A DNA stretch of 63,782 nucleotides, counting the filler, from an uncultured Methanosarcinales archaeon (GTDB taxonomy: Archaea > Nanobdellota > Nanobdellia > Woesearchaeales > B54-G15), in assembly GCA_964519225.1 (NCBI GenBank). It is 3 parts of 3 records of this genome, joined end to end, with 100 filler letters (N's around TTAATTAATTAA, not from the genome) between each part and the next. Parts side by side here need not be neighbours in the genome. Positions count along the whole stretch, not along the records: positions 1 to 28,016 come from CAZFJK010000010.1; 2 more parts are not named here. One strand, written 5' to 3'. Of the stretch, positions 1 through 63,782 are shown piece after piece (position 1 is the stretch's first letter; each line of letters begins with the position of its first letter). The position numbers were made by a program, and so were the translations under genes. Below the pieces are notes generated by a model, which saw nothing but the letters and a program-made list of their open reading frames with translations, was not told the DNA's origin and searched no databases.

Positions 1-110
1 CATTGGTTCATGAGGAACTGAGAAAGTTACTCAAAAGAGTACATCCAACCAAGACCATGCCAAAAGCAACAAAACAAATGGCAGAGGACTTGTGGGATGA
101 CTTGATATAC
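1..110 (+). repeat. Terminal direct repeat, copy 1 (matches 27907-28016)
   Basis: 106/110 identical; mismatches at positions 29, 42, 49 and 56. Confidence 0.97.
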
Positions 111-148
111 GGCAAAAGAATAAGAACAAAATACAAGGACAAATTCAA

Positions 149-667
149 ATGAAACTAAGCAAAATAAAAAGGAATAAGAAAGGTTCTGTGCAGGACTTGC
201 TCTTGATAGGCGTAAGCTTGTTTGTGCTGTCATTGGTTGTTCTGATATGCTTCAGGATTTCAACCTCGCTCAACACAGAGTTTCAGGCAAACGATAATAT
301 TGATTCTTACGGCAAGGCAGCTCACCAGCAGATAACCAACATGTATCCTGGCATCATAGACAACTCATTCATATTTGTCACTGTAATACTTTCAATAGGT
401 GCTTTAATCCTGGCAGCCTTGGTCAGGATTCATCCAATCTTTTTGCCAATATACATCATTGCCTGGATATTTGTCATATTCATGTGCTCTATATTTTCAA
501 ATGCTTACCAGGAAATGGCTGCCAATCCTGACCTTTCAGCACTTGCAGCACAGATGACATTCATGAACCAGGTAATGACCACCCTGCCTTTTATTGTTGG
601 CATAGTGGGTGCTTTGCTTGCTATTGTAATGTATAAGGCTTACAGGAGTGAACAATATGGATATTAA
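149..667 (+). CDS. Membrane protein with class III (pilin-like) leader; putative virion or morphogenesis protein
   Basis: KRNKKG|SVQDLLLIGV followed by about 4 hydrophobic segments; in the structural block. Confidence 0.7.
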   Translation: MKLSKIKRNKKGSVQDLLLIGVSLFVLSLVVLICFRISTSLNTEFQANDNIDSYGKAAHQQITNMYPGIIDNSFIFVTVILSIGALILAALVRIHPIFLPIYIIAWIFVIFMCSIFSNAYQEMAANPDLSALAAQMTFMNQVMTTLPFIVGIVGALLAIVMYKAYRSEQYGY

Positions 668-3600
668 GAAAACAATGTTAATGCTTGGATTTGTTCTGTT
701 AGTCTTGCTTAGCTCTGGATCTGTCTGTGCTGATGAATTATTAGCTTCCAACTCAACTGGAACAGATACAGCTTCTACAAGTTATACATTAGTAAAAACT
801 TTTGATTTTTCAACTTCACCATATATTGTTACTAAACATATAAATAACATTAGAAATGGAAATCCAAGTGGAACTGTTTATTGCAAAGTTATATGGACTT
901 ATACAGATGATTCAACTGCTTATGTAGAAAATAGTGTAACTGGAATTACTGGTGTAGTAAAAACTTATACAAATCCAAATACAACAATAAGAGTTAAATC
1001 TATTGGAGTATGGTTAAGGGTTTCAGCTTATGGAGGCTATGAATCGGCAGATGAAGTATGGGGTTATGCAGGTCCAACACAACCCCCAGAGTTCACAATA
1101 TACCCTGAAACAGCATACACAGCAGATGACCTGTATGCAGACTTCACAAGCACAGACGCAGACAACGACACGATAGTCTTCAACTGGAACTGGTCGAACG
1201 GGACAACGGAAGCAATAAGGTTTATTGATGACGGCTCACTTGTGAGCTATTACGCAATGGATGGCACGGAAGCAAGCACAGTTTATGATTACTCTGGCTC
1301 AAATGACGGAACAATGTCTGGCTACACGCAGAACAACGGAGCAAGAAACGGCGGAGTTGAAATAAGCACAGATGACGGCAAGTATGGCTATGGTGCTGGG
1401 TTTGATGGGGTTGATGATTATGTTGAAGTTCCTCATGATAGTTCTATATCTTTTGATAATACTATTAGTAGTTCTTTTTCTTGGTGGATGAAATGTGATG
1501 AACAAACTGGTGCTTCAAGAATATTAAACAAAGGCATTAATTATTATGGATGGATTGATGACCATGATGGAGCAGAGAAGAACGACTATAAGTTTGTTAT
1601 ATATGATGGTTCTAATTCTGGTATAGTTTATGCAGATAATGTATGCGATAATAGTTGGCATAATGTAGTGTTTGTAGTTGATAGAACACAGCAGAAGATT
1701 TTTAGTTATGTTGATGGAACTTTAGATGATACAGATGATGATATTTCTGATGTAGGGGATTGTAGCAGTGTAGATAATCTGTTTATAGGTGCAAGTGGAG
1801 GAACTGCCTATTTTTTCAACGGCTCTCTTGACGAAGTCCGCATATGGAACAAAGCACTCACGCAGGAAGAAATACAGGCAGAGATGGAAAGCTCAAACCC
1901 AGTAAAGGGCGATGGACTGGTGGCAAGCTACTCTTTTGAACAGCATAACTCAACGCACGCACTTGACACAAACCATCTGGTAAAGGGCGAAATAGCCGAA
2001 GGAATTACTTTTGATGGGGTTGATGATAAAATATTAATTCCTGATTATTCAATGAATCATACAAGCGGAACTTTTTGTTCTTGGGTTAATTATAATGATA
2101 GAGGTCCATCAAATAGAGAGCCAATATTTGGACATAAGAATTCAGGAAAAACTTGGAATGGACCTACTCTTGTTTTTTATAGTTCAACAAGTTTAAGGTT
2201 TTATGATTATGATGATGTTTATATTGTAGCGACTTTACCTATATTAGGTGAATTTGCTCATTATTGTATTACATGGAACTCTACAGGCAGTTCTATTTTT
2301 GTTAATGGTGAATTAAAGAGTTCAGGAGGTGTATCTCCAAATATGAATAACCCAAATAGTCTTAGGATAGGTTCAACTTATGTTAGTGGAGATAAGTATA
2401 TTCATGGCTCAATAGACGAAGTCCAGATATACAACAGAAGCCTTTCAGAGAGCGAAATAAAAGCCCTGTATGAAGGCTCAAGGCATTACTCAAACGGCAC
2501 TCACGCAGAGCTGGACAGCTCACTTACAAGCACATTTGACACATGGACTTTGGATGTCACGCCTTACGACTACTTAAATGCTGGGACATCAAGGACAGCC
2601 TATGCTTACATTGACGACACGCTTGCACCTGAAATAACCACAGATGACATAAGCCTCAACAAGACAATAGTGTACTCAAGCGACAACCTTACTGCACAGA
2701 TAAATGCAACTGACAACTTTCTTTACAGCATAAATGTTTCAATAGACGGCACATCCATATTCAACACATCAGGCATTGGTGCAACAACTTATGTTTATAA
2801 CCTAAGCCAGAACATGAGCAGTTATTCAGTTGGAGAGCACAACATATCATTCAGAGCCTGCGACGGACACACTTCTGCGGAACTAAAAGACAAGTGGGAT
2901 TATGATGTAGGGCTAAGCGGACTGACATTCAAGGATGACAAGGACAAGAACAAATGGTACAGGATTAATCCAACAAACAATGACATATTTGAAAGGATTT
3001 CAACCACAAGACTGAAAGACAGGTATGATTTTAGATACCAAAAAAGCAGGGTTGGTGAACTGTTCTCAAAATCAACTGAGTACAGCTTCATAGTTGAAAG
3101 CACAGAATATATTGACATCATAAATCCACAGCAGACTGACTACAAATACAAGGACAAATACAAAGCTTGGCTTGTAATAAAGGACATAGGGCAGAACGGC
3201 AGGTGGATTGACTTTAATTTAAAGGATGCGCCTGAAGCAAAATACAATATAAAGAGGCTGAGCCTAACAAAAGTCAGGGTAACTATATCAAACATCCCAA
3301 GAAACATGAAAGAGCTTGTGTTTGAGTCAACAGGAGAGTTGAACTGTGTTACAGAATATTACTTGTTTTATGTTTACAATTACACGACAAGCTACACAAC
3401 ACCTGTTCTTGAAACATCAAGCCAGACATTCACTTTAAACATAACAAAAGATTCTGATTACATTACAGATGCCAATGCAACTCTGCACTGGAACGGCACA
3501 GCTTACACACCGACAGAAACGACAAACGGAACTTATTTTTATTATACAAAAACAATTACAATGCCTTCAGTAGATGCAAACACAAATGTAACATTCAATT

Positions 3601-4787
3601 GGACTTACACTTTAGAAGGCGAAGAAAATACCACAAGTAGAACAGCAAGCGAAACCCAGCTAATATATAATATAGACATGGATGACTGCTCGACATACAA
3701 TATAACTGCATTAAACTTTTCGCTTGTAGAGGAAAGCAACAACGCTTCAATCAACGGCAGCATGGACTTCACATTCAGTCTGGCACAGGAAGGCACAACG
3801 ATAAATTACTCAAAATCTGTGACTAACAGAAACTGGACTGCGTTCTGCATACCAAACAATAACATAAATTTTACTGCACAGCTGCAGTCAGAATACTCTG
3901 CAGAAGGTTATGATGCACACACATACTTTGCATACAACCTTGCAATAAATAATGAAACACAACATATAACTTACTATCTCACAAACGGCACGACAATTGT
4001 TGAGTTCACTGTATTGGACCAGAACGGCGATGAAGTGGAAAATGCTTATATCAAAGTAAAAAAGTATGACATCGGCACAGGAACTTACAAGACCATTGAA
4101 ACCCTGAAGACTGACCAACAGGGCAAAGCATTGGGAAACATAATATTAGATACTGCATGGTATGAGTTTGTTGTTGAGTATGGCGGAACAGTTTACCTTG
4201 AAGATGGACCTACAAAGATAACAACAACATCAAGAACATTCAGGATAAACCTTTTGTCAGATTTCTTTGACAGATACACAGATGTAATATATGGCATTAC
4301 ATCAAGCCTTAACTACACAGATTCAACTGGCAACTTCAGGTTCACATGGAGCGACCCAGACGGAAATTACCATTACGGCTGTTTGAAAGTTACAAAAGAG
4401 AGTCTTGCTGGCAACACCTTAATCAATGATACCTGCGTTCAGTCAACAGCTGGAACAATATTAGTCAATATTAATGACAGTGGTTCTGTCAACGGAACTT
4501 ATGTCGCAGTCGGCTACATAAAGTTTGATGAGCCTTATGTCCTGCAGGTATTGAGGAAGACTTGGGGAAGCTTGTCAGAAACATTCGGAAATGAAGGTTT
4601 GTTTTATGCCTTCTTGATAATACTTACCGTTGCAATGGTTGGAATATTCGCACCAAAGATTGCAATGATTTTGGCTGTCATAGGGCTTGTGTTCAGCAGC
4701 ATATTAGGGTTCTTCAATATGAACCCAAGCTGGATAATAGCTTTGGTAATCGCAGCTGGGCTAACAATATACAGGATGAGGGATTAA
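648..4787 (+). CDS. Large secreted LamG/concanavalin-like domain protein with C-terminal TM helices; putative receptor-binding protein
   Basis: Signal peptide; two LamG cores (FDGVDD...GSLDEVRIWN and GSIDEVQIYN); many N-x-S/T sequons; about 3 C-terminal TM helices. Confidence 0.85.
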   Translation: MNNMDIKKTMLMLGFVLLVLLSSGSVCADELLASNSTGTDTASTSYTLVKTFDFSTSPYIVTKHINNIRNGNPSGTVYCKVIWTYTDDSTAYVENSVTGITGVVKTYTNPNTTIRVKSIGVWLRVSAYGGYESADEVWGYAGPTQPPEFTIYPETAYTADDLYADFTSTDADNDTIVFNWNWSNGTTEAIRFIDDGSLVSYYAMDGTEASTVYDYSGSNDGTMSGYTQNNGARNGGVEISTDDGKYGYGAGFDGVDDYVEVPHDSSISFDNTISSSFSWWMKCDEQTGASRILNKGINYYGWIDDHDGAEKNDYKFVIYDGSNSGIVYADNVCDNSWHNVVFVVDRTQQKIFSYVDGTLDDTDDDISDVGDCSSVDNLFIGASGGTAYFFNGSLDEVRIWNKALTQEEIQAEMESSNPVKGDGLVASYSFEQHNSTHALDTNHLVKGEIAEGITFDGVDDKILIPDYSMNHTSGTFCSWVNYNDRGPSNREPIFGHKNSGKTWNGPTLVFYSSTSLRFYDYDDVYIVATLPILGEFAHYCITWNSTGSSIFVNGELKSSGGVSPNMNNPNSLRIGSTYVSGDKYIHGSIDEVQIYNRSLSESEIKALYEGSRHYSNGTHAELDSSLTSTFDTWTLDVTPYDYLNAGTSRTAYAYIDDTLAPEITTDDISLNKTIVYSSDNLTAQINATDNFLYSINVSIDGTSIFNTSGIGATTYVYNLSQNMSSYSVGEHNISFRACDGHTSAELKDKWDYDVGLSGLTFKDDKDKNKWYRINPTNNDIFERISTTRLKDRYDFRYQKSRVGELFSKSTEYSFIVESTEYIDIINPQQTDYKYKDKYKAWLVIKDIGQNGRWIDFNLKDAPEAKYNIKRLSLTKVRVTISNIPRNMKELVFESTGELNCVTEYYLFYVYNYTTSYTTPVLETSSQTFTLNITKDSDYITDANATLHWNGTAYTPTETTNGTYFYYTKTITMPSVDANTNVTFNWTYTLEGEENTTSRTASETQLIYNIDMDDCSTYNITALNFSLVEESNNASINGSMDFTFSLAQEGTTINYSKSVTNRNWTAFCIPNNNINFTAQLQSEYSAEGYDAHTYFAYNLAINNETQHITYYLTNGTTIVEFTVLDQNGDEVENAYIKVKKYDIGTGTYKTIETLKTDQQGKALGNIILDTAWYEFVVEYGGTVYLEDGPTKITTTSRTFRINLLSDFFDRYTDVIYGITSSLNYTDSTGNFRFTWSDPDGNYHYGCLKVTKESLAGNTLINDTCVQSTAGTILVNINDSGSVNGTYVAVGYIKFDEPYVLQVLRKTWGSLSETFGNEGLFYAFLIILTVAMVGIFAPKIAMILAVIGLVFSSILGFFNMNPSWIIALVIAAGLTIYRMRD

Positions 4788-4788
4788 A

Positions 4789-5202
4789 ATGGGATTCAAA
4801 CTTGATTCATTTATCATTGGGGTCATAATATTTTCATTCATAATAGCTGTTGGCTCAGGAATGATTGTCAATATGGCAGACAATTATGATGTGGAATATG
4901 ACAATGAGTTTAGAGCTACTTATATTGTTATAGAAGATATGTATAATGACACCACAGCCCAGAAAGAAGATGTCTTTGGCGGTGAGATAGAAGAAGAAGA
5001 TGCACTTGACAGTGCAATAAAGGGCGGAACATCTGCACTAAAACTATTGACAAGCCCAATAAAAATCACAAGTGCCGTGGTTGGTGACATCCAGGAGAAG
5101 ACAGCACCAGCAGTGGACATCAGATTATATTTCACAACAGCATTGACAGTCTTGGTTACATTTGGCTTGATATATTTGTTTTTTAGGATAAGGAGTTGGT
5201 AA
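4789..5202 (+). CDS. Two-TM membrane protein; putative minor virion protein
   Basis: Hydrophobic N- and C-terminal helices around an acidic loop; tightly coupled to the adhesin gene. Confidence 0.7.
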   Translation: MGFKLDSFIIGVIIFSFIIAVGSGMIVNMADNYDVEYDNEFRATYIVIEDMYNDTTAQKEDVFGGEIEEEDALDSAIKGGTSALKLLTSPIKITSAVVGDIQEKTAPAVDIRLYFTTALTVLVTFGLIYLFFRIRSW

Positions 5203-5205
5203 AAT

Positions 5206-5532
5206 ATGGTGTATAACCTAACATCAGTGAGTAACACAACTGGAATACTTGATTTCATACAGAAGATGGACAACAACATCTTTTGCTATGGAGCAGGTTG
5301 CGGAGGAGAAGGCGGTCTGTTAGGCACAGCCATCATAATAATCTTGTTTGGAATCCTTATGATAAACTTCTTGTCAAACGGCAGGGAGTTCAACTCTTCT
5401 TTGATGAGTGCGGCCTTCATCTGCTCAATCACTGGTGGTATATTGTTTCTTATGGAACTGATTACACCAACTACAATTTATATATCAGTATTGGTTTGGG
5501 CAGGAAGTGTTGCGATTGGAAGTAAAAGATAA
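5206..5532 (+). CDS. Small multi-TM membrane protein; putative virion protein
   Basis: Three hydrophobic segments; N-terminal sequons NLT and NTT. Confidence 0.7.
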   Translation: MVYNLTSVSNTTGILDFIQKMDNNIFCYGAGCGGEGGLLGTAIIIILFGILMINFLSNGREFNSSLMSAAFICSITGGILFLMELITPTTIYISVLVWAGSVAIGSKR

Positions 5533-5555
5533 AAAAGTAAAAATCAAAAAACGCA

Positions 5556-5664
5556 TAAAAATTTATAAAGCCTAATAGTATATTTCTACCAAAAAACTTG
5601 ATTAGGCATTTCTCTAAATGCCATAATCCATTTCTTACAAAGCCGAAAGGGGAGGTAAAACAAA
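5556..5664 (+). promoter_or_regulatory. Promoter and structured leader of the capsid genes
   Basis: TTTATAAA box at ~5562; hairpin GATTAGGCATTT-CTCT-AAATGCCATAATC at 5600-5628; GGAGGT RBS. Confidence 0.6.
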
Positions 5665-5940
5665 GTGAAACTCATGAATAAAAAGGGTCAAATCGAAGCT
5701 TTAGTTCCTTTAGTGATTTCGCTGGTGGTCATAGGAATACTGTTAGTTGTAGCATTCCTTGTATTTGCACAGGTTGCAGCTAACTCATCAGTCGCAGCAG
5801 ATGGTAATGCAACAGCAGCAATACAAGCAGTGCAGGAAGCAACTGATGACATTCCAGGATGGTTACCAATAATTGTTGTTGTAGTCATAGGAGCTCTGTT
5901 GATTGGACTTGTCAGTTTCCTTAGGGCAAGAGCAAGATGA
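5665..5940 (+). CDS. Putative major capsid protein 1 (two hydrophobic helices, spindle-virus-like) with class III leader
   Basis: NKKG|QIEALV leader; helix-loop-helix with NSS/NAT sequons in the loop; basic C-terminus; own promoter and strong RBS. Confidence 0.75.
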   Translation: MKLMNKKGQIEALVPLVISLVVIGILLVVAFLVFAQVAANSSVAADGNATAAIQAVQEATDDIPGWLPIIVVVVIGALLIGLVSFLRARAR

Positions 5941-6211
5941 GAAAAATGAACAATAAAGGACAAATTGACGCTTTGCAACCACTGATAGTTGCTTTGGTTG
6001 TAATAGCTATTGTCTTGGTTGTTGGTTTTTTGATTTTTGCCGAAGTTCAGGATCAGATAGTCAGCATCGACAGTGTTGATGAAACAAACACATCAACTTG
6101 GAGCTATGGTTACAATTCATCACAAGATGTAACCAGCGCAATGGCAGACATACCAGGATGGCTTCCAATCATAGTCGTGGTTGTCATAGGAGCTCTGTTG
6201 ATTGGACTTGT
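5884..6211 (+). repeat. 29-bp identical direct repeat shared by the two capsid paralogues
   Basis: GTCATAGGAGCTCTGTTGATTGGACTTGT at 5884-5912 and 6183-6211. Confidence 0.95.
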
Positions 6212-6239
6212 GTCATTCCTAAGAAAACAGGCGAGATAA
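5937..6239 (+). CDS. Putative capsid protein 2, paralogue of the preceding gene
   Basis: NNKG|QIDAL leader; C-terminal DIPGWLPIIVVVVIGALLIGLVSFLR identical to paralogue; ATGA overlap. Confidence 0.75.
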   Translation: MRKMNNKGQIDALQPLIVALVVIAIVLVVGFLIFAEVQDQIVSIDSVDETNTSTWSYGYNSSQDVTSAMADIPGWLPIIVVVVIGALLIGLVSFLRKQAR

Positions 6240-6254
6240 AGCCAAAACTAAGGC

Positions 6255-6300
6255 AAATAAATTATTTTTTTCTTTTTTTGTTAGATTTAAGCATAAACAA
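6255..6300. terminator. T-rich terminator region at the convergence of the two viral blocks
   Basis: Long oligo-T tracts after the capsid 2 stop codon. Confidence 0.55.
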
Positions 6301-6540
6301 TTAAGAAACAGTAATGTTTAACACATCAGTAGGTATGAACCTTTCAGTCTCATACTTGTCAATACGAACAAAGCACATGCAGTTGTTTCGGATGAAAGCT
6401 GAATAATGCTTATTGCACTTTTTTATGCCTAACTCGTAGCCTTGCCTTGCTCCAACAAGCAGGGCAATGGCTATTAATATCGCAATTAAAATACACAGGA
6501 TTAAATTATCTCCTTTATTTCTTTTTTTTTCTGATTTCAT
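6301..6540 (-). CDS. Small membrane-anchored Cys-containing protein
   Basis: One TM helix; C-x9-C-x-C motif. Confidence 0.55.
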   Translation of the reverse strand: MKSEKKRNKGDNLILCILIAILIAIALLVGARQGYELGIKKCNKHYSAFIRNNCMCFVRIDKYETERFIPTDVLNITVS

Positions 6541-6672
6541 CTTCTTTCTGTTTCATCACATTAGCAAAGTAGTTGCCGTAAAAATTCATGCTACTCCAGA
6601 TAGCTTTTCTGTATTGGTAAAATTTATAGGCAAAAAAGACGGCTATTATGCATAATATCCCGGCGTTTTGCA

Positions 6673-7158
6673 TCAAATAGTGCCTCCGAACATCAGCTTT
6701 CCAATGAAATATCCAAAGTTGTTGAAAAAGTCCCTTCCACAGATGATAAAGTAAAAGCAAACCAATAAAATCATTATGCCAAGCTGAAACTCAGTCCAGA
6801 TTCTGTTTCTGTAATATATGTAACAAAAAAGTATGAATGCCCAAATCATAGCCTGCTTTACAAATATTATCATTGTTCTTGCTGCTTCAGGGTGAACCTC
6901 CCAATCATTCATCTTTGCCTGAACAACATTTGCTTCCCTCAGTGCAGTCAACACTTTTGGTTGCTCCTTGACAACCATCAGGTTTGTCAAAGCTACTGCA
7001 CCAAAGTTCATGATTATAATAAGCACAACAGCTATGTCCATTAGCCTGAACATAGCCTTGTGGCTTGAATAAAGCCGATTGTGCTCATTTCTCTGCTGCT
7101 GCCTTAACTCGTACCCTATTTGCTTTTTCCTGGCTTCAAGTGTTATTAACTCGTTCAT
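6673..7158 (-). CDS. Multi-TM membrane protein
   Basis: Three hydrophobic helices; overlapping operon arrangement. Confidence 0.6.
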   Translation of the reverse strand: MNELITLEARKKQIGYELRQQQRNEHNRLYSSHKAMFRLMDIAVVLIIIMNFGAVALTNLMVVKEQPKVLTALREANVVQAKMNDWEVHPEAARTMIIFVKQAMIWAFILFCYIYYRNRIWTEFQLGIMILLVCFYFIICGRDFFNNFGYFIGKLMFGGTI

Positions 7159-7466
7159 TGTTCTGTGTGTGGCAACTCTTCTGCTACTTCCTTCTGCTCT
7201 GTCTGCTCTACTCTCTCTGCAAATTCTGTCTCATCTTTTGGTTCTATTGGTGGCAGTTCGTCAGGAATGTCCTGCTTTGGCGGTTTAAGGTTGTCCAAAT
7301 ACATCTCAAGCTTCTCATCCATCAGCCTGATTATGTCATCCTTGAACTTCCTGCTGCTGTAAACATACCAGACCAACACTACAACAACTGCCAGTGCCAC
7401 TGATGCAACAACAAGGAACGAAAGCGTTATGCTGTCTGCTGTTATTACCATCTTACTCCTCCACAA
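7155..7466 (-). CDS. Single-TM protein with acidic tail
   Basis: N-terminal TM helix; E/P-rich C-terminus; probable start at MVITAD. Confidence 0.55.
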   Translation of the reverse strand: MWRSKMVITADSITLSFLVVASVALAVVVVLVWYVYSSRKFKDDIIRLMDEKLEMYLDNLKPPKQDIPDELPPIEPKDETEFAERVEQTEQKEVAEELPHTEQ

Positions 7467-7665
7467 CTATATTCTTATCTTCTTCTCTGCCTTTCTCTGC
7501 TTCCTTTGGTTTCTCTTCCTTTGGCTTTGTTTCCACTTCTGCCCTTAGTTTCTCAAACAGAGCAAACTTTGCCTGTCCGTTTGTCACTTTCAGAAACATA
7601 TTGAGCTCTTCATCCCTGCTCAACACTTCCAAAAGCAATGTTTTTTCTTCTTTGTTCAATTGCAT
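7453..7665 (-). CDS. Hypothetical protein
   Basis: GGAGG RBS upstream; operon context. Confidence 0.55.
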   Translation of the reverse strand: MQLNKEEKTLLLEVLSRDEELNMFLKVTNGQAKFALFEKLRAEVETKPKEEKPKEAEKGREEDKNIVVEE

Positions 7666-7933
7666 TTTTTTGCCTCCTAATATTTTAATCTGAATTGAAT
7701 AATACCATGATGCCCCATATTATTGTTATGGCACATGCCATCAACGCCCAGTATGGATTTCTTAGTCCAACTATTCCTATTATTATGAATACTAAGCCTT
7801 TGAGTTTCATTGATTATCCAACTCCCTCAGCCAATCAATGATCCTGTGGATGTTGAACATGATTGTTCCGCCAAAAACTATTACAATCAATATTACAAGC
7901 TTCTGGAAAAAGTCAAGCTGGATATTTGGTGGT

Positions 7934-8176
7934 TCAATCATTTTGCTTTTCCTTTATAATTGCCTTGATTATTGCAATGGTCTTTCTTATTTTTTTGAGG
8001 TTAAATTTTGTTTCACGAGTGTAATTCATCCTTCGCTTGCTGCCACTCATAAGGCTGATTGTCTTTTTTATCAATTCTTTCTGCTGTTCTTCCAACCTTG
8101 ATTTCAGCTTCTCAATGCTAAGCTCACGCAGTTCATTCTTTAAGTTGTTGAATGTGTGTTTGTATTCTTGGTCCAT
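7934..8176 (-). CDS. Ribosomal protein uL29-like protein (virus-encoded)
   Basis: ELRELSIEKLKSRLEEQQKEL...G...NLKKIRKTIAIIKAIIKEK follows the uL29 pattern ELR.LS.EEL..KL.EL.KEL...G...IRK.IARI.T.I.E. Confidence 0.6.
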   Translation of the reverse strand: MDQEYKHTFNNLKNELRELSIEKLKSRLEEQQKELIKKTISLMSGSKRRMNYTRETKFNLKKIRKTIAIIKAIIKEKQND

Positions 8177-8182
8177 TTTCTT

Positions 8183-8938
8183 TTATTTTGTTAAAATTAA
8201 AATTTTTCTTATCATTTTTACATAACTTGAAGTTGTACAATATGATTCAGCAGTATATTTAATATTTCTGTGACCTAAAAACTTAGATAATAATTCTATT
8301 GGCATTCCATTATCATAATAAAACACAGCCCCAGAATGTCTAAGTGAATTAAGGTTAATATCTTTCTTTAAGACTTTTTTTGATAATTTTTTAATTTTTT
8401 TTTCTATTGACCTTACCCCAAGAATTTTAAAATTATCGGTCAAAAACTCATTTGTTTGTTTGATTATTGGATTAATAATAGGAATAACCCTGTTTTTTAT
8501 TTTTATTAATCCTCTTTCAATATCAACATCTTTTTTCTTAATATTAGCAATCTCATTTGCTTTCAAACATAATAAGAAACCAAGTTTAATATAAAATTTA
8601 GTATCCTCATTTTTTGATTTAGAAATTAATAAATTAAACTCTTCAAAACTTATGATATTTAATCTGTTTCTTTTTTCTTCATAATAATTTACTCTCACAA
8701 ACTCTGGGGTATTAATATCCCCCTTTCTATGAACTTTAATATGACATTTGTAACAAATAGTGATTAAATCATTTAAAGTTTCATTAAATAAATTATTATA
8801 AGTAATATGGTGAACTATTAAATCTTTTTTAGAATTACAGAACTGACAAGTATAATTATCCCTATTTAGAACTTTTCTTCTTAGAATGTTCCACTTTTTA
8901 CTTTTTATATATTTCTGAAATTTTTCTCTCTCATTCAT
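8183..8938 (-). CDS. HNH endonuclease fused to a degenerate tyrosine recombinase catalytic domain
   Basis: RDNYTCQFC...VHH...NDLITICYKCHIKVH, then LKANEI / SLRHS / LGH...Y. Confidence 0.85.
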   Translation of the reverse strand: MNEREKFQKYIKSKKWNILRRKVLNRDNYTCQFCNSKKDLIVHHITYNNLFNETLNDLITICYKCHIKVHRKGDINTPEFVRVNYYEEKRNRLNIISFEEFNLLISKSKNEDTKFYIKLGFLLCLKANEIANIKKKDVDIERGLIKIKNRVIPIINPIIKQTNEFLTDNFKILGVRSIEKKIKKLSKKVLKKDINLNSLRHSGAVFYYDNGMPIELLSKFLGHRNIKYTAESYCTTSSYVKMIRKILILTK

Positions 8939-8939
8939 T

Positions 8940-9098
8940 TTACAACTCTTTTAACACAACATCACCATCCATTTGCATATTGAAAGCCAATACTTTGCCT
9001 TTTTTCCAACCTTTGAGCTTCATAATCTCAAAAGGTATTGTAATTCTATATTGCTTTTTACCAGTTATTTTTTGTATACTTTCTTGAATCTTAGGCAT
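8940..9098 (-). CDS. AbrB/SpoVT-type DNA-binding protein (52 aa, not in ORF track)
   Basis: Own translation MPKIQESIQKITGKKQYRITIPFEIMKLKGWKKGKVLAFNMQMDGDVVLKEL; GGAGG RBS. Confidence 0.8.
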   Translation of the reverse strand: MPKIQESIQKITGKKQYRITIPFEIMKLKGWKKGKVLAFNMQMDGDVVLKEL

Positions 9099-9128
9099 TT
9101 TATTATATTCCTCCTATTAATATTTTAA

Positions 9129-9160
9129 TAGTATTATGGTAATACTAACTAATATATAAA
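9129..9160 (-). promoter_or_regulatory. Palindromic operator and TATA box upstream of the AbrB-like gene
   Basis: TAGTATTA-TGG-TAATACTA perfect palindrome at 9129-9147; TTTATATA on the minus strand. Confidence 0.65.
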
Positions 9161-9331
9161 TGTTTCCTTTTAATTAACCCCAATCACCAATCATCTACTA
9201 AAATAAGATATTTAAATGAAAACCAAACACAAAAGAATAATAAAACAAGAGAGATATACCAATATTCCCACCCATAAGCAAGTAACATATCAGTATGTTT
9301 TCCAGCCTGTTGGAATATTTCTTCAAACATT

Positions 9332-9940
9332 TTAGTCATTTATTAATGGCTTTTTTTCTATTTCTTCCCTTAAATCTTCAGATGATAAGTCAGAATACCA
9401 CTCAAGTATTGTTTTGATAGTATCTCCAGTATTCTGCTGAACAAACTTAATATCCCTTCCTGCTTTCCTGCTCAACCTAATGAAAGTATGCCTCAGCCAA
9501 TGAGAGCCAACTATGTGAGCATAAGGAAAATCTATCTTTTTGCACCATCTTTTTAATATCCTGTTAGCTGTCTTTTCAGAAAAAGGAAACAATCTCTTGT
9601 CCTTAATGCCTTCTATCTGCCTCTGCTTGAGCCACATCTTCAAGCTTGACCTTACAAACTCCGGCCAATATACAAATCTCCACTTATCTTTCTTATGATC
9701 GTAAGTATATGTCCTGTTCTCTTTCCAGTCAATATGCACAATTTCTGTGTTAACAACATCAGAAACCCTCAGGCCTGTCTGGCTGTGATACAAGATATAT
9801 GTCCTGTCCCTTATATCATCAACTACTTGGTATAACTTTTTCAAATATTGCTGTGGAATATACTTGTCCCCTTTGCTGATTTTATTAGACACTACTAAAG
9901 ATTTTTCTTGTTTTACATCATTTTTTTGCATCATTTTCAT
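9332..9940 (-). CDS. Short tyrosine recombinase/integrase (catalytic domain only)
   Basis: TGLRVSD, K, HWLRHT, TGD...WY motifs; 202 aa with no arm-binding domain. Confidence 0.85.
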   Translation of the reverse strand: MKMMQKNDVKQEKSLVVSNKISKGDKYIPQQYLKKLYQVVDDIRDRTYILYHSQTGLRVSDVVNTEIVHIDWKENRTYTYDHKKDKWRFVYWPEFVRSSLKMWLKQRQIEGIKDKRLFPFSEKTANRILKRWCKKIDFPYAHIVGSHWLRHTFIRLSRKAGRDIKFVQQNTGDTIKTILEWYSDLSSEDLREEIEKKPLIND

Positions 9941-10013
9941 ATATATTGTCCGATTCGCTGGTAGAAATGGACACCCTATTTCTCATAAAATTGTGCTAAG
10001 GATACCCACAAAT

Positions 10014-10265
10014 TTATTTATGGGAATGCCTTTCCTCCATTAGTTTATCAATAAAATTACATGCTTGTTTTAAACATCCAGAACTCCAATCAGTTCTTTT
10101 GTCTATTTCTAAAACATATTGTCTCCATCCACCTGACCATAATATTACTGCAAGAATATCATCTTGATTGCTTTTTGGAACTACTGCATACTTCTTTGTT
10201 TTGCCTTTGTGTTCCAATTCTCTAAACATTAAGTATTCTTTTTCTACCATTTGGAAACCCCACAC
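10014..10265 (-). CDS. Hypothetical viral protein
   Basis: Globular Trp-containing ORF in the early block. Confidence 0.55.
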   Translation of the reverse strand: MWGFQMVEKEYLMFRELEHKGKTKKYAVVPKSNQDDILAVILWSGGWRQYVLEIDKRTDWSSGCLKQACNFIDKLMEERHSHK

Positions 10266-10296
10266 TTTAGTGTAATTTATTTTGGGAGTGTGTCAT

Positions 10297-10491
10297 TCAA
10301 TCACCTAAATTCTTGCCAACCTTTATGTTATATTTCTTGTCATACTCAAATGTGAACATTGCATTGCAGTTCCTGCACCGCAGGTTGCCTAACCTTGTTC
10401 TTGTCAATCCACGCTGTCCGATTGCCCCGCAAGCAGGGCATTCTGGGTACTTATACCTCCAGTTGTTGTTCCTCTTTGCTATTTTTATCAC
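10297..10491 (-). CDS. Zn-ribbon protein
   Basis: CPACG...CRNC. Confidence 0.7.
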   Translation of the reverse strand: MIKIAKRNNNWRYKYPECPACGAIGQRGLTRTRLGNLRCRNCNAMFTFEYDKKYNIKVGKNLGD

Positions 10492-10756
10492 CTTCCCTTT
10501 TGTCTTTTAATGCATCTATTATCGTGATGCTGAACTTCTTTTTCTTGTGCTTCAAAATGTCCTGCACTTCCTTGAGCGTGAATGATGTGTCTGGGAAATA
10601 TATGCCGTTGATGGTTGTCATTTTACAAACTCCTTCATACTGGCCTGTTTCTCATCAAACCTTTTCAGGCACTCTTCCATTGCCCTGATGCCGTTCTCAT
10701 TGTTCAGTGCCTTGTATTTCGCAAGCAGTTTAAGGTAGTGGTTTTTGTCGTGCATT

Positions 10757-10987
10757 TTACTCTCCCAAATTAGTTTCTGGATGTGTTAGATAGGCTTTTG
10801 ATATTATTAATCCACCAATTAATATTCCAACACAAGCAATAATATTTCTAACCCAAATATACCAAACAGGATTGGTATTAATTGACATAGCAATTATCAT
10901 AACTATTACCCAAAAACCAGATAACACAAAAATAAATGCAAAAACATTCTCCGTAAATCCATATTTTTCCATACTTTTTTTTATCAT
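10757..10987 (-). CDS. Small two-TM protein
   Basis: Two hydrophobic helices; GAGGT RBS. Confidence 0.55.
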   Translation of the reverse strand: MIKKSMEKYGFTENVFAFIFVLSGFWVIVMIIAMSINTNPVWYIWVRNIIACVGILIGGLIISKAYLTHPETNLGE

Positions 10988-11059
10988 TTTACCTCTTCTA
11001 TTGCATCAACAAGCCTTTCAAGGTCAAGCCTGCTTAACCTGCTCCAGTTGAAATCTGTT

Positions 11060-11383
11060 TTAAGCTGCTTGTTCAATTCTTTCATCAGCTGTTTTCTTGT
11101 TTTTTTCATCTTTCATCCCCTTGCATACCATGTATATTACGCTGACTGCCCCGAAGCAGAGCAGGAAAAGCTCAAGGTTGGCTTCGCCGTAACGGTTTAT
11201 GTGTATCATCACTGACTTGTCTGGCGAAGTGTATGCCACTGCAAAAGTCATGAACATGGTTACAAAGCTTGCCATTACAATGCTCCATGAAAACCACTGC
11301 ATGAAATACTCAATCTTTTGCTTTAGTGCCATTTTTCTCCAATAGCCTTGCCCAGCTCTTGTAAAACTTCTCTTGTTCGTCAT
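11060..11383 (-). CDS. Two-TM membrane protein
   Basis: Two hydrophobic helices. Confidence 0.55.
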   Translation of the reverse strand: MTNKRSFTRAGQGYWRKMALKQKIEYFMQWFSWSIVMASFVTMFMTFAVAYTSPDKSVMIHINRYGEANLELFLLCFGAVSVIYMVCKGMKDEKNKKTADERIEQAA

Positions 11384-11551
11384 TGTCCTGCATTATGAGC
11401 TCTTCATAATCAATCATTCTTGTTGCTCCTTTTTCTCATCTTGTCTCTCAAAGCCATATAGCATTTGTACTCAAAAGGGCATCTCTTGCAGATAAGGCTT
11501 TTGTCGCTGTGTTGTTCTGTTCCGAAGCACAAAGGTTTTTGTATTTCCATT

Positions 11552-11812
11552 TTAATCCCAATATATTGCAATAGCTTTTTTTAGTGGATTTCCAGTTTCA
11601 ACATCTATTTTAGTGCATCCCACATAACACCTACCAAAACCAAAAGTTGGGCATATCTTTTCTTTTAATCCTACACCAGGGCAATCATACATTGTTCTTT
11701 TTGCATCAAGTGTATCAATTGTTATGTGGAAATGTGAAAAAAACCAAAAAAAGATAATTATTGTAACAAGTATCAAAGAAATTGTTGCCATAGTTCTTGT
11801 TTCCATCTTCAA
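11552..11812 (-). CDS. Membrane-anchored Cys-containing protein
   Basis: N-terminal TM helix; 4 Cys. Confidence 0.5.
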   Translation of the reverse strand: MKMETRTMATISLILVTIIIFFWFFSHFHITIDTLDAKRTMYDCPGVGLKEKICPTFGFGRCYVGCTKIDVETGNPLKKAIAIYWD

Positions 11813-12027
11813 TACCCCAGCTCTTCTTTTCTGATTTCCTTGTACAGCTCAAACAAGCCCTTGATCAGTGCCTTCATTTCATTCTTGGAATAAGCCTTGT
11901 GAGTTCCTGCTGCAATGACTGCTGCGTTGTTTATTGCCATGCCCAAGCTGAACCTGTCTGCCTGCTCTACCTTGTAGTCATGGACTGTTTTGCTTGATTC
12001 TCTTAAGCTCATCTTCAATACCTCCAT
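11809..12027 (-). CDS. Hypothetical protein
   Basis: Operon-coupled ORF with RBS. Confidence 0.5.
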   Translation of the reverse strand: MEVLKMSLRESSKTVHDYKVEQADRFSLGMAINNAAVIAAGTHKAYSKNEMKALIKGLFELYKEIRKEELGY

Positions 12028-12217
12028 ATCTTTTCTTGATTATTATATTGCTTATATAATTGAATATTATAAAAGTTAGTATAGCAACAATAAAACCCCA
12101 ATAAATTTCATTTGCAATTATATACATTGTAAGTGCGGCAAGCAGGCAGAAAACAAACAGGCTTCCTGCAAAAATTGCTATTTTAACCTCAAAGTTTGTA
12201 GGTTCTCTTAATGGCAT
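11978..12217 (-). CDS. Small two-TM protein
   Basis: Two hydrophobic helices. Confidence 0.5.
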   Translation of the reverse strand: MPLREPTNFEVKIAIFAGSLFVFCLLAALTMYIIANEIYWGFIVAILTFIIFNYISNIIIKKRYGGIEDELKRIKQNSP

Positions 12218-12325
12218 TTAGCATTCACCTTTTTTAGTTTTTCTTCTAATTTTGTAATTCTGTCCTCGTGGTCTTCAAGCCATTGCTTTAATTCATCTTG
12301 GCTTATAGGAATATAGTCTTCCACT

Positions 12326-12619
12326 TTAATCACCCTCACTTTCCTTTTCCTTTTCTGAAGTTGAAAGGTGGCGTTTCTTTACTTCTTCAATATGTTCAAC
12401 TAATTTATTCCAAGCATCTTCAATAGTTTCGCATTCATTAGCTTCAGGGCATTTCAAATCATCAAACACTTCTTTCTTTGCTTCCATCTCAAATTGTTCA
12501 AGTAATTTACTTCCTTCTGACATTACAATATTCTTTTGTAAGTAACCTATCAATTTTAGTTTTATTGCATCTTTTTTCATATTTTCACCTTTCAAAGTTT
12601 TAATTGAACTGAATACCAA
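12326..12619 (-). CDS. Hypothetical protein
   Basis: GGTGA RBS before MKKDAI (likely true start). Confidence 0.5.
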   Translation of the reverse strand: MVFSSIKTLKGENMKKDAIKLKLIGYLQKNIVMSEGSKLLEQFEMEAKKEVFDDLKCPEANECETIEDAWNKLVEHIEEVKKRHLSTSEKEKESEGD

Positions 12620-12644
12620 GGGGTAGTTATTTTTTGCCCCCTTA

Positions 12645-12890
12645 TTATTTCTTTAGTTTCTTCTCTAAATCGCCGTACTTTGCCTTTATCTGCCTTAGTT
12701 CCTTGTGGTTGGGGTTTCTTATTTTGTTGGAATATCCAAGTATCAAATATCCTTCTTGGATGTCATAATACACTGGTCTATGGTCTATTTTACCTATGTA
12801 CTTTCTTGGCTCATATTTGTGTTTGTACAGGTCATTCATTTTTATGCCTCCATAATCAAAAAAATAAAGGGCAAATTGCCCTTTATTCAA
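12645..12890 (-). CDS. Hypothetical protein (likely start MNDLY)
   Basis: GGAGG RBS upstream of the internal Met. Confidence 0.5.
   Translation of the reverse strand: MNKGQFALYFFDYGGIKMNDLYKHKYEPRKYIGKIDHRPVYYDIQEGYLILGYSNKIRNPNHKELRQIKAKYGDLEKKLKK
12856..12887 (-). terminator. Hairpin with U-tract after the 12883-13239 gene
   Basis: AATAAAGGGCAA-A-TTGCCCTTTATT palindrome followed by a T-run on the minus strand. Confidence 0.65.
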
Positions 12891-13239
12891 TCAGTAATCT
12901 AAAAAATCCCTCTGGTGAAGTAAGACACTTTACTTGATCCCCTACTTCAGGCAGCTTATTGTAATATTTCTTGTACTTGCCTAAGTTGCTGTTAGAACTA
13001 AATACTGTCTTGTCGCCTTCGTTCTTGTAGTTGAACAGCTTTGAAAACTCATACTTCTGCCCCATGTAATTTACTTCTATGTGAACATTGATTGCTGGAC
13101 TGTTCACATCTCCTTTCCAACCGTCCAAATTCTTCACAAAGTCTGAGGTCTTGCCATCATCAATATTCACGATTACGCCTACTGTAGATATACCTGCCCC
13201 TAAACCTTGTTTCTCTTCGCTTTTTTGTGGGTTATACAT
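12883..13239 (-). CDS. Beta-rich protein, possible OB-fold ssDNA-binding protein
   Basis: Beta-strand pattern; strong RBS and own terminator; near the replication module; function inferred. Confidence 0.4.
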   Translation of the reverse strand: MYNPQKSEEKQGLGAGISTVGVIVNIDDGKTSDFVKNLDGWKGDVNSPAINVHIEVNYMGQKYEFSKLFNYKNEGDKTVFSSNSNLGKYKKYYNKLPEVGDQVKCLTSPEGFFRLLIE

Positions 13240-13584
13240 TGTATTTATTCCTCCATATTTTTTTCATCTGTTTGATGAACATTACCTAAATAATGATTGA
13301 TTATTCCTTTTATGGCCATGTTCTTTGAAGAATAATTATGTTTTTTCATATAGGCCTTCAAAAGTTCTTCTTCCTTTTCATCCAAAAATAACAGTACTTG
13401 CATCTTAATTTCCTCCGTTTAATGTGTTATTATTATAATAATCATAATAACTATTTAAATATTTCGCTACTCCAAAACAACCTTTGGAGTATACAAGCAA
13501 AGTCCAAAGCAGGCAGAAAAAGAGGTGAATGGGGGTATTGGTATAGAATACCTCCAGAAAACTGCTTGCTATTTTGGTTTGCTT

Positions 13585-13719
13585 TCATCTGTTGAACCTG
13601 CAATTGACTTTTGGGCAAGTGTAACGGTGCTTTAAGTGCGGGATCAGCTTTCTGCCGCAGATTGGGCATTTGGTTGAGCTACTCAGTTTCCAGATGAAAA
13701 TTTTTAGTGAATCAAGCAT
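13585..13719 (-). CDS. Small Zn-finger protein (44 aa, not in ORF track)
   Basis: MLDSLKIFIWKLSSSTKCPICGRKLIPHLKHRYTCPKVNCRFNR; GGAGGT RBS. Confidence 0.7.
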   Translation of the reverse strand: MLDSLKIFIWKLSSSTKCPICGRKLIPHLKHRYTCPKVNCRFNR

Positions 13720-13756
13720 TTTGTACCTCCAGCCTTGCGATGGCTTTTGCTCAAGG

Positions 13757-13809
13757 GTTAATTACCACAAGATATTGTTAATTACCACAGGGTATTTTTC
13801 ATTACAACT
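13757..13809. repeat. Iteron-like direct repeats with 20-bp period
   Basis: GTTAATTACCACA at 13757 and 13777, plus a degenerate third copy. Confidence 0.8.
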
Positions 13810-13908
13810 TTTTTGCTGATTTTGGTCATTTTTCTGTTTTCAGATTTTTTCTTATTTTCTCAAAATCTTGCTGATTTCTGAAATTCATATATGAATGCGG
13901 TAAAAAAA

Positions 13909-14007
13909 TGTCACACTTGGCACACTTGCCACCCCACTTCAACCCTATAGTAAACATTTTCTTTTATATAAGGGTAAAATGGGGTGGCAAGTGTGGTAAC
14001 CGTGGCA
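13909..14007. other. Long inverted repeat; putative replication origin
   Basis: CACACTTGCCACCCCA (13921-13936) / TGGGGTGGCAAGTGTG (13980-13995) perfect arms around an AT-rich core, abutting the primase-helicase stop codon. Confidence 0.7.
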
Positions 14008-16374
14008 TTATAAAACCTCTTCAACTTCAGCAATATCCACTTTTCTTTGAACATCTACCCAGTACCAAACCCTATTATTCCCTTCTTGAATCCTATCTGG
14101 ATAAGCCCCATTGTATTCCATTACTCCCTTTATGGTCTTGTCTCCTTTTGGCCTTCCAAGATTGTTCTGTTTGCACCAGTTGACATAATCTTTCCTTATC
14201 AAGTCTTTTTCAGTGCGGCCTTCACCAAACACTAACATTTCATTACAATACGCCTCAAAGCTGTTAGACTTCCTTATATACATCTTTTTTATTTGGTTAG
14301 TGCTTTTGTTATAGCTGAAAAAACCTTGCTTCTCAAGCCGTTTAAAGCCCTCTATAGCCCAATTAAGCAAACCCGAAAGTTCCTGCCTTGTTGTGATTTT
14401 CTTTATTATGTCTGGGTCTCTTAACTTTATATTGCCATTTTTGCCATCCATATCCTTTTCATCAACAAATTTCATAGGGTAATTGATTAATATGATTCTA
14501 TCATAAAAAGCATCACTGCCATCATAACTTATTGGGAGCTCATTAAGGCCAAATATTAATTTTGCATAGTTTGTGAATTTAATTGGTTCTAAGAATTTTC
14601 TGTTTGCTTCCTGTAAATCTCCTCCGCTTAATGATTTGAGTATATTTGAGTTGGTTATTGCATTCTTTCCTATATCTCCAGAAATGTTAATTAGTTTCTT
14701 ATGCAATGAAACCTTTGTAAACTCATTGTTTGAAAGATCATCAATAGAAACTTCTGAACAGTTTTCAATACCTATAAGGCTTTTGAGCAAATTAAGTGTA
14801 ACACTTTTGCCGTTTCTTCCAACTCCTTCCAAAATAAAAATATGATGGTATTTATATTCTCTTAACAAAGCAAAACCAAATATTTCCTGCATTAACACAA
14901 TGTCCTCCTTTGAACTAAGTACCTCGCTAAAGAATTTCTTGCATTCAGGACAATCTGCACTTTCATCAAAATAAACAGGAAGCTTTGCAAAAAACTTATA
15001 TTTTGGGTCAAAATCCATTAACTGGCCACTTTTTAAGTTTAAAATACCATTTTCGACAGGGATTAAGTATTCTGGCTTTGTTTCTTTGAATAAATCCTCT
15101 TGTTTTATATAACTCCTTATTTTTATTTTTTCACATACTTGGTTTATAAAATAAGTTGTGTAATTCTCATTAAGTATGTTATCAACATACTCTTTTATTG
15201 TTGTTATCCCTTCTGGAATATATATCCCATTTTGGTATATCCAAACTTCAGGATTTTTGTCGCTTCTTGTTGTATAAACTTTGTGTTCTTTTAAAAAAAG
15301 ATTTGCCAGGAGTTCGGCAGCTTTCTTTTTCTTATTCAAAATCATTAATTGGATTATATTCTGCTTTGTTATTTCAGAATCATTGTTTTGTTGTTTTGTC
15401 TCTTTCTCGTTAATAAGGCCTTTCTTAACAGCAAGATTATATGCAACCTCCAGAGCTTTTTTATCCCCTTTAATCTTGCTTAGCCCTCTGCCCTTGTGTG
15501 GTGTTCCTGCATCTTCGCAGCTGGCATATCCAGCTTCAACGCAAAGGTATTGCACAGCATTAAGAGAAACCATATGCCGCCAGCAGTGGCCTAATGAACC
15601 ATCACTGCTTAAACTGAAATTACTCCTCGTTTCACTTTCATGCAATGGATGGCTTACTCTTTTGCTCTGCGGAATTAATCCAACAATATCAGAAACCTTT
15701 AATTTGAACAACTCATCATATTTTCCGCTTGTATAACCCTTAAATTCCTCTTTCTGCTTTATTTTAGTCTCAATTTCAATGTTTTCCCTTTGCTTATCTT
15801 TAAAGAATTGCGGCAAGTCTTCAAAACTCATTAGTTTTGGCTGCAAGGCATCCTTAACTGTGTAATAACCGGCATCTTGGTTATTATTGTTTTCAGTAGG
15901 CACAAAAGAGCCAGGTGATAGTACATATTGGTTATTACTCCTCATTTCTCCGGAATCTGTCGGCATGTTGATTTTTGCAGTGTCATCCTTGTTCCATCCA
16001 AAGAAATGCCATCCTTCTCTTTTCCTGCTTGTTACTGTTAATGTATTTTTTGGCAACTGGTCAAAATATTTTTTATCATCAATATCTCCAATAATTAAAA
16101 TATCATCTTTTCTTGCACTTATTCCAATGTTATAGCCTTGCTTTATGTGTTCAATGCATTGCTCCTTGCTTAATCTTGCTGATTTATGATGCCAAGAACC
16201 ATTGCTTGATTGGTCTATTCTTAATATGGCTGTTGGGCTTGGGTCTTTTCTGTTTGGCTTGCATGGAAAAAACCAAGGGGTATAATCTTCTGGAGCATTC
16301 TGCATAAGTAAAGCATAAAACTTTTCAAATTCCTGAATGCATTTATTTATATCTTTCTCCATCTGACATTCCAC
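14008..16374 (-). CDS. Primase-polymerase / D5-like SF3 helicase replication protein
   Basis: Prim-pol motifs DIDD and GWHFF; His/Cys Zn-like region; D5_N (IPVENGILNL); Walker A GVGRNGKS. Confidence 0.92.
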   Translation of the reverse strand: MECQMEKDINKCIQEFEKFYALLMQNAPEDYTPWFFPCKPNRKDPSPTAILRIDQSSNGSWHHKSARLSKEQCIEHIKQGYNIGISARKDDILIIGDIDDKKYFDQLPKNTLTVTSRKREGWHFFGWNKDDTAKINMPTDSGEMRSNNQYVLSPGSFVPTENNNNQDAGYYTVKDALQPKLMSFEDLPQFFKDKQRENIEIETKIKQKEEFKGYTSGKYDELFKLKVSDIVGLIPQSKRVSHPLHESETRSNFSLSSDGSLGHCWRHMVSLNAVQYLCVEAGYASCEDAGTPHKGRGLSKIKGDKKALEVAYNLAVKKGLINEKETKQQNNDSEITKQNIIQLMILNKKKKAAELLANLFLKEHKVYTTRSDKNPEVWIYQNGIYIPEGITTIKEYVDNILNENYTTYFINQVCEKIKIRSYIKQEDLFKETKPEYLIPVENGILNLKSGQLMDFDPKYKFFAKLPVYFDESADCPECKKFFSEVLSSKEDIVLMQEIFGFALLREYKYHHIFILEGVGRNGKSVTLNLLKSLIGIENCSEVSIDDLSNNEFTKVSLHKKLINISGDIGKNAITNSNILKSLSGGDLQEANRKFLEPIKFTNYAKLIFGLNELPISYDGSDAFYDRIILINYPMKFVDEKDMDGKNGNIKLRDPDIIKKITTRQELSGLLNWAIEGFKRLEKQGFFSYNKSTNQIKKMYIRKSNSFEAYCNEMLVFGEGRTEKDLIRKDYVNWCKQNNLGRPKGDKTIKGVMEYNGAYPDRIQEGNNRVWYWVDVQRKVDIAEVEEVL

Positions 16375-17000
16375 ATAGTTTTTCTTTTTCTTATGTTATA
16401 CTCATAAGTTTGATAAAATATTTTTGGCATTGATTTAATACCATCTAAACAAGAAGATAATAAAATTCCTACACCAGGCTCAAATGTTTTGCCTCTGCCA
16501 CTCCTTCTCCATTCATCCCATAATGTTCTTAAGAATTGTTTTGACTTATTATATTCATAAGGCGGTTCATTTTTAGCTTGTTGTAATACTTTATGCCATT
16601 CTTCATCATTAGGGTATGATTTTATTTCTGATTCAAATAAATGACCATTTATAGAATGTTTTGTGGCAATTATAAAAAAATTAATGTCTATTTTTTTTCC
16701 TTCAATATAATATTTTACTTTATTTTCCTTATATTCCTTTAGATATGTTGTAATTATTTTAGCTGCACTATAAATATTTTTATCACATATTGCTGGTTTT
16801 ATTTCAATAGCACCATACTTGTTAAGAATCTGAGAATAGATAATCATGTCCGGCTTTTTTCTTGACTGACCTTGAACTTTGAATATGTTTTGGTTATTAA
16901 GTTCTTTTATTTTTCTGTTATACCATACTTGAACCCCATTTGATTGTAACCAGCTACTTAACATAATTTCTGCTGTTACCTCAGGTTTCACTATTACCAC
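16347..17000 (-). CDS. PD-(D/E)xK nuclease-like protein
   Basis: E...KPDMIIY...AIEIK motif. Confidence 0.65.
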   Translation of the reverse strand: MVIVKPEVTAEIMLSSWLQSNGVQVWYNRKIKELNNQNIFKVQGQSRKKPDMIIYSQILNKYGAIEIKPAICDKNIYSAAKIITTYLKEYKENKVKYYIEGKKIDINFFIIATKHSINGHLFESEIKSYPNDEEWHKVLQQAKNEPPYEYNKSKQFLRTLWDEWRRSGRGKTFEPGVGILLSSCLDGIKSMPKIFYQTYEYNIRKRKTMWNVRWRKI

Positions 17001-17220
17001 CCCTTAACTCAATTCTCCTTACATCAGAGAGCCTTAATGCCTCAGTCTTATCATTTCTTTTAAGAACAAGATGAGTTGGTGTAATATCAATCAAAAATCC
17101 TTCCTTGGACTTAGGGTATGGGCTTGGAGGATCATCAACTATAACATTTATTTTCTTGTGCAGAAACTCTTTCCAGCTTTCCGTTTCTTCCATATTACCA
17201 ACTCTTTTTCCAAAACTCAA
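16981..17220 (-). CDS. Sm/LSm-like fold protein
   Basis: FLHKKINVIVD...EGFLIDITPTHLVL...LRLSDVRRIE resembles the Sm1/Sm2 pattern. Confidence 0.55.
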   Translation of the reverse strand: MSFGKRVGNMEETESWKEFLHKKINVIVDDPPSPYPKSKEGFLIDITPTHLVLKRNDKTEALRLSDVRRIELRGGNSET

Positions 17221-17341
17221 GGAATAACTTGTAAAGCATAACTACTATTTATACTTTTTCTTTTCCTTCTGTTTTGCTTCGTAAGCCCACAGGGTTTTCC
17301 TAATCTCGCTTGGCTTTTCGCTTAGTATTTCGTACCACATC

Positions 17342-18028
17342 TTAGTTTGCGAACTTATTTAATTTATTTTGATTTCCCCATTTCTCTTCAATCTCTTTTA
17401 GTTTAAAATTAGGTCTAAATTCAACAGGGCTATCTTTTTCATATTGTTTCAACTTTTTCCAAAGTTTAGGGTAATCTTGATATAAAACCCTTAAAGAATC
17501 TTTATTTTGTTTAGGGCATAACCAACAACCCAATCTTTTAAATTTTTTATATAAATGGCTTGCTAATCCTTTTTCTTTGAGATAACTTAAACATTTCTTT
17601 TCAGTCCAACCCCAATCAATTAAAGGATACTTTAGATTTTTATTGTTTAGTTGTATTCTATGTTTTTCATCTGATGCAATACCTAAATAAACAATATTCC
17701 CTTTACAAAACTTATTTAATTGCCACATTTTTAAATCCCTATTACACCAATCAACAATATGAACTTTTGGAAATCCCCTCATATTTCCTTTATTATGTCC
17801 TCTAACTCTTTTCCCATAAAACCTTTGATCCCAAGTATATTTAGATTTTAAAATCTTAATCTTTCTTCCAATATAATTTTCAACTTTTTTAATATAATCA
17901 TAAAGTTCTGGAAATTCTAATCCTGTATCAGCAAAAACTATTTCATCAATAGGCATATTCAATTCAATCATCCTGATTAGCATGGCTGTTGAATCTTTAC
18001 CACCACTAAAACTTACAATATGTTTCAT
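17342..18028 (-). CDS. PAPS reductase family (CysH/DndC-like) protein
   Basis: SFSGGKDS PP-loop, DTGLEF, WC...LK, YPL..W, RLGCWLCP. Confidence 0.92.
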   Translation of the reverse strand: MKHIVSFSGGKDSTAMLIRMIELNMPIDEIVFADTGLEFPELYDYIKKVENYIGRKIKILKSKYTWDQRFYGKRVRGHNKGNMRGFPKVHIVDWCNRDLKMWQLNKFCKGNIVYLGIASDEKHRIQLNNKNLKYPLIDWGWTEKKCLSYLKEKGLASHLYKKFKRLGCWLCPKQNKDSLRVLYQDYPKLWKKLKQYEKDSPVEFRPNFKLKEIEEKWGNQNKLNKFAN

Positions 18029-18527
18029 TTTCTTTTGCTTTTATCTTTAATTTCCTCTTCAAGTTCTCTTATCTTTCCCATCAGGTATGCAATTAAATCC
18101 TTGTCTCTCTTGCATCTCAGGTTTGCACCAACCAGCAGGTCAGCCATTTCTTTCTTGCTGAACTTCTCAAGTATTTCTTTTTTGGTTATTTTCATTCTTT
18201 TGCCTTGAACTGAATGTCATACAGCCCTGACTTCAACGACTTGTATAATGTGAATGTCCTGCCGTCAAAAAGCTGTCCGTTCTCAATCACTATTTCAAAG
18301 CTTTTCATTTTAAGCCAGCAACTCTCTCATGCCCTTGAAACAGCCTTGACTGATGTACAGCGGAATAAATCCTTGCTTTCTCACAAACAGCTTCGTGATT
18401 CTAAGCCAAATCGGTTTCCTTCCATACTTAATAACTCTCATTCAAATCACCCCTTAGCTGTGCCTTAAGCTTATTCATCTGAGCCTTAAAGCCGCCTGCC
18501 GTTGTTATTCCACCTATTGACCTATTC

Positions 18528-18683
18528 TCAAGGTTTATGTATATTTTGTCTTTCACTTCCATTCATACCACCTCTTTTTACTTTTACTGAACTCTTGCAC
18601 CGAGGGCATGTAGCATAGAACGGGCTCTTGCCTTTATAGTTCCACTCATACGTGCATTTTGGATTCTTGCATTTCAGTAACAT
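18528..18683 (-). CDS. Zn-ribbon protein (51 aa, not in ORF track), first gene of an early operon
   Basis: MLLKCKNPKCTYEWNYKGKSPFYATCPRCKSSV... Confidence 0.75.
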   Translation of the reverse strand: MLLKCKNPKCTYEWNYKGKSPFYATCPRCKSSVKVKRGGMNGSERQNIHKP

Positions 18684-18699
18684 AGTAGGTAGTATGTAG

Positions 18700-18722
18700 A
18701 GCAACTATTTAAATCTTTCGGT
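18700..18722 (-). promoter_or_regulatory. Archaeal BRE-TATA promoter (leaderless transcript)
   Basis: CGAAAGATTTAAATAG about 24 nt upstream of the ATG at 18683. Confidence 0.7.
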
Positions 18723-18953
18723 GTTGCAGTATATAGGTTATAGTAAATCTCAATTTTTGCGAACAAAATAACAATATGCTATATAGAGATTTAATATAAA
18801 CATTCGCAAAATAGTTCTTATGCGAACGCTGTTAAGCCACAGGATCAATCTCTCCTTCCCAATATTTGTACAGCTCAACTTTGTCAAACAGGTTAAGCTT
18901 GGCAAACCATTTGTTTAATTGTTTGTTGTTCATTTTACTATACTTGTATAACT

Positions 18954-19017
18954 ATCATACCTTTTCATATTAAAATCATCATACTTCATCATACCTTATC
19001 ATACTTCATCATACTTT
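18954..19017. repeat. Tandem 10-bp repeats (ATCATACYTY)
   Basis: ATCATAC at 18954, 18978, 18988, 18998 and 19008. Confidence 0.9.
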
Positions 19018-19070
19018 TTATAAGTTATAATAAAATAGACTCGCCGGTTCGCTTCAAAACCTTATTTTTC

Positions 19071-20039
19071 TTAGGGATTTGACACATTTGGTGCAATTAT
19101 GAACATTTCTTGTTCCTTTTTCTCCCTTTCTGCCTCTTCAATTGGCTTAATCTTTTCCTCTGCACTTTTCAAAGCGTGATAGAAGTAAGAACGGTGTCTT
19201 CCAAGCTTTTTAGACATCTCTTCAAGTTGCCTTGGCGTATGAAACTTTGCAATCTCCAAAAACTTTTTTGTTTCGGTCAATATCTTCACATTTTCCTTGG
19301 TGTGTCTTGATTTAAACCTTTTTAGTGATTCTTTCTTGAGTTTTTCATAATCTTCTCTGTTAATTGGCCATTGGTCAACAAATCTTCCTATAAAATCTGC
19401 CTTAACTATTGAATAGCTTTTTCTTTTTATGGTTTTTGCTTTGTCATATAGTTTTTCTTTTTTCTCCCTGTTAAAGAGTTGGAATCTTCCTCTTTCAAAC
19501 TTTACAACAGGTCTTTTTTCCCCTGTGTGATACAAGTCAACCATTTTTTTCTTTTCTGACCTATATACATTTATTAAAAACTCACTTCTTGCGACAGCGA
19601 TGTCTTCTTTCAATCCAAAGAAGTCTGGAAGCACCAAAATAAAAATGTGATTTAATTGTCCACATTCCGAAAAAAAATCGATTATATCCTGTTGCGGTCT
19701 CTGCAATGCCTTAGTCGTTGCAAGGCTTTCCCTTGCTTCATCGTAATGATTTATAAAATATTTTGGTTTTTCTAATGCTTCTGTTATCATTAAAGTGCTG
19801 TCAAAATAAACTTGATGAACAGAATAAGCTTTTTCATTTAATTTAAGGTTTTTGAGTGCAGCTCCAAGGTATGCGCCAATTGTCATGGCAAGAACTGACT
19901 TACCAACCCTGACCATCCTGTCACCTGTGATGAGAATTATAAAATCCCAGTCTTTTTTAATGTTGTAAACAAGACTGTCGAGGGCTGTTGCCAAGTAACC
20001 GTCAATGTAGAATTCCTTTCCTTCAAACTCAAACTTCAT
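19071..20039 (-). CDS. P-loop ATPase, Zot/pI-like; putative morphogenesis or packaging ATPase
   Basis: hhhhTGDRMVRVGKS Walker A variant; NHYDEA Walker B; FILVLP strand. Confidence 0.75.
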   Translation of the reverse strand: MKFEFEGKEFYIDGYLATALDSLVYNIKKDWDFIILITGDRMVRVGKSVLAMTIGAYLGAALKNLKLNEKAYSVHQVYFDSTLMITEALEKPKYFINHYDEARESLATTKALQRPQQDIIDFFSECGQLNHIFILVLPDFFGLKEDIAVARSEFLINVYRSEKKKMVDLYHTGEKRPVVKFERGRFQLFNREKKEKLYDKAKTIKRKSYSIVKADFIGRFVDQWPINREDYEKLKKESLKRFKSRHTKENVKILTETKKFLEIAKFHTPRQLEEMSKKLGRHRSYFYHALKSAEEKIKPIEEAEREKKEQEMFIIAPNVSNP

Positions 20040-20056
20040 GCTATCACCTTTCTCTA

Positions 20057-20458
20057 TTATCTTGAAGCTAATGCAAACCGAGCATCCTTTGCCTTGGGTA
20101 TATTCATTCCATACCTCTGCTCAAGATTTCTCAAGTCGGATTCCCACAAGTCAAAACTTTCAATCAGTGCTCTTGGAATCTTTACTCCATTCTTGTTTTG
20201 TTTGCTTAATATTTCTTTCAGCTTGTAATAATTGTCAGTGATTATTTTCAGTTTTGGTCTCATTTTTTCTTCATCCTTCGGAGAAATAACTGAAATCAAT
20301 TCCAAGAAATAAGCTTTAAGGAATTTGAATTTCATGATGTAATCTTCACGCACAGTTGCTATGTCAAGCCCCTGCTTAATCTGGTGTATGCGTTCAAGTG
20401 TAGCCAAGGCAGAATTAAAAGTCGATTGCTGATCCTCATTAGAAATATATGAATCCAT
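20057..20458 (-). CDS. Helical hypothetical protein upstream of the ATPase
   Basis: ORF directly after the divergent promoter. Confidence 0.65.
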   Translation of the reverse strand: MDSYISNEDQQSTFNSALATLERIHQIKQGLDIATVREDYIMKFKFLKAYFLELISVISPKDEEKMRPKLKIITDNYYKLKEILSKQNKNGVKIPRALIESFDLWESDLRNLEQRYGMNIPKAKDARFALASR

Positions 20459-20491
20459 TTTTATGCCTAATTTAATTAAATATTGTTTAGG

Positions 20492-20560
20492 TTTATAAAT
20501 CTAACGATTTTTTTCAGTCAGATTTATAAAGATTAAAATTATTGTAATATTTTGTAATAC
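20492..20560. promoter_or_regulatory. Back-to-back divergent TATA boxes with probable RHH operator
   Basis: TTTATAAATCT-17bp-AGATTTATAAA inverted pair; TTGTAATA twice at 10-bp period. Confidence 0.7.
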
Positions 20561-20570
20561 ACTTTAAGGG

Positions 20571-20720
20571 GTGTTTAGCATACCAAAATCAAAACTGCTT
20601 AGTGTCCGTCTGCCAATAAACCTTGACAAAGAACTCTCTAAATTCTCAAAGAAAAGCATGTTCTCCCGTTCCCTGATTGTAAAATTATCTCTCAAAAAGT
20701 TTCTTGGTGGTGCTAAATGA
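20571..20720 (+). CDS. Ribbon-helix-helix (CopG-like) regulator (not in ORF track)
   Basis: KLLSVRLPINLDKELSKFSKKSMFSRSLIVKLSLKKFL; stop overlaps the next ATG; start is GTG 20571 or ATA 20580. Confidence 0.75.
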   Translation: MFSIPKSKLLSVRLPINLDKELSKFSKKSMFSRSLIVKLSLKKFLGGAK

Positions 20721-23419
20721 GCAAAGAAGGCAGGGAACAATACAGAAGGGATGTTGCAAGAGCAGCAAGGACTCCAAGAAGCAGAGGTGGGACTGGTGCA
20801 GAAACTTTGCCAGGTGGAACAGGGGCAAGCGGCAGAACTGCAAAGGGGGAAAAGGTTGTTTACTATTACAATCCAAAGACAGGCAAGGCAACTTACTGGG
20901 TCGGCTCTGGAAAACCACCTGGAAGTGGCTGGCAGTCAATTGGTGGAACAAAACCAAAGGGCTGGATTGGCGGACAGGCAAGAGGCGTTGCCACGGACAT
21001 TGACAAGGAAATTGGTATTTCAAGGATAAAAGAGATTCAGGCAACTGGCAAGTATTATTATGATCCTGTTACAAAAGTAGCAACCACAAGGTCTGTGGAA
21101 GGCCAGACAGGCATGACAAAGTCAGAGGTTCTGACTGTGATAAGGCATATGCCAAGGAAAACAAAAGTTGAATACAAACAAGCATACCAAGAATATTTAG
21201 AATCAAAGAAACCAACACCAAGAGTTGAACCAAGAGTAAGAATTGAGCCAAGAGCAGAAGTTCCATCATTGGCAGAAGGAATAAGATTTGGGAGACCACC
21301 ACCAACAATACCATTAGCACCAGTAAGAAAACCAGGGCCACAAGAAACTGTTTTGCCTTCTTATGCAGGATTGCCAATCTATGGAATAAGACCACCAAAA
21401 TTAGATGTTTCAAAAGAAATACAAAAAGGAACTTTTGTTATACCAACAAGAGTAACACCTAAAGAAACAATATCAATACCTATTGAATACAAACCACCTT
21501 ATAAGTTTGATATAACTAAGGTTACCCCCATTGATATAAAGAAAATTAAAGCAGTTGATATTGGTGTTGACATAACTAAAGTTGCAAAATACAGAAAGGA
21601 AAAAGTTACTTGGGAAAGCAGAAGGGAAATCGAAAAAGCACTTGAAGAGTCTAATGTTCAGCTTTTTAAACAGATGTCAAGGGGTCAGACAAAATCAATG
21701 AAGCAGTTATCTGACATAAGAATTGGGGAGCAGGTTGAAAGAAATATAACAGAATTTTATGCTAAAGAACAGGCAAAGGTTGCAGCAACTTTTGCTGGGA
21801 CTATGATTGGGGTAGGTGCATTAGGTCAGGCAATCCCAGCAGTTGCAGCAGCAAAAGTTCCAATAGTAAGCCAGATGGCAAGGTTTTCAATCAGCCCAGC
21901 TGGCTCTAAGGTAATTACTGGAATGTGGGGAGTAAGTCTTGGTTACAGGGGATATAAGCAAAAAGAATACTTTGAGCAGGGAGACTTTGAAAGGGGTATG
22001 TATGGTCTTTCAATGCTTGGTGCAGAAGTAGCTGGTGTTTATGGTGCAGGAAAGTGGCTTACTGCAACAGAGGGAAAGCCAATCACAAAGTTGTACAGGC
22101 AGGCATACACAAAATTTAAAACACCTTCCTTTGAAAGAAGTATAGCAAAGTGGCAGAAAGAAATCACAGCAAAGGACTGGGCTTATATGGAGAAAAGAGG
22201 TTTCCTGCCCATCAAAGGAAAGCCACAAAGAACTTTATTTGGGGAACCAATATCACCAAAGGAAATAAGAATTGCAAGAAAAGCAGCAGGTCTTGATACA
22301 GGATATTTTGGGATGGAAGTAAGATACAGACCTTCTTACGACAGAACTTTTGTGCAGACACACCTTAAAGATATGTCAAAAATAGGGATAGACTTTAGGT
22401 ATAAACCGCCAAAAAGAATTAAATTAACCAGTGTAAAGGATATGGAACTGAAAGGGTACAGCAAGTTGTATGGTTATGAGAGTATCTTTGGAAAAAAGCC
22501 AGAAGGTATTTTGGGATTGCAGCCGGAAAAGTTTATTTTCAAACAAGAACCTATTAAAACATCATCATGGGAAAAACTACAAGCAAGAGTTATTCCTGGT
22601 TATAAAACTACACAAACATTGTTAGTTAAGCCAACTCAAAAAGTAACAAAGTATGACAGGCCATTCTACTTAAAAAAACCAAAACTTCCAAAGCCAGTAA
22701 AACTTGGCAAGCCAACTCCAACAACTCCAACAATTAAAGCAATAACAAAACCAAGCAAACCATCAAAAACAATGGGAGATATTATCGGCGGAACAATGGA
22801 TGTAAGTCCTGTTGTTGTTTCGGTACCTAAGCCAGCGCCAGCAGAGGTTATTGGAACTATACCAGGCGGCACAAGACTGGCAGGTGCATTGGTGTTTGGT
22901 GGTTTTAGAAGTATGAGGGATTGGACTAAATCATTCTCAAGGCAGTTTGGTGATGCAGGGCAGAGAGCACGGCAGGGGGCAATAGCAAGGCAAAGCACAA
23001 AGTTTTCTCAGGCATTGGACAAGGCCGCAAGGGAAATAACAAAGGCACCAACAGAACAGATACCTAAAGTTGCGCCTAAATTAAAACCAAAAGTTAAGAC
23101 CTTGCCAAAACTTAAACAACCAACAAGACAGATACCAAAAATGAGGCAGCCTGTTCCAACAAAGCCTTTATATCCATATCCAAGTTATCCAATACATAAA
23201 GAGCCAGAGCCACCAATAATTCCATTAAAACCAAAACTTCCACTTTTGAAGTGGCCAAGAGGAATGTTTTATCCAAAAGCAAAAAAAATAAAAAAGGTCA
23301 AACCATTCCATAAATATATGCCAAGCTTAGTAGCAGGCTTTAAAAAGATAACCGCTCCTAAAATACCAAAAATAATAACTGGCTTAGGGATAAGACCAGT
23401 TGTGAGGAGGAGATTATGA
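20717..23419 (+). CDS. Large basic Pro/Lys-rich protein with central hydrophobic helices
   Basis: 900 aa; low complexity; Gly/Ala-rich middle; first large gene of the + block. Confidence 0.75.
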   Translation: MSKEGREQYRRDVARAARTPRSRGGTGAETLPGGTGASGRTAKGEKVVYYYNPKTGKATYWVGSGKPPGSGWQSIGGTKPKGWIGGQARGVATDIDKEIGISRIKEIQATGKYYYDPVTKVATTRSVEGQTGMTKSEVLTVIRHMPRKTKVEYKQAYQEYLESKKPTPRVEPRVRIEPRAEVPSLAEGIRFGRPPPTIPLAPVRKPGPQETVLPSYAGLPIYGIRPPKLDVSKEIQKGTFVIPTRVTPKETISIPIEYKPPYKFDITKVTPIDIKKIKAVDIGVDITKVAKYRKEKVTWESRREIEKALEESNVQLFKQMSRGQTKSMKQLSDIRIGEQVERNITEFYAKEQAKVAATFAGTMIGVGALGQAIPAVAAAKVPIVSQMARFSISPAGSKVITGMWGVSLGYRGYKQKEYFEQGDFERGMYGLSMLGAEVAGVYGAGKWLTATEGKPITKLYRQAYTKFKTPSFERSIAKWQKEITAKDWAYMEKRGFLPIKGKPQRTLFGEPISPKEIRIARKAAGLDTGYFGMEVRYRPSYDRTFVQTHLKDMSKIGIDFRYKPPKRIKLTSVKDMELKGYSKLYGYESIFGKKPEGILGLQPEKFIFKQEPIKTSSWEKLQARVIPGYKTTQTLLVKPTQKVTKYDRPFYLKKPKLPKPVKLGKPTPTTPTIKAITKPSKPSKTMGDIIGGTMDVSPVVVSVPKPAPAEVIGTIPGGTRLAGALVFGGFRSMRDWTKSFSRQFGDAGQRARQGAIARQSTKFSQALDKAAREITKAPTEQIPKVAPKLKPKVKTLPKLKQPTRQIPKMRQPVPTKPLYPYPSYPIHKEPEPPIIPLKPKLPLLKWPRGMFYPKAKKIKKVKPFHKYMPSLVAGFKKITAPKIPKIITGLGIRPVVRRRL

Positions 23420-23691
23420 AAATTATTTTATGCTGTTTATTAATATCATCTTTATTTTTATATGGGTGTAAAAAACAGGAAGAGATGAATGTTGATGAAC
23501 TGCTTGCAAAATACAAGCAGGATAACAAACAAGATATTATAAAATGTTATAATGATTACCCAAACAATGCAGAAAGTTTTTGTAATTGTTTAGGAGGATA
23601 TGCAATATTAAATTTCCCAAGAACTAAAATCTTTTGTGGGAACACCAAAATAGAATTACCTTATGTGGAGGTTAATAAAATATTATCTTAG
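23416..23691 (+). CDS. Lipoprotein-like small secreted protein
   Basis: Hydrophobic leader ending LYGC; AT-rich. Confidence 0.55.
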   Translation: MKIILCCLLISSLFLYGCKKQEEMNVDELLAKYKQDNKQDIIKCYNDYPNNAESFCNCLGGYAILNFPRTKIFCGNTKIELPYVEVNKILS

Positions 23692-23704
23692 GAGGGCATA
23701 AAAC

Positions 23705-24364
23705 ATGGCATTATTCGGGCAAAACAATCAGGAAAGGGCACAGAAACAGATGTTTGATGCAGAGCTTCAGGCAAGCAGGGAGGAGAACGCAGTCAAGTAT
23801 TCAGATGTCGGCGACGAGGTTTACTTCGCACAGAAAGAAAAGAATGAGGACTTGACGAAATGGCAGCAGAACCTGAAGTCAGAGATTGAATTGACAATAC
23901 ATGACTTGAAGAGAGAGGTTGAAGGGGAAGACGGCTACAAGCCGATGGTCGGCGAGTACATCAGGACAGATGAGCAGGGCAGAAAGCATTACAAAAGAGC
24001 CAAGCCGATGATGAATGACTTGGGAATCAACATGTTCCGTGCGTCAATAAGGCCGCTGACAAGCAGGAACTTGATGATGTCAAACTACAATGAAGACAAG
24101 ATATTTGTCAAGCTTAGGTCAATCATGTTTACTTTCATAAGCCATTTGGCATACCACTATAAAACCTATGAAATTGATGTCGGCGACCTTTCAATAATTG
24201 TAAGGATGTTCAAGGACATTGCAGAGCCGGCACACTGGCGTTGCTTGAACAACGGGGAAAGGACTTACCTCAACACAATCAACAAGAGGGTTGAGGCAAT
24301 CACTTATGGCCAGCCGCAGCAGGGACAGCAAAGGAAAGGTTTTTTGCAGGGGCTGATGGGTTAA
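23705..24364 (+). CDS. Hypothetical viral core protein
   Basis: 219-aa ORF; GGAGG RBS; core-type codon style. Confidence 0.75.
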   Translation: MALFGQNNQERAQKQMFDAELQASREENAVKYSDVGDEVYFAQKEKNEDLTKWQQNLKSEIELTIHDLKREVEGEDGYKPMVGEYIRTDEQGRKHYKRAKPMMNDLGINMFRASIRPLTSRNLMMSNYNEDKIFVKLRSIMFTFISHLAYHYKTYEIDVGDLSIIVRMFKDIAEPAHWRCLNNGERTYLNTINKRVEAITYGQPQQGQQRKGFLQGLMG

Positions 24365-24383
24365 ATTAATGGAGGAAATAAAA

Positions 24384-24500
24384 ATGCCAAGAAAAGGATA
24401 TGGAAAAAAGGATGGCTCACAACGGGGCTATAAGGAAGGAGGTCGGGGCAGGAACAGGACAAGCACCTGCAGGCATCCAAGCAGGAGGAAAAGAAGATGA
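24384..24500 (+). CDS. Arg/Gly-rich basic micro-protein (38 aa)
   Basis: MPRKGYGKKDGSQRGYKEGGRGRNRTSTCRHPSRRKRR; GGAGG RBS. Confidence 0.65.
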   Translation: MPRKGYGKKDGSQRGYKEGGRGRNRTSTCRHPSRRKRR

Positions 24501-24655
24501 AATACCCTAAAAGAAGCAAAAGAAAAATGTCTTACCATGGCAGAGTTGGCAAGCCATTAATCCATAAAGCAGATTCAGGCAGGACTTATGTTATGGTTCG
24601 TGCTAAGGGCGGTGGAACCAAGCGTTTATACAAATACAAAAAATACATGAGGTAA
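24497..24655 (+). CDS. Basic micro-protein (52 aa)
   Basis: MKYPKRSKRKMSYHGRVGKPLIH...KYKKYMR; ATGA coupling. Confidence 0.65.
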   Translation: MKYPKRSKRKMSYHGRVGKPLIHKADSGRTYVMVRAKGGGTKRLYKYKKYMR

Positions 24656-24656
24656 A

Positions 24657-24833
24657 ATGAGAAGAACAAGGTTTACAATCCTTATGGAAAAGATAATGGT
24701 TACTTGTTACTCTCTTATAATTTGTTTAAGTGCTTTCTTCTTTGCACTTTCAAGACAAATTTATTTTATTTATACATTAATTATTGGTTATGTATTCATG
24801 GATTTTATTAAAAAAAATAATATACGGAGGTAA
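24657..24833 (+). CDS. Small hydrophobic protein
   Basis: Own translation; two hydrophobic stretches; GAGGT RBS. Confidence 0.45.
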   Translation: MRRTRFTILMEKIMVTCYSLIICLSAFFFALSRQIYFIYTLIIGYVFMDFIKKNNIRR

Positions 24834-24839
24834 ACTAAA

Positions 24840-25028
24840 ATGGGATATGTAGTAAAATTTAGGATGAAACCAAAGAAAGGTTTTTTCAAGAAGAGTTATG
24901 GAACTTTATCTATGGTAAGTAGAAAAACCTTTACAACAAGAAAAGCAGCATTGGATGAAGCTAAGAAGTTGAAGAAAGAACATAAATATAAGAGATATAA
25001 TTTTACCACAAAAGTGGTAAAGAAATGA
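24840..25028 (+). CDS. Lys-rich basic micro-protein
   Basis: GGAGGT RBS; highly basic. Confidence 0.65.
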   Translation: MGYVVKFRMKPKKGFFKKSYGTLSMVSRKTFTTRKAALDEAKKLKKEHKYKRYNFTTKVVKK

Positions 25029-25076
25029 AAAAATTAGCCAAGGATATTGGCCAAAGAAAAGAAAGCGGAGGAAGAA

Positions 25077-25202
25077 ATGAACCCAATCCAAAAGATGAAC
25101 AAGAAGCTCGACTCAAAGGCAGCAGTTGATTTGAGCAGGAACTTTGTAAGAAGGTATAAGAAGAGCAAACCAAAACTGCCAAGAATACTCAAAACTAAAT
25201 AG
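25077..25202 (+). CDS. Basic micro-protein (41 aa)
   Basis: MNPIQKMNKKLDSKAAVDLSRNFVRRYKKSKPKLPRILKTK; GGAGG RBS. Confidence 0.65.
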   Translation: MNPIQKMNKKLDSKAAVDLSRNFVRRYKKSKPKLPRILKTK

Positions 25203-25214
25203 GAGGTAAACCAA

Positions 25215-25337
25215 ATGGCATTATCAAGAAAAAGTTGGAAATGGATTGATGCATACGAAAAAGCAAGAAAAAAGTATGGTGTGGCTAAATCAAGAGCAAT
25301 CGCCAACAGAACAATAAAAAGAAGAAAAAAAAGATAA
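25215..25337 (+). CDS. Basic micro-protein (40 aa)
   Basis: MALSRKSWKWIDAYEKARKKYGVAKSRAIANRTIKRRKKR; AGGAGGT RBS. Confidence 0.65.
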   Translation: MALSRKSWKWIDAYEKARKKYGVAKSRAIANRTIKRRKKR

Positions 25338-25371
25338 AACATTCACAATAAAAAAACATGGAGGTAATAAA

Positions 25372-25929
25372 ATGCCATCACAAAGTGCAATACAAAAAAT
25401 GAATAAGTTGTTAGACAATAGGAAGTTTAGACTGAAAGATTCTGACAAGGATGGGGTGCCAGACATGTTTGATTGTCGACCGCACAATCCAAGAAAGCAA
25501 GGGATTATTCATGATATTAAAAAGAAAGTTGGTGCTAAGGTTGAGTCTATAAAGCAGAGAAGAAAGGAAGAAGCAGTTGAAAGGGAAGTTAGAGAAGATA
25601 TGGCACGCAGGGCGGCTGCTGAAGAAAGGGAAAGGCAGGCAGTTGAGACAGCAAGATACAAAGAAAAATTGAGAGGAGAAAGGGCAAGGGCTTATGCAAA
25701 GTCAGGCGGCTTCTTGGGTTCTGTCGGAAGGTTTGTTGACAAGGCAGGTGCTCCACCAAGAAGAACAACATCAGTAAAGAGAAGGAAAATTACACTGGTG
25801 ATAACAAAAAAGAAAAGAAAAAAACTCAAGAGAAAAGTAAAGAAAATGACAAGGAGAAAGAAGAGAGCAAAACCAAGGACACAAAGAGCACCATCATACA
25901 TCTTTGATACAAGTTCATTCAAATATTAA
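25372..25929 (+). CDS. Basic protein with a DxDxDG Ca-binding-like motif and a K/R-rich tail
   Basis: DSDKDGVPDMFDCRP; coiled coil; poly-K/R tail. Confidence 0.75.
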   Translation: MPSQSAIQKMNKLLDNRKFRLKDSDKDGVPDMFDCRPHNPRKQGIIHDIKKKVGAKVESIKQRRKEEAVEREVREDMARRAAAEERERQAVETARYKEKLRGERARAYAKSGGFLGSVGRFVDKAGAPPRRTTSVKRRKITLVITKKKRKKLKRKVKKMTRRKKRAKPRTQRAPSYIFDTSSFKY

Positions 25930-25943
25930 ATGGAGGTAGTAAA

Positions 25944-26048
25944 ATGAAAAGAATAAAGAACTACATGAGAAAGAAGCCACACTCAAGAAAGAAGATGAGG
26001 GTGTCAGGCTACACAAAGGCAGGCAAGAGAAAAAACCCTGCAAAATAA
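25944..26048 (+). CDS. Basic micro-protein (34 aa)
   Basis: MKRIKNYMRKKPHSRKKMRVSGYTKAGKRKNPAK; GGAGGT RBS. Confidence 0.6.
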   Translation: MKRIKNYMRKKPHSRKKMRVSGYTKAGKRKNPAK

Positions 26049-26093
26049 GTATAAAAATAAGTATTTTGTAACAAACCGAGGAGGGCATAAAAA

Positions 26094-26717
26094 ATGGTAG
26101 ATGCAAGTGAATTAGGAGCAGCGTTGACACAGGGTTTCACAGGAATCCTGCCGCAGGTGATGAAGTATGTTGGTTACCTCTTTTGGGGCATACTGATCCT
26201 TGGCGGGATGTGGGTAGGATATATACTGCTCCAGTACAAATACAAGTATATGTATGCTGTGCCTGGACCAGGAGGAATACAAAGGCTGAAGAAAGACAGG
26301 ATAAGACCAATCAAGCACAAGGGAGCTGACAAGTGGCAGCTGCTTTGGGCGAAGGACAAGATAGAACCATTTGACCAAAAGTATATTTACCCTGGCAACA
26401 TAGTCTTTGGCTACCGAGTTGAAAAGGACTGCCACACGCCAGCAAAGTGGAACGAACTCACAGGCTCGATTGACATAATCCCGAGGGATGTCAAGTTTTG
26501 GCAGAGCACGGAAATACAGCAGGCAGCTCTGGAATACCAGGACTTGCGTTCAAAGATGCTGCCGATACTGACAACATTGGGCACAATAATATTTTGCCTG
26601 ATATTAGTCGGGTTGACAATATGGATGACCTACAAGTATATTGGAGGAGGGCTTGATTCGGTTGCAAGCAGTGTATCAAGCTTGCAGACAGCAGCAAGCA
26701 ACTTAGCACCCCACTAA
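26094..26717 (+). CDS. Two-TM membrane protein
   Basis: TM helices near both ends with a soluble central domain. Confidence 0.75.
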   Translation: MVDASELGAALTQGFTGILPQVMKYVGYLFWGILILGGMWVGYILLQYKYKYMYAVPGPGGIQRLKKDRIRPIKHKGADKWQLLWAKDKIEPFDQKYIYPGNIVFGYRVEKDCHTPAKWNELTGSIDIIPRDVKFWQSTEIQQAALEYQDLRSKMLPILTTLGTIIFCLILVGLTIWMTYKYIGGGLDSVASSVSSLQTAASNLAPH

Positions 26718-26719
26718 AA

Positions 26720-27874
26720 ATGAAACAAAAAACAGGCTTAATTGCAGTATTGTTCCTGTTTGCACTGTTATTTGCAGTGCAGGCAGGAGCTACTTGCAGC
26801 TGTGAAACCAACACAGACCAGTACTTTGAACTTGGAATAGTGACAGCAAGCTGTTCCTGTGACAATGTAATAGAGAAGTCAAAAGATTACTCTATTGTTT
26901 GGGTTGACATAGACAACACCACAAGGGAAACAGACACAGGAACTACACCTTCAACTGTTTCTGAATTTTTCCTTGAATATTTTACAATCCCTGATGATAC
27001 TCCTGACAAGAATGGAACATGGCATTTTAACTTAACTGTAAAAGGTGAGTACAAGACGACAGTCAACTTTTCAGTGATTAATGAAACAGAAAATGGATTT
27101 CTTAAATATGATGATGTTTCATGGAACGAGCAGGTTATTCTTGGAAAAGATGTAAAAGTATCTCTTAGGTTGCAGGATTCAGATAATGATTACATAATAA
27201 ACGCAAAATGCCTTGTTTCAATAAACTGTCCGTTGCATAAACCAATTGAGAATGTAGTGGAAACTACAACTGATGGGTCTGGAAAGAGCAAATATTCTTT
27301 TAATACAAATGAATGGTCAAAAAGCACAAATTGCAGTATGGTAGGAAAAACATTCAAATGGGATATTTCCTGTTGGTGCATACCTAACTGCACTGACCTT
27401 TCAGTCAGTGGGTGTTGCATGAAAAGGGAAGCAGGGACTTACCTTAATGAATTAAAATACTCAGAAGTTACCCTCCCAATATATATTGTTGCGGACGATT
27501 CAGATGTTGATTTCAAGGACAACTCATCTGGTGTTGGCATTGTCTTTTTCCTATTGTTCATAACAGGCGGGGTGTTTTTACTGCCTTACTTAATAAAAAG
27601 GTTCAGTGCAGATGAAATATTGGATTTCACATTAAGGAATGCATGCATAATTGCAGGCTTATTGCTCTTGTCACTAACTGCAACAGTGATAACAACAATC
27701 GCAGACAATGCAAACCTTGGTGTTTCACAGGAATTATTCAGGTTTTTATGGTTAATAAACTGGACAATATACATTGCAATATTTATAATGGTATTAAGAT
27801 ACTTAATTAAGGTTTTGCAGCTCTGGACTGCAAAAAAGATAATGAGAAGAATGGGCTTAAACGAGTTGAGATGA
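26720..27874 (+). CDS. Secreted Cys-rich Ig-like protein with three C-terminal TM helices
   Basis: Signal peptide; beta-rich ectodomain with sequons; TM tail. Confidence 0.75.
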   Translation: MKQKTGLIAVLFLFALLFAVQAGATCSCETNTDQYFELGIVTASCSCDNVIEKSKDYSIVWVDIDNTTRETDTGTTPSTVSEFFLEYFTIPDDTPDKNGTWHFNLTVKGEYKTTVNFSVINETENGFLKYDDVSWNEQVILGKDVKVSLRLQDSDNDYIINAKCLVSINCPLHKPIENVVETTTDGSGKSKYSFNTNEWSKSTNCSMVGKTFKWDISCWCIPNCTDLSVSGCCMKREAGTYLNELKYSEVTLPIYIVADDSDVDFKDNSSGVGIVFFLLFITGGVFLLPYLIKRFSADEILDFTLRNACIIAGLLLLSLTATVITTIADNANLGVSQELFRFLWLINWTIYIAIFIMVLRYLIKVLQLWTAKKIMRRMGLNELR

Positions 27875-27884
27875 GGCATGAAGT

Positions 27885-28016
27885 ATGGTAAGCCATACAA
27901 GGAACACATTGGTTCATGAGGAACTGAGAAAGTTCCTCAAAAGAGTATATCCAAACAAGACAATGCCAAAAGCAACAAAACAAATGGCAGAGGACTTGTG
28001 GGATGACTTGATATAC
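27885..28016 (+). CDS. 57-aa protein spanning the circular junction (continues to position 152)
   Basis: MVSHTRNTLVHEELRKFLKRVYPNKTMPKATKQMAEDLWDDLIY|GKRIRTKYKDKFK*; TGA at 150-152 overlaps the ATG at 149. Confidence 0.75.
27907..28016 (+). repeat. Terminal direct repeat, copy 2
   Basis: Matches positions 1-110. Confidence 0.97.
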
Positions 28017-28116
28017 NNNNNNNNNNNNNNNNNNNNNNNNNNNNNNNNNNNNNNNNNNNNTTAATTAATTAANNNNNNNNNNNNNNNNNNNNNNNNNNNN
28101 NNNNNNNNNNNNNNNN
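28017..28116. other. Artificial contig spacer
   Basis: N-run with TTAATTAATTAA six-frame stop linker. Confidence 0.99.
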
Positions 28117-28169
28117 CAATATACTTGAAGGTATTTTAATTATTAAACGTGCCATTCACCACCCCTTTT

Positions 28170-28226
28170 TTTACTTACAGTGTAAGCATAATATTTACTT
28201 ACGATGTAAGTAAAAGATATATAAAT
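28170..28226 (-). promoter_or_regulatory. Tandem palindromic operators and TATA box of a truncated gene starting at 28155 (-)
   Basis: TTTACTTAC-GAT-GTAAGTAAA (28194-28214) and a similar copy at 28170-28190. Confidence 0.65.
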
Positions 28227-28272
28227 TTATCGTTGATGTTATGTTAATATTTTATCAAAATCTTAGAACTTT

Positions 28273-31200
28273 TTAGTAATCATTCTTTTTAATTACAACT
28301 ATTTTACTAGTAGAAGGAATGTAAACAACCTTTGTGTTTCCATAGTTACCTTCGATTCTAGTTCTGATTGATCTATCTACAGAATGTGGTGAAACTGGCA
28401 CAAAATGCTCGACATATGACCCATCTTTATCAGGAAACAAACCATGTATCCCATCTGAATCGTTATAAGTTACAACAATTCTTCCATCATGATCTACAGA
28501 GCATTTTACTTTATATGCTGCTACAAGCGAAAGATTGTTTACTTGTTTTTTTATAATTTCTCTACTTTTCCAAGAACCTGATTTTTTTACGAACTCCTCA
28601 ATACTTAGAATGTTTGTTCCTAAATCTCCTTGTCCAAATATTATGTGTGGAATTTCCCACTTAACTTTTACATGAATGCTGCCTGAGAATAAAGACTTGT
28701 CCATGGACCATTCACCTACTTCTTCCATAGACCATTTACCATTATGAGATCTTTTAATATAATAAATCCGCCAAACTCTGTTTGTTGTATCTTCTTCAAA
28801 AACACCGATATGTACATCACCTAACTCACCAACATCCCAGCAATCTTCAAGAAGTGGAACATAGGGAATATTTTTAGGGAGTTTTCCCAAACTTTCTAAT
28901 TTATCGTTATCGAAATCGTACCTTACAAAAAACGTAAACAACGCATCACGAACCTTATCTCTAAATTCCAATAACCCACAGTAACCTAAAGGAGTTTTCT
29001 TGAAAGCTAAAGGTGATACTCCCTCTAATTTATATTCTTCACCATCTAACTTAATCGTATCATATCTTCCTACTATAAACTTTTCTTTTATAATTCTCCC
29101 ATCATTCGGATTTATAAGTTTATATCCAACACCGTCTTCTGAAAGATAAACTATAATTAAATTATTATCTTTGACTAAGATCTGAGGATTTGTTCCCTCT
29201 CCAAGTTCAATCTCCCCAAGCGAATTATTTACTAAAAATAATCTATGCTTCTGAAGAGAATCATCATAGAAAGAATAGCTTAAAAATTTAGTACCATTTA
29301 TTTCAGCAACGTCAAAAAAATCAACTCTGTTGCTTAAATTCCAAGCTACACTTTCTGAAGGAGGATGATTTTCTTCTATAAGCTCGACTGTTTTTTCTAA
29401 GTTTATTGCTGGAGTTGCGTTGATCAATTTCCCACTTAGTTCTCCGCCTAGTATCAAAAATCTTCTCAATTGCCTAGGAGTGAGGTAAGGATATTTCGCC
29501 TTTAATAAAGCGGCTGCTAATGCTCCGAATGTAGCAGCAGGGCATGTTCCTTTCACGCTTCCATAAACTTCAACTTTTTGTTTTTCCTCATCATCGAAAC
29601 CTATACAAGCCCGTGCACTTCCAGGAGCCATAACATCAATACCATTGATAGTAGAATTAGACAAAACAGTATATGTGCTTCCAATCTTTTCATACGCCCC
29701 ACACACCAAAAAAGTAGGCATGGCATTTTTCAGCCAAGTGGGGATCCCCGTACTAAGTTCTGCATCTAAAGCTGCGTTATTTCCCGCCGAAATAACAATC
29801 AGAGTATTCTTTTCAGCAGCCGATCTTGCTATGTTCTCCCAAACCTTAGCATATTGTTCCAAAATTCTTTTCACAACAGGGTCGTTTTTATTAGGAACAC
29901 CCTTCCAAGGAATATTAACCGTACAGAGGATTATTTTCTCACCAGCATTCAACAGATCTTCCATTGTTTTACCTAAATCGTTTGCATCCCCGGCTGTTTC
30001 ATATGCCCTAATCTGAAATTCTCCACCGGCAGTTCCTTTTTCATTATCAATACCACCAAGCATACTCGCAACAGCAAGTCCATGATATTTTTGTACAACA
30101 ATCTCATTTAAGCTATCAACTCTTAACTCTGGTCTAAGAGTTAGTCTGCCTTCATTAAGCATAAGTTCCCTGGCATAAATATCAGGATTTCCGCTACGCT
30201 GATCAGTCCAAACATAAATCGATGTTGAGTTGTCTTTACGCGTACTTCTAATGCTAGTTTGAGTACCTTCTATTGCACTATTTAAGATCAATTCATCTAA
30301 CAACGTTCCATCGAATCTGAAAGCCTTTATTACAGCGTCCTCATCCTTAGCGCCTTTCTTCGTATAAGCGAAGACAAGTGCTCTTTCATTTGGATTAGTA
30401 CTATCTTGAAGAACAGAAACGCTTCCAAGCTCGCCATTATCTATAAGTAGTTCAAGCGTGTTTCCTTGTTCGTCTTCGATGAGAGCCTTTATCTCGCCAT
30501 TACTTTCATAAGCGAGTACCTTTCTCCATTCATCCTGACTCAATTTTTCAAAAACAAATATAGGTCTAAGCTGATCACCAGTGTTTGAAACAACAAGTTC
30601 AGCATCAGCAAGTGCTTTTCCATCCCAATCAAACTTCCTTTTGAAAATATCATATCCATTTTGCGAATTTATGTCGCTTGCGTAATAAACTTCAAAACTT
30701 CCATTTTCAAAAGGGAAAATGAAAGGATTTATCTGATTAGCATCTTGAACATCTTCAACAAGGATCTCATTACTTATAGGATCACCGTTTTCAGAATAAA
30801 TCCTTAATTTTAGCTTTGCTTTTCCACTATTATAGTCGATCCAACTAACAACAAACCTCGTTTCAGTTCCATCTGTAATAGCTTTTATAACAGCTTTGTT
30901 TTGTATACCATCAATTTGCTGATTTATTCGAATCCACCTATTCGGGCTGCTGGATTTTAGTAAAACTGCACCAATATCTTCATCACCATATTCCCATGTT
31001 GTATACACTATCATTGCTGAATTTTTTCCGGAAGCGATTCTTGGATTTCTCTCCCAGTAAAATCCTTGTGCTGTTCCTATTCTACGTTCTAACCCGTCGA
31101 TGTTACCATATATTTTCCAATTACCAGTGGCATTTGATTCATATACAAAGACAGGAATTCCATTAATAAGGGCTACATCTGCGGACTGTGCTGCGACTTC

Positions 31201-31995
31201 ATTCCCAAAAACAGAATTTTTTCTTTTTACTTCAACCAAATTATCAGTTACGTCTGAAAGATTTTCAATCCCACCAAACCACGTATCTACCAAACCCAAG
31301 GATAGATTTCCCCCAAAAGTACTATTCCAAAGATTATTTATTCCACTATCTTCGTAGCCCCAATTATCTGGTGGCCTGTATTCCGGATCGTTTGGTTGAT
31401 ATTCGATAGATTGGACGTTTTGAAGAACGTCTAGACTTGCTCCTCTTATTACGCTATTTGGTTTCTTACTTTCATTTATCAAGTATTCCCAAGCAGAATT
31501 CCACTCTTGATCGCTAGGAAACCAAATAGTTATAGTCCTAAGATCTTTTTTTACACTTACAACTTCGTACGTATAGCCCTTTAACAATTGAAAAAGCCAC
31601 TCATTCATCTCAGAAAGAGATGGTTTTCCTTTAAAAGGAATAATTAATCTGTTTTTTCGAATCTTTACGCCATGATAATTAACCACAGCATTTTTGTCGG
31701 GACTTAAAAATTCTATCGAATATTTTCCTCTACATCCGCCTAAAAGCGAGAGACCAGCAACAGCACTCATAGCTAGGCCAGAAGCAACAATTCCAGAAGC
31801 GAAAATAGCGCATGCAATAAGATTCCTCAACTTCGAACCCATTTCATACAAAGGTCTTAAAAACCGTGCAACCAATCCTTCTTTTGCATCGCGCTCTATC
31901 AACTCTTTATCAGGAATAAGCCTTCTGTCGGGATCCCAAGGAGGCAATTCTGGAACCCCAATAATATCCTCTAAACCACCATTTCCACTGTGCAT
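28273..31995 (-). CDS. Large membrane-anchored subtilase (S8) family protein with inserted beta-propeller-like repeats
   Basis: PNDP, GLVDT (Asp), HGLAVAS (His), ISAGN (oxyanion Asn), DVMAPG, GTCPAA at the Ser position. Confidence 0.8.
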   Translation of the reverse strand: MHSGNGGLEDIIGVPELPPWDPDRRLIPDKELIERDAKEGLVARFLRPLYEMGSKLRNLIACAIFASGIVASGLAMSAVAGLSLLGGCRGKYSIEFLSPDKNAVVNYHGVKIRKNRLIIPFKGKPSLSEMNEWLFQLLKGYTYEVVSVKKDLRTITIWFPSDQEWNSAWEYLINESKKPNSVIRGASLDVLQNVQSIEYQPNDPEYRPPDNWGYEDSGINNLWNSTFGGNLSLGLVDTWFGGIENLSDVTDNLVEVKRKNSVFGNEVAAQSADVALINGIPVFVYESNATGNWKIYGNIDGLERRIGTAQGFYWERNPRIASGKNSAMIVYTTWEYGDEDIGAVLLKSSSPNRWIRINQQIDGIQNKAVIKAITDGTETRFVVSWIDYNSGKAKLKLRIYSENGDPISNEILVEDVQDANQINPFIFPFENGSFEVYYASDINSQNGYDIFKRKFDWDGKALADAELVVSNTGDQLRPIFVFEKLSQDEWRKVLAYESNGEIKALIEDEQGNTLELLIDNGELGSVSVLQDSTNPNERALVFAYTKKGAKDEDAVIKAFRFDGTLLDELILNSAIEGTQTSIRSTRKDNSTSIYVWTDQRSGNPDIYARELMLNEGRLTLRPELRVDSLNEIVVQKYHGLAVASMLGGIDNEKGTAGGEFQIRAYETAGDANDLGKTMEDLLNAGEKIILCTVNIPWKGVPNKNDPVVKRILEQYAKVWENIARSAAEKNTLIVISAGNNAALDAELSTGIPTWLKNAMPTFLVCGAYEKIGSTYTVLSNSTINGIDVMAPGSARACIGFDDEEKQKVEVYGSVKGTCPAATFGALAAALLKAKYPYLTPRQLRRFLILGGELSGKLINATPAINLEKTVELIEENHPPSESVAWNLSNRVDFFDVAEINGTKFLSYSFYDDSLQKHRLFLVNNSLGEIELGEGTNPQILVKDNNLIIVYLSEDGVGYKLINPNDGRIIKEKFIVGRYDTIKLDGEEYKLEGVSPLAFKKTPLGYCGLLEFRDKVRDALFTFFVRYDFDNDKLESLGKLPKNIPYVPLLEDCWDVGELGDVHIGVFEEDTTNRVWRIYYIKRSHNGKWSMEEVGEWSMDKSLFSGSIHVKVKWEIPHIIFGQGDLGTNILSIEEFVKKSGSWKSREIIKKQVNNLSLVAAYKVKCSVDHDGRIVVTYNDSDGIHGLFPDKDGSYVEHFVPVSPHSVDRSIRTRIEGNYGNTKVVYIPSTSKIVVIKKNDY

Positions 31996-32158
31996 TTTTT
32001 AAACTCTAAATTATATGGTCTAGAATATAAATTTTTCTGTAAAACTGTAGCATTCGAGACTTTTAAGTGACTTGGCTAATTAGCTGATTTTTCTAGCTTA
32101 TAAACCCAAAACGTTTTTATAAAGAAAAATTATCTCTCTCAAAAAAAGAGGTGAAAAT

Positions 32159-33427
32159 ATGCCAAGAAAACCTATTGCTTCTATTATTGGCGTTGGCTGT
32201 ACTAAATTCGGAAACATTCTAAAAACGCCAGAGCTGAAAGGAAAAACATTCCACGAACTCTGCGTTGACGCAGCATTCGAAGCAATGAACGATGCAAACA
32301 TAGAACCAAAAGAAATAGACGCTTTCTTCATCGGAAACATGGTCAGTCACATTAGCCACCTATACAGCCACAATACTCAGCTTGCAGACTGGCTTGGTCT
32401 TCAGCTAAAACCGTCAATGCATTTTGCAACAGCGTGCTCAACTACAAACACGGGCGTTGGCCTAGCAGCAATGGGTATAGCATCAGGAAAGTTCGACACT
32501 GTTCTTGTCGTAGCATGCGAAATTCTCAGCTCACAACCAACAGACAATCCAATGAAACGCGTTCCAGTCGATCCCGTTGATTTGTGGTACTGGACAGACT
32601 TCGGCGTTGATCAAATCTATGCCTATCACCATTGCTATGACATCGCAACCGCATATGGTGCAATTCCAACAATGGGTTATGCAAAGAAATACAAACTCGG
32701 TCTTGACAAAATGGACGAAGTCATGTTCCATATTCATAAAGTCGTAAGAAAACATTCATCGTTAAATCCAAAAGCATTCGTCGAACAAGACTTAAAGCAA
32801 TTAGCAAAAAGCAAAGGCTACAAAGATGAATTTGGGTTCTGGCGTTCAAAAAACAATCCATTTTTTGCATATCCAACTCGATTGCTAAGCGCATTAAACA
32901 CAGTCGACGGAGCATCTGCATACATCCTTACAAGACCAGACAGAGCAAAGCGCTATCACAAACAGCCAATTGATGTAATCGGCTTTCACTGGACATCAAG
33001 CAACTATCCTTGGTTTAAAGAAGATCCAACATTCTGGCCGCAAGACGCATTAGCATTCAAAAAAGCATATCAAATGGCAAAAATAAATCCAAAGCAAATA
33101 GATTACCTTTATGTCCACGACTGTATGCAGATCTATCATCTCATCTTAAGCGAAACAGCAGGTTACTTCAAAAAAGGCGAGGCATGGAAAGCAATAATGG
33201 AAGGCAGAACCTATTACAACGGCGATAAACCAATGTGCACCTCTGGCGGAAGGCATGGAAAAGGACATGCATTTGCAGCATCCGCAGGCGCAGAAGTATA
33301 CGAAATAGTAAAACAAATGCGTGGCGAAGCAGGAAAGCGCCAGATAAAAAAACCAGTTAACATAGCAGTACAGCACAACCACGGCTATGGAATGCATTCT
33401 GCTGTCACTGTCTATAAAAAGAGGTGA
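32159..33427 (+). CDS. Thiolase family protein (SCP2/archaeal acetyl-CoA acetyltransferase type)
   Basis: IIGVGCTKFG, TACST (Cys nucleophile), DGASA, VHDC, SGGRHGKGH. Confidence 0.93.
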   Translation: MPRKPIASIIGVGCTKFGNILKTPELKGKTFHELCVDAAFEAMNDANIEPKEIDAFFIGNMVSHISHLYSHNTQLADWLGLQLKPSMHFATACSTTNTGVGLAAMGIASGKFDTVLVVACEILSSQPTDNPMKRVPVDPVDLWYWTDFGVDQIYAYHHCYDIATAYGAIPTMGYAKKYKLGLDKMDEVMFHIHKVVRKHSSLNPKAFVEQDLKQLAKSKGYKDEFGFWRSKNNPFFAYPTRLLSALNTVDGASAYILTRPDRAKRYHKQPIDVIGFHWTSSNYPWFKEDPTFWPQDALAFKKAYQMAKINPKQIDYLYVHDCMQIYHLILSETAGYFKKGEAWKAIMEGRTYYNGDKPMCTSGGRHGKGHAFAASAGAEVYEIVKQMRGEAGKRQIKKPVNIAVQHNHGYGMHSAVTVYKKR

Positions 33428-33858
33428 TCCAAATGCCAAAAAAGATCCAAACCCTTAAGACTCCTGTCGCAAAACAGTTTTACGATGGACTTGCAAAAGG
33501 AAAAATTCTTGGAATAAAATGTAAAGATTGCGGAAAATGGACATTTCCTCCAGTAACTGCGTGCAGAGAATGCAACAGCAGAAACGTTCAACTAAAGCCA
33601 ATCAGCGGTGACGGAAAAGTACTTTTCTACTCTACTTCAATACTTCCACCAAAGAAATTCCAGCCATATTCGCCATACGCCTACGGACTAGTAATGCTTA
33701 AAGAAGGTCCTTCCTTCTTTACAATGATCGAAGGACTCGATGCAAGAACACCAGAAGCAATAAAGAAAGGAAATGAAAAACTACCGCTGCCGGTAAAAGC
33801 AAAAGTATCCAAAAAAGCAGGAATGAACGTTGTCGTATTCAAAGTAGTTAAAAAATGA
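33424..33858 (+). CDS. DUF35 Zn-ribbon/OB-fold thiolase partner
   Basis: CKDCG...FPP...CREC followed by OB-fold; coupled to the thiolase gene. Confidence 0.93.
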   Translation: MIQMPKKIQTLKTPVAKQFYDGLAKGKILGIKCKDCGKWTFPPVTACRECNSRNVQLKPISGDGKVLFYSTSILPPKKFQPYSPYAYGLVMLKEGPSFFTMIEGLDARTPEAIKKGNEKLPLPVKAKVSKKAGMNVVVFKVVKK

Positions 33859-34103
33859 ATCCAAAAGAGATAGAAAAAAAGTTCAAAGAAATCGTTGCAG
33901 ATATTTTTCATGTTCCTGTAAGCAAGATAAAAGGAACAACCCGTTTTGTTGAGGATTTAAATGCAAAATCAATGGATATTGTTGCATTGATAGCAGCAAC
34001 AGAAAACACTTTCGGTATAAAGGTTCCAACGCAAGAAGCAAGAAAAAACAAAACAGTAGCGCAGGCAATAGCTTACATCAGGAAAAAACTCAAAAAACAA
34101 TAG
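33855..34103 (+). CDS. acpP: Acyl carrier protein
   Basis: FVEDLNAKSMDIVALIAATENTFGIKV...TVAQAIAYI matches the ACP pattern; Ser39 attachment site. Confidence 0.88.
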   Translation: MNPKEIEKKFKEIVADIFHVPVSKIKGTTRFVEDLNAKSMDIVALIAATENTFGIKVPTQEARKNKTVAQAIAYIRKKLKKQ

Positions 34104-34413
34104 CTACAGCAACAGCAACATTTTCAGCATAACTAATGCTTACTTCAACCCTTTTCTTTTCTTTTCCAATCAAAGCATAGGGCTTTCCATTCGTTTTATG
34201 AAGAATTTCCACATCTGCAAAATCAATTTTACAATCAAATGCCTTTCTAACAGCTTCTTTCGCAGCAAACAATCCAGCTAAATGTAAAATCGCATCTTTA
34301 TATTTGGCAGCGTATTGCTTTTCTCTATCTGAAAAAACCCTGTTCAAAAACTCACTCTTATTAGCCCGCATTCTGAATTTTCGAACATTAACAGCATCAA
34401 TACCAATCATCAT
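34090..34413 (-). CDS. acpS: Holo-ACP synthase (4'-phosphopantetheinyl transferase)
   Basis: IGID, FAAKEAVRKA, NGKP, VSISY. Confidence 0.93.
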   Translation of the reverse strand: MMIGIDAVNVRKFRMRANKSEFLNRVFSDREKQYAAKYKDAILHLAGLFAAKEAVRKAFDCKIDFADVEILHKTNGKPYALIGKEKKRVEVSISYAENVAVAVAIVF

Positions 34414-34415
34414 TC

Positions 34416-35567
34416 TTATCCCGTCAGCTTTACACCAAAAACCCTGAGCGATTCTATTGCTATCATTTTTTCTTCGTCAGTTGGAATAACAAAAACCTTT
34501 ACTCTGCTGCTATTCTTGCTGATCACCCCTTCTTTGCCAATAACTCGTGCATTTTTCCTATCATCAATAAGAACACCAAACTGAGGAAGATGGCTGCTTC
34601 TCTTTCTTACAAGCGGAACATTCTCGCCAATGCCTGCCGTAAAAACAATAGCGTCTGTTTTTTCGAGAATTCCAAGATATGCACTTATGTATTTTCTAAC
34701 CCTGTAGCAAAACATATCAAACGCAAGTTTGCATCTTTTTTTCTGCTTCATGCACTTCAAAATTAACCTCATGTCTTTTCCTACCCCGCTTATTCCAAGC
34801 AAGCCGCTTTTCTTATTCAGCATTTTATCAAGCGAGTCAGCATCCATTCCCTTTCTGAGCAGATGTATTAATAATCCTGCATCAATATCTCCGCACCTCG
34901 TAGCCATCATCAATCCTTCAAGTGGCGTTAAACCCATGCTCGTATCAATGCTTTTTCCTTTTGCTATTGCAGTAATGCTGCAACCGGCACCAAGATGGCA
35001 TGTTATTGCATTCAATCTCTCAAACTTCTTTCCGAGAAGAAAAGCGCATCTCTCTGCAACGTACTTGTGCGAAGTCCCATGAAAACCATAGCGCCTTATA
35101 CCTTCCTTAACACATTCATAAGGAATAGCATAACAATAAGCGTATTCAGGTAATGTTTGGTGAAAAGCGGTATCAAAAACAGCAACATTAACTGCTTTCG
35201 GAAGGTATTTCATCGCACCCCTAATTCCGGCAAGATTCACAGGATTGTGAAGCGGAGCAAGTTCAACATATTTTTCAATCTGTTTCAGCAATCGCTTATC
35301 TATTTTCTTCGACTCTGCAATTTCACCGCCGTGAACAACCCTATGCCCAACAACAGCGATAGTATCTGTATCCATTCCTTTTTTACTGATTTCCTTCAGC
35401 ATCTCCTTTATGCCTTCTTCATGCGTTCTTACTTTCCCGCCTTTTTCTCCTATTCTTTCAATCAACCCCCTCAGCTCTTCATGCAATGCTTTCCCAGAAA
35501 CCAGATAAACCCTGTATTTTATCGATGTACTGCCGCAATTAATGACCAAAACCCTCAGCTCTGACAT
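34416..35567 (-). CDS. ackA: Acetate kinase
   Basis: INCGSTSIK, GHRVVHGG, APLHN, FDTAFHQT, YGFHGTSH, FTAGIGEN. Confidence 0.97.
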   Translation of the reverse strand: MSELRVLVINCGSTSIKYRVYLVSGKALHEELRGLIERIGEKGGKVRTHEEGIKEMLKEISKKGMDTDTIAVVGHRVVHGGEIAESKKIDKRLLKQIEKYVELAPLHNPVNLAGIRGAMKYLPKAVNVAVFDTAFHQTLPEYAYCYAIPYECVKEGIRRYGFHGTSHKYVAERCAFLLGKKFERLNAITCHLGAGCSITAIAKGKSIDTSMGLTPLEGLMMATRCGDIDAGLLIHLLRKGMDADSLDKMLNKKSGLLGISGVGKDMRLILKCMKQKKRCKLAFDMFCYRVRKYISAYLGILEKTDAIVFTAGIGENVPLVRKRSSHLPQFGVLIDDRKNARVIGKEGVISKNSSRVKVFVIPTDEEKMIAIESLRVFGVKLTG

Positions 35568-35570
35568 CTT

Positions 35571-36524
35571 CTATCTGCTTTTCGCAAGAACAGAAACTAT
35601 AGCTATAATTCCGATTATGTCCTCTACTTTTGCTCCTCTTGAAAGATCGCTCAGCGCTTTGTTAAAACCCTGAAGTATCGGACCGTAAGCAAATGCCTTT
35701 CCAAAATACTGTGTTAGCTTATAAGCAATATTTCCTGCATCAAGATCAGGAAAGATGAGAACATTTGCCCTTCCAGCCACTTTGCCGAGATCACCTTTTA
35801 TCTTGCGCTTAGCAACATCAAGCCTTAAAGCAGCATCAGCTTGTAATTCACCATCTATCGCTAATCCAAACCTCTTTCCTTTTTTCTGTGCAATTTTAGT
35901 CGCCTTAATCACTTTATGCACATCAGGATGCTCAGCGCTTCCTTTAGTCGAAAAGCTGAGCATAGCTATCCTCGGCTTTATACCAAGCAGCTTCTTCACG
36001 TTTATCCCGGTCATCACAGCAATATCAGCAAGCTCTTCTGCTGTTGGGTTCGGATTTACTGAAGCATCTGCATAAACATACTGCCCGAATCCAGGAACAT
36101 CCATGATAAAGAAGCTAGAAGGAATCCTGATTCCTTTTTTCAATCCAATAATCTGTTTGCTAACCGCAATAAAATCACCGCTGGTATAAACACAACCGCC
36201 AACCATTCCATCAACATATCCAAGCTTGAGCAATAAAGCAGCAGAAATCAATTTATCTTTAACTATTGCCTCCGCGGTTCTTGCTTTTACTTTACTTAGT
36301 TTAATGTAAGCTTTTGTAAGCTCTTTTTGTATAGAAGAACAATCGATGTATTTAATTCCGCATTTCTTGCTTAGAGCAACGTCTTCTTCAATCCAGCAAG
36401 GAAAAACAGGAACAGCAAAATCCTTGGCTTTTTTGGCAGCCTTCTGTATGCGTTCATCATAGAATTCCGGCAAAACAATCTTCGCTTTAGTCTTCTTTGC
36501 CTTCTGTATAAAACGCTCGGTCAT
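35571..36524 (-). CDS. pta: Phosphate acetyltransferase
   Basis: AMLSFSTKGS, DGELQADAA, FPDLDAGNIAYK, DLSRG. Confidence 0.97.
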   Translation of the reverse strand: MTERFIQKAKKTKAKIVLPEFYDERIQKAAKKAKDFAVPVFPCWIEEDVALSKKCGIKYIDCSSIQKELTKAYIKLSKVKARTAEAIVKDKLISAALLLKLGYVDGMVGGCVYTSGDFIAVSKQIIGLKKGIRIPSSFFIMDVPGFGQYVYADASVNPNPTAEELADIAVMTGINVKKLLGIKPRIAMLSFSTKGSAEHPDVHKVIKATKIAQKKGKRFGLAIDGELQADAALRLDVAKRKIKGDLGKVAGRANVLIFPDLDAGNIAYKLTQYFGKAFAYGPILQGFNKALSDLSRGAKVEDIIGIIAIVSVLAKSR

Positions 36525-36572
36525 AACGTACGGTAAATAAATTTTTTATATAAGCTTTTTCTTTTTCAAAAC

Positions 36573-39500
36573 ATGTCCAAAAAAAAGAGGATGATTAAAG
36601 TAGTTTTAGCTATCCTAATTATGATTATCCTCTTTCTCTGCATAAAAAAGCCGAACTGGATTGCGGGTTCTATCGTCTACAAAATCGAGCCGAAACAATC
36701 TGATTATGAAACAAAGCAAATCTGTACTTGCTCCTCGTGTCAAGAATGTACAGAAAAACTAAACGATCCTTCTTGTCATATTGTGCAAGTAACTGCTGAT
36801 TTTCCAGCTCCTTCGACCTGTATCGACGATCCAGAGATTAGTGGAAAAATATTCGATTGTCAAGGGCATTCCGTCTATAAAGGACAAGAGTCTTTTATGT
36901 TAATAAAGGATAGTGAGAACTTCACCGTCAAAAATTGTGATTTGGAATATTTCCAGGATGGATTTCGATTTGAGAAATGCTCAAACGCGACTATTGCTAA
37001 TATAACTATAAAGGAATTAGAAAATATTGTTGTCAAGTTAGTAGATTCAGAAAATACAACGATTGACAATATTACATTTACTGCTGGCACGAATCCTAGC
37101 TACGCTATTTACTCGATTAATTCTGCCAACACAACAGTAAAAAATACTGCTTTTACAACATCTAGATTTGACATCTTCATATCGGCCTCTGCAAGAAAAT
37201 ACTGTACAATGAATTTTGAAAATACTTATGGAACACCGACAACCACGAACTCGACGCCGGGAATCAAGATTATCGATTACTCTAATGCCGAGTTAAATAA
37301 CATACTAGATGACCTTACAGAAATAATCATATGTTTTGCGCAAAACGTATCAGTAAAAGACATTGAAATTTCACATTCAACCACAACAAATGGAATACTT
37401 GTCATAAATTCGAGCAATGTAACTTTCACGGATGTAAAACTTAATGTAAATTCCGTTGGAATAGATTTGACCGATTCAAAAAATGTTTTTATAGAAAACT
37501 CAACTATAAGCTCTATTCCGGCTAACGGCGCCGCTATTTCTGCAAATAGGTGTGAGAATGTCTTGGTTAAAAACATATCCACACAAAAAACATATTTCGG
37601 AACAAAAATCGAATATTCCGAGAACGTCACGGTCAACAAAATTAACATAGTGGATTCGAGTTACGGCATAACCTCATATTTTTCGCAGGGAGTAAGAATC
37701 GCAAATGTCTCTTTCTCATCGAGCGAATACTTAGATATCGACGTGAAAGCCGATAATCCAATGCAGTGTCCAGTGGTAGAAAACTGCAACGGTTCAGAAG
37801 GAAAGAAGATCCTCTACTACAAAAACTTGAACTCAGTTTTGCTTTCGAGTATGTCCCCGGACGAACTTATCCTGTGTAACACTTCTAATCTTACCATCAG
37901 AAACGTAACGATAATAAGAACGGTAAAAAAGAACAATGGAATTATCACATCAAATTCGTCTGGAATTAGATTCGAAAACAATCGTATACAGTCAGCCCAT
38001 GTAGCTCTCTTTGGGTATAAACTTCAAAACAGCACCATTCTAAATATGTCCGCAATTGCTCCAATGTATGGAATATACCTGCAGAAAAGCACGTATAATA
38101 CAATAACAAACTCATCCTTTGAATCAGTTGGAACACCGATCTTTTTCGATGAGTCTACAGAAAACACAATAAAAAATTCCTATTTCATCAACACAGGAAA
38201 AGAAATTCACGTGTCTAAGAACAATTTTATCTACAATAACTTCTTTAATCAAACCCCCATCATAATAGAATCTGATATAAACTATTGGAACACAACCAAA
38301 CAGCCAGGAAAGAGGATTTATTCTAAGGGACCTTTAATCGGAGGAAACTACTGGATTCCCTACTCAGAAACATGCGCAGACGCTGATAAAGATGGATTTT
38401 GTGACAATCCGTATAGAATAAGCATGAGTGAAGACTACCTCCCACTCAGCAATAAATATCGGCCTGTGTGCTATTGTATAAACTGTTCGGATTGCTCACA
38501 GAAATTGGCAGACCCTATGTGTGAAGAAGTTGTGCTCAATCGTTCTACAGCATTACATGCAGAAAAACTACCGTGCATCGAAATGATTAACTTAACAAAT
38601 AAAACATTTAGATGTACAGCAAGTATAGTCGGCAACGGCTCTTCCGAAGGCATAACGCTGAAGAACACAACGAACATTAAAGTAAGCCAATGCGTAGTAT
38701 CAAACTTCTCCAGAGCAGTAAGCATCGAAGATTCTTTTTCAGTCACACTCGAAAATATATCTTCTAATCAAACAAATAATTCCATCATAATACTAACTAC
38801 AACGAGTGCTTTGCTCAAAAACAACACATTGGTTTCATCAGAAATAGGAATCTTAGTGAACAATTCAAAAGGTATACGAATAAACAAAACAGACATAGAT
38901 TCTGGTCAGATTGGCATCAACTTCTGTAATGTTAATAATTCTTATGTAATAGGTACATCGATTTCCTCAGAGACGTGCATAAATTTAACAAATGCGCAAG
39001 AGAATAGCTTTTTCAACAACCTAATGAATTGCACAGTCCATGCAATAATAAATCCACTTCTACAAAACAACTGGAACACGTCCAAACAATTCGGAACAAG
39101 GATATATTCTCCTGGATACATGATAGGCGGAAACTACTGGACAAATCCATCGGCTACTGGATTCAGCGATAACTGCACTGACGCAGACCTCGATGGTTTC
39201 TGCGATTCGGCCTACCAACTCGCTCCGAACAATACAGACCATCTACCATATAGTAATGCATTTACGCCAGGCATATGCGAATGTGATTCCTGTTCTTTAT
39301 GCACAAATGCGATGAACGACCCTTCCTGTGCGATCGTAAAGCTCGTATCAGATATCGGTGGTAGCGTTTCAACCTGCATAGACAACCCATTGGGTTTCAG
39401 CAACAAAACGCTTGACTGCGACGGACACATTATCCAAGCCACAAAACACGGAATATGTCTCACAACTAATCTCGAGAATAGCGTTATTAAAAACTGTGTG

Positions 39501-41549
39501 CTGAAGGATATGAAATACGGCATGGAGATAATATCGTTAAACAATTTTACGTTTCAAAACATCACAATTCAATCCTCAGCACTTGATGAGGCGATCTTTG
39601 GAAAAGTAAACAATAACCTCACCTTTTCGAACATAAAAATCATCGGTGCTTCATCCTCTTATGGTTTAGGATTCTTTCAAGCGCGCTCAACCGGACTTAA
39701 ACTAGTTAATTTTACTATAACACGTCTAAAAATAGGTCTACAAATCGAAGATAATTCTGAAAGATTTCTCATAGACAAATTAAACGTTGCTAATTTAACC
39801 TACGGTATTCACATTATCTCATTAGTTAACAGTATAATAAGAAACAGCATATTTCAAAGTTCGGTTCCCTGCGCTATTGCCATGCTTTCTGGAGGAAACA
39901 ACCTCATTTACAACAATCTTTTCAACGGCACATCCATCTCGGTGTCCGTGCCGAACTACTGGAACACGTCCAAACAATTCGGAACAAGGATATATTCTCC
40001 TGGATACATGATAGGCGGAAACTACTGGACAAATCCATCGGCTACTGGATTCAGCGATAACTGCACTGACGCAGACCTCGATGGTTTCTGCGATGGAAAC
40101 TACACCATCAACCGAGGTAATATAGATTTTCTGCCTCTAAGCGATGAATTTCAATCAAACTGCATCGATTTGAATAACGAATCAACATTCAAGGGAAGAG
40201 TTGTAAAATCTGGAAATACCTTGTATGTAAGAACATCCGTTGAAATATGCTCTGGAACTTATCATCTCAACGATTCGCCTGCAACCATAATCAATTCTTC
40301 AAACACTGTCTTCTCTTGCCAACCAGGCACAATCCTCTTGGGCACTGGAACCGAAAACGCCATCTATTCCAATTTTAGTAACGTAACAATCTCAAATTGC
40401 TCTTTTGAAAGTTTCAAGACCGCAATAATTTTAGAAAAAAGTGGAAACATACTTTCAAATTCATTTGTTCAAAATGCCCTCGGGTTAAACCTAACCGATG
40501 CAGGGGTACTGATAGAAGATAACATCTTCGACAGAAATTCTATGCATGTCCTTTCGGTTGCTGGAAACAACTTCACAAAGAATTGTTGGAAAGACGCCCA
40601 AAGTCTCGATATCAAAGACTCTGATTATGACGGCTTTGGCGATTCTGGAAGCGCGTATCCTTACTGCAGCTCAAATGGAGGACTTGTTTCGGATTATGTT
40701 TATGACTACATGCCGCGAATGCTCGGCTGCTATCCTTACTGCGGAGATGGCATATGCCAGTCAAACGAAAACTATCTTACGTGCCCAAATGATTGTCCTC
40801 CTGTAGAAGAGGAGGAAGAAACAACTTTGCGCAGAAGACGGGGAAGCACTTCTCTTCAGAAAGAGAGCGAAGAAAAGAAAGAATGTGTGCCCGTTTGGAA
40901 TTGCACACAATGGAGTGAATGCATCAATGGTACTCAAAGAAGATTTTGCAAAGAAATCCGGTGCGGTCTAGGAAATAAAACAGAGTACAGACCGTGCGTT
41001 TCTGAACAGATAAAACCCAAACAAGAAAAACCTCTCCCACCGCCGTTTACAGAAAGTCTGAAGCGCTTCATCGCAACATACATTACTGGCGCGCTAGCTG
41101 TCTGTATACCTTCTTTTGTCATACTCGGCATAGCCCTCAGTCTAATTGTCCAAAGCTATTTGTTAAAGATTAAACCTGCTAAGAAAAATGCAAATAAGAT
41201 AACGATTCTCTGGTTACTTTCTATCGGAGCGCTTCTCTTCACTTTTATCTCGTGTCCACGGTCAGTTCAGCTTGCTTATTGTTTGATTGTGCTTTCTATT
41301 TTTTCAACAATTCTGATGATAATAAAACACTTAAAAATCCATATAAAAGTGAACCATATAAAAGTAAGAAAAAGAGAGTTTTACGAAGAAACCAAGCAAA
41401 TCATAAAAGAACTCAGGAGAAAGCTCAAAATGAAAGATAAAGAAATCATCAAACTGAAAAGAAAGCTTAATGCGTATCAAACAATGCTAAAAAAGATAGC
41501 AAAAAAAGAAAGAACCATAGAACAATTAATAAATCGCTTTCTAAGATAA
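36573..41549 (+). CDS. Large surface protein with NosD/pectin-lyase beta-helix repeats and C-terminal TM helices
   Basis: Parallel beta-helix repeats; GGNYW...DADxDGFCD modules; TM helices plus coiled-coil tail. Confidence 0.88.
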   Translation: MSKKKRMIKVVLAILIMIILFLCIKKPNWIAGSIVYKIEPKQSDYETKQICTCSSCQECTEKLNDPSCHIVQVTADFPAPSTCIDDPEISGKIFDCQGHSVYKGQESFMLIKDSENFTVKNCDLEYFQDGFRFEKCSNATIANITIKELENIVVKLVDSENTTIDNITFTAGTNPSYAIYSINSANTTVKNTAFTTSRFDIFISASARKYCTMNFENTYGTPTTTNSTPGIKIIDYSNAELNNILDDLTEIIICFAQNVSVKDIEISHSTTTNGILVINSSNVTFTDVKLNVNSVGIDLTDSKNVFIENSTISSIPANGAAISANRCENVLVKNISTQKTYFGTKIEYSENVTVNKINIVDSSYGITSYFSQGVRIANVSFSSSEYLDIDVKADNPMQCPVVENCNGSEGKKILYYKNLNSVLLSSMSPDELILCNTSNLTIRNVTIIRTVKKNNGIITSNSSGIRFENNRIQSAHVALFGYKLQNSTILNMSAIAPMYGIYLQKSTYNTITNSSFESVGTPIFFDESTENTIKNSYFINTGKEIHVSKNNFIYNNFFNQTPIIIESDINYWNTTKQPGKRIYSKGPLIGGNYWIPYSETCADADKDGFCDNPYRISMSEDYLPLSNKYRPVCYCINCSDCSQKLADPMCEEVVLNRSTALHAEKLPCIEMINLTNKTFRCTASIVGNGSSEGITLKNTTNIKVSQCVVSNFSRAVSIEDSFSVTLENISSNQTNNSIIILTTTSALLKNNTLVSSEIGILVNNSKGIRINKTDIDSGQIGINFCNVNNSYVIGTSISSETCINLTNAQENSFFNNLMNCTVHAIINPLLQNNWNTSKQFGTRIYSPGYMIGGNYWTNPSATGFSDNCTDADLDGFCDSAYQLAPNNTDHLPYSNAFTPGICECDSCSLCTNAMNDPSCAIVKLVSDIGGSVSTCIDNPLGFSNKTLDCDGHIIQATKHGICLTTNLENSVIKNCVLKDMKYGMEIISLNNFTFQNITIQSSALDEAIFGKVNNNLTFSNIKIIGASSSYGLGFFQARSTGLKLVNFTITRLKIGLQIEDNSERFLIDKLNVANLTYGIHIISLVNSIIRNSIFQSSVPCAIAMLSGGNNLIYNNLFNGTSISVSVPNYWNTSKQFGTRIYSPGYMIGGNYWTNPSATGFSDNCTDADLDGFCDGNYTINRGNIDFLPLSDEFQSNCIDLNNESTFKGRVVKSGNTLYVRTSVEICSGTYHLNDSPATIINSSNTVFSCQPGTILLGTGTENAIYSNFSNVTISNCSFESFKTAIILEKSGNILSNSFVQNALGLNLTDAGVLIEDNIFDRNSMHVLSVAGNNFTKNCWKDAQSLDIKDSDYDGFGDSGSAYPYCSSNGGLVSDYVYDYMPRMLGCYPYCGDGICQSNENYLTCPNDCPPVEEEEETTLRRRRGSTSLQKESEEKKECVPVWNCTQWSECINGTQRRFCKEIRCGLGNKTEYRPCVSEQIKPKQEKPLPPPFTESLKRFIATYITGALAVCIPSFVILGIALSLIVQSYLLKIKPAKKNANKITILWLLSIGALLFTFISCPRSVQLAYCLIVLSIFSTILMIIKHLKIHIKVNHIKVRKREFYEETKQIIKELRRKLKMKDKEIIKLKRKLNAYQTMLKKIAKKERTIEQLINRFLR
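39070..40094 (+). repeat. 137-bp identical intragenic repeat
   Basis: 39070-39206 is identical to 39958-40094. Confidence 0.95.
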
Positions 41550-42203
41550 TCCATATTTCCCTTTCAAAGGAACAAAAACAAAATACCCGAGTTCCTTTTT
41601 CTCAAGCCTGTTTTTCCTCTTAATTACTTTAACCATTTTCTGTCCAGCACAACCTCCAACAGGCGCAATCAGCTCACCTCCAACCCTAAGCTGTTCAACA
41701 AGCAGCTTCGGCACGCTTGGACAGGCAGCAGTTACAATTATCCTATCATAAGGTGCTTTAACAGCATAACCGCAGCTTCCATCTATCGTCAATACCTTAA
41801 CGTTCTTTATTCCAGCACTCTTCAAATTCTTTTTTGCAATTTCGGCAAGTTCAGCTATAATCTCAGTTGTATAAACCAAAGCAGGCTTAACAATCCAAGC
41901 AACCAATGCAGCATTCCAACCGCTGCCAGTACCGACCTCAAATATCTTCAATCCTTTCCTAAGCTCCAATTCCTGCAGCATAAAAGCAACGGTATACGGC
42001 TGACTTATTGTCTGACCATAACCAATAGGCAAGGGATAATTAGCATAAGCTTCATCCAAGAATTCGCTCGGCACAAACAAATGCCTCGGAACATTTCTAA
42101 TAGCATCTAAAACCAATTCATCACTTATTCCTTGTTCAATCAATTCCTTTATAAGAAATTCTTTCTTTCCTTCGAGCTCTTTTTCCCAAGACAATCTAAC
42201 CAT
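41541..42203 (-). CDS. pcm: Protein-L-isoaspartate O-methyltransferase
   Basis: VPRHLFV, QTISQP, EVGTGSGW, APYDRIIVTAA. Confidence 0.96.
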   Translation of the reverse strand: MVRLSWEKELEGKKEFLIKELIEQGISDELVLDAIRNVPRHLFVPSEFLDEAYANYPLPIGYGQTISQPYTVAFMLQELELRKGLKIFEVGTGSGWNAALVAWIVKPALVYTTEIIAELAEIAKKNLKSAGIKNVKVLTIDGSCGYAVKAPYDRIIVTAACPSVPKLLVEQLRVGGELIAPVGGCAGQKMVKVIKRKNRLEKKELGYFVFVPLKGKYGLS

Positions 42204-42249
42204 TCAGAAAAGAAGAAACAAATAAAATAAAAATATTTCCCAAAATTCA

Positions 42250-42299
42250 TTCGAATAAAATCGAAAGATTTTTAAATTTTATTCGATTAAAATCGAATA
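42250..42299 (+). promoter_or_regulatory. Two palindromic operators flanking a TATA box
   Basis: TATTCGATT-AA-AATCGAATA (42280-42299) and a similar copy at 42250-42265. Confidence 0.65.
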
Positions 42300-43571
42300 A
42301 TGAAAGAAGAGATATTAGTCGAATGGAATCCTTGGTGGGAAAAAGAATTCAAAATAAATGCTGTTGAGAGAGAATTATTCAATCAAATAAGACCATGGAT
42401 CAAAAGGCCTGAGATAATAGCGATTACAGGAATAAGGCGAGCTGGAAAAACCACTTTAATGTATCTTATTATCCAAAAATTGCTTAAAAAAGTTCAACCT
42501 AAAAATATTTTCTTCATTAAATGCGACGACGAGCGGCTTGAAAAACAAAACCTAATCCAAGATGCAATACTTACATACAAGAAACTTCTAAACCCAAAAG
42601 GAAAATTATATGTGTTTCTTGATGAAGTACAGGAAATTCCTAAATGGGAAAGAACACTAAAAAGAATTTACGACCTGGAGCCGAACATAAAAATGTTTAT
42701 CTCGGGCTCCGGAATGTTTATCTCAAGACAAGAAGCTGGAACCCTGCTAACAGGAAGAGCTGTTTATTTCAATCTACTACCCTTCAGTTTTTCAGAATTT
42801 GTAAAGATCAAAGGTATAGAAAAAAACAAGATCAGCTTGCTCAAAAGAAAAACTGAAATTTTGCACTATCTCAGAGAATACATGGAATTCGGTGGGTTTC
42901 CAGAAGTATGTTTAGCAAAATCCAAAAACATAAAACTAGAACTGCTAAGGTTCTACTTCGATACAATCCTCTTTCGGGATATAATTCTAAAGCATAATAT
43001 AAGAAATGCATCAAAATTCGAACAATTAGTCGTTTTCTTTTTGACAAATATTTCTTCAATGATAAATTTCAAAAAAATAGGCGACTTGCTCGGTCTTTCC
43101 ACAGATACGATTGTAGAATATTCTTCATTCTTAAAAGAAGCATTCTTCATTTTTAACATTCCCTTATTTAGTTATTCCTTAAAGTCACAGCAAATAAACC
43201 CAAAAAAGTGCTATTGTATTGATACTGGAATAAGAAACGCTATTGGTTTCAGATTCAGCAAAGACATCGGCAAAATCGCTGAAAACATTGTGTTCACGCA
43301 TTTGCTCAAAAGAGGGAATGAAATCTATTACTGGAAAAATAAAGGAGAAGTCGATTTCATCGTTAAAAAACGGACGAAAACAAAAGAAGCGATACAAGTA
43401 AGCTGGAATATCAATAGCAGTAAAGAAAGAGAAAAGCGCTCCTTACTCGAAGCTATGGATAAATTCAAAATCAAAGAAGGAACAATCATAACAGAAGACT
43501 ACAATGCAGTCGAACGTATTGGAAAAAGAAAAATAATTTATAAACCAATATGGCTGTGGCTTCTAGAATGA
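42300..43571 (+). CDS. AAA_14 / DUF4143 ATPase (COG1373)
   Basis: GIRRAGKT, FLDEVQ, GGFPE, KCYCIDTG, EVDF. Confidence 0.93.
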   Translation: MKEEILVEWNPWWEKEFKINAVERELFNQIRPWIKRPEIIAITGIRRAGKTTLMYLIIQKLLKKVQPKNIFFIKCDDERLEKQNLIQDAILTYKKLLNPKGKLYVFLDEVQEIPKWERTLKRIYDLEPNIKMFISGSGMFISRQEAGTLLTGRAVYFNLLPFSFSEFVKIKGIEKNKISLLKRKTEILHYLREYMEFGGFPEVCLAKSKNIKLELLRFYFDTILFRDIILKHNIRNASKFEQLVVFFLTNISSMINFKKIGDLLGLSTDTIVEYSSFLKEAFFIFNIPLFSYSLKSQQINPKKCYCIDTGIRNAIGFRFSKDIGKIAENIVFTHLLKRGNEIYYWKNKGEVDFIVKKRTKTKEAIQVSWNINSSKEREKRSLLEAMDKFKIKEGTIITEDYNAVERIGKRKIIYKPIWLWLLE

Positions 43572-44038
43572 TTGATATATTAAAGATAATAGCCATAACT
43601 TTCATTCCAACACTTGAGCTAAGAGCAAGCATACCCTTTGGCATTTTCATAGCAAAACTTCCAACTCTTGCTGTTTTCCTTACAGCTTTCATTACAAACA
43701 TCCTTCTTGGAATGCTTGTATTCATTCTTCTTGATAAATTCATTCACGTATTGCGTAAAAACAAATATTTCAATCGTATCTATCAAAAAACAGTAGAAAA
43801 AACACAGAAAAAAGTAAAAGAAAAAATCGATCGCTATGGCCCGATAGGATTGAGCATATTTATTGCGATACCTCTTCCTGGTTCAGGTTCATATACAGGC
43901 GCATTAATAGCAAACATCTTAAACTTGAACAAAAGACAGTTTTTCATAGCTAACGCAATGGGTGTGTTTGTTGCTGCATTAGCTGTAACTTTAGCTTGCC
44001 TTACCGGCTCAGCTACTTTAGCTGTATTCCTAAAATAA
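43568..44038 (+). CDS. COG2426 small multidrug export-like membrane protein
   Basis: PTLELRASIP; FIAIPLPGSGSYTG. Confidence 0.85.
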   Translation: MIDILKIIAITFIPTLELRASIPFGIFIAKLPTLAVFLTAFITNILLGMLVFILLDKFIHVLRKNKYFNRIYQKTVEKTQKKVKEKIDRYGPIGLSIFIAIPLPGSGSYTGALIANILNLNKRQFFIANAMGVFVAALAVTLACLTGSATLAVFLK

Positions 44039-44040
44039 AA

Positions 44041-44508
44041 ATGGACTATGCTATTTCCATTGCACTATTAAAATTAAGAAATAACTTTGGTATTGCGTTA
44101 TCAAAAATAATCACTAACGCATTTGTTCTATTAGCAATAGCTTTAACAATAATATTCCTTCAAAAGACAAAGTTCAAAAAACTTTTCTCTGCTATGGCCG
44201 TTTCAATCGCATTTATAACAACAGAAACATTAAAATTCATCATAAAAAGACCAAGACCACCAACAGCAATAACCACAAAAGTAACTTATTCGATGCCAAG
44301 CTCGCATACAGCAGTTGCATTCTCACTAGTTCCATTTGCCTTTAAAATAAACAAAAAATGCGGAATTGCCATGCTCATAACTGCAATAGCAATAGCATTT
44401 GCTCGACTTTATCAAGGGATGCATTATTTTTCTGATGTCGTCGTTGGAGCATTAATCGGCATAACTATGAGCTACTTAGCTTTATACTTCGGAAGAAGAT
44501 TCGGCTAA
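44041..44508 (+). CDS. PAP2 family phosphatase
   Basis: K...RPRP, SMPSSH, RLYQGMHYFSDV. Confidence 0.92.
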   Translation: MDYAISIALLKLRNNFGIALSKIITNAFVLLAIALTIIFLQKTKFKKLFSAMAVSIAFITTETLKFIIKRPRPPTAITTKVTYSMPSSHTAVAFSLVPFAFKINKKCGIAMLITAIAIAFARLYQGMHYFSDVVVGALIGITMSYLALYFGRRFG

Positions 44509-44509
44509 A

Positions 44510-45112
44510 ATGAAAATACTCGCTTTTGTTGATTTGCACAGCAACATGTCAGCGCTAAAAAAGATAATCAGAAAATCAAGCCAGGCAGACCTGATTCTTT
44601 GCGCTGGAGACATCAGTTTATTTGAAAAACAACTTAACAAAATATTTGAGCTTCTTGCCCAGATTGAAAAACCAGTCTTAATCATCCACGGCAACCATGA
44701 AGAACCAACTACGTTAGCCAAGCTTTGCAAGCATCATAAAAACATCATTTTCATACATAAGAAAATAAAAAGCTTCAATAAAGCTGTATTCATCGGCTTC
44801 GGAGGAGAAGGATTCAGTTTAACAAGCAGAGATTTTGAGCATTTTATCAAAAAGAAAAAACACGAGCTCAATGAACTTAAAAAGAAAAACAAAAAATTAA
44901 TTCTTGTAACGCATGCTCCACCATTCGGATATCTCGATAAAGTGAATTCTCACCACGCAGGAAACAAATCATTCAGAGATTTCATCGTCAGATTTAAACC
45001 ATCATTGCATATCTGTGGACATTTTCACGAACATGCCGGAAAAAAAGTAAAACTGGATAAAACAAAAATAATAAACCCGGGTCCAGAAGGAAAAATCATT
45101 CAAATCTCATAA
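44510..45112 (+). CDS. Metallophosphoesterase (Icc-like)
   Basis: DLH, GD, GNHE, THAPP, GHFHE. Confidence 0.93.
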   Translation: MKILAFVDLHSNMSALKKIIRKSSQADLILCAGDISLFEKQLNKIFELLAQIEKPVLIIHGNHEEPTTLAKLCKHHKNIIFIHKKIKSFNKAVFIGFGGEGFSLTSRDFEHFIKKKKHELNELKKKNKKLILVTHAPPFGYLDKVNSHHAGNKSFRDFIVRFKPSLHICGHFHEHAGKKVKLDKTKIINPGPEGKIIQIS

Positions 45113-46052
45113 TTCTTCCTTCAAAATCTTTCTCCATTAACAAAACAACCCTGCTAGCGCTGTTTTCATCTATAAACTTATAGTTAGACTCTGCAGAAAT
45201 CAACTTGGCAAATTCTTTAACGTCTTGATGAAACGGCATGTTTGTAGGACTTAATCTATAGCTCGAAAAACCAACATGCATGTAGGCTTTCACTTCAACA
45301 AATAAAGGTTTGGCAAGTTCAATTAGCTTTGCATAATTCTCTGGCTCAACCATATTCCAGCCTTTAATCAAAGTGATTCTTAGTGTTGTTCTCGTCTCAT
45401 CTCTTTTCTTTCTAAGTGCCTTCAAACTTTTCATTAACAAATCCCATCCTTTTTTAAGCTGTGGTTGAGAAATCTTTCTGAACAGTTCCTCGTTCGGAGC
45501 GCTTATCGAAACATACAGCTGTGTTGGACTAATCTCAGCAAGCCTGTCAGGAAACATTCCATTACTTACGACAAAAGTCGTTTTTCCTATCTTATGAAGC
45601 TTTTCTATCAGCTCTGCAAGCCTTGGATAAGCAGTCGGTTCGCCAGCAAGCGAAATTGCAAAATGCATCGGTTCCATTGCTTCTTTAAATTTTTTCATAT
45701 TTGTTTTCGGATTGCCTTTGAATCCTACCAATTGTCTCCGTTGCATCGCTGCAGCATTTTTTATTAATTCATCAGGCTCATCCAAGCTGCCTCCAACCAA
45801 AGCAGAACCAACAGTATACTCTATTGGTCTCCAGCAAAAGATACACCTATTCGGACAAAATCCTATAGAAGGGCTCATCTGACAGCATCTGTGTGATTTA
45901 ATGCCATAGAATTGTTGCTTATAGCATACTCCTTCATCAAGCAAGCTTTTCTTCGTCCAATAGCAGATCTTTATAGCGCTATGACTACCGATAAAAGCGT
46001 ATTGTTGCTTTTCCAAAACCTTTCTCAGCTCAGCAGGAATCATCACAAGCAT
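45096..46052 (-). CDS. tyw1: 4-demethylwyosine synthase (radical SAM)
   Basis: CYKQQFYGIKSHRC; CPNRCIFCWRP; SLAGEPT. Confidence 0.95.
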   Translation of the reverse strand: MLVMIPAELRKVLEKQQYAFIGSHSAIKICYWTKKSLLDEGVCYKQQFYGIKSHRCCQMSPSIGFCPNRCIFCWRPIEYTVGSALVGGSLDEPDELIKNAAAMQRRQLVGFKGNPKTNMKKFKEAMEPMHFAISLAGEPTAYPRLAELIEKLHKIGKTTFVVSNGMFPDRLAEISPTQLYVSISAPNEELFRKISQPQLKKGWDLLMKSLKALRKKRDETRTTLRITLIKGWNMVEPENYAKLIELAKPLFVEVKAYMHVGFSSYRLSPTNMPFHQDVKEFAKLISAESNYKFIDENSASRVVLLMEKDFEGRIMRFE

Positions 46053-46117
46053 ATGAAAAAAAGAAAAACAAATAAAAAGTTACTCTTTTTTTTATCAAAA
46101 AATGCTAGAGTTTTCAA

Positions 46118-46606
46118 ATGATAACCATTAAAAGAGCTGCAAGATTTTATGGCAAGAGAAAAGTTGGTTTAGATAGTTGTGTTATTATAGACATGATTGA
46201 GTATCCAGAGATGTTATTTTATGTTAAAAACTTATTTAAAGAAAAAGATCTATTTTACACTCATAAAATTTGTGTAGAAGAAATAACTAAAGTCTTATCT
46301 TCTAAAAGAAATTCTAGCACTAATGAAACAAGAAAAAATGTTCTAAATTTTTTAAAAGAAAACAATATTAAGGTAATTAAAAGAGACCCAGAAAATCATT
46401 TATACAAAATAATACCAATTCATCTTCCGGATTCTTTAATAATAGCGGATTTTAAAAAAGAGGGTATCAATTTAGTTTATTCACAAAACAACCATTTCAA
46501 TGAAGCATGTCAAAAGATAGGGATCAATGCCATTAAAATTCCTACATTCGATAAGTTAATAGAAAAGAAGTTAAAAGAATTATTTAGGCGGAGTAAAAAG
46601 AAATAG
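46118..46606 (+). CDS. PIN-domain protein
   Basis: VGLDSCVII...EE...DSLII; AT-rich. Confidence 0.7.
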   Translation: MITIKRAARFYGKRKVGLDSCVIIDMIEYPEMLFYVKNLFKEKDLFYTHKICVEEITKVLSSKRNSSTNETRKNVLNFLKENNIKVIKRDPENHLYKIIPIHLPDSLIIADFKKEGINLVYSQNNHFNEACQKIGINAIKIPTFDKLIEKKLKELFRRSKKK

Positions 46607-46850
46607 CTTTCTTAATATCCCCTTTTGCTTTTTTTAAAGCTTTTTTCCATAAATTTTCCCTCGTTTTTTCCACCAGTCTTGCTGTTCTTTCTCTCACATT
46701 CCTTGGAACAAATAAAGAATAAATTATCTCAAATTCAAACAATTTCATCTCTCTATCCACCATCTCTTTAATGTCTGATATTAACTCCTCTCTTTTTTTC
46801 TTAAAAAGTTCATCTAAAGGTTTTAATTTAGCTATTTTTATAGACTTCAT
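46584..46850 (-). CDS. Hypothetical protein
   Basis: ORF with an upstream TATA box; convergent with the PIN gene. Confidence 0.5.
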   Translation of the reverse strand: MKSIKIAKLKPLDELFKKKREELISDIKEMVDREMKLFEFEIIYSLFVPRNVRERTARLVEKTRENLWKKALKKAKGDIKKAISFYSA

Positions 46851-46997
46851 TTCAATATTTAACTGATAAAGATTCTTTATAAATATTTCTGCAAAATATG
46901 CAAAATATGAACCTAATTTGCGACAACCTTATAAAATAGTAAAATCTCAATTAAAAATAAAAATAGGTTTCAGTTACGCTTTCCCAGAAAGGTTTAA

Positions 46998-47322
46998 AAT
47001 GCTAGAAAAAATAATAAGAACAATAGCATTGCCAATAGCACCTATCAGCGGACTGATCAAGCTACTTGACTTCCAATACAACACTCCAAAACCGTGGAAA
47101 GAAAGGAATGACGTATTTAAACGCGTAGAAAAAACAACAAGAAATGCTATAGCAAATACACTCATGTTTGGATTCTGTATCGCTGTATATACCATGATCG
47201 AAATGAACAGGTTTGTAAAAGAAACCCTTGAAGACTATCATCGAAGTCTCGAAAACTTATCGGAAGAAGAGCTAAAAGCATTCGTAAGCTCCATGCAATT
47301 TTACTCCGGGTATGACATATGA
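46998..47322 (+). CDS. Hypothetical protein
   Basis: Probable start MLEKII; overlaps the next gene. Confidence 0.45.
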
Positions 47323-47813
47323 TATCATTCAAACAATCAGTCCAAAAAATCAAACAAAGCAAAGCATTCAAAGACTGGGAAGGCCAAAACAAGCAGGCTT
47401 TCTTATGCTTCGGTATGATAATCCCAGAAAAAGAAGAGTTCTGGTCCATTGGCTTTTATGATCCAGAAAAAGACGAGATTACAAATTTTATTGCCGGCAA
47501 AACCATAATCAAAGAAAAATCAGATAAAGTATTTAAAACAAAATCAATGGAGGTGCTGCCAATACAACTTAACAAACTGAAAATAAAATCAACCGATGCT
47601 CTTGAAAAAGCACAAGCGATAAGAAAGGAAAAATATTCGAATGAAACGCCAATTGAAACAATCCTCATAATTCAAAATCTTAAACCCTTTGGCCTGATCT
47701 GGAACATAACCATAGTCACGATATCGCTAACGTCAATAAACATCAAAATCAATGCAACAACAGGAGAACTACTGCAAGAAAAGAAAATATCTTTGTTTTC
47801 ATTCAAAAAATGA
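47319..47813 (+). CDS. Hypothetical protein (PepSY-like C-terminus)
   Basis: WNIT...IKINATTGELL. Confidence 0.65.
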   Translation: MISFKQSVQKIKQSKAFKDWEGQNKQAFLCFGMIIPEKEEFWSIGFYDPEKDEITNFIAGKTIIKEKSDKVFKTKSMEVLPIQLNKLKIKSTDALEKAQAIRKEKYSNETPIETILIIQNLKPFGLIWNITIVTISLTSINIKINATTGELLQEKKISLFSFKK

Positions 47814-48709
47814 AACACTCATTGAAAATCACAATTATCCTGCTCCTATTTTTCTTATCTTCACAACTGCTCGGTCTTGCAATCGTTCGCAGTTACATTG
47901 ATGTTGAAAAAACAATCGAAACAGGAACGGTTCAATGGAAACCTCTCCTAAAAGTAGGCAAAACAGAATTAATAACAAGGCCAGAAATGCAACCAAAAAC
48001 AGGTTTTCTATTCATTCTATTTGCAATACTTATCGGAACGCTTATTGTTTTCTTGATAATCAAATTGAAAAAATTTGTTCTCTGGAAAGCATGGTATTTC
48101 TTAGCTGTTATGGCATGTTTAGCAATAGCATTCAATGCCTTTATACCAACGATTATTGCGATAATCCTAGCAATTATTCTTGCATCACTTAAACTACTTA
48201 GACCAAGCATCATAATCCATAATGCAACAGAAGTTTTCGTCTACGGAGGCTTAATTGCAATATTTGCTCCAATATTCAACCTGTCCTGGGCTTCCCTGCT
48301 TTTAATCGCAATCTCAATCTATGATATCTATGCAGTATGGCGTTCAAAGCACATGATAAAACTTGCAAAGGCACAAACAAAAGCAAAGATTTTCGCAGGT
48401 CTGCTCATACCCTATAAAATGCCTGCTATGAAAACTATAAAGATCGAACACCGTCAAAAAGCAGAAAAGAAAAGAGTTAAAGCAAGGGCAGCAATCATTG
48501 GCGGTGGCGACATCGGCTTTACTTTGCTTTTCGCATCGACAATAATGAAAGAAATTGGGTTTGTCCATGCACTTATTACTGTAATCGCTGCAACAGCAGC
48601 ACTTGCATCCCTTTTCCTTCTTGGAAAAAAAGAACGCTATTATCCTGCAATGCCTTTTCTAACAGCAGGATGTTTTGCTGGATTACTACTTGGAGCATCT
48701 ATTTTTTAA
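47810..48709 (+). CDS. Presenilin/SPP-family intramembrane aspartyl protease
   Basis: IYDIYAV, GGGD and PAMP motifs; multiple TM helices. Confidence 0.9.
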   Translation: MKHSLKITIILLLFFLSSQLLGLAIVRSYIDVEKTIETGTVQWKPLLKVGKTELITRPEMQPKTGFLFILFAILIGTLIVFLIIKLKKFVLWKAWYFLAVMACLAIAFNAFIPTIIAIILAIILASLKLLRPSIIIHNATEVFVYGGLIAIFAPIFNLSWASLLLIAISIYDIYAVWRSKHMIKLAKAQTKAKIFAGLLIPYKMPAMKTIKIEHRQKAEKKRVKARAAIIGGGDIGFTLLFASTIMKEIGFVHALITVIAATAALASLFLLGKKERYYPAMPFLTAGCFAGLLLGASIF

Positions 48710-49030
48710 CTCGCGAAATATGTTCGTTAATTGCGAAAACAACATCTTACTATGATTTATTGCTTCTAATGCTATACTAAATTCCATTCGTTTTCCGTAA
48801 TATACCAACATATTTCGTTTAAATCTTAAATCATCAAAAACTCTAGATAAATCCTCTCTACCAAGATGTTCTCTCAAAAAATAACACAAGCATACATGAT
48901 TGCTTATTTTATATCCTAAAAATAAAGCAATAGCTTGAAGCGCTTCTAAAATTGAAGTGTAATAATCCTCAAATACAAAATTAACATTTTTATCTATGCA
49001 ATCAGTCCAATCTGCTGGAGCACTACTCAT
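48686..49030 (-). CDS. HEPN-domain protein, possibly shortened
   Basis: YY..ILEA..A...GYK..NH...RN..VYYG; coupled to the MNT gene. Confidence 0.75.
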   Translation of the reverse strand: MSSAPADWTDCIDKNVNFVFEDYYTSILEALQAIALFLGYKISNHVCLCYFLREHLGREDLSRVFDDLRFKRNMLVYYGKRMEFSIALEAINHSKMLFSQLTNIFRELKNRCSK

Positions 49031-49560
49031 TTGAATACCTCTAAATATCCGTTCAAAACTATACCATTTATAATACTATTCTTAAGCATCTGATTCTTTA
49101 TTTCAGCAAAGGAAACATATTTAAAAAGCTGTATGCTCCTATGCAACTTCTGCTCAAATTTTTTCAAGCTAAGAATACGCCTGCTTCGCGTTTCAACGTA
49201 GATATCAATGTCGCTATTCTCAACATCTTCCCCTTTAGAATAGGACCCAAAAAGAACAATTGTTGGGTTGCTATATTCATCGATCAAAAAATCAACCAAG
49301 CCACATTCAAAAAGTATCTTCACATTATACAGCCGTTTTTCCAATAAAAATCTTCGAGACGTTCGATTTGCTGTATAAAATTTTACTCCTCCAATCACTT
49401 CCGCCAATAAAAAATCTTCGGAAACAAGTTCTTTTAAATATCTTAAAACTGAAGGAAAAGGAAGCTTTAGACGTCTTTCTAACGCTCTCGCACGAAGTTT
49501 TTCAGTTGGATACGTAAAATAAAATTCTTTAATTTTCCCTTTGATATTTTTTCTTATCAT
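49027..49560 (-). CDS. wHTH-minimal nucleotidyltransferase (MNT antitoxin-like)
   Basis: LFGSYSKGED...SDIDI. Confidence 0.9.
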   Translation of the reverse strand: MIRKNIKGKIKEFYFTYPTEKLRARALERRLKLPFPSVLRYLKELVSEDFLLAEVIGGVKFYTANRTSRRFLLEKRLYNVKILFECGLVDFLIDEYSNPTIVLFGSYSKGEDVENSDIDIYVETRSRRILSLKKFEQKLHRSIQLFKYVSFAEIKNQMLKNSIINGIVLNGYLEVFK

Positions 49561-49612
49561 TTGATAACATAAAATATCAATCGATATTTAAAATTTACTA
49601 AAATTAAAAACT

Positions 49613-50404
49613 TTAGAACATTAATCTTCTCTGCTTGCTTCTCGCACTATAACTCAAAGGACTTATAGTCAATCCATCTCTTGCTGCAATAACTTGGCAG
49701 CGAGTTGCTCTCTGTAATTCCCTGGCTTCATAAATAGGATCAGCCTTCCACATCTTCAAACCGAAATGCGTTATTATAGTAAGTTTTGGTTTCACAATAG
49801 AAATAATTTTTTCAGCATCCTTTCTGCAAAGCATTCCTTCTGCTTTTTCATCTCCGGGCTGTTGAACATTCAATATCAAAATATCGCTGTCCTCATAACT
49901 CTTTGCAACACTTCTGCTATATTCAGTATCTGAACTGTAGCTTAGAATAAATCTATCAGTAATAAACTTCAAACCAAACCCATATGCTTTATTATTCAAC
50001 GGCAAGGTTCTTATTTCAACATCCTCTATCCCAAGCCTCTGTTCAGGATTTAAAGATATAACTCTCTCAACATTCCTTTTACTTTTATTCAGCAAAACAT
50101 TTTCAACAATCTCTTCTGTCGACACAAAAACACCCTTTTTATCAAACCCATCATAAGTCATTGCTGCAATAACCGCATTCACATCATTGAAATGAAGCAC
50201 ATCATAAACAGTAGAAAAAACAGCTGTATTTGCCCTGATATTTACTTTGCTTTTAATTGCATCAACTAAACTATTAGGTCCTGGATCAATGTGAAATTGA
50301 ATATCGCCAAGCTTTAGCACAAAACCGCCGCCGCCAAGCAAACCCTTACCAATAACAACAGCATCTCCTCCAGTACCGAGAAATATAATCTTTGCATCCA
50401 TCAT
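49613..50404 (-). CDS. Metallo-beta-lactamase fold protein (degenerate HxHxDH)
   Basis: FLGTGG, IDPGP, SDT, THFG. Confidence 0.85.
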   Translation of the reverse strand: MMDAKIIFLGTGGDAVVIGKGLLGGGGFVLKLGDIQFHIDPGPNSLVDAIKSKVNIRANTAVFSTVYDVLHFNDVNAVIAAMTYDGFDKKGVFVSTEEIVENVLLNKSKRNVERVISLNPEQRLGIEDVEIRTLPLNNKAYGFGLKFITDRFILSYSSDTEYSRSVAKSYEDSDILILNVQQPGDEKAEGMLCRKDAEKIISIVKPKLTIITHFGLKMWKADPIYEARELQRATRCQVIAARDGLTISPLSYSARSKQRRLMF

Positions 50405-50445
50405 CCAACAAAAATATTTTAAACTTAATAAATTTTTTCAAATAC

Positions 50446-50967
50446 ATGGAAATCAGAATAATAAAGGGCGATATAACAGAGCTTGATGTCGAAGCTATAG
50501 TAAACCCTGCAAATTCTTTTATGTCGATGGGTGGAGGATTAGCGCTTATAATAAAGCGAAAAGGTGGTGATGAAATAGAACGTGAAGCAAAAAGGTTCGC
50601 TCCTGTACCAGTAGGAAAAGCAATCATTACAAAAGCAGGAAAGCTTAAAGCAAAATATGTCATCCATGCACCAACAATGCACAGGCCAATGAGAATTCCA
50701 CCAGAAAATGTATATCAAGCAACAAAAGCAGCAATGAAATGCGCCATCGACTATGGTATAGAATCATTAGCAATTCCAGCTCTTGGCACTGGCGTTGGCG
50801 CAGTAACAAAAGAAGAAGCAGCTGAACAAATCATTCAAGCATTAAAAGAAATAGCAGAAAAACAAAAGCCGCAGATAGTTGTTTATCTCATAGCTTATGA
50901 CGAAGAGCAATTTAATGCATTTAACCAAGCATACAAAGAAATATCCACTAATGTTACGGCTCAATGA
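50446..50967 (+). CDS. Macro domain protein
   Basis: GDIT, AIVNPAN, GGG, VIHA, PALGTGVG. Confidence 0.93.
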   Translation: MEIRIIKGDITELDVEAIVNPANSFMSMGGGLALIIKRKGGDEIEREAKRFAPVPVGKAIITKAGKLKAKYVIHAPTMHRPMRIPPENVYQATKAAMKCAIDYGIESLAIPALGTGVGAVTKEEAAEQIIQALKEIAEKQKPQIVVYLIAYDEEQFNAFNQAYKEISTNVTAQ

Positions 50968-51904
50968 CACATATTCTCCTTTTTAAATTCCTATGAACAT
51001 AAATCTCAAACTCATCTTTCAGTTTCAACCCAGCCCTCTTAATCAGTTTTTTGTAATTAACAAAATGAGGAAAGACTATCACCGCTCTTTCCAGCAGAAT
51101 TCTTTTCAGATTAATCAAAAAATCAAAATATAATTTTTCTCTTTCGATATTAAAGGTTGAAAGCCCATAAGGCAAATCGCTAACAACATATTTATATTTT
51201 CTCTTTATCTTCCGCGCATCACCAATTACAAGCTTATAATTTTTAATACTATAGAAATCAAGATTCATTTTTGCTTTTTCTATCATTTTAGGATCAATGT
51301 CATAACCAACAACCCTTAAGCCAATCAGTCCTGCCTCAATTAGAATTCCACCAACACCGCAGAAAGGATCAAGAACGCATTTCTTAGCGCTGCATAAATT
51401 CACCAAAGCAAGAGCAAGTTTCGGCTTTAACGTTGACGGATGAAATCCTGGTCTCAAGTCAGGTCTTCTCTCAGCAAATGCGTGTTTTATTTGCATTAAC
51501 TCAATACAACAAAAACATCTTTTTCCTGCTTTTAAAACAACTATTTTTGTATCTGGATTTCCCAAATCCACCTTTGGATTTTTCAGTTTCATCCAAACAA
51601 ACTTAGCCAGTTCTTTCTCGAGCCTATGTCGAAACGCTTTAACACAAAAACTTCCTTTCATAATAGCCTTCCAATCAAATTGTTCAAATCGTTGAAACAA
51701 ATCTTGCTCATTGCATTCAAATAAAACATTATAAACATATTTTGTTAAGGCCAATCTCTTTGCTAGCTTTAGCTTTTGAGCAGAGCATCTAACTATAACG
51801 TATCCATATCCATCTAAAACACGCATTCGTTTCAAACCGAGCAAATACTTTACCTCAGCTGCAGCAAGATCGGGCCATTCTTTTGAAAGTTTAAACAAAA
51901 ACAT
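50954..51904 (-). CDS. THUMP-methyltransferase (Trm11/TrmG10-like)
   Basis: THUMP-like N-terminal half; LDPFCGVGG; DLPYG. Confidence 0.88.
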   Translation of the reverse strand: MFLFKLSKEWPDLAAAEVKYLLGLKRMRVLDGYGYVIVRCSAQKLKLAKRLALTKYVYNVLFECNEQDLFQRFEQFDWKAIMKGSFCVKAFRHRLEKELAKFVWMKLKNPKVDLGNPDTKIVVLKAGKRCFCCIELMQIKHAFAERRPDLRPGFHPSTLKPKLALALVNLCSAKKCVLDPFCGVGGILIEAGLIGLRVVGYDIDPKMIEKAKMNLDFYSIKNYKLVIGDARKIKRKYKYVVSDLPYGLSTFNIEREKLYFDFLINLKRILLERAVIVFPHFVNYKKLIKRAGLKLKDEFEIYVHRNLKRRICVIEP

Positions 51905-51999
51905 TTCACAAACGTTCGAACAGAAGTTTAAAAAATTTCTTAAACAAAACGACGGACGATAGCGAAAATTTTAATTAAAACAAAAAAATTCATTTCCAT

Positions 52000-52365
52000 A
52001 TGGAAAACAAAAAACAAAATGGCAGAAGTAGAGGCAGACCAGAGTATTCAATAATACGCGAACGCATCACAGATATTCTTTATTTCAAAGGTCCAACGCA
52101 CGGCTATGACATCTACAAAATCTATCGCGAACTGTTTGGCAAAGTTACAGCAAGAGTGATCTATTACCATCTTAAGAAAGGTCTTGCCAAAGGCATATTC
52201 AAAATAGCAAAAATAGAAAAGCAAAAAGGTGAATTTAGCTGGGGTACTGAAGCAGAACGCATCTACTATAAGCTTACAGAAAGAGCAACACCAACAGCAG
52301 ATCCAAAAATAAGAAACTACATAGAAAACATAAAACAAAAAAAGCTCGAATCAAAAGAAAAATAA
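52000..52365 (+). CDS. PadR-like winged-helix protein
   Basis: HGYDI...IYYHL...YYKL. Confidence 0.75.
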   Translation: MENKKQNGRSRGRPEYSIIRERITDILYFKGPTHGYDIYKIYRELFGKVTARVIYYHLKKGLAKGIFKIAKIEKQKGEFSWGTEAERIYYKLTERATPTADPKIRNYIENIKQKKLESKEK

Positions 52366-52366
52366 A

Positions 52367-52954
52367 ATGAGAGAATTTCTCATATTCTCGAGAACAGCAA
52401 GGACAGGCGGTAAGATAAATCCAAAACACTTATTCCAAGAAGGAAGACTCGACATAATCAGAGATTTCATTGTTGAAGCATTCTTCACAGCAAACAAAAA
52501 GCGCTCAGCTACAGTACATTGCTTTCTCTACGGCCAACCAAATCCTCCATTGCATTTAACCATAACATCATCAGCTCCAATATCAATCGATCGCACAAAA
52601 ACAGCAACGCTTATCGCGGATTTGATAGGCAAAAAGAAAAAAATCAAAGGTTGTGAAATGAAAAAAGAAAGCGTAATAGAATTCCTGACGAAAGCGTCCA
52701 GAACAAAAACAATCTATCTCCTCGATAGAAAAGGAAAACCAATCAATGAATTAAAAATTTTGCCAAACGCGATATTCTGTTTTGCAGATCATCTTGGCTT
52801 TCCAAGAAAAGAATTCAAAAGAATCTCGACTATCTCAGCAGAAACTATTTCACTTGGAAAACAAACATACTTCGCTTATCAGGCATTAACGCTACTTCAA
52901 TATTTCCTTGACAAAAAGGGGTTGGAATCAACTAGCGAATTAACAACATATTAA
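52367..52954 (+). CDS. trmY: tRNA (pseudouridine54-N1)-methyltransferase, SPOUT
   Basis: MREF...GRLDII...DHLG...ISLG. Confidence 0.8.
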   Translation: MREFLIFSRTARTGGKINPKHLFQEGRLDIIRDFIVEAFFTANKKRSATVHCFLYGQPNPPLHLTITSSAPISIDRTKTATLIADLIGKKKKIKGCEMKKESVIEFLTKASRTKTIYLLDRKGKPINELKILPNAIFCFADHLGFPRKEFKRISTISAETISLGKQTYFAYQALTLLQYFLDKKGLESTSELTTY

Positions 52955-54071
52955 AATAAGGAAAAACAAAATTCAAAACAAGTAACAGCAGCATCAATGC
53001 GCTTATATGCCTAAAAATCCTTTCACCCCTTTTGCCAAAAAACCTCTTCAAAAGCACAAATAAAATTCTTCCGCCGTCAAGAGGACCTGCAGGAAGCAAG
53101 TTAATCAACCCAATTCCGAGATTCAAATTCAACATCCACGCAAAAAGCGTAAACAGAAAAAGCAAAACAGGAGCAAACATGTGAACCTTCTTGAAATTCT
53201 GTGTTATGTAAATACCAAAGTATCCTTTTCCAGGCATATCCGGATTCTCAGCAATCTTCACATCGAATTCTCTGTCAACAGTTTTAACATGAACAACAGA
53301 ACCAGCAGAAATATTCATCATAACTTGTTTAAATTCCTCAACTGTTTTTATCCCAATGCCATTCAATCCAGTTATGACATCTCCTTCTTTGAACAGCTTT
53401 TCGGCAGGAAATCCTTTCATCACTCCCTTAACTAAAACACCGTTCACTTCAAATGCATGCCCAACAGCAGGATAAAGCAGAAAAGCAAGTAAAAGAAAGC
53501 AAAGACCCCCAACAACAAAGTTCATAACAGGTCCAGCAGCAAAAACATCAATCTGCTTTTTCCAGTTCTTTTTCTTCAACTGCTTTTCATCAGGCTCAAC
53601 AAAAGCTATAGGAAAAATAGCAAAGAATCCAAATCCAGTATTCTTTATCCTCGTCCCAATTGCTTTTCCAACAATACCATGAGCAAATTCATGAACCAAA
53701 ACCACAACAAAAATAGCAATTATTCCCTGCCAAAAAGGAATATAAACAGCACTACCCGGAATCCTTACACCAGGAATAACAAGCGAAACAGCACCAGCAG
53801 CAGCTGGATTCTTAATCAGCTTTACAAGATTCGCAGCAAGAAAGAAAACAATAACACCCATTCCAACAATGCCAAAATATCTCGAAACAACGCCAAATCC
53901 TCTAACAACACGTCCAAACTTTTTAACAACCCAGTCTATCGCTTTCAAGCCGAACTTCGTTTTGCACAAAAAAGCAATTTTATAATAAACCTTAAATTTA
54001 CGTCTAAAAATAAAAATTAATATTCCAACTACAACATAAAATAACAAAGCAGAAACCAAATTAAAATTCAT
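52932..54071 (-). CDS. Site-2 protease (M50) with PDZ domain
   Basis: HEFAH; AGP..N; NLLP..PLDGG. Confidence 0.93.
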   Translation of the reverse strand: MNFNLVSALLFYVVVGILIFIFRRKFKVYYKIAFLCKTKFGLKAIDWVVKKFGRVVRGFGVVSRYFGIVGMGVIVFFLAANLVKLIKNPAAAGAVSLVIPGVRIPGSAVYIPFWQGIIAIFVVVLVHEFAHGIVGKAIGTRIKNTGFGFFAIFPIAFVEPDEKQLKKKNWKKQIDVFAAGPVMNFVVGGLCFLLLAFLLYPAVGHAFEVNGVLVKGVMKGFPAEKLFKEGDVITGLNGIGIKTVEEFKQVMMNISAGSVVHVKTVDREFDVKIAENPDMPGKGYFGIYITQNFKKVHMFAPVLLFLFTLFAWMLNLNLGIGLINLLPAGPLDGGRILFVLLKRFFGKRGERIFRHISALMLLLLVLNFVFPYFNMLLIR

Positions 54072-54084
54072 TTTTCACCTCTTT

Positions 54085-54246
54085 TTATTTTTTCCTAACC
54101 GGTCTTAAAGCTTTACTGCCGCACTTCCTGCATTTCACCTTTCCAAGCTTTACTTTAATAGGCTGTGCTCTTATCTTACTCTTGCATTTCCTACAAACAA
54201 ATATGTTCTTAAATTTCCTTGCCTCAGCTTCAGCAAACCTTGCCAT
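54085..54246 (-). CDS. rpl40e: Ribosomal protein eL40 (not in ORF track)
   Basis: MARFAEAEARKFKNIFVCRKCKSKIRA...KCRKCGSKALRPVRKK. Confidence 0.92.
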   Translation of the reverse strand: MARFAEAEARKFKNIFVCRKCKSKIRAQPIKVKLGKVKCRKCGSKALRPVRKK

Positions 54247-54265
54247 TTTAACCCAATTAATTAGC

Positions 54266-54664
54266 TTATTCGCCTTTTACCTGCTTAATAACTTTTTGTC
54301 CTAAAATATCCCAATAAACAATCTTGCATCCTTCAACAACATCATCTTTAAGCTCTTCTGGAATATCAAGCTCAAAAGTTTCAAAAGTTTCATTGTCCAT
54401 AACAGTCGCTTTGTTACCAGCTATGCTTAAAACCTGAGCCCCCCTTTTCTCGATTATTGGAACCTCAACGTTATCACCACCAGGAATTATAACTGTCCTT
54501 TTTCTTCCATCAAGCAGCCCAACAGCTTCAATCCTATACTTAGCATGTCCGTGTTTTCCTGGCTTACTAACCTGAATGTTTGTCACTTTACATGCAGCAC
54601 CTTCAATCACGATATAACTCCCAACCTTGATTGTATTAACGCCAACTAATCTTGTTTCAGCCAT
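54266..54664 (-). CDS. eif5A: Translation factor aIF5A/eIF5A
   Basis: SKPGKHGHAK hypusine motif. Confidence 0.97.
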   Translation of the reverse strand: MAETRLVGVNTIKVGSYIVIEGAACKVTNIQVSKPGKHGHAKYRIEAVGLLDGRKRTVIIPGGDNVEVPIIEKRGAQVLSIAGNKATVMDNETFETFELDIPEELKDDVVEGCKIVYWDILGQKVIKQVKGE

Positions 54665-54696
54665 TCAAATCACCAACACCTTTTTTATTTGATTAT

Positions 54697-54918
54697 CTAT
54701 CTAACGTGTTTAGCAGCGAGCTTGATGTCGCTTCCCATCACGGTCTTTCTTCCAGCGTGTTTCGCAAGTCTTACAGCATGCCTTGCAATTTGTTCAGCAA
54801 TTTCTTCGATAGCGCTCTTCATCACCTCTTTAGCCCCATCTGAAACCCTTTCAGCTCCTTGTTTTTTCAGCACCTTTTCCATCGCCGCCAATGGAAGAAA
54901 TTTTTCAGGCATACTCAT
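54697..54918 (-). CDS. Archaeal histone
   Basis: LPLAAMEKV...GAERVS...AKHAGRKTV...DIKLA. Confidence 0.95.
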
Positions 54919-54938
54919 TTATGCCAAAAAGAGTATAT

Positions 54939-55267
54939 TTAAATCTTTTGCTCTCTTAACTTTTTCTGAATAAACAATTTCAATTCCTTCTCAACCTCTT
55001 TAGCATTCCTAAACTTTTTCTCAGCCTTTGCAAATTTCTTGCTATGATATAAAGTAGTACCATCTCGTCTTAGCTTAAATTTCAACCACTTGTGCAGCAA
55101 CTCATGATACATAACGTAATCAAGTAACTTGTCAGGCGCGTCTTTAAGCAAATTACTTATTCTTATTTCGTCCTTTACAAAATCGTAACAACCAATCTGC
55201 GCTATGCTTTTTACCCATCTTAACTTCGGCATATCCAAAACACCAAAGAAATATTCTTCATTTACTC
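54939..55267 (-). CDS. SprT/M48-like Zn metallopeptidase (5'-truncated at contig end)
   Basis: YVMYHELLH...H...F. Confidence 0.8.
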
Positions 55268-55367
55268 NNNNNNNNNNNNNNNNNNNNNNNNNNNNNNNNN
55301 NNNNNNNNNNNTTAATTAATTAANNNNNNNNNNNNNNNNNNNNNNNNNNNNNNNNNNNNNNNNNNNN
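55268..55367. other. Artificial contig spacer
   Basis: N-run with TTAATTAATTAA. Confidence 0.99.
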
Positions 55368-58300
55368 GATTAGGGAAGATCCTGTTGGAGCTTATGTTAT
55401 GCTCAGGCGTGCAGCGAGAGAGGAAAGACTTGAGCTGAATAAGACGGTGAATAAAGAACATGCTGATTGTTTAAAGAAGTATATTGCCTTGCTTGATTAT
55501 CTTGTTGGGTTGCTTGATAAAACAAGATTGATTGCATTGGCAAAGCCACATTTGGTTGGTTATACTATAGGTGACAGAAGCATTTACCAGCGAATATTCA
55601 GGCCTGTGATAAAACCTGATTTTATGTTTACAAAGCTAATGGCAAGTTATCCTGCTGAGGCAGAGGCAATAGATGCTTATTATGTTGGTGAAACTGAGGT
55701 TACTATATTCAGGCTTCCAAGAACAACGCAATATCTCTATCACGTTATTCCACCCGAGTTTAAGCTGAAAGAAGATCACTATGATATACTCGATACTGCA
55801 AGAAGGATAATGGCCGAGCATAAGCCAACCAGAAAAGAATTTATTGATCCAGAAAGGATGAGGAGAGTTTTCTATAATGTTGGAAGAGACCTCCTTGGTG
55901 AATTGGCAGAGCAGAGAGGCATACTGTTAAGGGAAAAAGACCTTGATTTACTTACGCAAATTTTAGTGAGGTATACGGTTGGTTTTGGCTTGATTGAAGT
56001 TATTTTAGCTGATCAAAGGATTCAGGATATAACTATAAACAGTCCAATGGGAATGTTGCCTATGTTTGTTGTTCATGCTGATTATGGCGATTGCATGACA
56101 AACATTATTCCTACAGCAGCAGAAGCAGAAGGTTGGGCTTCCAAGCTGAGAATGATTAGCGGCAGACCACTTGATGAAGCAAATCCCATTCTTGATACTG
56201 AAATAATTTTGCCGGTTGCAAGAGCAAGAGTGTGCGTCATTGCACCACCGCTTACGCCGGTAGGCTTAGGTTATGCTTTCAGAAGGCATAGGGACAGACC
56301 TTGGACGTTGCCTTTATTTATTGCAAATAGGATGATCAATCCGCTCACCGCGGGAATTCTTAGCTTTTTGGTTGACGGAACAAGGACAATGCTCATCGCA
56401 GGAACGAGATCGGCAGGAAAGTGTGTGACTGGCGACACTTTAATTCAGCTTCCCGATGGTAGGTTGGTAGAAATAAAGGACTTGGTTGCATCGCACTCGA
56501 GAAAACAGTTTCATGATGGAGATGGAATTGTGTGCATTCCAGATTCAAACAATGTTGAGGTATTTTCTTTAGAAGATTTTAAAGTCAAGGAAAAAACAAT
56601 AAACGCATTTTGGAAGAGGAAGGTAAATCATTTAGTGCGTATTAAAACCAAATCTGGCAAGGAAATCGTCACAACGCCAGAGCATCCCTATTTTATTTTA
56701 GAAGATTTTGCATTGAAAGAGGTTTTCGCCGAAGAGCTTAGAATAGGTGCTAAAATAGCTACTCCGAGAGTTACTCGTGTAAAAGGCAGAAGCGTTCTTA
56801 TCGAACCTGACAAGAATTATGTTATCAACTCAACGAAGGATTATTTTATACTGAAAAGCACACGAGGAAAACCAGTTAGATTTCCTAAATCTATGACCGA
56901 AGATTTGGCTGAATTTTTAGGCTATCTTGTTGGCGATGGTGCGGTTTGTGAAAATAAAATTGAGTTTCACAACTCTAATAAATATTTGAGAGAACGGTAC
57001 AGAGAACTGATTAAATCTTTATTTGGAGTGGATAGTAGAGAATTTAAATCACGGACCACAATAGTTGTACAGGTAACTTCAAAAATTCTTTCTAAAATGG
57101 TGGCTGACTTGATGGGAATTAAGTTTGGAAAAAAAGCCTCTGTAATTAGTGTTCCTGAAACTATTTTGAAATCGAACAATAAGGTTCTGAGTTCATTTCT
57201 TAGGGCTTATTTCGATTGCGACGGATTTGTTGATAAAAAAAGAAGAACGGTAGAACTAAGTACCGCGAGCAGAAAAATGGCCAAGCAAATCCAACTTTCT
57301 TTATTGAGATTCGGCATTATTGTTTCATTGAAATCAAAAAAAGTCAAGCATTATAATAATGCTGTAGTTTATAGGATTTATATCCAGGGTGATGAGGTTA
57401 ATAAATTTGCTAGGAAAATTGGATTTTCACATCCAAAAAAGAAAAAGAGAATTTTATCGCTCAAACCTTCATTCGCGAATACAAATATAGATGTGATTCC
57501 TAAAGGAGGAATTTTAATAAGAGAGTTAAGGAGGAGATTACGTCTTTCTAGTAAATATATTCGTGATAAGTTAGGTAAAGATGTATGGGCATATGAGCAG
57601 ATCAAATACAATGTTCCAGTAAAGTGGTTTAGAAAAATCATAAATCTTTTTAGAGAAAGATACAAAGAGCTATTAAACTTAAATAGTTATGCTAATTTGC
57701 TTGAAGGTTATCTTGATCTTATCAAACGAAAAGATGAGTTATTCAAAAAGCTCGATTCTGCAATTGGGAAAGGAAGTTCTTATATGAAAATTTCTAAGAT
57801 TGCAAGTTTATCAGATAGAGGCTTAAGAAAAATACTGCAAAATGAAAGTAGAACTCCTTTAGTTAATTCATTTAATAAAATCGTAAATGTATCTTCACAC
57901 ATCCAGCAAGATGTTTGTTTTGATGTTTCTCAAGAAGCTATTTTTAGTGCACTTTCTATTTTTAAAGAGAAATTGAATCTTAAATTGGATGAGCTTTCAA
58001 AAGGGATATGTTGTCAAACAGTTTCCAACTATTTTAATTCAAGATTTAAGACAAATTCGCTCAGTACTTTGGAAGTTTTAATCAAAAATGTTCTTAGGAT
58101 TTATAGAGAAACGATCTCTGATGAGAATAAGCAACTTTTGGAGAAAGCATATAAGATAGCGTATGCAGATATATTTTGGGATACTGTGGTTGAAGTTGAA
58201 AAAATAACATTAAAAGATCCTGTTTGGGTTTATGATCTTAATATAGAACCTACACACAATTTTGTCGCTAACGGTATTATAGCGCATAATACATCATTTC

Positions 58301-59178
58301 TTGGAAGCTTGATGGTAGAAATAATGAGGCGCTACAGAATCGTTACGGTAGAGGACACTTTGGAGCTTCCTGTTGCTGCGTTGAGAAAACTTAATTTTAA
58401 TATTCAAAGTATGAAAGTCAGGTCTGCTCTTGCAAGAGGCGGCACTGAGCTTCCGGCAGATGAAGGTATAAGAACTGCTTTAAGGCTCGGAGACAGTGCT
58501 TTAATAATTGGCGAGGTTAGAAGTAAAGAAGCATTAGCTTTATATGAAGCTATGCGCATCGGTGCAATGGCAAATTTAGTTGCAGGAACAATTCACGGTG
58601 AAAGTCCTTACGGTGTGTTTGACAGGGTTGTTAATGACTTAGGAGTTCCGAGAACAAGCTTTAAAGCAACAGATTTGATCGTAGTTGCCAATCCGATAAG
58701 AAGTCCTGATGGCCTGCACAGATGGAGGAGAATTGTTCAGGTTACAGAAGTAAGAAAGCACTGGGAAACAGATCCATTGCTTGAGCACGGATTTGTGGAC
58801 TTGCTTAAATATAATCCGCATACCGACCAGCTTGAACCAACAAGTGATTTGATAAATGGTGACTCTGATGTTATAAAGGCTGTTGCAGCAAATGTTAAAG
58901 AATGGGCCGGTAACTGGAGTGCTGTTTGGGATAATATTCTGTTGAGGGCCAAGATAAAAGAAACTCTTGTGAATTATGCTTTGAAAAGCAAACAGCATGA
59001 CTTGCTTGAAGCTGAGTTTGTTGTTGTCGCTAACGACCAGTTTCATAATATTTGTGAGAAGGTAAAAGAAGAGATTGGTAGTCTCGATAGCAAAAGGATT
59101 TTTTCTGAATGGGAAAGCTGGTTGAAGAGGGAAATAAAGAGAAAACAAGCTGCAGGCGCAGGTTCTAGGGCTAAATAA
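55368..59178 (+). CDS. Type II/IV secretion (pilus/Tad) ATPase, 5'-truncated, intein-containing
   Basis: Walker A GTRSAGK|T split by the intein; VEDTLEL; IGEVR; GTIHG. Confidence 0.93.
56422..58290 (+). mobile_element. Intein with LAGLIDADG homing endonuclease (623 aa)
   Basis: Begins CVTGDT; TPEHP block B; LGYLVGDG and LRAYFDCDG; ends VYDL...HNFVANGIIAHN|T. Confidence 0.95.
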
Positions 59179-59179
59179 A

Positions 59180-61318
59180 ATGCGAGAAGCAGATGTTAAA
59201 GAACTTGTACGAAAATATAAAGAACGTCTTGAACGAGAGTTAAAAGCAAAGCCGAGTGAAATAAAGCCAGTATTTTCAAAAGAGTATGAGGTGTTTAGGC
59301 GGGAACTGCTTCCAAGGAAATTAACTGTTTATGAAAAGGCTTGCAATGTTGCAGCTAAAATTTTGAAGATTAAGCCAGGAAAAGAAAAAGAGCAAGAGCT
59401 TTTAGATGCTATACGAACATGCCATCTTAAAATAAGTCCTGAAGGAGCTGTTTCCTTGCCTATAGGAGCAACGATTTTGATTTTGTTGTTCGGAGTTCTT
59501 GTTTCAATATTTCTTTTCAAGTCGAGTTTTTTGCTTTTATTCTTTTTAGTTTTTGCTGGTTTGAGTTATTATGCTTTGAATAAGCTCCCATTCTTTTTAG
59601 CTACGAGCTGGAGGATGAAAGCAAGCAATCAGATGATTTTGTGTATTTTTTATGTTGTGACGTTTATGCGGCACACGCCGAATCTCGAGAGAGCTATTAA
59701 GTTTGCAGCCGAGCATATAGATCCGCCGTTGGCACTTGACTTGAAAAAGGTTCTTTGGGATGTTGAAACTGGTGAGTATGAGAACGTGAAAGAAGCGATG
59801 GATGCCTATCTAAATAGCTGGAGGAAATGGAATCCAGAGTTTGTTGAAGCTTTTCATCTTGTTGAAAGCTCGCTTTATGAAGCGAGTGAGGACAGACGAG
59901 TCGGTTTGCTTGACAAAGCACTTGATTTAATCCTTACTGAAACTTATGAGAAGATGCTTCATTTTGCGCACAACCTTAAAGGTCCTGTTACGATGCTGCA
60001 TATGCTCGGAATAATCTTGCCTATTCTTGGCTTGGTTATTCTGCCGCTGGTTGTTAATTTTTTGGGTAATGTAAAGTGGTATCATTTGGCGTTGCTTTAT
60101 AATGTTGCCTTGCCTATTATAGTGTATTTTTTTGGAAGAAATATTCTTACCAAAAGGCCAACAGGTTATGGAGATAGCGATATTAGTGAGATAAATCCTC
60201 GTCTGAGAAAGTATAGATGCGTTTTGATAAGGATCGGCAGAAGGGAGATTAAAGTCAGTCCTTTTGCTATAGCTGTTTTGGTCGGAGCTATTCTGCTTTT
60301 TATAGGATTGTTGCCTGTTATTATCCATGCCGTTAGTCCGGAATTTGATGCTGGTTTTATTGCTGGAAGTAAATTTCTGGATTATAGGGAAAGCAGGGTT
60401 GAAGCAGGAACTATTGTCGGCCCTTATGGTTTGGGAGCAAGCTTGCTTTCTTTATTTGTTGTTCTTGCTCTTGGCATTGGTCTTGGAATTTATTTTAGGA
60501 TAAGAAGCAGCAAATTGATGAGGATTAGGGAGCAGACAAGACAGCTCGAAGATGAATTTGCAAGCAGCTTGTTTCAGCTTGGAAACAGGCTCGGTGATAA
60601 TCTTCCTGCTGAGATTGCTTTCAGCAAGGTTGCGGCTGTTTCTCACGAAACACCGGCTGGAAGATTTTTCAAGATTGTTGCTGCTAATATAAGCAGGCTT
60701 GGAATGAGCGTAAAAGAGGCTTTGTTCAATCCATATACTGGAGCAATAACTTATTTTCCTTCGAGGATTATTGAGTCGAGCATGAAGGTTTTGATTGAAG
60801 CAGTTAAAAAAGGACCACTTATAGCTGCAAGGGCGATATTGAGCGTTGCAAGGTATATCAAAGAGATTCATAAAGTGAATGAGAGGCTGAAGGATTTGCT
60901 TGCAGAAGAGTTAAGCAGCATGAAGAGCCAGATAAAATTTTTGGCTCCGACGATAGCAGGAATTGTTGTTGGGATAAGCAGCATGGTAATAACAATCCTG
61001 CTGAAGTTAAGCGAACAGTTGAGTGCTATAAGTGCAGCTGGTGAAGCAAGTATTGCACAGATGAATCTTCTTGAGATGTTCGGCGATGGCATTCCGACAT
61101 ATTTCTTTCAAATGATTGTTGGTATTTATGTTGTTCAGGTGATTTTTATCCTGACGGTATTGGCAAATGGAATAGAAAACGGTGCAGACAAGCTTGCCGA
61201 GAGATATGCTTTAGGTAGAAACTTGATTAAAAGTACTTTGCTTTATTGCTTTGTTGCTGGACTTGTTATGCTGCTGTTTAATATTATTGCTGCACAGGTA
61301 ATCAGGTTTGCTGTTTAA
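59180..61318 (+). CDS. TadB/TadC (GspF-like) pilus membrane platform protein
   Basis: Multiple TM helices with two helical cytoplasmic domains; follows the secretion ATPase. Confidence 0.85.
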   Translation: MREADVKELVRKYKERLERELKAKPSEIKPVFSKEYEVFRRELLPRKLTVYEKACNVAAKILKIKPGKEKEQELLDAIRTCHLKISPEGAVSLPIGATILILLFGVLVSIFLFKSSFLLLFFLVFAGLSYYALNKLPFFLATSWRMKASNQMILCIFYVVTFMRHTPNLERAIKFAAEHIDPPLALDLKKVLWDVETGEYENVKEAMDAYLNSWRKWNPEFVEAFHLVESSLYEASEDRRVGLLDKALDLILTETYEKMLHFAHNLKGPVTMLHMLGIILPILGLVILPLVVNFLGNVKWYHLALLYNVALPIIVYFFGRNILTKRPTGYGDSDISEINPRLRKYRCVLIRIGRREIKVSPFAIAVLVGAILLFIGLLPVIIHAVSPEFDAGFIAGSKFLDYRESRVEAGTIVGPYGLGASLLSLFVVLALGIGLGIYFRIRSSKLMRIREQTRQLEDEFASSLFQLGNRLGDNLPAEIAFSKVAAVSHETPAGRFFKIVAANISRLGMSVKEALFNPYTGAITYFPSRIIESSMKVLIEAVKKGPLIAARAILSVARYIKEIHKVNERLKDLLAEELSSMKSQIKFLAPTIAGIVVGISSMVITILLKLSEQLSAISAAGEASIAQMNLLEMFGDGIPTYFFQMIVGIYVVQVIFILTVLANGIENGADKLAERYALGRNLIKSTLLYCFVAGLVMLLFNIIAAQVIRFAV

Positions 61319-61378
61319 GAATTTCCGCTTTCGTTTTTTTTAGAAAACGAATATTTAATAATATATGATAGGAGTGGA

Positions 61379-61452
61379 TGGGGCGGCCGGGATTTGAACC
61401 CGGGACACCACGGTCTTCAGCCGTGTGCTCTCCCAGGCTGAGCTACCGCCCC
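61379..61452 (-). tRNA. tRNA-Phe(GAA)
   Basis: Cloverleaf GGGGCGG...CACGG-CTGAAGA-CCGTG...GGTTCAAATCC...CCGCCCCA; no intron; no encoded CCA. Confidence 0.97.
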
Positions 61453-61483
61453 AAACTAAAAACAGCTGTTATTTGCTTCCAAA

Positions 61484-63782
61484 TTAAAACTTTTTAAGTT
61501 TTTCTAATTCTTCGTCGATATGCTCTATTAATTTATTTATTTTTTCGATAAGAACCAATGATCTCTCATCTGCTTTGTTTTTATTTATTTTTGGTTTCTT
61601 GGTTTTTGTCATTTTTTCTTTCTTTTTTTTGCTTATTTTAATTGGATAATGCTTTTCTATGCTTGGATGTTTTAATTCTTCTTTAATCTCGTCAATCAGT
61701 TGGAAGATGCCTTTTTCGATTTGTTCATGGCGCTTTTGTCTTATGCGAATGATTACTCCAGCATTCAACTTATAAAATTCATTAACGTATTTTTCTATGA
61801 ATTTTGCATTCCAGCCAGCATTGATAAGTAAGGTCTTTATCTTTGGTTTGTTCATGCCTCGAGCTATGGCTTTGAGAATGAATTCGTTTAGTATGTGCGA
61901 AATTTCTCGTGCCTTTTCTTCAAGCCTTTTGCGCAGTTCAGCCTCGCGCTCTGCTTTTTCTTCGAGCATATGTTTTCTTCTTTCATAGGCCTCGCGGCGT
62001 TTAATGCGCTTAAGTTCTTTCTTGCGTTCTTCGAGCGCCTTTTTGAGGGCTTTTGCTCTTCTTGCTTTTTCGAGCGCTAAAAGCTTATGTAATCTTTTTT
62101 CAGGTTCTGTTATTGCAGCAGCCTCTGCAAGAAGTTTTTCTTTTAATTCACGCTCTATTTCTTTCACCCGCTTCTTGCGTTCCCTTTCTAATGCGAGTTT
62201 TTCTTTTTCGACTTTTTTGAGAAGCTCTTTTTCAGGTTTGAGCACTGCTCTTTCTTCTCGTGTCAAACGCTGTTTGAGTTTTAGTTCATGCTTAGCAATT
62301 TCTGTTGGTGTTGGCGGAACAACTTTTTCAAGCAGCTGTTTTCTTAGCACTGCTTCTGATTTTTTGATAGTTTCTTCTTCATGGACAAGTTTTCTTTTGA
62401 GTGCTTTTGCAATAATTTTTCTTGCTTTTGCAAGTTTCTTTCTTTCGATTTCAGCTAGCATTCTTTCTTTTTCTAAACGTTTTCTGAGTTTTTTCTCGGG
62501 TGCAGTGATTAGTCTTCGTTCTGCTTTTAAGCGCTTGGCAAACAATTCGTACGCTTCATGTCTAAATGCCCAGATTATTGAGACTATTGCTGCTAAGGAA
62601 GCTATTGTTAAGATAACTATGTTTTCAAGCGATGTTGGGCAGAGAATGTAAGCAAGAACGATTAATGCTACAATTGCAAGCATATCTCCGAAAATATAAT
62701 CAAAGTAATCTCGCTTTTCTTTTTCTGTTGGTGCTTGGCGTAGTTTGATTGAACAATAAGACAAATGCGCGAACATCATAGATATTAAGATAAGAACGAT
62801 AATCGGCGGCTTGCATGGTTTTGCTGGCGGCAATGGTTTTTCTTTTTTTATTCTTAATTCGGGCTTTGGTAGTGCTGGTTTTGGAGGTGGCACAGTACAA
62901 GACCTTGTTTCTGTTCTTGGAGGACGCTTACAGCTTCCTATGTCATAGCATATCCTTGTTTGTGTTCCATTTATACAAGAGCCCCAGTCAGTGCAGTTCC
63001 ATCGTTCAAAGCAGCCTCTTCGCTTTCTCCTAACAGGTAAGCTTACTGCCTCTTCTTTTGCTACAGGTACTGATCGAACGGTATAGCCAGTACCAAGGAC
63101 GGTTGTAAATTCTACGATACCATCTGAACATGAATATGCTGGTGGCGTAAATAATGTTCCAGACGATATAATTTCGCTTCTGGTTTGTGGAAAGCCTGAA
63201 AGTTTATAGAAGTGTAAATTTGTGCAACTGCTAGCATTTAAAATAAGTTTTGCATCTGTAAGAAATTCCTGATTTTCTGAAACAGCATCATTTATTGAAA
63301 TGAAATCCTCTTCTACGATGAGATTGTTTTCACTTAAGTTTGCATCTGTAAGGCTTAGTGAATCCCAATGTATTTTTCCGCTTTCATTTCCTTCAATAGT
63401 CAGATTAAAGAAGCGATTAGGGTTTGATATGTTTGTGTTATAAACGATATAATTATCAAAATTTTTTAAAGTTAAGTTATAGAACGTGTTATTTTCAGAA
63501 TCCGTATCTGATCCAGGAGTATATCCGGAAATCCCGGTTACTCCTCCTCCTGAAATAACATTTCTGACATAAAGACCTGTTGATGAATTTCCTTCTAAAT
63601 AAACATTCTTGAATTCATTTCCTGGAGAATGGAATAGATAAATAGATTTATCACTGCATGAAGTTATTGTGATGTTTTCAAGACGATTATATGTTGATTT
63701 ATCGAGGTATATTCCATATTCAAAGTTCGTCATGTCGCAATTTGTAATATTATTATGTTCTTTGCTATCAATATAAATCGCG
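61484..63782 (-). CDS. Surface beta-helix protein with TM helices and a long cytoplasmic coiled coil (5'-truncated)
   Basis: Beta-helix repeats; WNCTDWGSCINGTQTR module; 3 TM helices; K/E/R coiled coil. Confidence 0.8.
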   Translation of the reverse strand, partial: AIYIDSKEHNNITNCDMTNFEYGIYLDKSTYNRLENITITSCSDKSIYLFHSPGNEFKNVYLEGNSSTGLYVRNVISGGGVTGISGYTPGSDTDSENNTFYNLTLKNFDNYIVYNTNISNPNRFFNLTIEGNESGKIHWDSLSLTDANLSENNLIVEEDFISINDAVSENQEFLTDAKLILNASSCTNLHFYKLSGFPQTRSEIISSGTLFTPPAYSCSDGIVEFTTVLGTGYTVRSVPVAKEEAVSLPVRRKRRGCFERWNCTDWGSCINGTQTRICYDIGSCKRPPRTETRSCTVPPPKPALPKPELRIKKEKPLPPAKPCKPPIIVLILISMMFAHLSYCSIKLRQAPTEKEKRDYFDYIFGDMLAIVALIVLAYILCPTSLENIVILTIASLAAIVSIIWAFRHEAYELFAKRLKAERRLITAPEKKLRKRLEKERMLAEIERKKLAKARKIIAKALKRKLVHEEETIKKSEAVLRKQLLEKVVPPTPTEIAKHELKLKQRLTREERAVLKPEKELLKKVEKEKLALERERKKRVKEIERELKEKLLAEAAAITEPEKRLHKLLALEKARRAKALKKALEERKKELKRIKRREAYERRKHMLEEKAEREAELRKRLEEKAREISHILNEFILKAIARGMNKPKIKTLLINAGWNAKFIEKYVNEFYKLNAGVIIRIRQKRHEQIEKGIFQLIDEIKEELKHPSIEKHYPIKISKKKKEKMTKTKKPKINKNKADERSLVLIEKINKLIEHIDEELEKLKKF

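Follow-up and report, generated by a model that had tools for sequence, protein, structure and literature searches.

The window analysed here, a stretch of 63,782 nucleotides, consists of three contigs (1-28016, 28117-55267 and 55368-63782) joined via runs of N and the linker TTAATTAATTAA. The genes of contig 1 form two blocks on opposite strands. Every plausible gene on the + strand lies in the stretch leading from 20717 across the junction of the contig ends to 6239, and all - strand genes lie between 20458 and 6301, running downward; GC and AT skew both flip sign near 6 kb and 20 kb. The original prediction had placed the - block within these same limits, whereas the + block it had begun at 20571 starts with an ORF at 20717. 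The features of contig 1 are as follows.

1..110, no strand: terminal overlap, copy 1, identical to 27907-28016 at 106 of 110 positions
149..667, +: 172-aa membrane protein, three hydrophobic stretches (hydropathy)
648..4787, +: 1379-aa putative adhesin or terminal-fibre protein (LamG, TM segments)
4789..5202, +: 137-aa protein, membrane helices at N- and C-terminus
5206..5532, +: 108-aa multi-pass membrane protein (61% identity in L002)
5665..5940, +: putative major capsid protein, paralogue 1, 91 aa, two hydrophobic helices (hydropathy)
5937..6239, +: putative major capsid protein, paralogue 2, 100 aa, two hydrophobic helices (hydropathy)
6301..7665, -: five small ORFs, membrane helices in four
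8183..8938, -: HNH endonuclease/tyrosine recombinase fusion, 251 aa
9332..9940, -: tyrosine recombinase, 202 aa
10014..13403, -: some 14 small ORFs, Zn-ribbon-like and membrane proteins among them
13404..14007, no strand: largest stretch without a convincing gene, adjoining the primase-helicase gene
13452-13465: BRE/TATA-like site in that stretch
13757-13805: 20-nt x 2.5 tandem repeat in that stretch
13907-14009: 48-nt imperfect inverted repeat in that stretch
14008..16374, -: primase-polymerase/D5_N/SF3 helicase fusion, 788 aa
16347..17000, -: 217-aa protein, possibly a PD-(D/E)xK nuclease (PD...E-I-K motif, by eye)
17342..18028, -: PAPS-reductase-family protein, 228 aa
19071..20039, -: P-loop ATPase, 322 aa
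20057..20458, -: 133-aa protein opening the - block, no family match
20459..20716, no strand: divergent intergenic region between the + and - blocks
20479-20543: 27-nt inverted repeat in the divergent region
20717..23419, +: 900-aa very basic (pI 10.2), Pro/Lys/Gly-rich low-complexity protein
23416..23691, +: 91-aa protein, signal-like helix ending LYGC, lipobox-like by eye
23705..24364, +: 219-aa conserved soluble core protein
24497..25929, +: four very basic small proteins (52, 62, 51 and 185 aa) and one 58-aa membrane protein
26094..26717, +: 207-aa protein, two membrane helices
26720..27874, +: 384-aa Cys-rich protein with signal peptide, N-x-S/T ectodomain and C-terminal membrane helices
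27885..28016, +: first part of a 57-aa basic ORF (pI 10.1) that crosses the junction and ends at about 152
27907..28016, no strand: terminal overlap, copy 2, mismatches at overlap positions 29, 42, 49 and 56

The terminal overlap and the ORF reading through it, both predicted originally, are real features of the contig, the overlap being genuine though inexact. It is the longest direct repeat of contig 1, the runner-up (86 nt) reflecting paralogy of the coat genes, and three of its four mismatches change amino acids in the junction ORF. With the overlap counted once, the unit is 27906 bp long. In other data sets, coat-protein and ATPase homologues lie on contigs 28163, 27649, 27874 and 28966 bp long, and this range of 27.6-29.0 kb points to a unit of about 28 kb. 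Judged from the overlap and from the ORF and gene block that read through it, contig 1 is most likely circular. The four differences between the overlap copies would fit a contig that is not a closed circle, be it a linear genome bearing direct repeats at its ends or an assembly across strain variants or neighbouring copies with a perhaps incomplete unit, as the exact k-mer overlap of a simple circular assembly would show none. We hold this to be improbable: mismatches are also expected where an assembler closes a circle via a second strain, the junction is crossed in frame by an ORF and a gene block, and the sizes of the related contigs count against it as well. In His1, a linear spindle virus, the terminal repeats are annotated as inverted, not direct, and the polymerase as protein-primed; no such polymerase is found among the Pfam and PHROG matches of contig 1.

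Many contig 1 genes have GGAGG 5-10 nt upstream of the start codon. The BRE/TATA-like pattern GAAANNTTTAWATA occurs three times in the window, always on the - strand of contig 1, against an expectation of 0.13 and with none of 100 shuffles reaching three; the pattern was derived from these same three sites, so the count is no independent test. One of the sites lies in the repeat-bearing stretch at 13404..14007, which is a candidate replication origin and in which none of the libraries searched supports the ORF at 13451-13669.

Homology assigns to the - block a primase/SF3-helicase fusion, two tyrosine recombinases, a PAPS-reductase-family enzyme and a P-loop ATPase of the TPV1 type. The ATPase, the primase-helicase and the many small ORFs had been foreseen, and the recombinases come in addition. 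The predicted prim-pol/SF3 replicon is well supported, as the 788-aa fusion matches phrog_864 DNA primase (3.5e-74), the Pfam families DUF5906 (1.5e-17) and D5_N (9.7e-11), and the DNA primase of PDB 7ola (1.4e-10), with Prim-Pol below cutoff (0.0046); it is 29% identical to ORF2 of the spindle-shaped virus NMC1 (E 2.4e-38). Both recombinases match Pfam Phage_integrase, the 202-aa protein at 5e-16 (phrog_1, 4.9e-23) and the 251-aa fusion at 9.9e-12, the HNH part of the latter falling just short of cutoff (5.4e-4) and PHROG families of both integrase and HNH type being matched. The 228-aa protein matches PAPS_reduct (1.5e-16) and phrog_424 (3.6e-52). The five small ORFs at 6301..7665 are all conserved in L002, with 75-93% identity over the aligned parts. 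No family above cutoff was found for the small ORFs of 10014..13403, and the 217-aa protein has no match in Pfam, NCBIfam or PDB.

The ATPase has 275 homologues; G46-K47-S48 and D100-E101 are invariant in the family alignment, and its AF2 model (pLDDT 89.8) has a RecA/KaiC/FlaH-like fold. Sequence comparison makes it a homologue of gp20 of TPV1 (Thermococcus prieurii virus 1), a cultured virus of lemon shape (hhalign 97.7%, E 1.3e-12, 215 columns; pairwise 23% identity, E 1.6e-7), which agrees with the prediction of a virion-module ATPase. Forty of 43 family members match phrog_38691. Fold matches in BFVD include ORF286 of Acidianus two-tailed virus (E 5.7e-4) and, at rank 33, a Nitrosopumilus spindle-shaped virus protein (E 5.2e-3). 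With His1 ORF16 there is a local match of 40 columns around Walker A (65.8%), and the family matches neither SSV1 B251 (0.6%), nor any of 22 NMC1 ORFs tested (best 1.9%), nor ORF33 of the pleolipovirus His2 or VP8 of HRPV-1 (0.3% each).

The + block contains the membrane proteins, the LamG adhesin and the two small two-helix proteins that were expected of it. The 1379-aa protein has an N-terminal hydrophobic segment, two LamG (concanavalin-like) domains (Pfam Laminin_G_3, 3.1e-42, two stretches) and C-terminal membrane helices; its LamG regions are like NMC1 ORF35 (E 1.5e-11) and TPV1 gp23 (E 5e-5). The 172-aa protein has a sub-threshold match to Pfam Phage_coatGP8, and its N-terminal half weakly resembles the 91-aa coat paralogue (27%, E 2.5e-6, in a self-BLAST run with no composition correction). 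The 900-aa protein, with a Gly-rich hydrophobic segment at its centre and no match in any search, is proposed to be an internal or DNA-associated virion protein, and the four basic small proteins of 24497..25929 (pI 10.4-11.1, 32-35% K+R) are proposed to be DNA-condensing. The 219-aa core protein has 348 cluster representatives at E <= 1e-3 and a mostly helical AF2 model (pLDDT 86.5) unmatched in PDB (best E 0.94), and none of 66 family members matches PHROGs. No rival capsid came to light, this protein being helical without a PDB match and family searches of contig 1 yielding no terminase, portal, HK97 or jelly-roll capsid gene; no conjugation gene was found either.

The two coat candidates, conserved two-helix hairpins whose loop bears a glycosylation sequon, are 58% identical, and the 100-aa one carries N-x-S/T in its loop and the motif DIPGWLPIIV. 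Paralogue 1 matches phrog_1646 ‘major coat protein’ (7e-5). At least 320 metagenomic homologues exist (320 of 358 candidates at E <= 0.01), one of them from a record labelled ‘viral metagenome’; all 92 full-length homologues have the loop N-x-S/T and the P-x-W motif, and a further 36 variants carry a loop insert of 50-70 aa. Against an alignment of six Nipumfusiviridae coat proteins the family scores 32.0 in hhalign (76%), compared with 13.7 for the reversed control and 8.2-13.8 for ten shuffled ones, and among 16 small membrane proteins of reference viruses the Nipumfusiviridae coat alone stands out (29.9, next 20.0). The family thus seems to resemble the Nipumfusiviridae coat protein, at a probability of only 68-76%. 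No similarity was detected to SSV1 VP3 (0.4%), His1 VP21 (0.3%), HRPV-1 VP3 (0.1%) or PDB chains. The virion module of the original prediction is supported by the ATPase and the coat candidates; with no similarity to the VP3 and VP21 coats, its likeness to fuselloviruses and halspiviruses is architectural only.

TPV1, with a circular genome of 21.6 kb and unclassified in its record, shares with contig 1 not only the ATPase but also LamG/concanavalin-like surface proteins (TPV1 gp22 and gp23), an integrase and a circular genome (presumed for contig 1). Its gp21 (884 aa, pI 9.5, 9% Pro) is like the 900-aa basic protein in size and composition only, and its gp15 matches the coat family weakly (3.1%, 35 columns). 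TPV1 differs in having an MCM-like helicase in place of the primase/SF3 helicase and a hyperthermophilic euryarchaeon as host, and no further protein match to contig 1 was found at E <= 0.05. The Nipumfusiviridae (Nitrosopumilaceae spindle-shaped viruses such as NMC1, BK067789) provide the best-covering match to the primase-helicase in the virus collection, at 27-29% identity over about half of the protein. They also have a giant protein with LamG domains adjoining the coat genes, two adjacent small two-helix coat genes and genomes of 27-38 kb, compared with 27.9 kb for contig 1. In contrast, their coat N-terminus is without the basic K-G/A-Q leader, their ATPase counterpart is missing among the NMC1 ORFs tested, and NMC1 shares no further protein with contig 1 at E < 1e-3, bar a 20-residue match between the product of 16981-17220 and ORF45 (E 2.3e-4). 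His1 (Halspiviridae) and SSV1 (Fuselloviridae) follow the same plan by annotation, with a small two-helix coat, a large membrane-anchored surface protein, several small membrane proteins and a P-loop ATPase, but their genomes measure 14.5-15.5 kb, and His1 has a type-B polymerase. As described, the Nanohaloarchaeota spindle-shaped viruses DNSV-1/2 combine a DPANN host with the same signature module, and differ in host phylum and in their hypersaline habitat (bioRxiv 10.1101/2025.02.15.638363).

Almost nothing in contig 1 matches deposited viruses or plasmids. In tblastn against 50,697 phage and archaeal-virus records, the 900-aa, 1379-aa and coat proteins found nothing and the ATPase found TPV1 alone (E 0.03), in keeping with the new lineage that had been proposed. 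We consider it probable that contig 1 represents, in full or nearly so, the genome of a dsDNA archaeal virus of about 27.9 kb, most likely circular, with a hairpin-coat virion as in spindle-shaped viruses; its circular topology, virion shape and host we infer.

Sequence does not reveal particle shape, and the spindle shape of the Nipumfusiviridae is itself an in-silico inference according to PMC10866085, in which a rod shape is considered for similar coat proteins. The same hairpin coat might thus build a bacilliform or rod-like particle, or a pleomorphic membrane vesicle as in pleolipoviruses, whose annotation (His2, HRPV-1) resembles the membrane-protein-rich + block with its signal-plus-anchor glycoprotein. 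Such a particle is unlikely, as the ATPase matches that of a lemon-shaped virus; for the pleolipovirus kind, the ATPase and coat comparisons with His2 and HRPV-1 were negative, and 28 kb exceeds the genomes of HRPV-1 (7.0 kb) and His2 (16.1 kb).

Primase-helicases and tyrosine recombinases are common on plasmids, and the element was recovered in a cellular bin. Small elements with spindle-virus coat and/or ATPase genes and primase-helicase genes are known, the signature module being a hydrophobic alpha-helical MCP and an AAA+ ATPase (section 13 of bioRxiv 10.1101/2025.02.15.638363). Contig 1 could by analogy be a plasmid, integrative element or virus satellite with no virion of its own, like pSSVx or the SRCE elements. 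There is little probability of this: 27.9 kb is far above the 2.7-9.0 kb given for SRCEs in that section of the preprint, and the putative structural set is full, with two coat paralogues, two large surface proteins, several membrane proteins and basic proteins. The ‘viral metagenome’ label of one coat homologue points the same way, tblastn of ATPase and coat against 72,556 plasmids found nothing, and no conjugation family was matched.

Contig 1 is binned with a tiny, Woesearchaeota-like DPANN archaeon. Contig 2 is Woesearchaeota/Pacearchaeota-like, in line with the original prediction: among the best 120 matches to its TYW1, all six that name an organism are Ca. Woesearchaeota (five) or Ca. 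Pacearchaeota (one). A search of 185,579 species genomes turned up one relative only, a fragment of 5.5 kb from a bin titled Ca. Woesearchaeota archaeon; it is syntenic with 5383-8179 at 75-85% nucleotide identity (69% in one 145-nt segment). A DPANN archaeon of the Woesearchaeota/Pacearchaeota type, resembling the one in contigs 2-3, is the likely host. This link is drawn from composition and from co-binning, seen in two bins, and the co-assembly spoken of in the original prediction means placement in the same bin, no more. GC is nearly equal in contig 1 (36.3%) and contig 2 (36.4%), and a spacer or att connection, looked for in contigs 2-3, was absent.

Binning can put a virus with the wrong genome. 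That the virus is real with another host, co-binned through similar composition and abundance, is a serious possibility, if one we rate somewhat below even. Contig 1 shares with contigs 2-3 no att site, tRNA match or spacer and no word of 18 nt or more (the longest has 16 nt); the tandem repeats of contigs 2-3 include no CRISPR-like array. Tetranucleotide correlation with contigs 2 and 3 is only 0.67-0.68, compared with 0.91 between these two, and the nearest known homologues are found in viruses that infect Thermococcus (ATPase) and Nitrosopumilaceae (primase-helicase, coat protein). Against another host, the virus group has members in two different bins that are Woesearchaeota-like by label or by evidence, and the GC of contigs 1 and 2 agrees within 0.1%.

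For a virus with a hairpin coat, the - block would be the early or replication block. Replication would begin within the non-coding, repeat-rich stretch at 13.4-14.0 kb, adjoining the primase-helicase gene, and the recombinases may serve genome integration or dimer resolution. The + block would be the virion block, in which the 91- and 100-aa hairpin proteins would enter the host membrane and make the capsid lattice with the glycosylated loop outward. The 1379-aa LamG and 384-aa Cys-rich proteins would be membrane-anchored receptor-binding parts, and the 900-aa protein and the cluster of small basic proteins may condense or accompany the DNA. Matched by no classified family, this virus would be undescribed and new at the family level within a known kind.

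On its gene content, contig 1 is interpreted here as a spindle-type virus genome. The reading is made because its ATPase has solid homology to that of a cultured lemon-shaped virus, Thermococcus prieurii virus 1 (TPV1), and because its coat candidates have the right architecture together with a moderate profile link to a further putative family of spindle viruses. According to a recent preprint (bioRxiv 10.1101/2025.02.15.638363), spindle-shaped viruses share a signature of a hydrophobic alpha-helical major capsid protein (MCP) and an AAA+ ATPase, and both parts of this module, a small two-helix coat candidate and a TPV1-type ATPase, are present in contig 1. The reading concerns this contig (1-28016) only; contigs 2 (28117-55267) and 3 (55368-63782) follow it, with N runs around a TTAATTAATTAA linker between them.

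Features of contig 1 (coordinates, strand, description)
648-4787, +, 1379-aa protein: hydrophobic segment near the N-terminus, two LamG domains (3.1e-42), membrane helices at the C-terminus
5665-5940, +, coat candidate of 91 aa with two hydrophobic stretches
5937-6239, +, coat candidate of 100 aa with two hydrophobic stretches
8183-8938, -, tyrosine recombinase fused to an HNH domain (Pfam and PHROGs)
9332-9940, -, tyrosine recombinase (Pfam and PHROGs)
14008-16374, -, primase/SF3-helicase fusion of 788 aa (Pfam DUF5906 1.5e-17 and D5_N 9.7e-11; phrog_864 3.5e-74)
17342-18028, -, PAPS-reductase-family gene (Pfam and PHROGs)
19071-20039, -, P-loop ATPase of 322 aa (family alignment, AlphaFold model, profile comparison)
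20717-23419, +, 900-aa low-complexity protein, pI 10.2, 10% Pro
23705-24364, +, 219-aa soluble protein (348 cluster representatives at E <= 1e-3)
24497-25929, +, four small basic proteins with 32-35% Lys+Arg
26720-27874, +, Cys-rich protein of 384 aa (signal peptide, membrane helices)

The last 110 nt of the contig (27907-28016) repeat positions 1-110 directly with 106 of 110 nucleotides identical. This overlap is the longest direct repeat of contig 1 and gives a unit length of 27906 bp. An ORF starting at 27885 crosses the junction in frame, ends near position 152 and specifies a basic protein of 57 aa, so that the terminal overlap with a gene reading through it, as claimed in the original prediction, is borne out. 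Simple circular assembly leaves an exact k-mer overlap, and the four mismatches therefore call for an explanation, most simply that a second strain was used by the assembler in closing the circle. Three of the four are non-synonymous in the junction ORF (L/F, H/Y, T/N), which favours a mixture of two strains over sequencing error. The possibility of a provirus flanked by att repeats was rejected, since the contig has no cellular flank and its repeat is part of a coding region that continues over the junction.

The predicted division into two strand blocks holds, with the - block extending from 20458 down to 6301, and what had to be corrected was the start of the + block, which lies at 20717 and from which the block passes through the junction to 6239. 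GC and AT skew track the two blocks. Many contig 1 genes carry GGAGG shortly 5' of the start codon. BRE/TATA-like GAAANNTTTAWATA sites occur three times on the - strand (9153, 13452 and 18706) against 0.13 expected, a number reached in 0 of 100 shuffles, and this count is descriptive only since the pattern was drawn from those same three sites. A 10-nt unit, TCATCATACT, is repeated about four times in non-coding sequence at 18976-19016, just downstream of the ATPase stop codon, with a BRE/TATA-like site at 18706-18719.

The two coat candidates are paralogues with 58% identity. Of 358 candidates for the 100-aa protein, 320 are homologous at E <= 0.01; these 320 are all metagenomic, their contigs measure at most 28163 bp, and one of them is in UniRef under the source "viral metagenome". 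Conservation across the family is strong and includes the motif DIPGWLPIIV, and all 92 full-length homologues have both an N-x-S/T sequon in the loop and P-x-W. A basic N-terminal leader ending in K/R/N-G/A, followed by Q/V/A and a hydrophobic helix, is found in 90 of the 92 (KGQ in 65, KAQ in 13), and a further 36 homologues of 150-173 aa have a sequon-rich insert in the loop. These features fit a hairpin with an exposed, glycosylated loop. The number of coat genes varies, as the window has two short copies (5665-6239) and a syntenic 5495-bp fragment from another bin, L002, has three short paralogues and a long-loop variant of about 167 aa (1793-3221).

Searches with the coat protein by tblastn against deposited viruses (E <= 1) and with its profile against PDB chains gave no match. 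In hhalign comparisons with the coat alignment, VP21 of His1 (Halspiviridae) reached a probability of 0.3% and VP3 of SSV1 (Fuselloviridae) one of 0.4%, the latter being a single-sequence target for which very remote homology is possible. The profile of six aligned Nipumfusiviridae coat proteins scored 32.0 (76%, P 2.2e-5), against 13.7 for the reversed profile and 8.2-13.8 for ten column shuffles. When both sets of coat paralogues were combined, 79 columns were collinear with a score of 30.7 versus controls of at most 14.9. Among 16 small membrane proteins of His1, His2, HRPV-1, SSV1, TPV1 and NMC1, the last being the Nitrosopumilaceae virus that represents Nipumfusiviridae, only the annotated NMC1 coat protein stood out (29.9; the next scored 20.0 and 18.3). 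This is moderate evidence that the coat family is remotely homologous to the Nipumfusiviridae coat protein. The spindle shape of Nipumfusiviridae was itself deduced in silico, from an HHpred probability of 75% to SSV19 VP1 (PMC10866085).

One source names a coat homologue "UPF0333 family", and the K-G/A-Q leader resembles an archaeal class III (prepilin-type) signal peptide. An ordinary positive-inside membrane anchor is the alternative explanation of the leader. Searches of Pfam and NCBIfam at E <= 0.01 found no Class_IIIsignal, pilin, VirB4, VirD4 or relaxase family, and the coat proteins have a second conserved membrane helix instead of the pilin globular domain. With no pilin or conjugation families and this helix in place of the globular domain, the candidates are not taken to be pilins or conjugative pilins, and they are kept as putative capsid proteins. 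A conjugative or pilus plasmid was likewise rejected, as there are no conjugation families and no plasmid match; tblastn of the ATPase and coat protein against 72,556 plasmids returned nothing. A more far-reaching joint reading is that with contig 1 a cosmopolitan, family-level group of spindle-type viruses infecting Woesearchaeota and Pacearchaeota has its first recognised genome, and that the capsid protein in this group would be made as a pilin-like precursor, with the K-G/A-Q leader as a class III signal cut by the host prepilin peptidase and assembly through the host type IV pilin insertion route. We consider it improbable as a whole; if true, the pilin-like precursor would suggest that archaeal type IV pilins and hairpin capsid proteins are connected, either by descent or by capture.

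For the 322-aa ATPase, 275 of 4329 candidates qualified as homologues at E <= 0.001, the longest of their contigs reaching 34.8 kb, and G46-K47-S48 and D100-E101 are invariant in a 43-sequence alignment of the family. Its AlphaFold model (pLDDT 89.8) weakly resembles the RecA, KaiC, FlaH and RAD51 folds (best E 1e-3). Against predicted viral structures the best E was 2.6e-5, and the named matches included ORF286 of Acidianus two-tailed virus and, at rank 33, a Nitrosopumilus spindle-shaped virus protein. A PDB sequence search and tblastn against deposited viruses at E <= 1e-3 gave no match, and relaxed tblastn found TPV1 gp20 (E 0.03). The family profile then matched gp20 with a probability of 97.7% (E 1.3e-12) over 215 columns, which is solid evidence at the profile level for homology of the two ATPases; 40 of the 43 family members also matched phrog_38691 (best 2.6e-12). 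ORF16 of His1 gave 65.8% in a local match of 40 columns around Walker A. SSV1 B251 gave 0.6%, again as a single-sequence target for which very remote homology is possible, the pleolipovirus ATPases His2 ORF33 and HRPV-1 VP8 gave 0.3% each, and none of the 22 NMC1 ORFs compared matched (best 1.9%). In the virus collection gp20 has no relatives beyond TPV1's own three records, and contig 1 joins the TPV1 ATPase to a large environmental family.

Elsewhere in the + block, the LamG regions of the 1379-aa protein resemble NMC1 ORF35 and TPV1 gp23, and the protein has no tblastn match in deposited viruses at E <= 1e-3. The 900-aa protein is without relatives in any library searched, including tblastn of deposited viruses (E <= 1e-3) and PDB, and its best ESM Atlas score (0.79) is uninformative. 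TPV1 gp21 (884 aa, pI 9.5, 9% Pro; 11437-14091 in its record, L010) is like it in size, composition and closeness to the ATPase gene, and BLASTP finds no similarity between the two. The 219-aa protein is modelled as mainly helical (pLDDT 86.5) with no PDB match (best E 0.94), so a jelly-roll or HK97 capsid was rejected for it; PHROGs and Pfam searches with 66 members of its family gave nothing useful. Scans of 42 proteins in Pfam and PHROGs and of 16 in NCBIfam, where all matches were sub-threshold, gave no HK97, jelly-roll, portal, terminase or conjugation family.

Replication and recombination genes lie in the - block. The 788-aa primase-helicase, in which Pfam Prim-Pol falls under the cutoff, is matched by PDB 7ola ("DNA primase", 1.4e-10) with collinear residues. 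It matches 961 records in the virus collection, none covering 80% of the protein; the best coverage is by NMC1 ORF2 at 27% identity (BLASTP 29%, E 2.4e-38). The adjoining region 13404-14007 carries a 20-nt tandem repeat and a 48-nt imperfect inverted repeat and is proposed as a candidate replication origin. The segment with the lowest GC content of contig 1 (8001-10000, 28.9%) contains both recombinase genes, including the unusual HNH-endonuclease/tyrosine-recombinase fusion, and may be a cassette that was acquired separately or is self-mobile. A 217-aa protein had no match in the PDB sequence search.

The virus represents a new, probably family-level, member of the spindle-type viruses. By its sequences it appears to fit no classified family, in a comparison that covered SSV1, His1, His2, HRPV-1, TPV1 and NMC1. 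The VP1/VP3-type coat and B251-type ATPase of SSV1, and hence of Fuselloviridae, are unmatched in contig 1. Halspiviridae and Thaspiviridae have linear genomes with inverted terminal repeats and a protein-primed type-B polymerase, whereas contig 1 has a direct repeat and a primase-helicase, and no polymerase B family was found among its proteins in Pfam or PHROGs; Thaspiviridae are set apart here by their described traits. For Nipumfusiviridae, a core set of MCP, ATPase, Zn-binding protein and three unknown proteins has been described (PMC10866085). Contig 1 departs from this set, as its coat protein is only remotely related and its ATPase matches 0 of 22 NMC1 ORFs. At BLASTP E < 1e-3 it has in common with NMC1 only the primase-helicase, a LamG domain and one 20-residue match, between the 16981-17220 product and ORF45 (E 2.3e-4). 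For Pleolipoviridae, the ATPases His2 ORF33 and HRPV-1 VP8 (0.3% each) and HRPV-1 VP3 (0.1%) are without a match in contig 1, and the HK97 or jelly-roll capsid with terminase or FtsK-type ATPase of icosahedral and tailed viruses did not appear in the contig 1 scans. The genome is a mosaic that combines an ATPase of TPV1 type with a coat protein and primase-helicase like those of Nipumfusiviridae and with LamG adhesins.

Housekeeping genes of archaeal type on contigs 2 and 3 include those for aIF5A, TYW1, a presenilin-type signal-peptide peptidase and tRNA-Phe. Of the 120 top-ranking homologues of the contig 2 TYW1, six have an organism name, five being Ca. Woesearchaeota and one Ca. Pacearchaeota, at 57-61% identity. 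When one genome per species (185,579 species) was scanned with the coat profile, 422 pattern matches were obtained, of which one was a confirmed relative: the L002 fragment, whose bin is titled Ca. Woesearchaeota archaeon and which shows synteny with window 5383-8179, with 75-85% of nucleotides identical (69% in one 145-nt segment). A Woesearchaeota-like archaeon, seen in two bins, is therefore a plausible host. GC content is 36.3%, 36.4% and 37.6% in contigs 1, 2 and 3, and tetranucleotide correlation is 0.67-0.68 between contig 1 and contigs 2 and 3, and 0.91 between the latter two. No word of at least 18 nt is common to contig 1 and contigs 2-3, so no att or spacer link joins them, and a host link through a common att site, tRNA or spacer was rejected.

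The presumed host contigs have several features of their own. Contig 2 encodes two probable surface proteins of giant size, one of 1240 aa with an S8 subtilase domain (28273-31995) and one of 1658 aa of the NosD/beta-helix type (36573-41549), together with a phosphotransacetylase/acetate-kinase pair (34416-36524). On contig 3 (55399-59178), an intein that carries a LAGLIDADG homing endonuclease interrupts a T2SSE gene (type II/IV secretion-family ATPase), and a 712-aa protein without a family match follows; the region may belong to a pilus or archaellum-like locus of the presumed host.

In the ICTV 2025 summary, families of spindle viruses are given for Sulfolobales, haloarchaea, Nitrososphaeria, Bathyarchaeia and Methanosarcina, and spindle viruses of Nanohaloarchaeota have already been described (bioRxiv 10.1101/2025.02.15.638363). 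No description of a spindle-type virus of Woesearchaeota or Pacearchaeota was found in the open-access literature searched, including that on Woesearchaeales and DPANN viruses, and a term look-up in two DPANN-virus surveys and one archaeal-virus database paper found no mention of spindle viruses or of Woesearchaeota. Metagenomic relatives number 320 for the coat protein, 275 for the ATPase and 348 clusters at 50% identity for the 219-aa protein. Because these come from JGI, ENA, Logan and Tara data, among others, the virus group is, as judged from its genes, common and unrecognised. Few uncultured archaea are as widespread as Woesearchaeota and Pacearchaeota, and the genome would yield profiles for DPANN viruses that are missed by standard virus callers and by PHROG/Pfam annotation.

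Follow-up and report, generated by a model that had tools for sequence, protein, structure and literature searches.

All type IV pilin precursors require Gly, Ala or Ser at position -1 of the site cut by the prepilin peptidase, and in archaea a charged residue at -2 is critical and the site is located ahead of the hydrophobic domain (PMC4371748). PibD is lax with regard to the residues at +1 and +3, and EppA of Methanococcus maripaludis needs a Gln at +1, its substrates carrying the sites RAQI, KGQV, KGQV, KGQL and KGQI (PMC4371748).

A processing site in a similar position is found in the spindle-shaped virus SSV1, in which the virion form of VP1 starts at Glu66; a genetic study from 2017 describes the responsible protease as unknown (PMC5748691). 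According to the same study, deletion of residues 61-65 abolishes infectivity, and the substitutions E66Q and E66A are tolerated, giving misshapen particles. We found that residues 61-65 read KLTKG and are located right before helix 1 (SSV1 record L003, 12567-13001). The pattern [KR][GA]↓E, in which the arrow marks the cut, was present at the VP1 site in all nine fuselloviruses that we checked (five with Gly, four with Ala), namely SSV1 and eight others chosen to span the identity range among the best 40 of 60 tblastn-matched fusellovirus records. The leaders of these nine proteins have very different lengths, and VP3, the paralog of VP1 in SSV1, has no leader and begins at the corresponding position.

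The VP1 cut would lie on the cytoplasmic side of a helix that is followed by an external loop, which is the place of a prepilin peptidase and not that of signal peptidase I (PMC4371748). The published genetics of VP1 also fit cleavage by a prepilin peptidase, with residues -5 to -1 being essential and +1 being tolerant (PMC5748691), and PibD is reported to be lax at +1 and +3 (PMC4371748). In the freely readable full-text literature, we found no prepilin peptidase or class III signal tied to the capsid protein of an archaeal virus. SSV9 adsorbs to a pibD mutant of Sulfolobus islandicus, but no virus is produced, for which the authors blame the missing pili (PMC7217056). This result is compatible with missing pili as well as with an unprocessed coat and does not discriminate between the two. 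Furthermore, both VP1 helices stay in the capsid of fuselloviruses, and the N-terminal region of VP1 in the structure of SSV19 was described as arginine-rich and DNA-binding (PMC9351363), which means that a basic N-terminus can have a role in the virion.

Anatomy of two tandem hairpin proteins

We examined a stretch of 63,782 nucleotides (hereafter the window), in which two paralogous membrane proteins of hairpin type are encoded head to tail on the plus strand. The first, recognized as an ORF and by its conservation within a family, has 91 amino acids (5665-5940) and starts with GTG; an in-frame ATG at 5674 would give a protein of 88 amino acids. The second has 100 amino acids (5937-6239), and its ATG overlaps the stop codon of the first gene. 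The two proteins are 57% identical (E 2e-27) and are built in the same order, with a basic leader ending in K-G, a Gln, a hydrophobic helix of about 25 residues, and a loop with N-x-S/T sequons. The C-terminal half consists of a second hydrophobic helix, which is near-identical between the paralogs, and a basic C-terminus. The leaders are MKLMNKKG (5665-5688) and MRKMNNKG (5937-5960), with a putative cut before Gln9 in each (MKLMNKKG↓QIEAL and MRKMNNKG↓QIDAL). Both the K-G↓Q leader with its hydrophobic helix and the combination of a sequon loop with a second hydrophobic helix, by which a first-pass annotation of this DNA had set the proteins apart from pilins, were seen in the two ORFs on the plus strand, and the second helix and tail are conserved in the family.

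An AlphaFold2 model of the 100-aa protein, built on a 34-row alignment, has predicted helices at residues 6-45, 57-69 and 76-99, with a mean pLDDT of 74. The mean Kyte-Doolittle hydropathy over the 21 residues after +1 is 2.6-2.8. Polar residues interrupt the beginning of this segment, with D/E at +3 and Q/P at +6/+7, and a fully hydrophobic stretch starts about 7 residues past the Gly. Helix 1 is strongly conserved, with L27 and F31 being invariant in the family alignment, which suggests that it is retained in the mature protein. In 137 of 145 representatives, helix 2 is preceded by a sequon at a distance of no more than 25 residues, and this arrangement would place the loop outside and the leader on the cytoplasmic side, where prepilin peptidases cut.

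Relatives in species-representative genomes were confined to a single locus (L001), a 5.5-kb contig labelled Woesearchaeota. Four tandem paralogs of 91, 94, 100 and 168 amino acids, all with K-[GA]↓Q leaders, are encoded at 1793-3224 in this locus, compared with two in the window. In the model of the longest of them (pLDDT 84), helix 1 leads into a beta-sandwich (residues 47-123), which sits in the loop and has a pLDDT above 90 over most of its length, and a short helix precedes helix 2. We considered the possibility that this long-loop paralog is a pilin-like "lollipop," and dropped it after a Foldseek search that returned no pilin or archaellin and had a phage tail Ig-like domain as its best match (E 0.16).

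Conservation of the K-G site and possible routes of maturation

The two proteins belong to a large family. A word-indexed search retrieved 320 proteins at E<=0.01, and an exhaustive profile search retrieved 878 representative clusters at E<=0.001, of which 308 had E<=1e-10. The N-termini were aligned in 298 rows, representing 297 distinct sequences, as the 100-aa protein of the window is present twice. Position -2 is occupied by K or R in 281 of the 298 rows (K 268, R 13), and position -1 by G (217), A (67) or S (2), summing to 286. On the other side of the putative cut, Q dominates at +1 (227 rows, followed by V in 23 and A in 17), and +2 is hydrophobic in 290 rows, +3 is D or E in 208, and +5 is L in 249. 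The first-pass annotation had named the conservation of K-G↓Q in homologs as one of the observations on which its proposal would stand or fall, and the counts at -2, -1 and +1 bear the proposal out on this point.

The picture is similar after clustering at no more than 50% identity. In 135 of 150 representatives, [KR][GAS] is found in register and in five more it was shifted by the aligner. The other misses comprise one protein with Pro at -1, three N-terminal fragments, and six leaderless proteins that begin with Met at about 3 residues or less from the putative +1, for which wrong start calls are possible. G, A or S is located at -1 in 140 and Q at +1 in 91 of the 150 representatives, and both proteins of the window have the Q. 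Where the pattern could be located (136 of 149 representatives), leader length ranges from 3 to 18 residues, and the median is 7. Given this conservation within the aligned family, the motif is, as far as sequences can tell, beyond chance. The almost exclusive use of G and A at -1 would moreover follow from a peptidase rule, whereas a helix cap alone would allow a mixture of S, T, D and N.

The site agrees with the published rules for class III signals in having G, A or S at -1, a charged residue at -2 and a location ahead of a hydrophobic domain of membrane length. It also has the +1 glutamine of EppA-type substrates, but not their glutamate at +5, which is mostly L here, with the acidic residue being placed at +3. 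The closest resemblance is to the Epd pilins, the substrates of EppA, which share the short basic leader, K/R at -2, G/A at -1, Gln at +1, the location of the cut before the hydrophobic domain and N-glycosylation sequons downstream. The family contains the variants KA↓QI, KG↓QV and KG↓QL, and the KG↓QI of the two window proteins is identical to the published site of EpdE, the major pilin of Methanococcus that is cut by EppA (PMC4371748, Table 1). Unlike the Epd pilins, which have the acidic residue at +5 and a globular pilin domain, the hairpin proteins have a second membrane helix and a basic cytoplasmic tail, and they lack the architecture of pilins and archaellins, with one helix, a globular beta domain and no further membrane helix. 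Judged from the primary structure, the signal is of a known type and the proteins that carry it are of a new class.

Profile searches did not recover the signal. No class III, pilin or archaellin profile from Pfam or NCBIfam matched the two window proteins at E<=1, and there was none among the matches listed at E<=10 for 34 family members, nor in six further members. A regular expression modelled on the strict pattern of FlaFind, a program that the first-pass annotation had proposed as a check, was false for all hits, which is due to the acidic residue at +3. Two family members carry the JGI name "UPF0333 family," which we take to be the class III pilin-like family of Methanococcus.

Independent support for the K-G site comes, at the level of sequence conservation, from a 172-aa membrane protein with about four hydrophobic segments (counted by eye) that is encoded at the start of the same gene block (149-667, plus strand). 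Its leader, which ends in NKKG↓SVQDLLLIG, was already pointed out in the first-pass annotation and is indeed present, though the protein is unrelated to the hairpin proteins and no paralog of them. In 73 of its 77 homologs, [KR][GA][STG]xx[DE] is found directly before helix 1, behind leaders of 3-50 residues; the four exceptions are two near variants and two truncated proteins. Other small membrane proteins nearby vary in this respect. A 79-aa protein (6301-6540, minus strand) has RNKG↓DNLIL before its helix and a homolog at the L001 locus with MRG↓DNLIL, and a 41-aa ORF (7685-7810, minus strand) starting with MKLKG↓LVFIIIG may carry a further leader of the K-G type. Two proteins of 137 and 108 amino acids (4789-5532, plus strand) are encoded without a K-G leader.

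We propose that the hairpin paralogs are substrates of a host prepilin peptidase and serve as the main membrane or capsid subunits of the virions of a circular archaeal virus-like element of about 27.9 kb, a reading of the sequences to which we assign a probability of roughly 0.5. The precursor, with its short basic leader, would insert into the membrane as a helical hairpin with the N-terminus inside, leaving the glycosylated loop outside and the basic tail inside. A type IV prepilin peptidase of the host (PibD/FlaK/EppA type) would then trim the protein after K-G at the cytoplasmic face, giving a mature subunit whose first residue is the Gln that precedes helix 1. A site of a similar kind is present in at least one further membrane protein from this gene block, namely the one encoded at 149-667. 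We infer the cleavage itself and the identity of the enzyme from the motif. No match to Peptidase_A24 or a similar prepilin peptidase family was obtained for any of the 85 ORFs in the window that were scanned against Pfam, in line with the earlier remark that none is recognizable on the contig, and this would make the element dependent on the pilus-maturation enzyme of its host. The second contig of the window encodes a presenilin/SPP-type aspartyl intramembrane protease and an M50 site-2 protease (47810-48709 and 52932-54071), neither of which is a prepilin peptidase.

An alternative explanation, which we consider doubtful though it deserves to be taken seriously, is that the leader stays on the protein. 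A basic N-terminus could simply set the orientation of the hairpin with its N-terminus inside and perhaps contact DNA, and K-K-G-Q would then be an interface or packing motif. The failure of class III profiles to match is in accordance with this explanation, as are the distance of about 7 residues between the Gly and the fully hydrophobic stretch, and the DNA contact ascribed to the basic N-terminus of VP1 in SSV19 (PMC9351363). On the other hand, topology alone leaves the G or A at -1 in 284 of 298 rows unexplained, and the unrelated 172-aa family keeps its site regardless of leaders that range from 3 to 50 residues. The six representatives that start near the putative +1 without a leader also speak against this explanation, provided that their start calls are right, and VP1 of SSV1 is cut at the equivalent place.

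Yet another possibility is that helix 1 acts as a signal peptide, long and of the Sec type, from which signal peptidase I would release a single-pass coat protein of about 65 amino acids. Such a protein would be acidic at its N-terminus and basic at its C-terminus, like those of the filamentous phages. A site of the signal peptidase I type after helix 1 (FLIFA↓E) shows a degree of conservation similar to that of the K-G site in the 298 rows, with I or V at -3 in 291 rows, A, S, G or T at -1 in 279 rows, G or A at -6, and E or Q as the next residue. Similarity to coat proteins of this kind was sub-threshold: the Pfam family Phage_coatGP8, with a match of 11.5 bits against a cut-off of 24.6, had E-values of 0.36 (91-aa protein) and 0.0025 (protein encoded at 149-667), and PHROG 1646, annotated as "major coat protein," matched the 91-aa protein at 7e-5 but only 1 of 34 family members. 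The hairpin proteins do resemble the inovirus procoat (g8p) in being small precursors of coat type that insert as a helical hairpin and have a basic C-terminus. They differ in that their helix 1, of about 20 residues, is among the best-conserved parts of the protein, as is hardly expected of a disposable signal peptide, and is probably retained, and in that the matches fall below the curated cut-offs. Moreover, the predicted AlphaFold2 helix at residues 6-45 runs continuously through the supposed site, and both helices are retained in the fusellovirus capsid (PMC9351363). We therefore think it improbable that this is how the proteins are matured. The proposal that a host prepilin peptidase matures the subunits, as put forward in the first-pass annotation, is supported in part, being strengthened by the conserved motif and its fit to the published rules, and weakened by the lack of a class III profile match and by the conserved rival site.

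A putative virion role and the nature of the element

We infer a capsid role for the hairpin proteins from their architecture, the tandem paralogy, the position of the genes after an adhesin gene, and a weak language-model lead from the ESM Atlas. The architecture known from VP1 of SSV1 and VP21 of His1 is found here as well, with a length of about 70-100 amino acids, two hydrophobic helices and a location in a morphogenetic gene block with an adhesin. This adhesin, putatively receptor-binding, has 1379 amino acids (648-4787, plus strand; Laminin_G_3, E 3e-42), an ordinary Sec-type N-terminus, two LamG/ConA-like domains and a C-terminal membrane anchor, and the 137-aa and 108-aa membrane proteins are encoded between it and the hairpin proteins. 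In spindle-shaped viruses, the capsid genes likewise follow a large adhesin gene, as described in a preprint (10.1101/2021.07.29.453957). The nearest clusters in the ESM Atlas are 86-100% viral, and the nearest named ones are VP1_VP3 (0.85) and His1_capsid (0.82), which are leads only, as both scores are below the 0.9 line of the tool.

The resemblance to VP1 and VP3 of the fuselloviruses includes the two-helix hairpin, a sequon right before helix 2, a basic C-terminus and the tandem arrangement of paralogs. With VP1 of SSV1, the proteins further share an N-terminal [KR][GA] site directly before helix 1, removal of the preceding residues being known for VP1 and predicted here. The analogy with SSV1, which the first-pass annotation had based on N-terminal proteolysis in general, is thereby stronger than stated, since VP1 is itself cut after K-G and before helix 1, and [KR][GA]↓E is found in 9 of 9 fuselloviruses. 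The proteins are unlike VP1 in that several of the SSV leaders are much longer and the residue at +1 is Glu, and in that no sequence or profile similarity was detected. They also resemble VP21 of His1 and the wyrdvirus capsid proteins (about 80 amino acids) in size, in having two hydrophobic segments and in the nearby adhesin gene, whereas VP21 of His1 has an acidic N-terminus without K-G (hhalign probability 0.3% in this comparison). In ORF121 of PAV1, which we take to be the major capsid protein of this virus, the first helix is not flanked by [KR][GA], and not all spindle-type viruses therefore share the motif. The PAV1 record also contains ConA-like lectin proteins, comparable to the LamG/ConA-like domains of the adhesin in the window.

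Homology to the capsid proteins of SSV or His1 was undetectable, and the earlier label "capsid-like" is therefore based on architecture, gene context and the weak language-model lead. In hhalign comparisons with VP1 of SSV1, VP3 of SSV1, VP21 of His1 and the 9-row fusellovirus alignment, the probabilities did not exceed 8% (3%, 0.3%, 0.5% and 8% in the four comparisons, the value of 0.3% being that for VP21), and the VP1_VP3 and His1_capsid families of Pfam did not match the two window proteins at E<=1. A search of the PDB with the family profile gave one irrelevant match (E 0.13), and a Foldseek search with the model of the 100-aa protein gave none below E 0.1 in the PDB and BFVD, the best BFVD match being unnamed (E 0.35). 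With tblastn, the 100-aa protein matched none of 50,697 records of phages and archaeal viruses, and VP21 of His1 found only His1 itself in records of this kind. Matches of the two proteins and 34 family members to curated profiles (Pfam, NCBIfam and PHROGs) were sub-threshold and of the type caused by transmembrane composition, and were rejected.

The genes for the hairpin proteins are located on the first of three contigs (1-28016), which are joined in the window by runs of N (28017-28060, 28073-28116, 55268-55311 and 55324-55367) around the stop-codon spacer TTAATTAATTAA, at 28017-28116 and 55268-55367. Features are not readable across these joins, and the genes of the presumed host have no physical linkage to the virus-like element. 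A direct terminal repeat of 109 nt with 96% identity (1-109 and 27907-28015) implies that the first contig is circular or terminally redundant with a length of about 27.9 kb, and it probably represents a complete circular element. The reading of this contig as a provirus was rejected, as the flanking "host" DNA is located on other contigs that are joined to it only by N spacers.

Most proteins of the element are without a match in Pfam or other families. Exceptions are two tyrosine recombinases identified in the Pfam scan (8183-9940, minus strand), the one at 8183-8938 with an HNH/zinc-finger-like N-terminus and the second at 9332-9940 (no attachment site having been identified), a D5-like primase-helicase that represents the replication module (14008-16374, minus strand), and a PAPS reductase. 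An imperfect inverted repeat of 48 nt (13907-14009; 77% complementary, 7 nt between the arms) is located directly downstream of the primase-helicase gene, with its 3' arm touching the stop codon of the gene, and is possibly an origin or a regulatory site.

We also considered the possibility that the hairpin proteins are not capsid subunits at all. They could belong to the membrane or a filament of an element that is plasmid-like or forms vesicles, or could be true pilin-like subunits of a filament that the element encodes. Neither a packaging or morphogenesis ATPase nor a known capsid fold was found on the first contig, which together with the undetected capsid homology is what such an element would look like. 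However, pilins have neither a second membrane helix nor a basic tail in the cytoplasm, and the 168-aa paralog, modelled as a helix, a beta-sandwich and two more helices, matches no pilin or archaellin. The location of the genes after a large adhesin gene, as for the capsid genes of the spindle-shaped viruses (10.1101/2021.07.29.453957), and the viral nature of the nearest ESM Atlas clusters also argue against this possibility, which we regard as quite unlikely.

The presumed host and a possible wider meaning of the site

The second and third contigs are cellular archaeal DNA of a Woesearchaeota-like kind. For TYW1 (45096-46052, second contig), seven of the 120 homologs listed are named, six as Candidatus Woesearchaeota and one as Pacearchaeota. 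The element may thus belong to a DPANN archaeon, to which it is linked by binning, an association that was seen twice. The longest contig is given as 11448 nt both in a TYW1 cluster from Woesearchaeota and in a cluster of the 91-aa protein; this shared value could reflect an integrated copy adjoining TYW1 or be a coincidence.

The third contig encodes a type II/IV secretion ATPase of the FlaI/PilB-like kind that is split by an intein with a LAGLIDADG endonuclease (55399-59178), and is followed by a 712-aa protein without a Pfam match and a tRNA-Phe gene (61375-61453); no pilin gene was seen. On the second contig, genes for an acyl carrier protein and a 4'-phosphopantetheinyl transferase (33855-34413) adjoin thiolase/DUF35-type genes and an Ack-Pta pair, a set that would be unusual for an archaeon.

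If the hairpin proteins are trimmed as we propose, viral coat subunits would represent a new class of substrates for the archaeal prepilin peptidases. This would provide a concrete host assembly factor for a very large and uncharacterized virus family, with its 878 representative clusters at E<=0.001. The old question about VP1 would be recast as whether PibD cuts the protein at KLTKG↓E, and the finding that the pibD mutant of S. islandicus yields no SSV9 would deserve a second look (PMC7217056).

We further put forward, very tentatively and as a conjecture that is rather unlikely to hold in full, that trimming by a host prepilin peptidase is a general step in the maturation of the hairpin coat proteins of spindle-type viruses, including VP1 of SSV1. 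The element in the window may moreover represent the first virus of such a type to be described in association with DPANN archaea, here of the Woesearchaeota-like kind. If the process is general, spindle-type viruses would need the pilus-maturation enzyme of their hosts, and their coat subunits would share the N-terminal logic of the type IV pilins.

What the first reader, a model, noticed from the sequence alone, without database searches (positions are those of the whole stretch)
7934..8176. Virus-encoded ribosomal protein uL29 homologue
Seen: 80-aa ORF with the uL29 helix pattern and a slightly longer loop. Known: uL29 lies at the exit tunnel beside the SRP/Sec docking site; some viruses encode ribosomal proteins such as bS21 and bL12, but I do not know of a characterised archaeal-virus uL29. 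Inference: it may alter co-translational targeting in a virus rich in membrane proteins.
Basis: partly seen in the sequence, partly recalled or inferred. Interest (0 to 1): 0.72.

Follow-up and report, generated by a model that had tools for sequence, protein, structure and literature searches.

The report
Mobile-element copy of ribosomal protein uL29
A 28-kb virus-like mobile element of tiny DPANN archaea carries its own diverged copy of ribosomal protein uL29, which sits at the ribosome's exit tunnel, placed at the head of a string of small membrane-protein genes.

Summary
The ORF is real: 7934-8176, minus strand, 80 aa. It is a genuine but diverged homologue of ribosomal protein uL29. Alone it scores below Pfam's cut-off (PF00831 17.7 vs 24.5 bits). 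It belongs to a small conserved family. All 19 aligned members hit PF00831 (best 3.1e-9), and the family profile finds solved uL29 chains at 5.6e-7. hhalign against canonical uL29 gives 98.95%. The AlphaFold model has the uL29 three-helix fold. Differences are a conserved 12-residue N-terminal extension and a basic 7-residue loop insert.

The window is three contigs joined by N linkers. The gene lies on the first, a 28,016-nt element bounded by 110-nt direct repeats. This element has integrases, a D5 primase-helicase and no cellular genes; a syntenic relative lies in a Woesearchaeota MAG. "Virus" is plausible, not shown. dN/dS is 0.22.

Ribosome incorporation and any effect on membrane-protein targeting are inferred only. 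I found no described archaeal virus- or element-encoded uL29.

The parts
7934..8176 (-). uL29-like gene, 80 aa. Residues 1-12 are a family-specific N-terminal extension (EYK[YH]TFNNLK). Predicted helices are 9-18, 21-44 and 54-79. Residues ~45-57 form a basic loop with a 7-residue insert. Helix 3 carries the conserved IRKxIAxIKxII motif.
7807..7941 (-). 44-aa single-pass membrane protein. Its start overlaps the uL29-like stop by 8 nt. 73% identical to the L001 orthologue.
7685..7810 (-). 41-aa single-pass membrane protein. Overlaps the previous gene by 4 nt. 83% identical to the L001 orthologue.
7453..7665 (-). 70-aa acidic soluble protein, unknown family. 83% identical to the L001 orthologue.
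7155..7466 (-). 103-aa protein with an N-terminal membrane helix. 79% identical to the L001 orthologue.
6673..7158 (-). 161-aa protein with three hydrophobic segments. 89% identical to the L001 orthologue.
6301..6540 (-). 79-aa single-pass membrane protein, the last gene of the co-directional run. 77% identical to the L001 orthologue.
8183..8938 (-). 251-aa fusion of an HNH nuclease (N-terminal) and a tyrosine recombinase (C-terminal). Its stop lies 6 nt upstream of the uL29-like start. It sits in a 22-26% GC island. This upstream position is variable: the Woesearchaeota relative has a 157-aa protein (DPPY motif, read as a DNA methylase but not scanned) and a ~210-nt spacer there.
9332..9940 (-). 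202-aa tyrosine integrase (PF00589, E=5e-16).
1..110 (.). Left copy of the 110-nt direct repeat at the exact end of contig 1.
27907..28016 (.). Right copy of the 110-nt direct repeat (96% identical, 4 mismatches) at the exact other end of contig 1. The element is therefore circular/terminally redundant or att-flanked, with a unit length of 27,906 nt.
28017..28116 (.). Artificial linker N44-TTAATTAATTAA-N44 marking the end of the element contig. A second linker lies at 55268-55367.
5665..6239 (+). Two tandem paralogous 91- and 100-aa proteins, each with N- and C-terminal hydrophobic helices. They are candidate hairpin capsid proteins (a lead only).
648..4787 (+). 1379-aa protein with concanavalin-A-like lectin (Laminin_G_3) domains and a C-terminal membrane anchor. 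Weakly similar to the giant ORF35 of Nitrosopumilaceae spindle-shaped virus.
14008..16374 (-). 788-aa D5-type primase-helicase, the replication gene of the element. In the phage collection the match covering most of the query (52%) is ORF2 of Nitrosopumilaceae spindle-shaped virus.

Best explanation
The ORF encodes a diverged paralogue of large-subunit ribosomal protein uL29. It is carried by a discrete ~27.9-kb mobile element, probably a temperate virus and possibly an integrative plasmid, of Woesearchaeota-type DPANN archaea.

Shown:
- Homology to uL29, and the uL29 three-helix fold in the model.
- Retention of the most conserved uL29 positions: ELR..S..EL in helices 1-2, a loop glycine, and RK.IA.IKT in helix 3.
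- Uniformly basic charge across the family.
- Purifying selection.
- Location outside any ribosomal-protein cluster.
- Position as the first gene of a conserved, overlapping run of six small genes, five of them membrane proteins.

Inferred, most likely mechanism: during element activity the protein is built into, or exchanged onto, host 50S subunits at the uL29 site beside uL23 at the polypeptide exit. Its extra basic loop and conserved N-terminal extension then change the exit-site surface. Next step, weakest: this favours co-translational handling of the element's own membrane proteins.

The confidence given (0.5) is for the whole chain up to ribosome binding. Homology on a mobile element alone I put near 0.9, and the effect on membrane-protein targeting near 0.15.
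For: Homology:
- PF00831 matches the full profile, at E 0.0037 for the window protein.
- 19 of 19 family members hit PF00831 at E<=1, best 3.1e-9.
- Family member P0022 passes the NCBIfam L29 equivalog cut-off, 27.3 vs 22.6 bits.
- The family profile against PDB gives a best E of 5.6e-7. 59 of the 60 rows shown are uL29/L35, bacterial, archaeal and eukaryotic, all co-linear and near full-length.
- hhalign of family vs canonical uL29 gives 98.95%, E 9.9e-18, 63 columns.
- In a profile search of 5.8 billion proteins, scores grade from the family through intermediates into canonical uL29. 67 of the 77 hits carry PF00831.

Fold:
- The AF2 model has pLDDT 78 and helices 9-18, 21-44 and 54-79.
- All 50 listed Foldseek PDB matches are chains of ribosome entries. 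At least 16 are chains that names uL29/L35, with target-normalised TM 0.72-0.86 for bacterial or archaeal-sized chains.

Real, constrained gene:
- 16 cluster representatives at E<=0.001.
- dN/dS 0.22 vs the L001 orthologue; neighbours 0.06-0.29.

RNA-binding character:
- Family pI is 9.67-10.19. The loop segment carries +4 and helix 3 carries +5.

Mobile-element context:
- 110-nt repeats sit at both contig ends.
- The contig length of 28,016 is confirmed independently.
- Integrases, D5 primase-helicase and a PAPS-reductase-family protein are present.
- The gene order is syntenic in Woesearchaeota MAG contigs L001/L002.
- Other family members sit on contigs of at most 31,453, 28,043 and 20,507 nt.

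Operon position:
- 8-nt and 4-nt gene overlaps downstream.
- The same order is seen in L001.
Against: - The window protein itself is below both curated cut-offs (Pfam 17.7 < 24.5; TIGR00012 6.8 < 22.6).
- All Foldseek E-values are >=0.05, with none <=0.001. Short helical hairpins are common folds.
- The canonical set used for hhalign was retrieved through shared 5-residue words, mostly IAVIKT, so that score is partly circular. Pfam and PDB are the independent tests.
- P0022 alone finds no PDB chain at E<=0.01.
- The gene is the most diverged of the syntenic block (57.5% aa identity vs 73-91% for neighbours; dS 1.38 vs 0.4-1.0). This fits cassette exchange or a role less constrained than a core ribosomal one.
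- The N-terminal extension and loop insert have no counterpart in cellular uL29 and could clash with rRNA.
- uL29 is not among the loosely bound, exchangeable proteins that Mizuno et al. list as typical of viruses (bS21, bL12, bL9, bL31, bL33; passages).
- No evidence of any kind here for expression, ribosome association or an effect on targeting.
- Virus status is unproven: no capsid profile hit, and apart from a probably chance match in the lectin-domain giant, the only Walker A motif is that of the D5 helicase.
Confidence: 0.5

Rival explanations
1. Exapted uL29 fold. The gene descends from uL29 but no longer works in the ribosome. The basic helical hairpin now serves the element in another way: as a nucleic-acid-binding or genome-condensing protein, a regulator of the downstream operon, a virion or assembly component, or a decoy that titrates a host factor that normally docks on uL29.
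For: - It is below curated family cut-offs.
- It has a family-specific conserved N-terminal motif and a basic loop insert.
- It is the most diverged gene of the conserved block.
- It is always found away from ribosomal genes.
- Core, early-bound ribosomal proteins are not the kind viruses usually carry (Mizuno 2019 passages).
Against: - The positions kept are exactly those conserved across bacterial, archaeal and eukaryotic uL29.
- There are no extra domains, and no fused forms were found among proteins of 180-2000 aa (weak evidence).
- dN/dS is as low as for the neighbours.
- No profile points to any other function.
Confidence: 0.35
2. It is simply the cell's own uL29 gene, on a chromosomal contig mistaken for a mobile element.
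For: The contig was delivered together with cellular archaeal contigs of similar GC content. One source names a family member 'ribosomal protein L29'.
Against: - No Pfam family typical of cellular housekeeping genes was found among the ORFs of at least 100 aa scanned on contig 1. It holds integrases, HNH, D5 primase-helicase and unknowns.
- The gene is flanked by an integrase and membrane-protein genes, not by uS3/uS17. The cluster order is recalled knowledge.
- Repeats sit at both contig ends.
- The 7-residue insert and 12-residue extension are absent from all canonical uL29 retrieved.
- The family separates from canonical uL29 in the tree: 18 of 19 together, canonical side 94/88 support.
Confidence: 0.04
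3. Chance resemblance: a generic lysine/glutamate-rich helical hairpin with no common ancestry with uL29.
For: - The single-sequence scores are marginal.
- Foldseek E-values are >=0.05.
- BFVD returns many unrelated small helical phage proteins with similar TM-scores.
Against: - The family profile finds uL29 almost exclusively (59 of the 60 rows shown) among 177,635 PDB sequences, at 5.6e-7.
- 19 of 19 members hit PF00831. The next family, Aida_N, matches 5 of 19.
- Sequences grade into canonical uL29.
Confidence: 0.03

Closest known systems
Cellular ribosomal protein uL29 (Pfam PF00831 Ribosomal_L29; NCBIfam TIGR00012; bacterial rpmC, archaeal L29P, eukaryotic L35)
   Same: - The three-helix architecture.
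- Co-linear alignment over the whole domain.
- Conserved ELR..S..EL, loop glycine and RK.IA.IKT positions.
- Basic pI.
   Different: - 12-residue conserved N-terminal extension.
- 7-residue basic insert in the inter-helix loop.
- The LRFQ-type motif after 'EL' is not kept.
- Its own score is below curated cut-offs.
- It is encoded on a mobile element next to integrase and membrane-protein genes instead of in the ribosomal-protein cluster.
Virus-encoded ribosomal proteins (bS21, bL12, bL9, bL31, bL33, HPF and others; Mizuno et al. 2019, PMC6375957)
   Same: A single ribosomal-protein homologue is carried by a small mobile genome and kept under purifying selection. The idea is that it replaces the host version (abstract, section 7 and passages read).
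   Different: - That study's main text has no occurrence of L29/uL29 or 'archaeal'.
- All predicted hosts there were bacterial phyla.
- The proteins it highlights are loosely bound and exchangeable.
- Its Supplementary Table 2, with the full list of proteins, could not be seen. The supplement files held as text mention L29 only as E. coli mass-spectrometry rows.
- Here virus status and incorporation are both untested.
Phage proteins with a uL29-like fold, e.g. UniProt A0A1Z1LZ61 named '50S ribosomal protein L29 [Serratia phage X20]' in BFVD
   Same: A small viral protein with the same predicted fold (TM 0.70/0.80 over 67 columns).
   Different: - Only 16% identity, and Foldseek E 0.53.
- No sequence match of the window protein to any of 50,697 phage records.
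- A bacterial host.
- No paper found under that phage's name.
- Probably an independent case, and its own homology to uL29 was not tested here.
Spindle-shaped archaeal viruses (Nitrosopumilaceae spindle-shaped virus BK067789.1; nanohaloarchaeal DNSV-1/2, bioRxiv 10.1101/2025.02.15.638363, passages only)
   Same: - Two paralogous ~90-100-aa proteins with two hydrophobic helices, next to a giant protein gene.
- A tyrosine integrase.
- A genome of 20-33 kb.
- D5-type primase-helicase and lectin-domain giant protein weakly similar to ORF2 and ORF35 of BK067789.1.
   Different: - No profile hit to VP1_VP3 or His1_capsid. Atlas similarity is only 0.85/0.82.
- No AAA+ morphogenesis ATPase was found: the only Walker A motif besides a probably chance match inside the lectin-domain giant is that of the D5 helicase.
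- None of those virus descriptions mentions a ribosomal protein gene in the passages seen.

Membership tests
uL29 (PF00831 / TIGR00012) | The protein's own score is above the curated family cut-off. | tested here: not met
   PF00831 17.7 bits vs 24.5. TIGR00012 6.8 bits vs 22.6.
uL29 (PF00831 / TIGR00012) | Homology demonstrable at profile level. | tested here: met
   - 19 of 19 family members hit PF00831 at E<=1, best 3.1e-9.
- The family profile vs PDB finds uL29 at E 5.6e-7; 59 of the 60 rows shown are uL29.
- hhalign 98.95% (with a partly circular template set).
- Member P0022 is above the TIGR00012 cut-off.
uL29 (PF00831 / TIGR00012) | Short helix 1 plus a long antiparallel helix 2 / helix 3 hairpin. 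| tested here: met
   The AF2 model has helices 9-18, 21-44 and 54-79, pLDDT 78. All 50 listed Foldseek PDB matches are ribosome chains, TMt up to 0.86, but E>=0.05.
uL29 (PF00831 / TIGR00012) | Conserved helix-3 basic motif ([KR][KR]xIAxI[KR]T). That this is the family signature is recalled; the positions are as seen in the alignments. | tested here: met
   The window protein has IRKTIAIIKAI. I67, A68 and I70 are >=90% conserved in the family and align to RKxIAxIxT of solved uL29.
uL29 (PF00831 / TIGR00012) | Gene located in the ribosomal-protein cluster between uS3 and uS17 (recalled knowledge of bacterial and archaeal operons). | tested here: not met
   Its neighbours are an HNH-tyrosine recombinase upstream and small membrane proteins downstream. 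The Woesearchaeota relative shows the same.
uL29 (PF00831 / TIGR00012) | Physical component of the large subunit at the tunnel exit. | not testable with these tools
   No structure docking or biochemistry was available.
Virus-encoded ribosomal proteins | Encoded on a bona fide viral genome. | tested here: inconclusive
   - It is a discrete repeat-bounded 28-kb element with integrases and a D5 primase-helicase.
- The nearest Atlas clusters of two of its proteins are 86-100% viral.
- There is no capsid or packaging profile hit.
Virus-encoded ribosomal proteins | Incorporated into host ribosomes. | not testable with these tools
   This needs expression and ribosome fractionation.
Spindle-shaped archaeal viruses | Hydrophobic alpha-helical hairpin major capsid protein. 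| tested here: inconclusive
   The 91- and 100-aa paralogues have two hydrophobic helices, like ORF33/34 of BK067789.1. Atlas gives VP1_VP3 0.85 and His1_capsid 0.82. Pfam gives no such hit at E<=10, and there is no tblastn match in phages.
Spindle-shaped archaeal viruses | AAA+ morphogenesis ATPase (stated as a signature in bioRxiv 10.1101/2025.02.15.638363, passages). | tested here: not met
   Among ORFs of >=100 aa on contig 1, a Walker A pattern occurs only in the D5 helicase and, probably by chance, inside the lectin protein. There is no ATPase family in Pfam or PHROGs apart from D5.
Spindle-shaped archaeal viruses | Tyrosine-recombinase integrase. | tested here: met
   PF00589 E=5e-16 (9332-9940) and 9.9e-12 (8183-8938).

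The most novel reading that the evidence does not exclude
An archaeal virus or mobile element supplies its own tunnel-exit ribosomal protein. The diverged uL29, translated first from the operon, is built into host 50S subunits. Through its added basic loop and N-terminal motif it re-tools the docking surface for SRP, the translocon or nascent-chain factors. Element-specific 'specialised ribosomes' then favour insertion of the element's many small membrane and virion proteins. The unusually deep divergence of this one gene between otherwise similar elements would then reflect adaptation to different host ribosomes.
Probability: 0.12. Interest if true: 0.85.

Novelty: new member of a known kind. 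Interest (0 to 1): 0.55.

Why it matters
Virus-borne ribosomal proteins known so far are, in the literature I could search, bacterial-virus cases of loosely bound proteins such as bS21 and bL12. A conserved, selected uL29 paralogue on elements of DPANN archaea would extend the phenomenon in three ways: to archaea, to a core protein of the polypeptide exit site, and to hosts with highly reduced genomes.

uL29, together with uL23, forms the docking platform for SRP, the translocon and chaperones (established knowledge, recalled). A mobile-element version is therefore a natural experiment on whether parasites manipulate co-translational targeting. Ribosome fractionation or cryo-EM can test this directly.

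If the protein proves not to be ribosomal, it is a clean example of a ribosomal protein fold recruited for a new job.

Tried and rejected
- Complex prediction of the family alignment with Swiss-Prot RL23_NANEQ (uL23 stand-in): no verdict, score 0.00 vs mark 0.32. This is neither for nor against binding.
- PHROGs: no family for the uL29-like protein at E<=0.01.
- tblastn of the protein against 50,697 phage records: no match at E<=1.
- A canonical bacterial uL29 (P0038) against phages: 8 unannotated records, several short. These were not followed up and could be host DNA.
- Donor lineage and host from a tree:
  - The canonical uL29 sequences available were unlabelled and chosen by word sharing.
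  - The tree has 80 columns. 18 of 19 family members cluster, there is no root, and archaeal vs bacterial origin is unresolved.
  - PDB hits of the family profile and of P0032 mix bacteria and archaea.
  - NCBIfam has one L29 model for both domains.
- P0022 alone against PDB: nothing at E<=0.01.
- Fused or longer forms: none among the 8000 candidates scored of 180-2000 aa, which is weak evidence.
- att site linking contig 1 to contigs 2/3 or to tRNA-Phe: the longest shared exact word is 16 nt, which is chance level.
- Capsid assignment of the two-helix proteins: no Pfam VP1_VP3 or His1_capsid hit at E<=10, and no tblastn hit.
- NCBIfam on 24 unannotated element proteins: nothing above cut-off.
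- Rfam on the whole window: only tRNA-Phe.
- My early reading that the element is integrated in a chromosome was dropped once the N linkers were seen.
A tighter 9-sequence alignment worked.
Full report
**Observation.** The ORF listing shows an ATG-initiated ORF of 80 aa at 7934..8176 on the minus strand (DNA).
- Alone it matches Pfam PF00831 (Ribosomal_L29) over the entire 57-position profile (residues 14-77). The score is only E=0.0037 and 17.7 bits, below the 24.5-bit gathering score.
- NCBIfam's L29 equivalog model gives 6.8 bits, E 6.9.
- Against PDB sequences, 29 of the 38 rows at E<=10 are uL29/L35 chains. The best E is 0.0043, and a 7-residue gap always opens in uL29 opposite the query's inter-helix loop.

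The observation, including the 'slightly longer loop', is correct. On single-sequence evidence the homology is marginal.

**Family and homology.**
- The word-indexed search found 2 close relatives among 4 candidates.
- The exhaustive phmmer search of 1.84 billion cluster representatives found 16 at E<=0.001, 7 of them at E<=1e-10.
- I aligned the 19 sequences (A1). They share a conserved N-terminal EYK[YH]TFNNLK, ELR.LS..L, EL, a loop G..RR..Y..KFN, and helix-3 IRKxIAxIKTII.
- All 19 of 19 hit PF00831 at E<=1, best 3.1e-9. The next family, Aida_N, is hit by 5 of 19.
- The family profile searched against 177,635 PDB sequences gives uL29 of Streptomyces at 5.6e-7, then Sulfolobus and Thermococcus uL29 at ~1e-5. 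59 of the 60 rows shown are uL29/L35.
- The profile search of the 5.8-billion-protein set gives 77 hits at E<=10 among 2824 candidates. These grade from the family through intermediates (P0020-P0024) into canonical 62-70-aa uL29, and 67 of the 77 carry a precomputed PF00831.
- Of 57 of these scanned with NCBIfam, 53 hit TIGR00012. Family member P0022 is above the cut-off, 27.3 vs 22.6 bits.
- hhalign of 20 family sequences (A5) against 38 canonical ones (A4) gives 98.95% probability, E 9.9e-18, 63 columns and the same 7-residue gap.
- Caveat: A4 was retrieved via shared 5-residue words, so that number is inflated. Pfam and PDB are the independent tests.
- P0022 on its own finds no PDB chain at E<=0.01.

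**Fold.**
- AlphaFold2 with A1 gives pLDDT 78.2 and pTM 0.65. Helices are 9-18, 21-44 and 54-79, with low confidence at residues 1-6 and in the loop.
- Foldseek against PDB: all 50 listed matches are chains of ribosome entries. At least 16 are the very chains names uL29/L35, with target-normalised TM 0.72-0.86 for bacterial and archaeal chains. E-values are 0.05 or worse, and none of the 423 matches reaches 0.001.
- Against BFVD there is again nothing at E<=0.001. Row 3 is a 70-aa protein named '50S ribosomal protein L29 [Serratia phage X20]' (TM 0.70/0.80, 16% identity).

**What the window is.** The window contains four runs of 44 N that form two N44-TTAATTAATTAA-N44 linkers, at 28017-28116 and 55268-55367. 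It is therefore three contigs joined artificially.
- Contig 2 (28117-55267) encodes thiolase, acetate kinase, phosphotransacetylase, PCMT, a wyosine radical-SAM enzyme, tRNA methyltransferases, an S2P protease and aIF5A.
- Contig 3 encodes a T2SSE-type ATPase with an intein, and tRNA-Phe.
- Both are cellular and archaeal in character.
- The uL29-like gene is on contig 1 (1-28016). The exact-sequence look-up independently reports this protein on a 28,016-nt contig.

**Contig 1.**
- Its two ends are a 110-nt direct repeat, 1-110 and 27907-28016, with 4 mismatches. The element is either circular/terminally redundant or a provirus whose contig broke at its att repeats. The unit length is 27,906 nt.
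- It encodes:
  - two tyrosine recombinases (9332-9940, and 8183-8938 with an N-terminal HNH domain);
  - a D5-type primase-helicase (14008-16374);
  - a PAPS-reductase-family protein;
  - a 1379-aa lectin-domain protein;
  - many small unknown proteins.
- No Pfam family typical of cellular housekeeping genes was found among the ORFs of at least 100 aa scanned on contig 1.
- On a crude hydropathy scan, 23 of 56 greedily chosen ORFs have a hydrophobic segment. The greedy choice mis-picked some antisense frames.

**Virus or plasmid?** For a virus:
- Two tandem 91/100-aa proteins have N- and C-terminal hydrophobic helices. Their topology and their position beside a giant gene resemble ORF33/34-ORF35 of Nitrosopumilaceae spindle-shaped virus BK067789.1.
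- The D5 protein and the lectin protein hit ORF2 (E 5.5e-38) and ORF35 (E 3e-11) of that virus.
- The 30 nearest Atlas clusters of the 100-aa protein have no common Pfam family, and the three shown are 86-100% viral. The nearest Pfam-bearing clusters are VP1_VP3 (0.85) and His1_capsid (0.82), which are leads only.
- A second protein (384 aa) gives only sub-0.9 leads to viral clusters.

Against:
- There is no Pfam hit to those capsid families at E<=10.
- There is no phage-collection match.
- The only Walker A motif besides a probably chance match inside the lectin-domain giant is that of the D5 helicase. A preprint on DPANN spindle viruses calls the AAA+ ATPase part of the signature module (10.1101/2025.02.15.638363, passages only).

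I therefore call it a virus-like mobile element, not a proven virus.

**Relatives and synteny.** Both are in one Candidatus Woesearchaeota MAG (L001, L002).
- L002's end overlaps L001's start, so they are adjacent.
- L001 repeats the window's order: uL29-like (83 aa), 44-aa, 41-aa, (an extra 59-aa ORF), 71-aa, 106-aa, 161-aa, 84-aa. On the other strand come four two-helix paralogues.
- Upstream the two elements differ. In the window, the HNH-recombinase gene stops 6 nt before the ATG and lies in a 22-26% GC island. In L002 there is a 157-aa protein with a DPPY motif (read as a DNA methylase; not scanned), then ~210 nt of spacer with TATA-like boxes and a GGTG motif.
- The uL29-like gene thus begins the conserved block.
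- Downstream genes overlap it and each other by 8 and 4 nt, which suggests co-translation.
- Other family members sit on contigs no longer than 31,453, 28,043 and 20,507 nt. One member, seen on 30 contigs, is already named 'ribosomal protein L29' by a source.

**Selection.** Between the window and L001, the uL29-like protein is 57.5% identical while its neighbours are 73-91% identical. Nucleotide identity falls to 28-40 of 60 within the gene, against mostly 44-57 of 60 elsewhere.
- Nei-Gojobori estimates for the uL29-like gene are dN 0.30, dS 1.38 and dN/dS 0.22.
- The neighbours give dN/dS 0.06-0.29 and dS 0.40-1.02.
- The gene is therefore under purifying selection but is older or more exchanged than its surroundings.
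- Oddly, its first 33 nt are identical in the two elements.

**Mechanism.**
- Shown: a constrained, basic paralogue of uL29 that keeps the universally conserved uL29 positions and fold. Family pI is 9.67-10.19. In the window protein, the loop carries +4 and helix 3 carries +5.
- From established knowledge (recalled, not tested): uL29 binds 23S rRNA on the subunit surface next to uL23 at the tunnel exit, where SRP, the translocon and nascent-chain factors dock.
- Inferred: the element's protein occupies that site on host ribosomes.
- More speculative: it biases handling of the element's membrane proteins, which the operon position makes attractive.
- Main rival: the fold has been recruited for a non-ribosomal job.
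- A complex prediction with a DPANN uL23 stand-in gave no verdict and counts for nothing either way.

**Literature.**
- Mizuno et al. 2019 (PMC6375957; abstract, section 7 and passages read) report 14 ribosomal proteins in viruses.
  - The main text has no L29/uL29 and no 'archaeal'.
  - All predicted hosts were bacterial phyla.
  - The supplement files held as text mention L29 only as E. coli mass-spectrometry rows. Supplementary Table 2 was not visible.
- Term look-ups within two recent surveys found no 'ribosomal protein' or 'L29': archaeal viral genomes (PMC13465236) and CPR/DPANN viruses (PMC12647753).
- These searches found nothing relevant:
  - 'uL29' + 'virus-encoded' returned only herpesvirus UL29.
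  - 'DPANN' / 'archaeal viruses' / 'ribosomal protein L29': none of the 20 listed papers holds the L29 term.
  - 'phage' + 'ribosomal protein L29' + 'encoded'.
  - 'virus-encoded ribosomal' + 'archaeal virus': 0 papers.
  - 'Serratia phage X20': 0 papers.
- Within that library I found no description of an archaeal virus- or element-encoded uL29.

**Verdict.** The finding is real, and its core claim (a uL29 homologue on a mobile genome) stands. The 'virus' label and the functional idea remain hypotheses. It is a new member of the known kind 'ribosomal protein homologues carried by viruses or mobile elements'. It is notable for being archaeal (DPANN) and for involving an exit-site protein.

Noticed in passing
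window 28017-28116 and 55268-55367: The window is not one molecule. Two N44-TTAATTAATTAA-N44 linkers join three contigs (1-28016, 28117-55267, 55368-63782). Any reading of gene neighbourhood across these points is invalid.
   Followed up: yes
window 8183-9098: A 251-aa ORF fuses an N-terminal HNH nuclease domain to a tyrosine-recombinase catalytic domain. It is followed by a 52-aa AbrB/SpoVT-like ORF (weak hits only). Both lie in a sharp 22-26% GC island, against ~36% for the element. This looks like a secondary insertion just upstream of the uL29-like gene, and the related element has different genes there.
   Followed up: partly
window 8144-8176 vs L001 58-90: The first 33 nt (11 codons) of the uL29-like gene are identical in the two elements, although the rest of the gene has dS ~1.4 and the upstream DNA is unrelated. 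Possible causes are a recombination junction for swapping uL29 cassettes or a nucleotide-level constraint on the translation start. With only two DNA sequences this stays unexplained.
   Followed up: partly
window 5665-6239; L001 2272-3703: The tandem small proteins begin with a KKGQI.AL + hydrophobic helix and end with DIPGWLPIIVVVVIGALLIGLVSFLR + basic tail. There are two copies in the window and four in L001. From memory, the N-terminus recalls archaeal class III (pilin-type) signal peptides and the C-terminus a PGF-CTERM-like sorting signal. Neither was tested.
   Followed up: partly
window 55399-59178: A 1259-aa T2SSE-type (archaellum or pilus) ATPase is interrupted by an intein with LAGLIDADG homing-endonuclease domains (Pfam Intein_splicing, LAGLIDADG_3).
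   Followed up: no
window 34416-36524: Acetate kinase and phosphotransacetylase genes lie side by side on a contig that is otherwise archaeal in character (aIF5A, wyosine enzyme, presenilin-type signal-peptide peptidase). From memory, this pair is uncommon in archaea.
   Followed up: no
window 13757-13796 and 18978-19017: Short tandem repeats lie in intergenic DNA of the element: a 20-nt unit x2 just beyond the 3' end of the D5 primase-helicase gene, and a 10-nt unit ATCATACTTC x4 upstream of the 322-aa ORF. They are candidate iterons or an origin.
   Followed up: no
BFVD entry A0A1Z1LZ61; protein P0091: A Serratia phage X20 protein is already named '50S ribosomal protein L29' in UniProt and has the same predicted fold. 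A member of the present family, seen on 30 contigs, is named 'ribosomal protein L29' by one source. So automatic annotation has seen such genes, though I found no paper on them.
   Followed up: partly
L001 3876-5370: Relative to the window, the Woesearchaeota element has an extra ~1.5-kb insert between the two-helix protein genes and the 108-aa homologue. It encodes a zinc-ribbon-like 42-aa ORF, small membrane ORFs and a 267-aa lysine-rich protein. These were not analysed.
   Followed up: no
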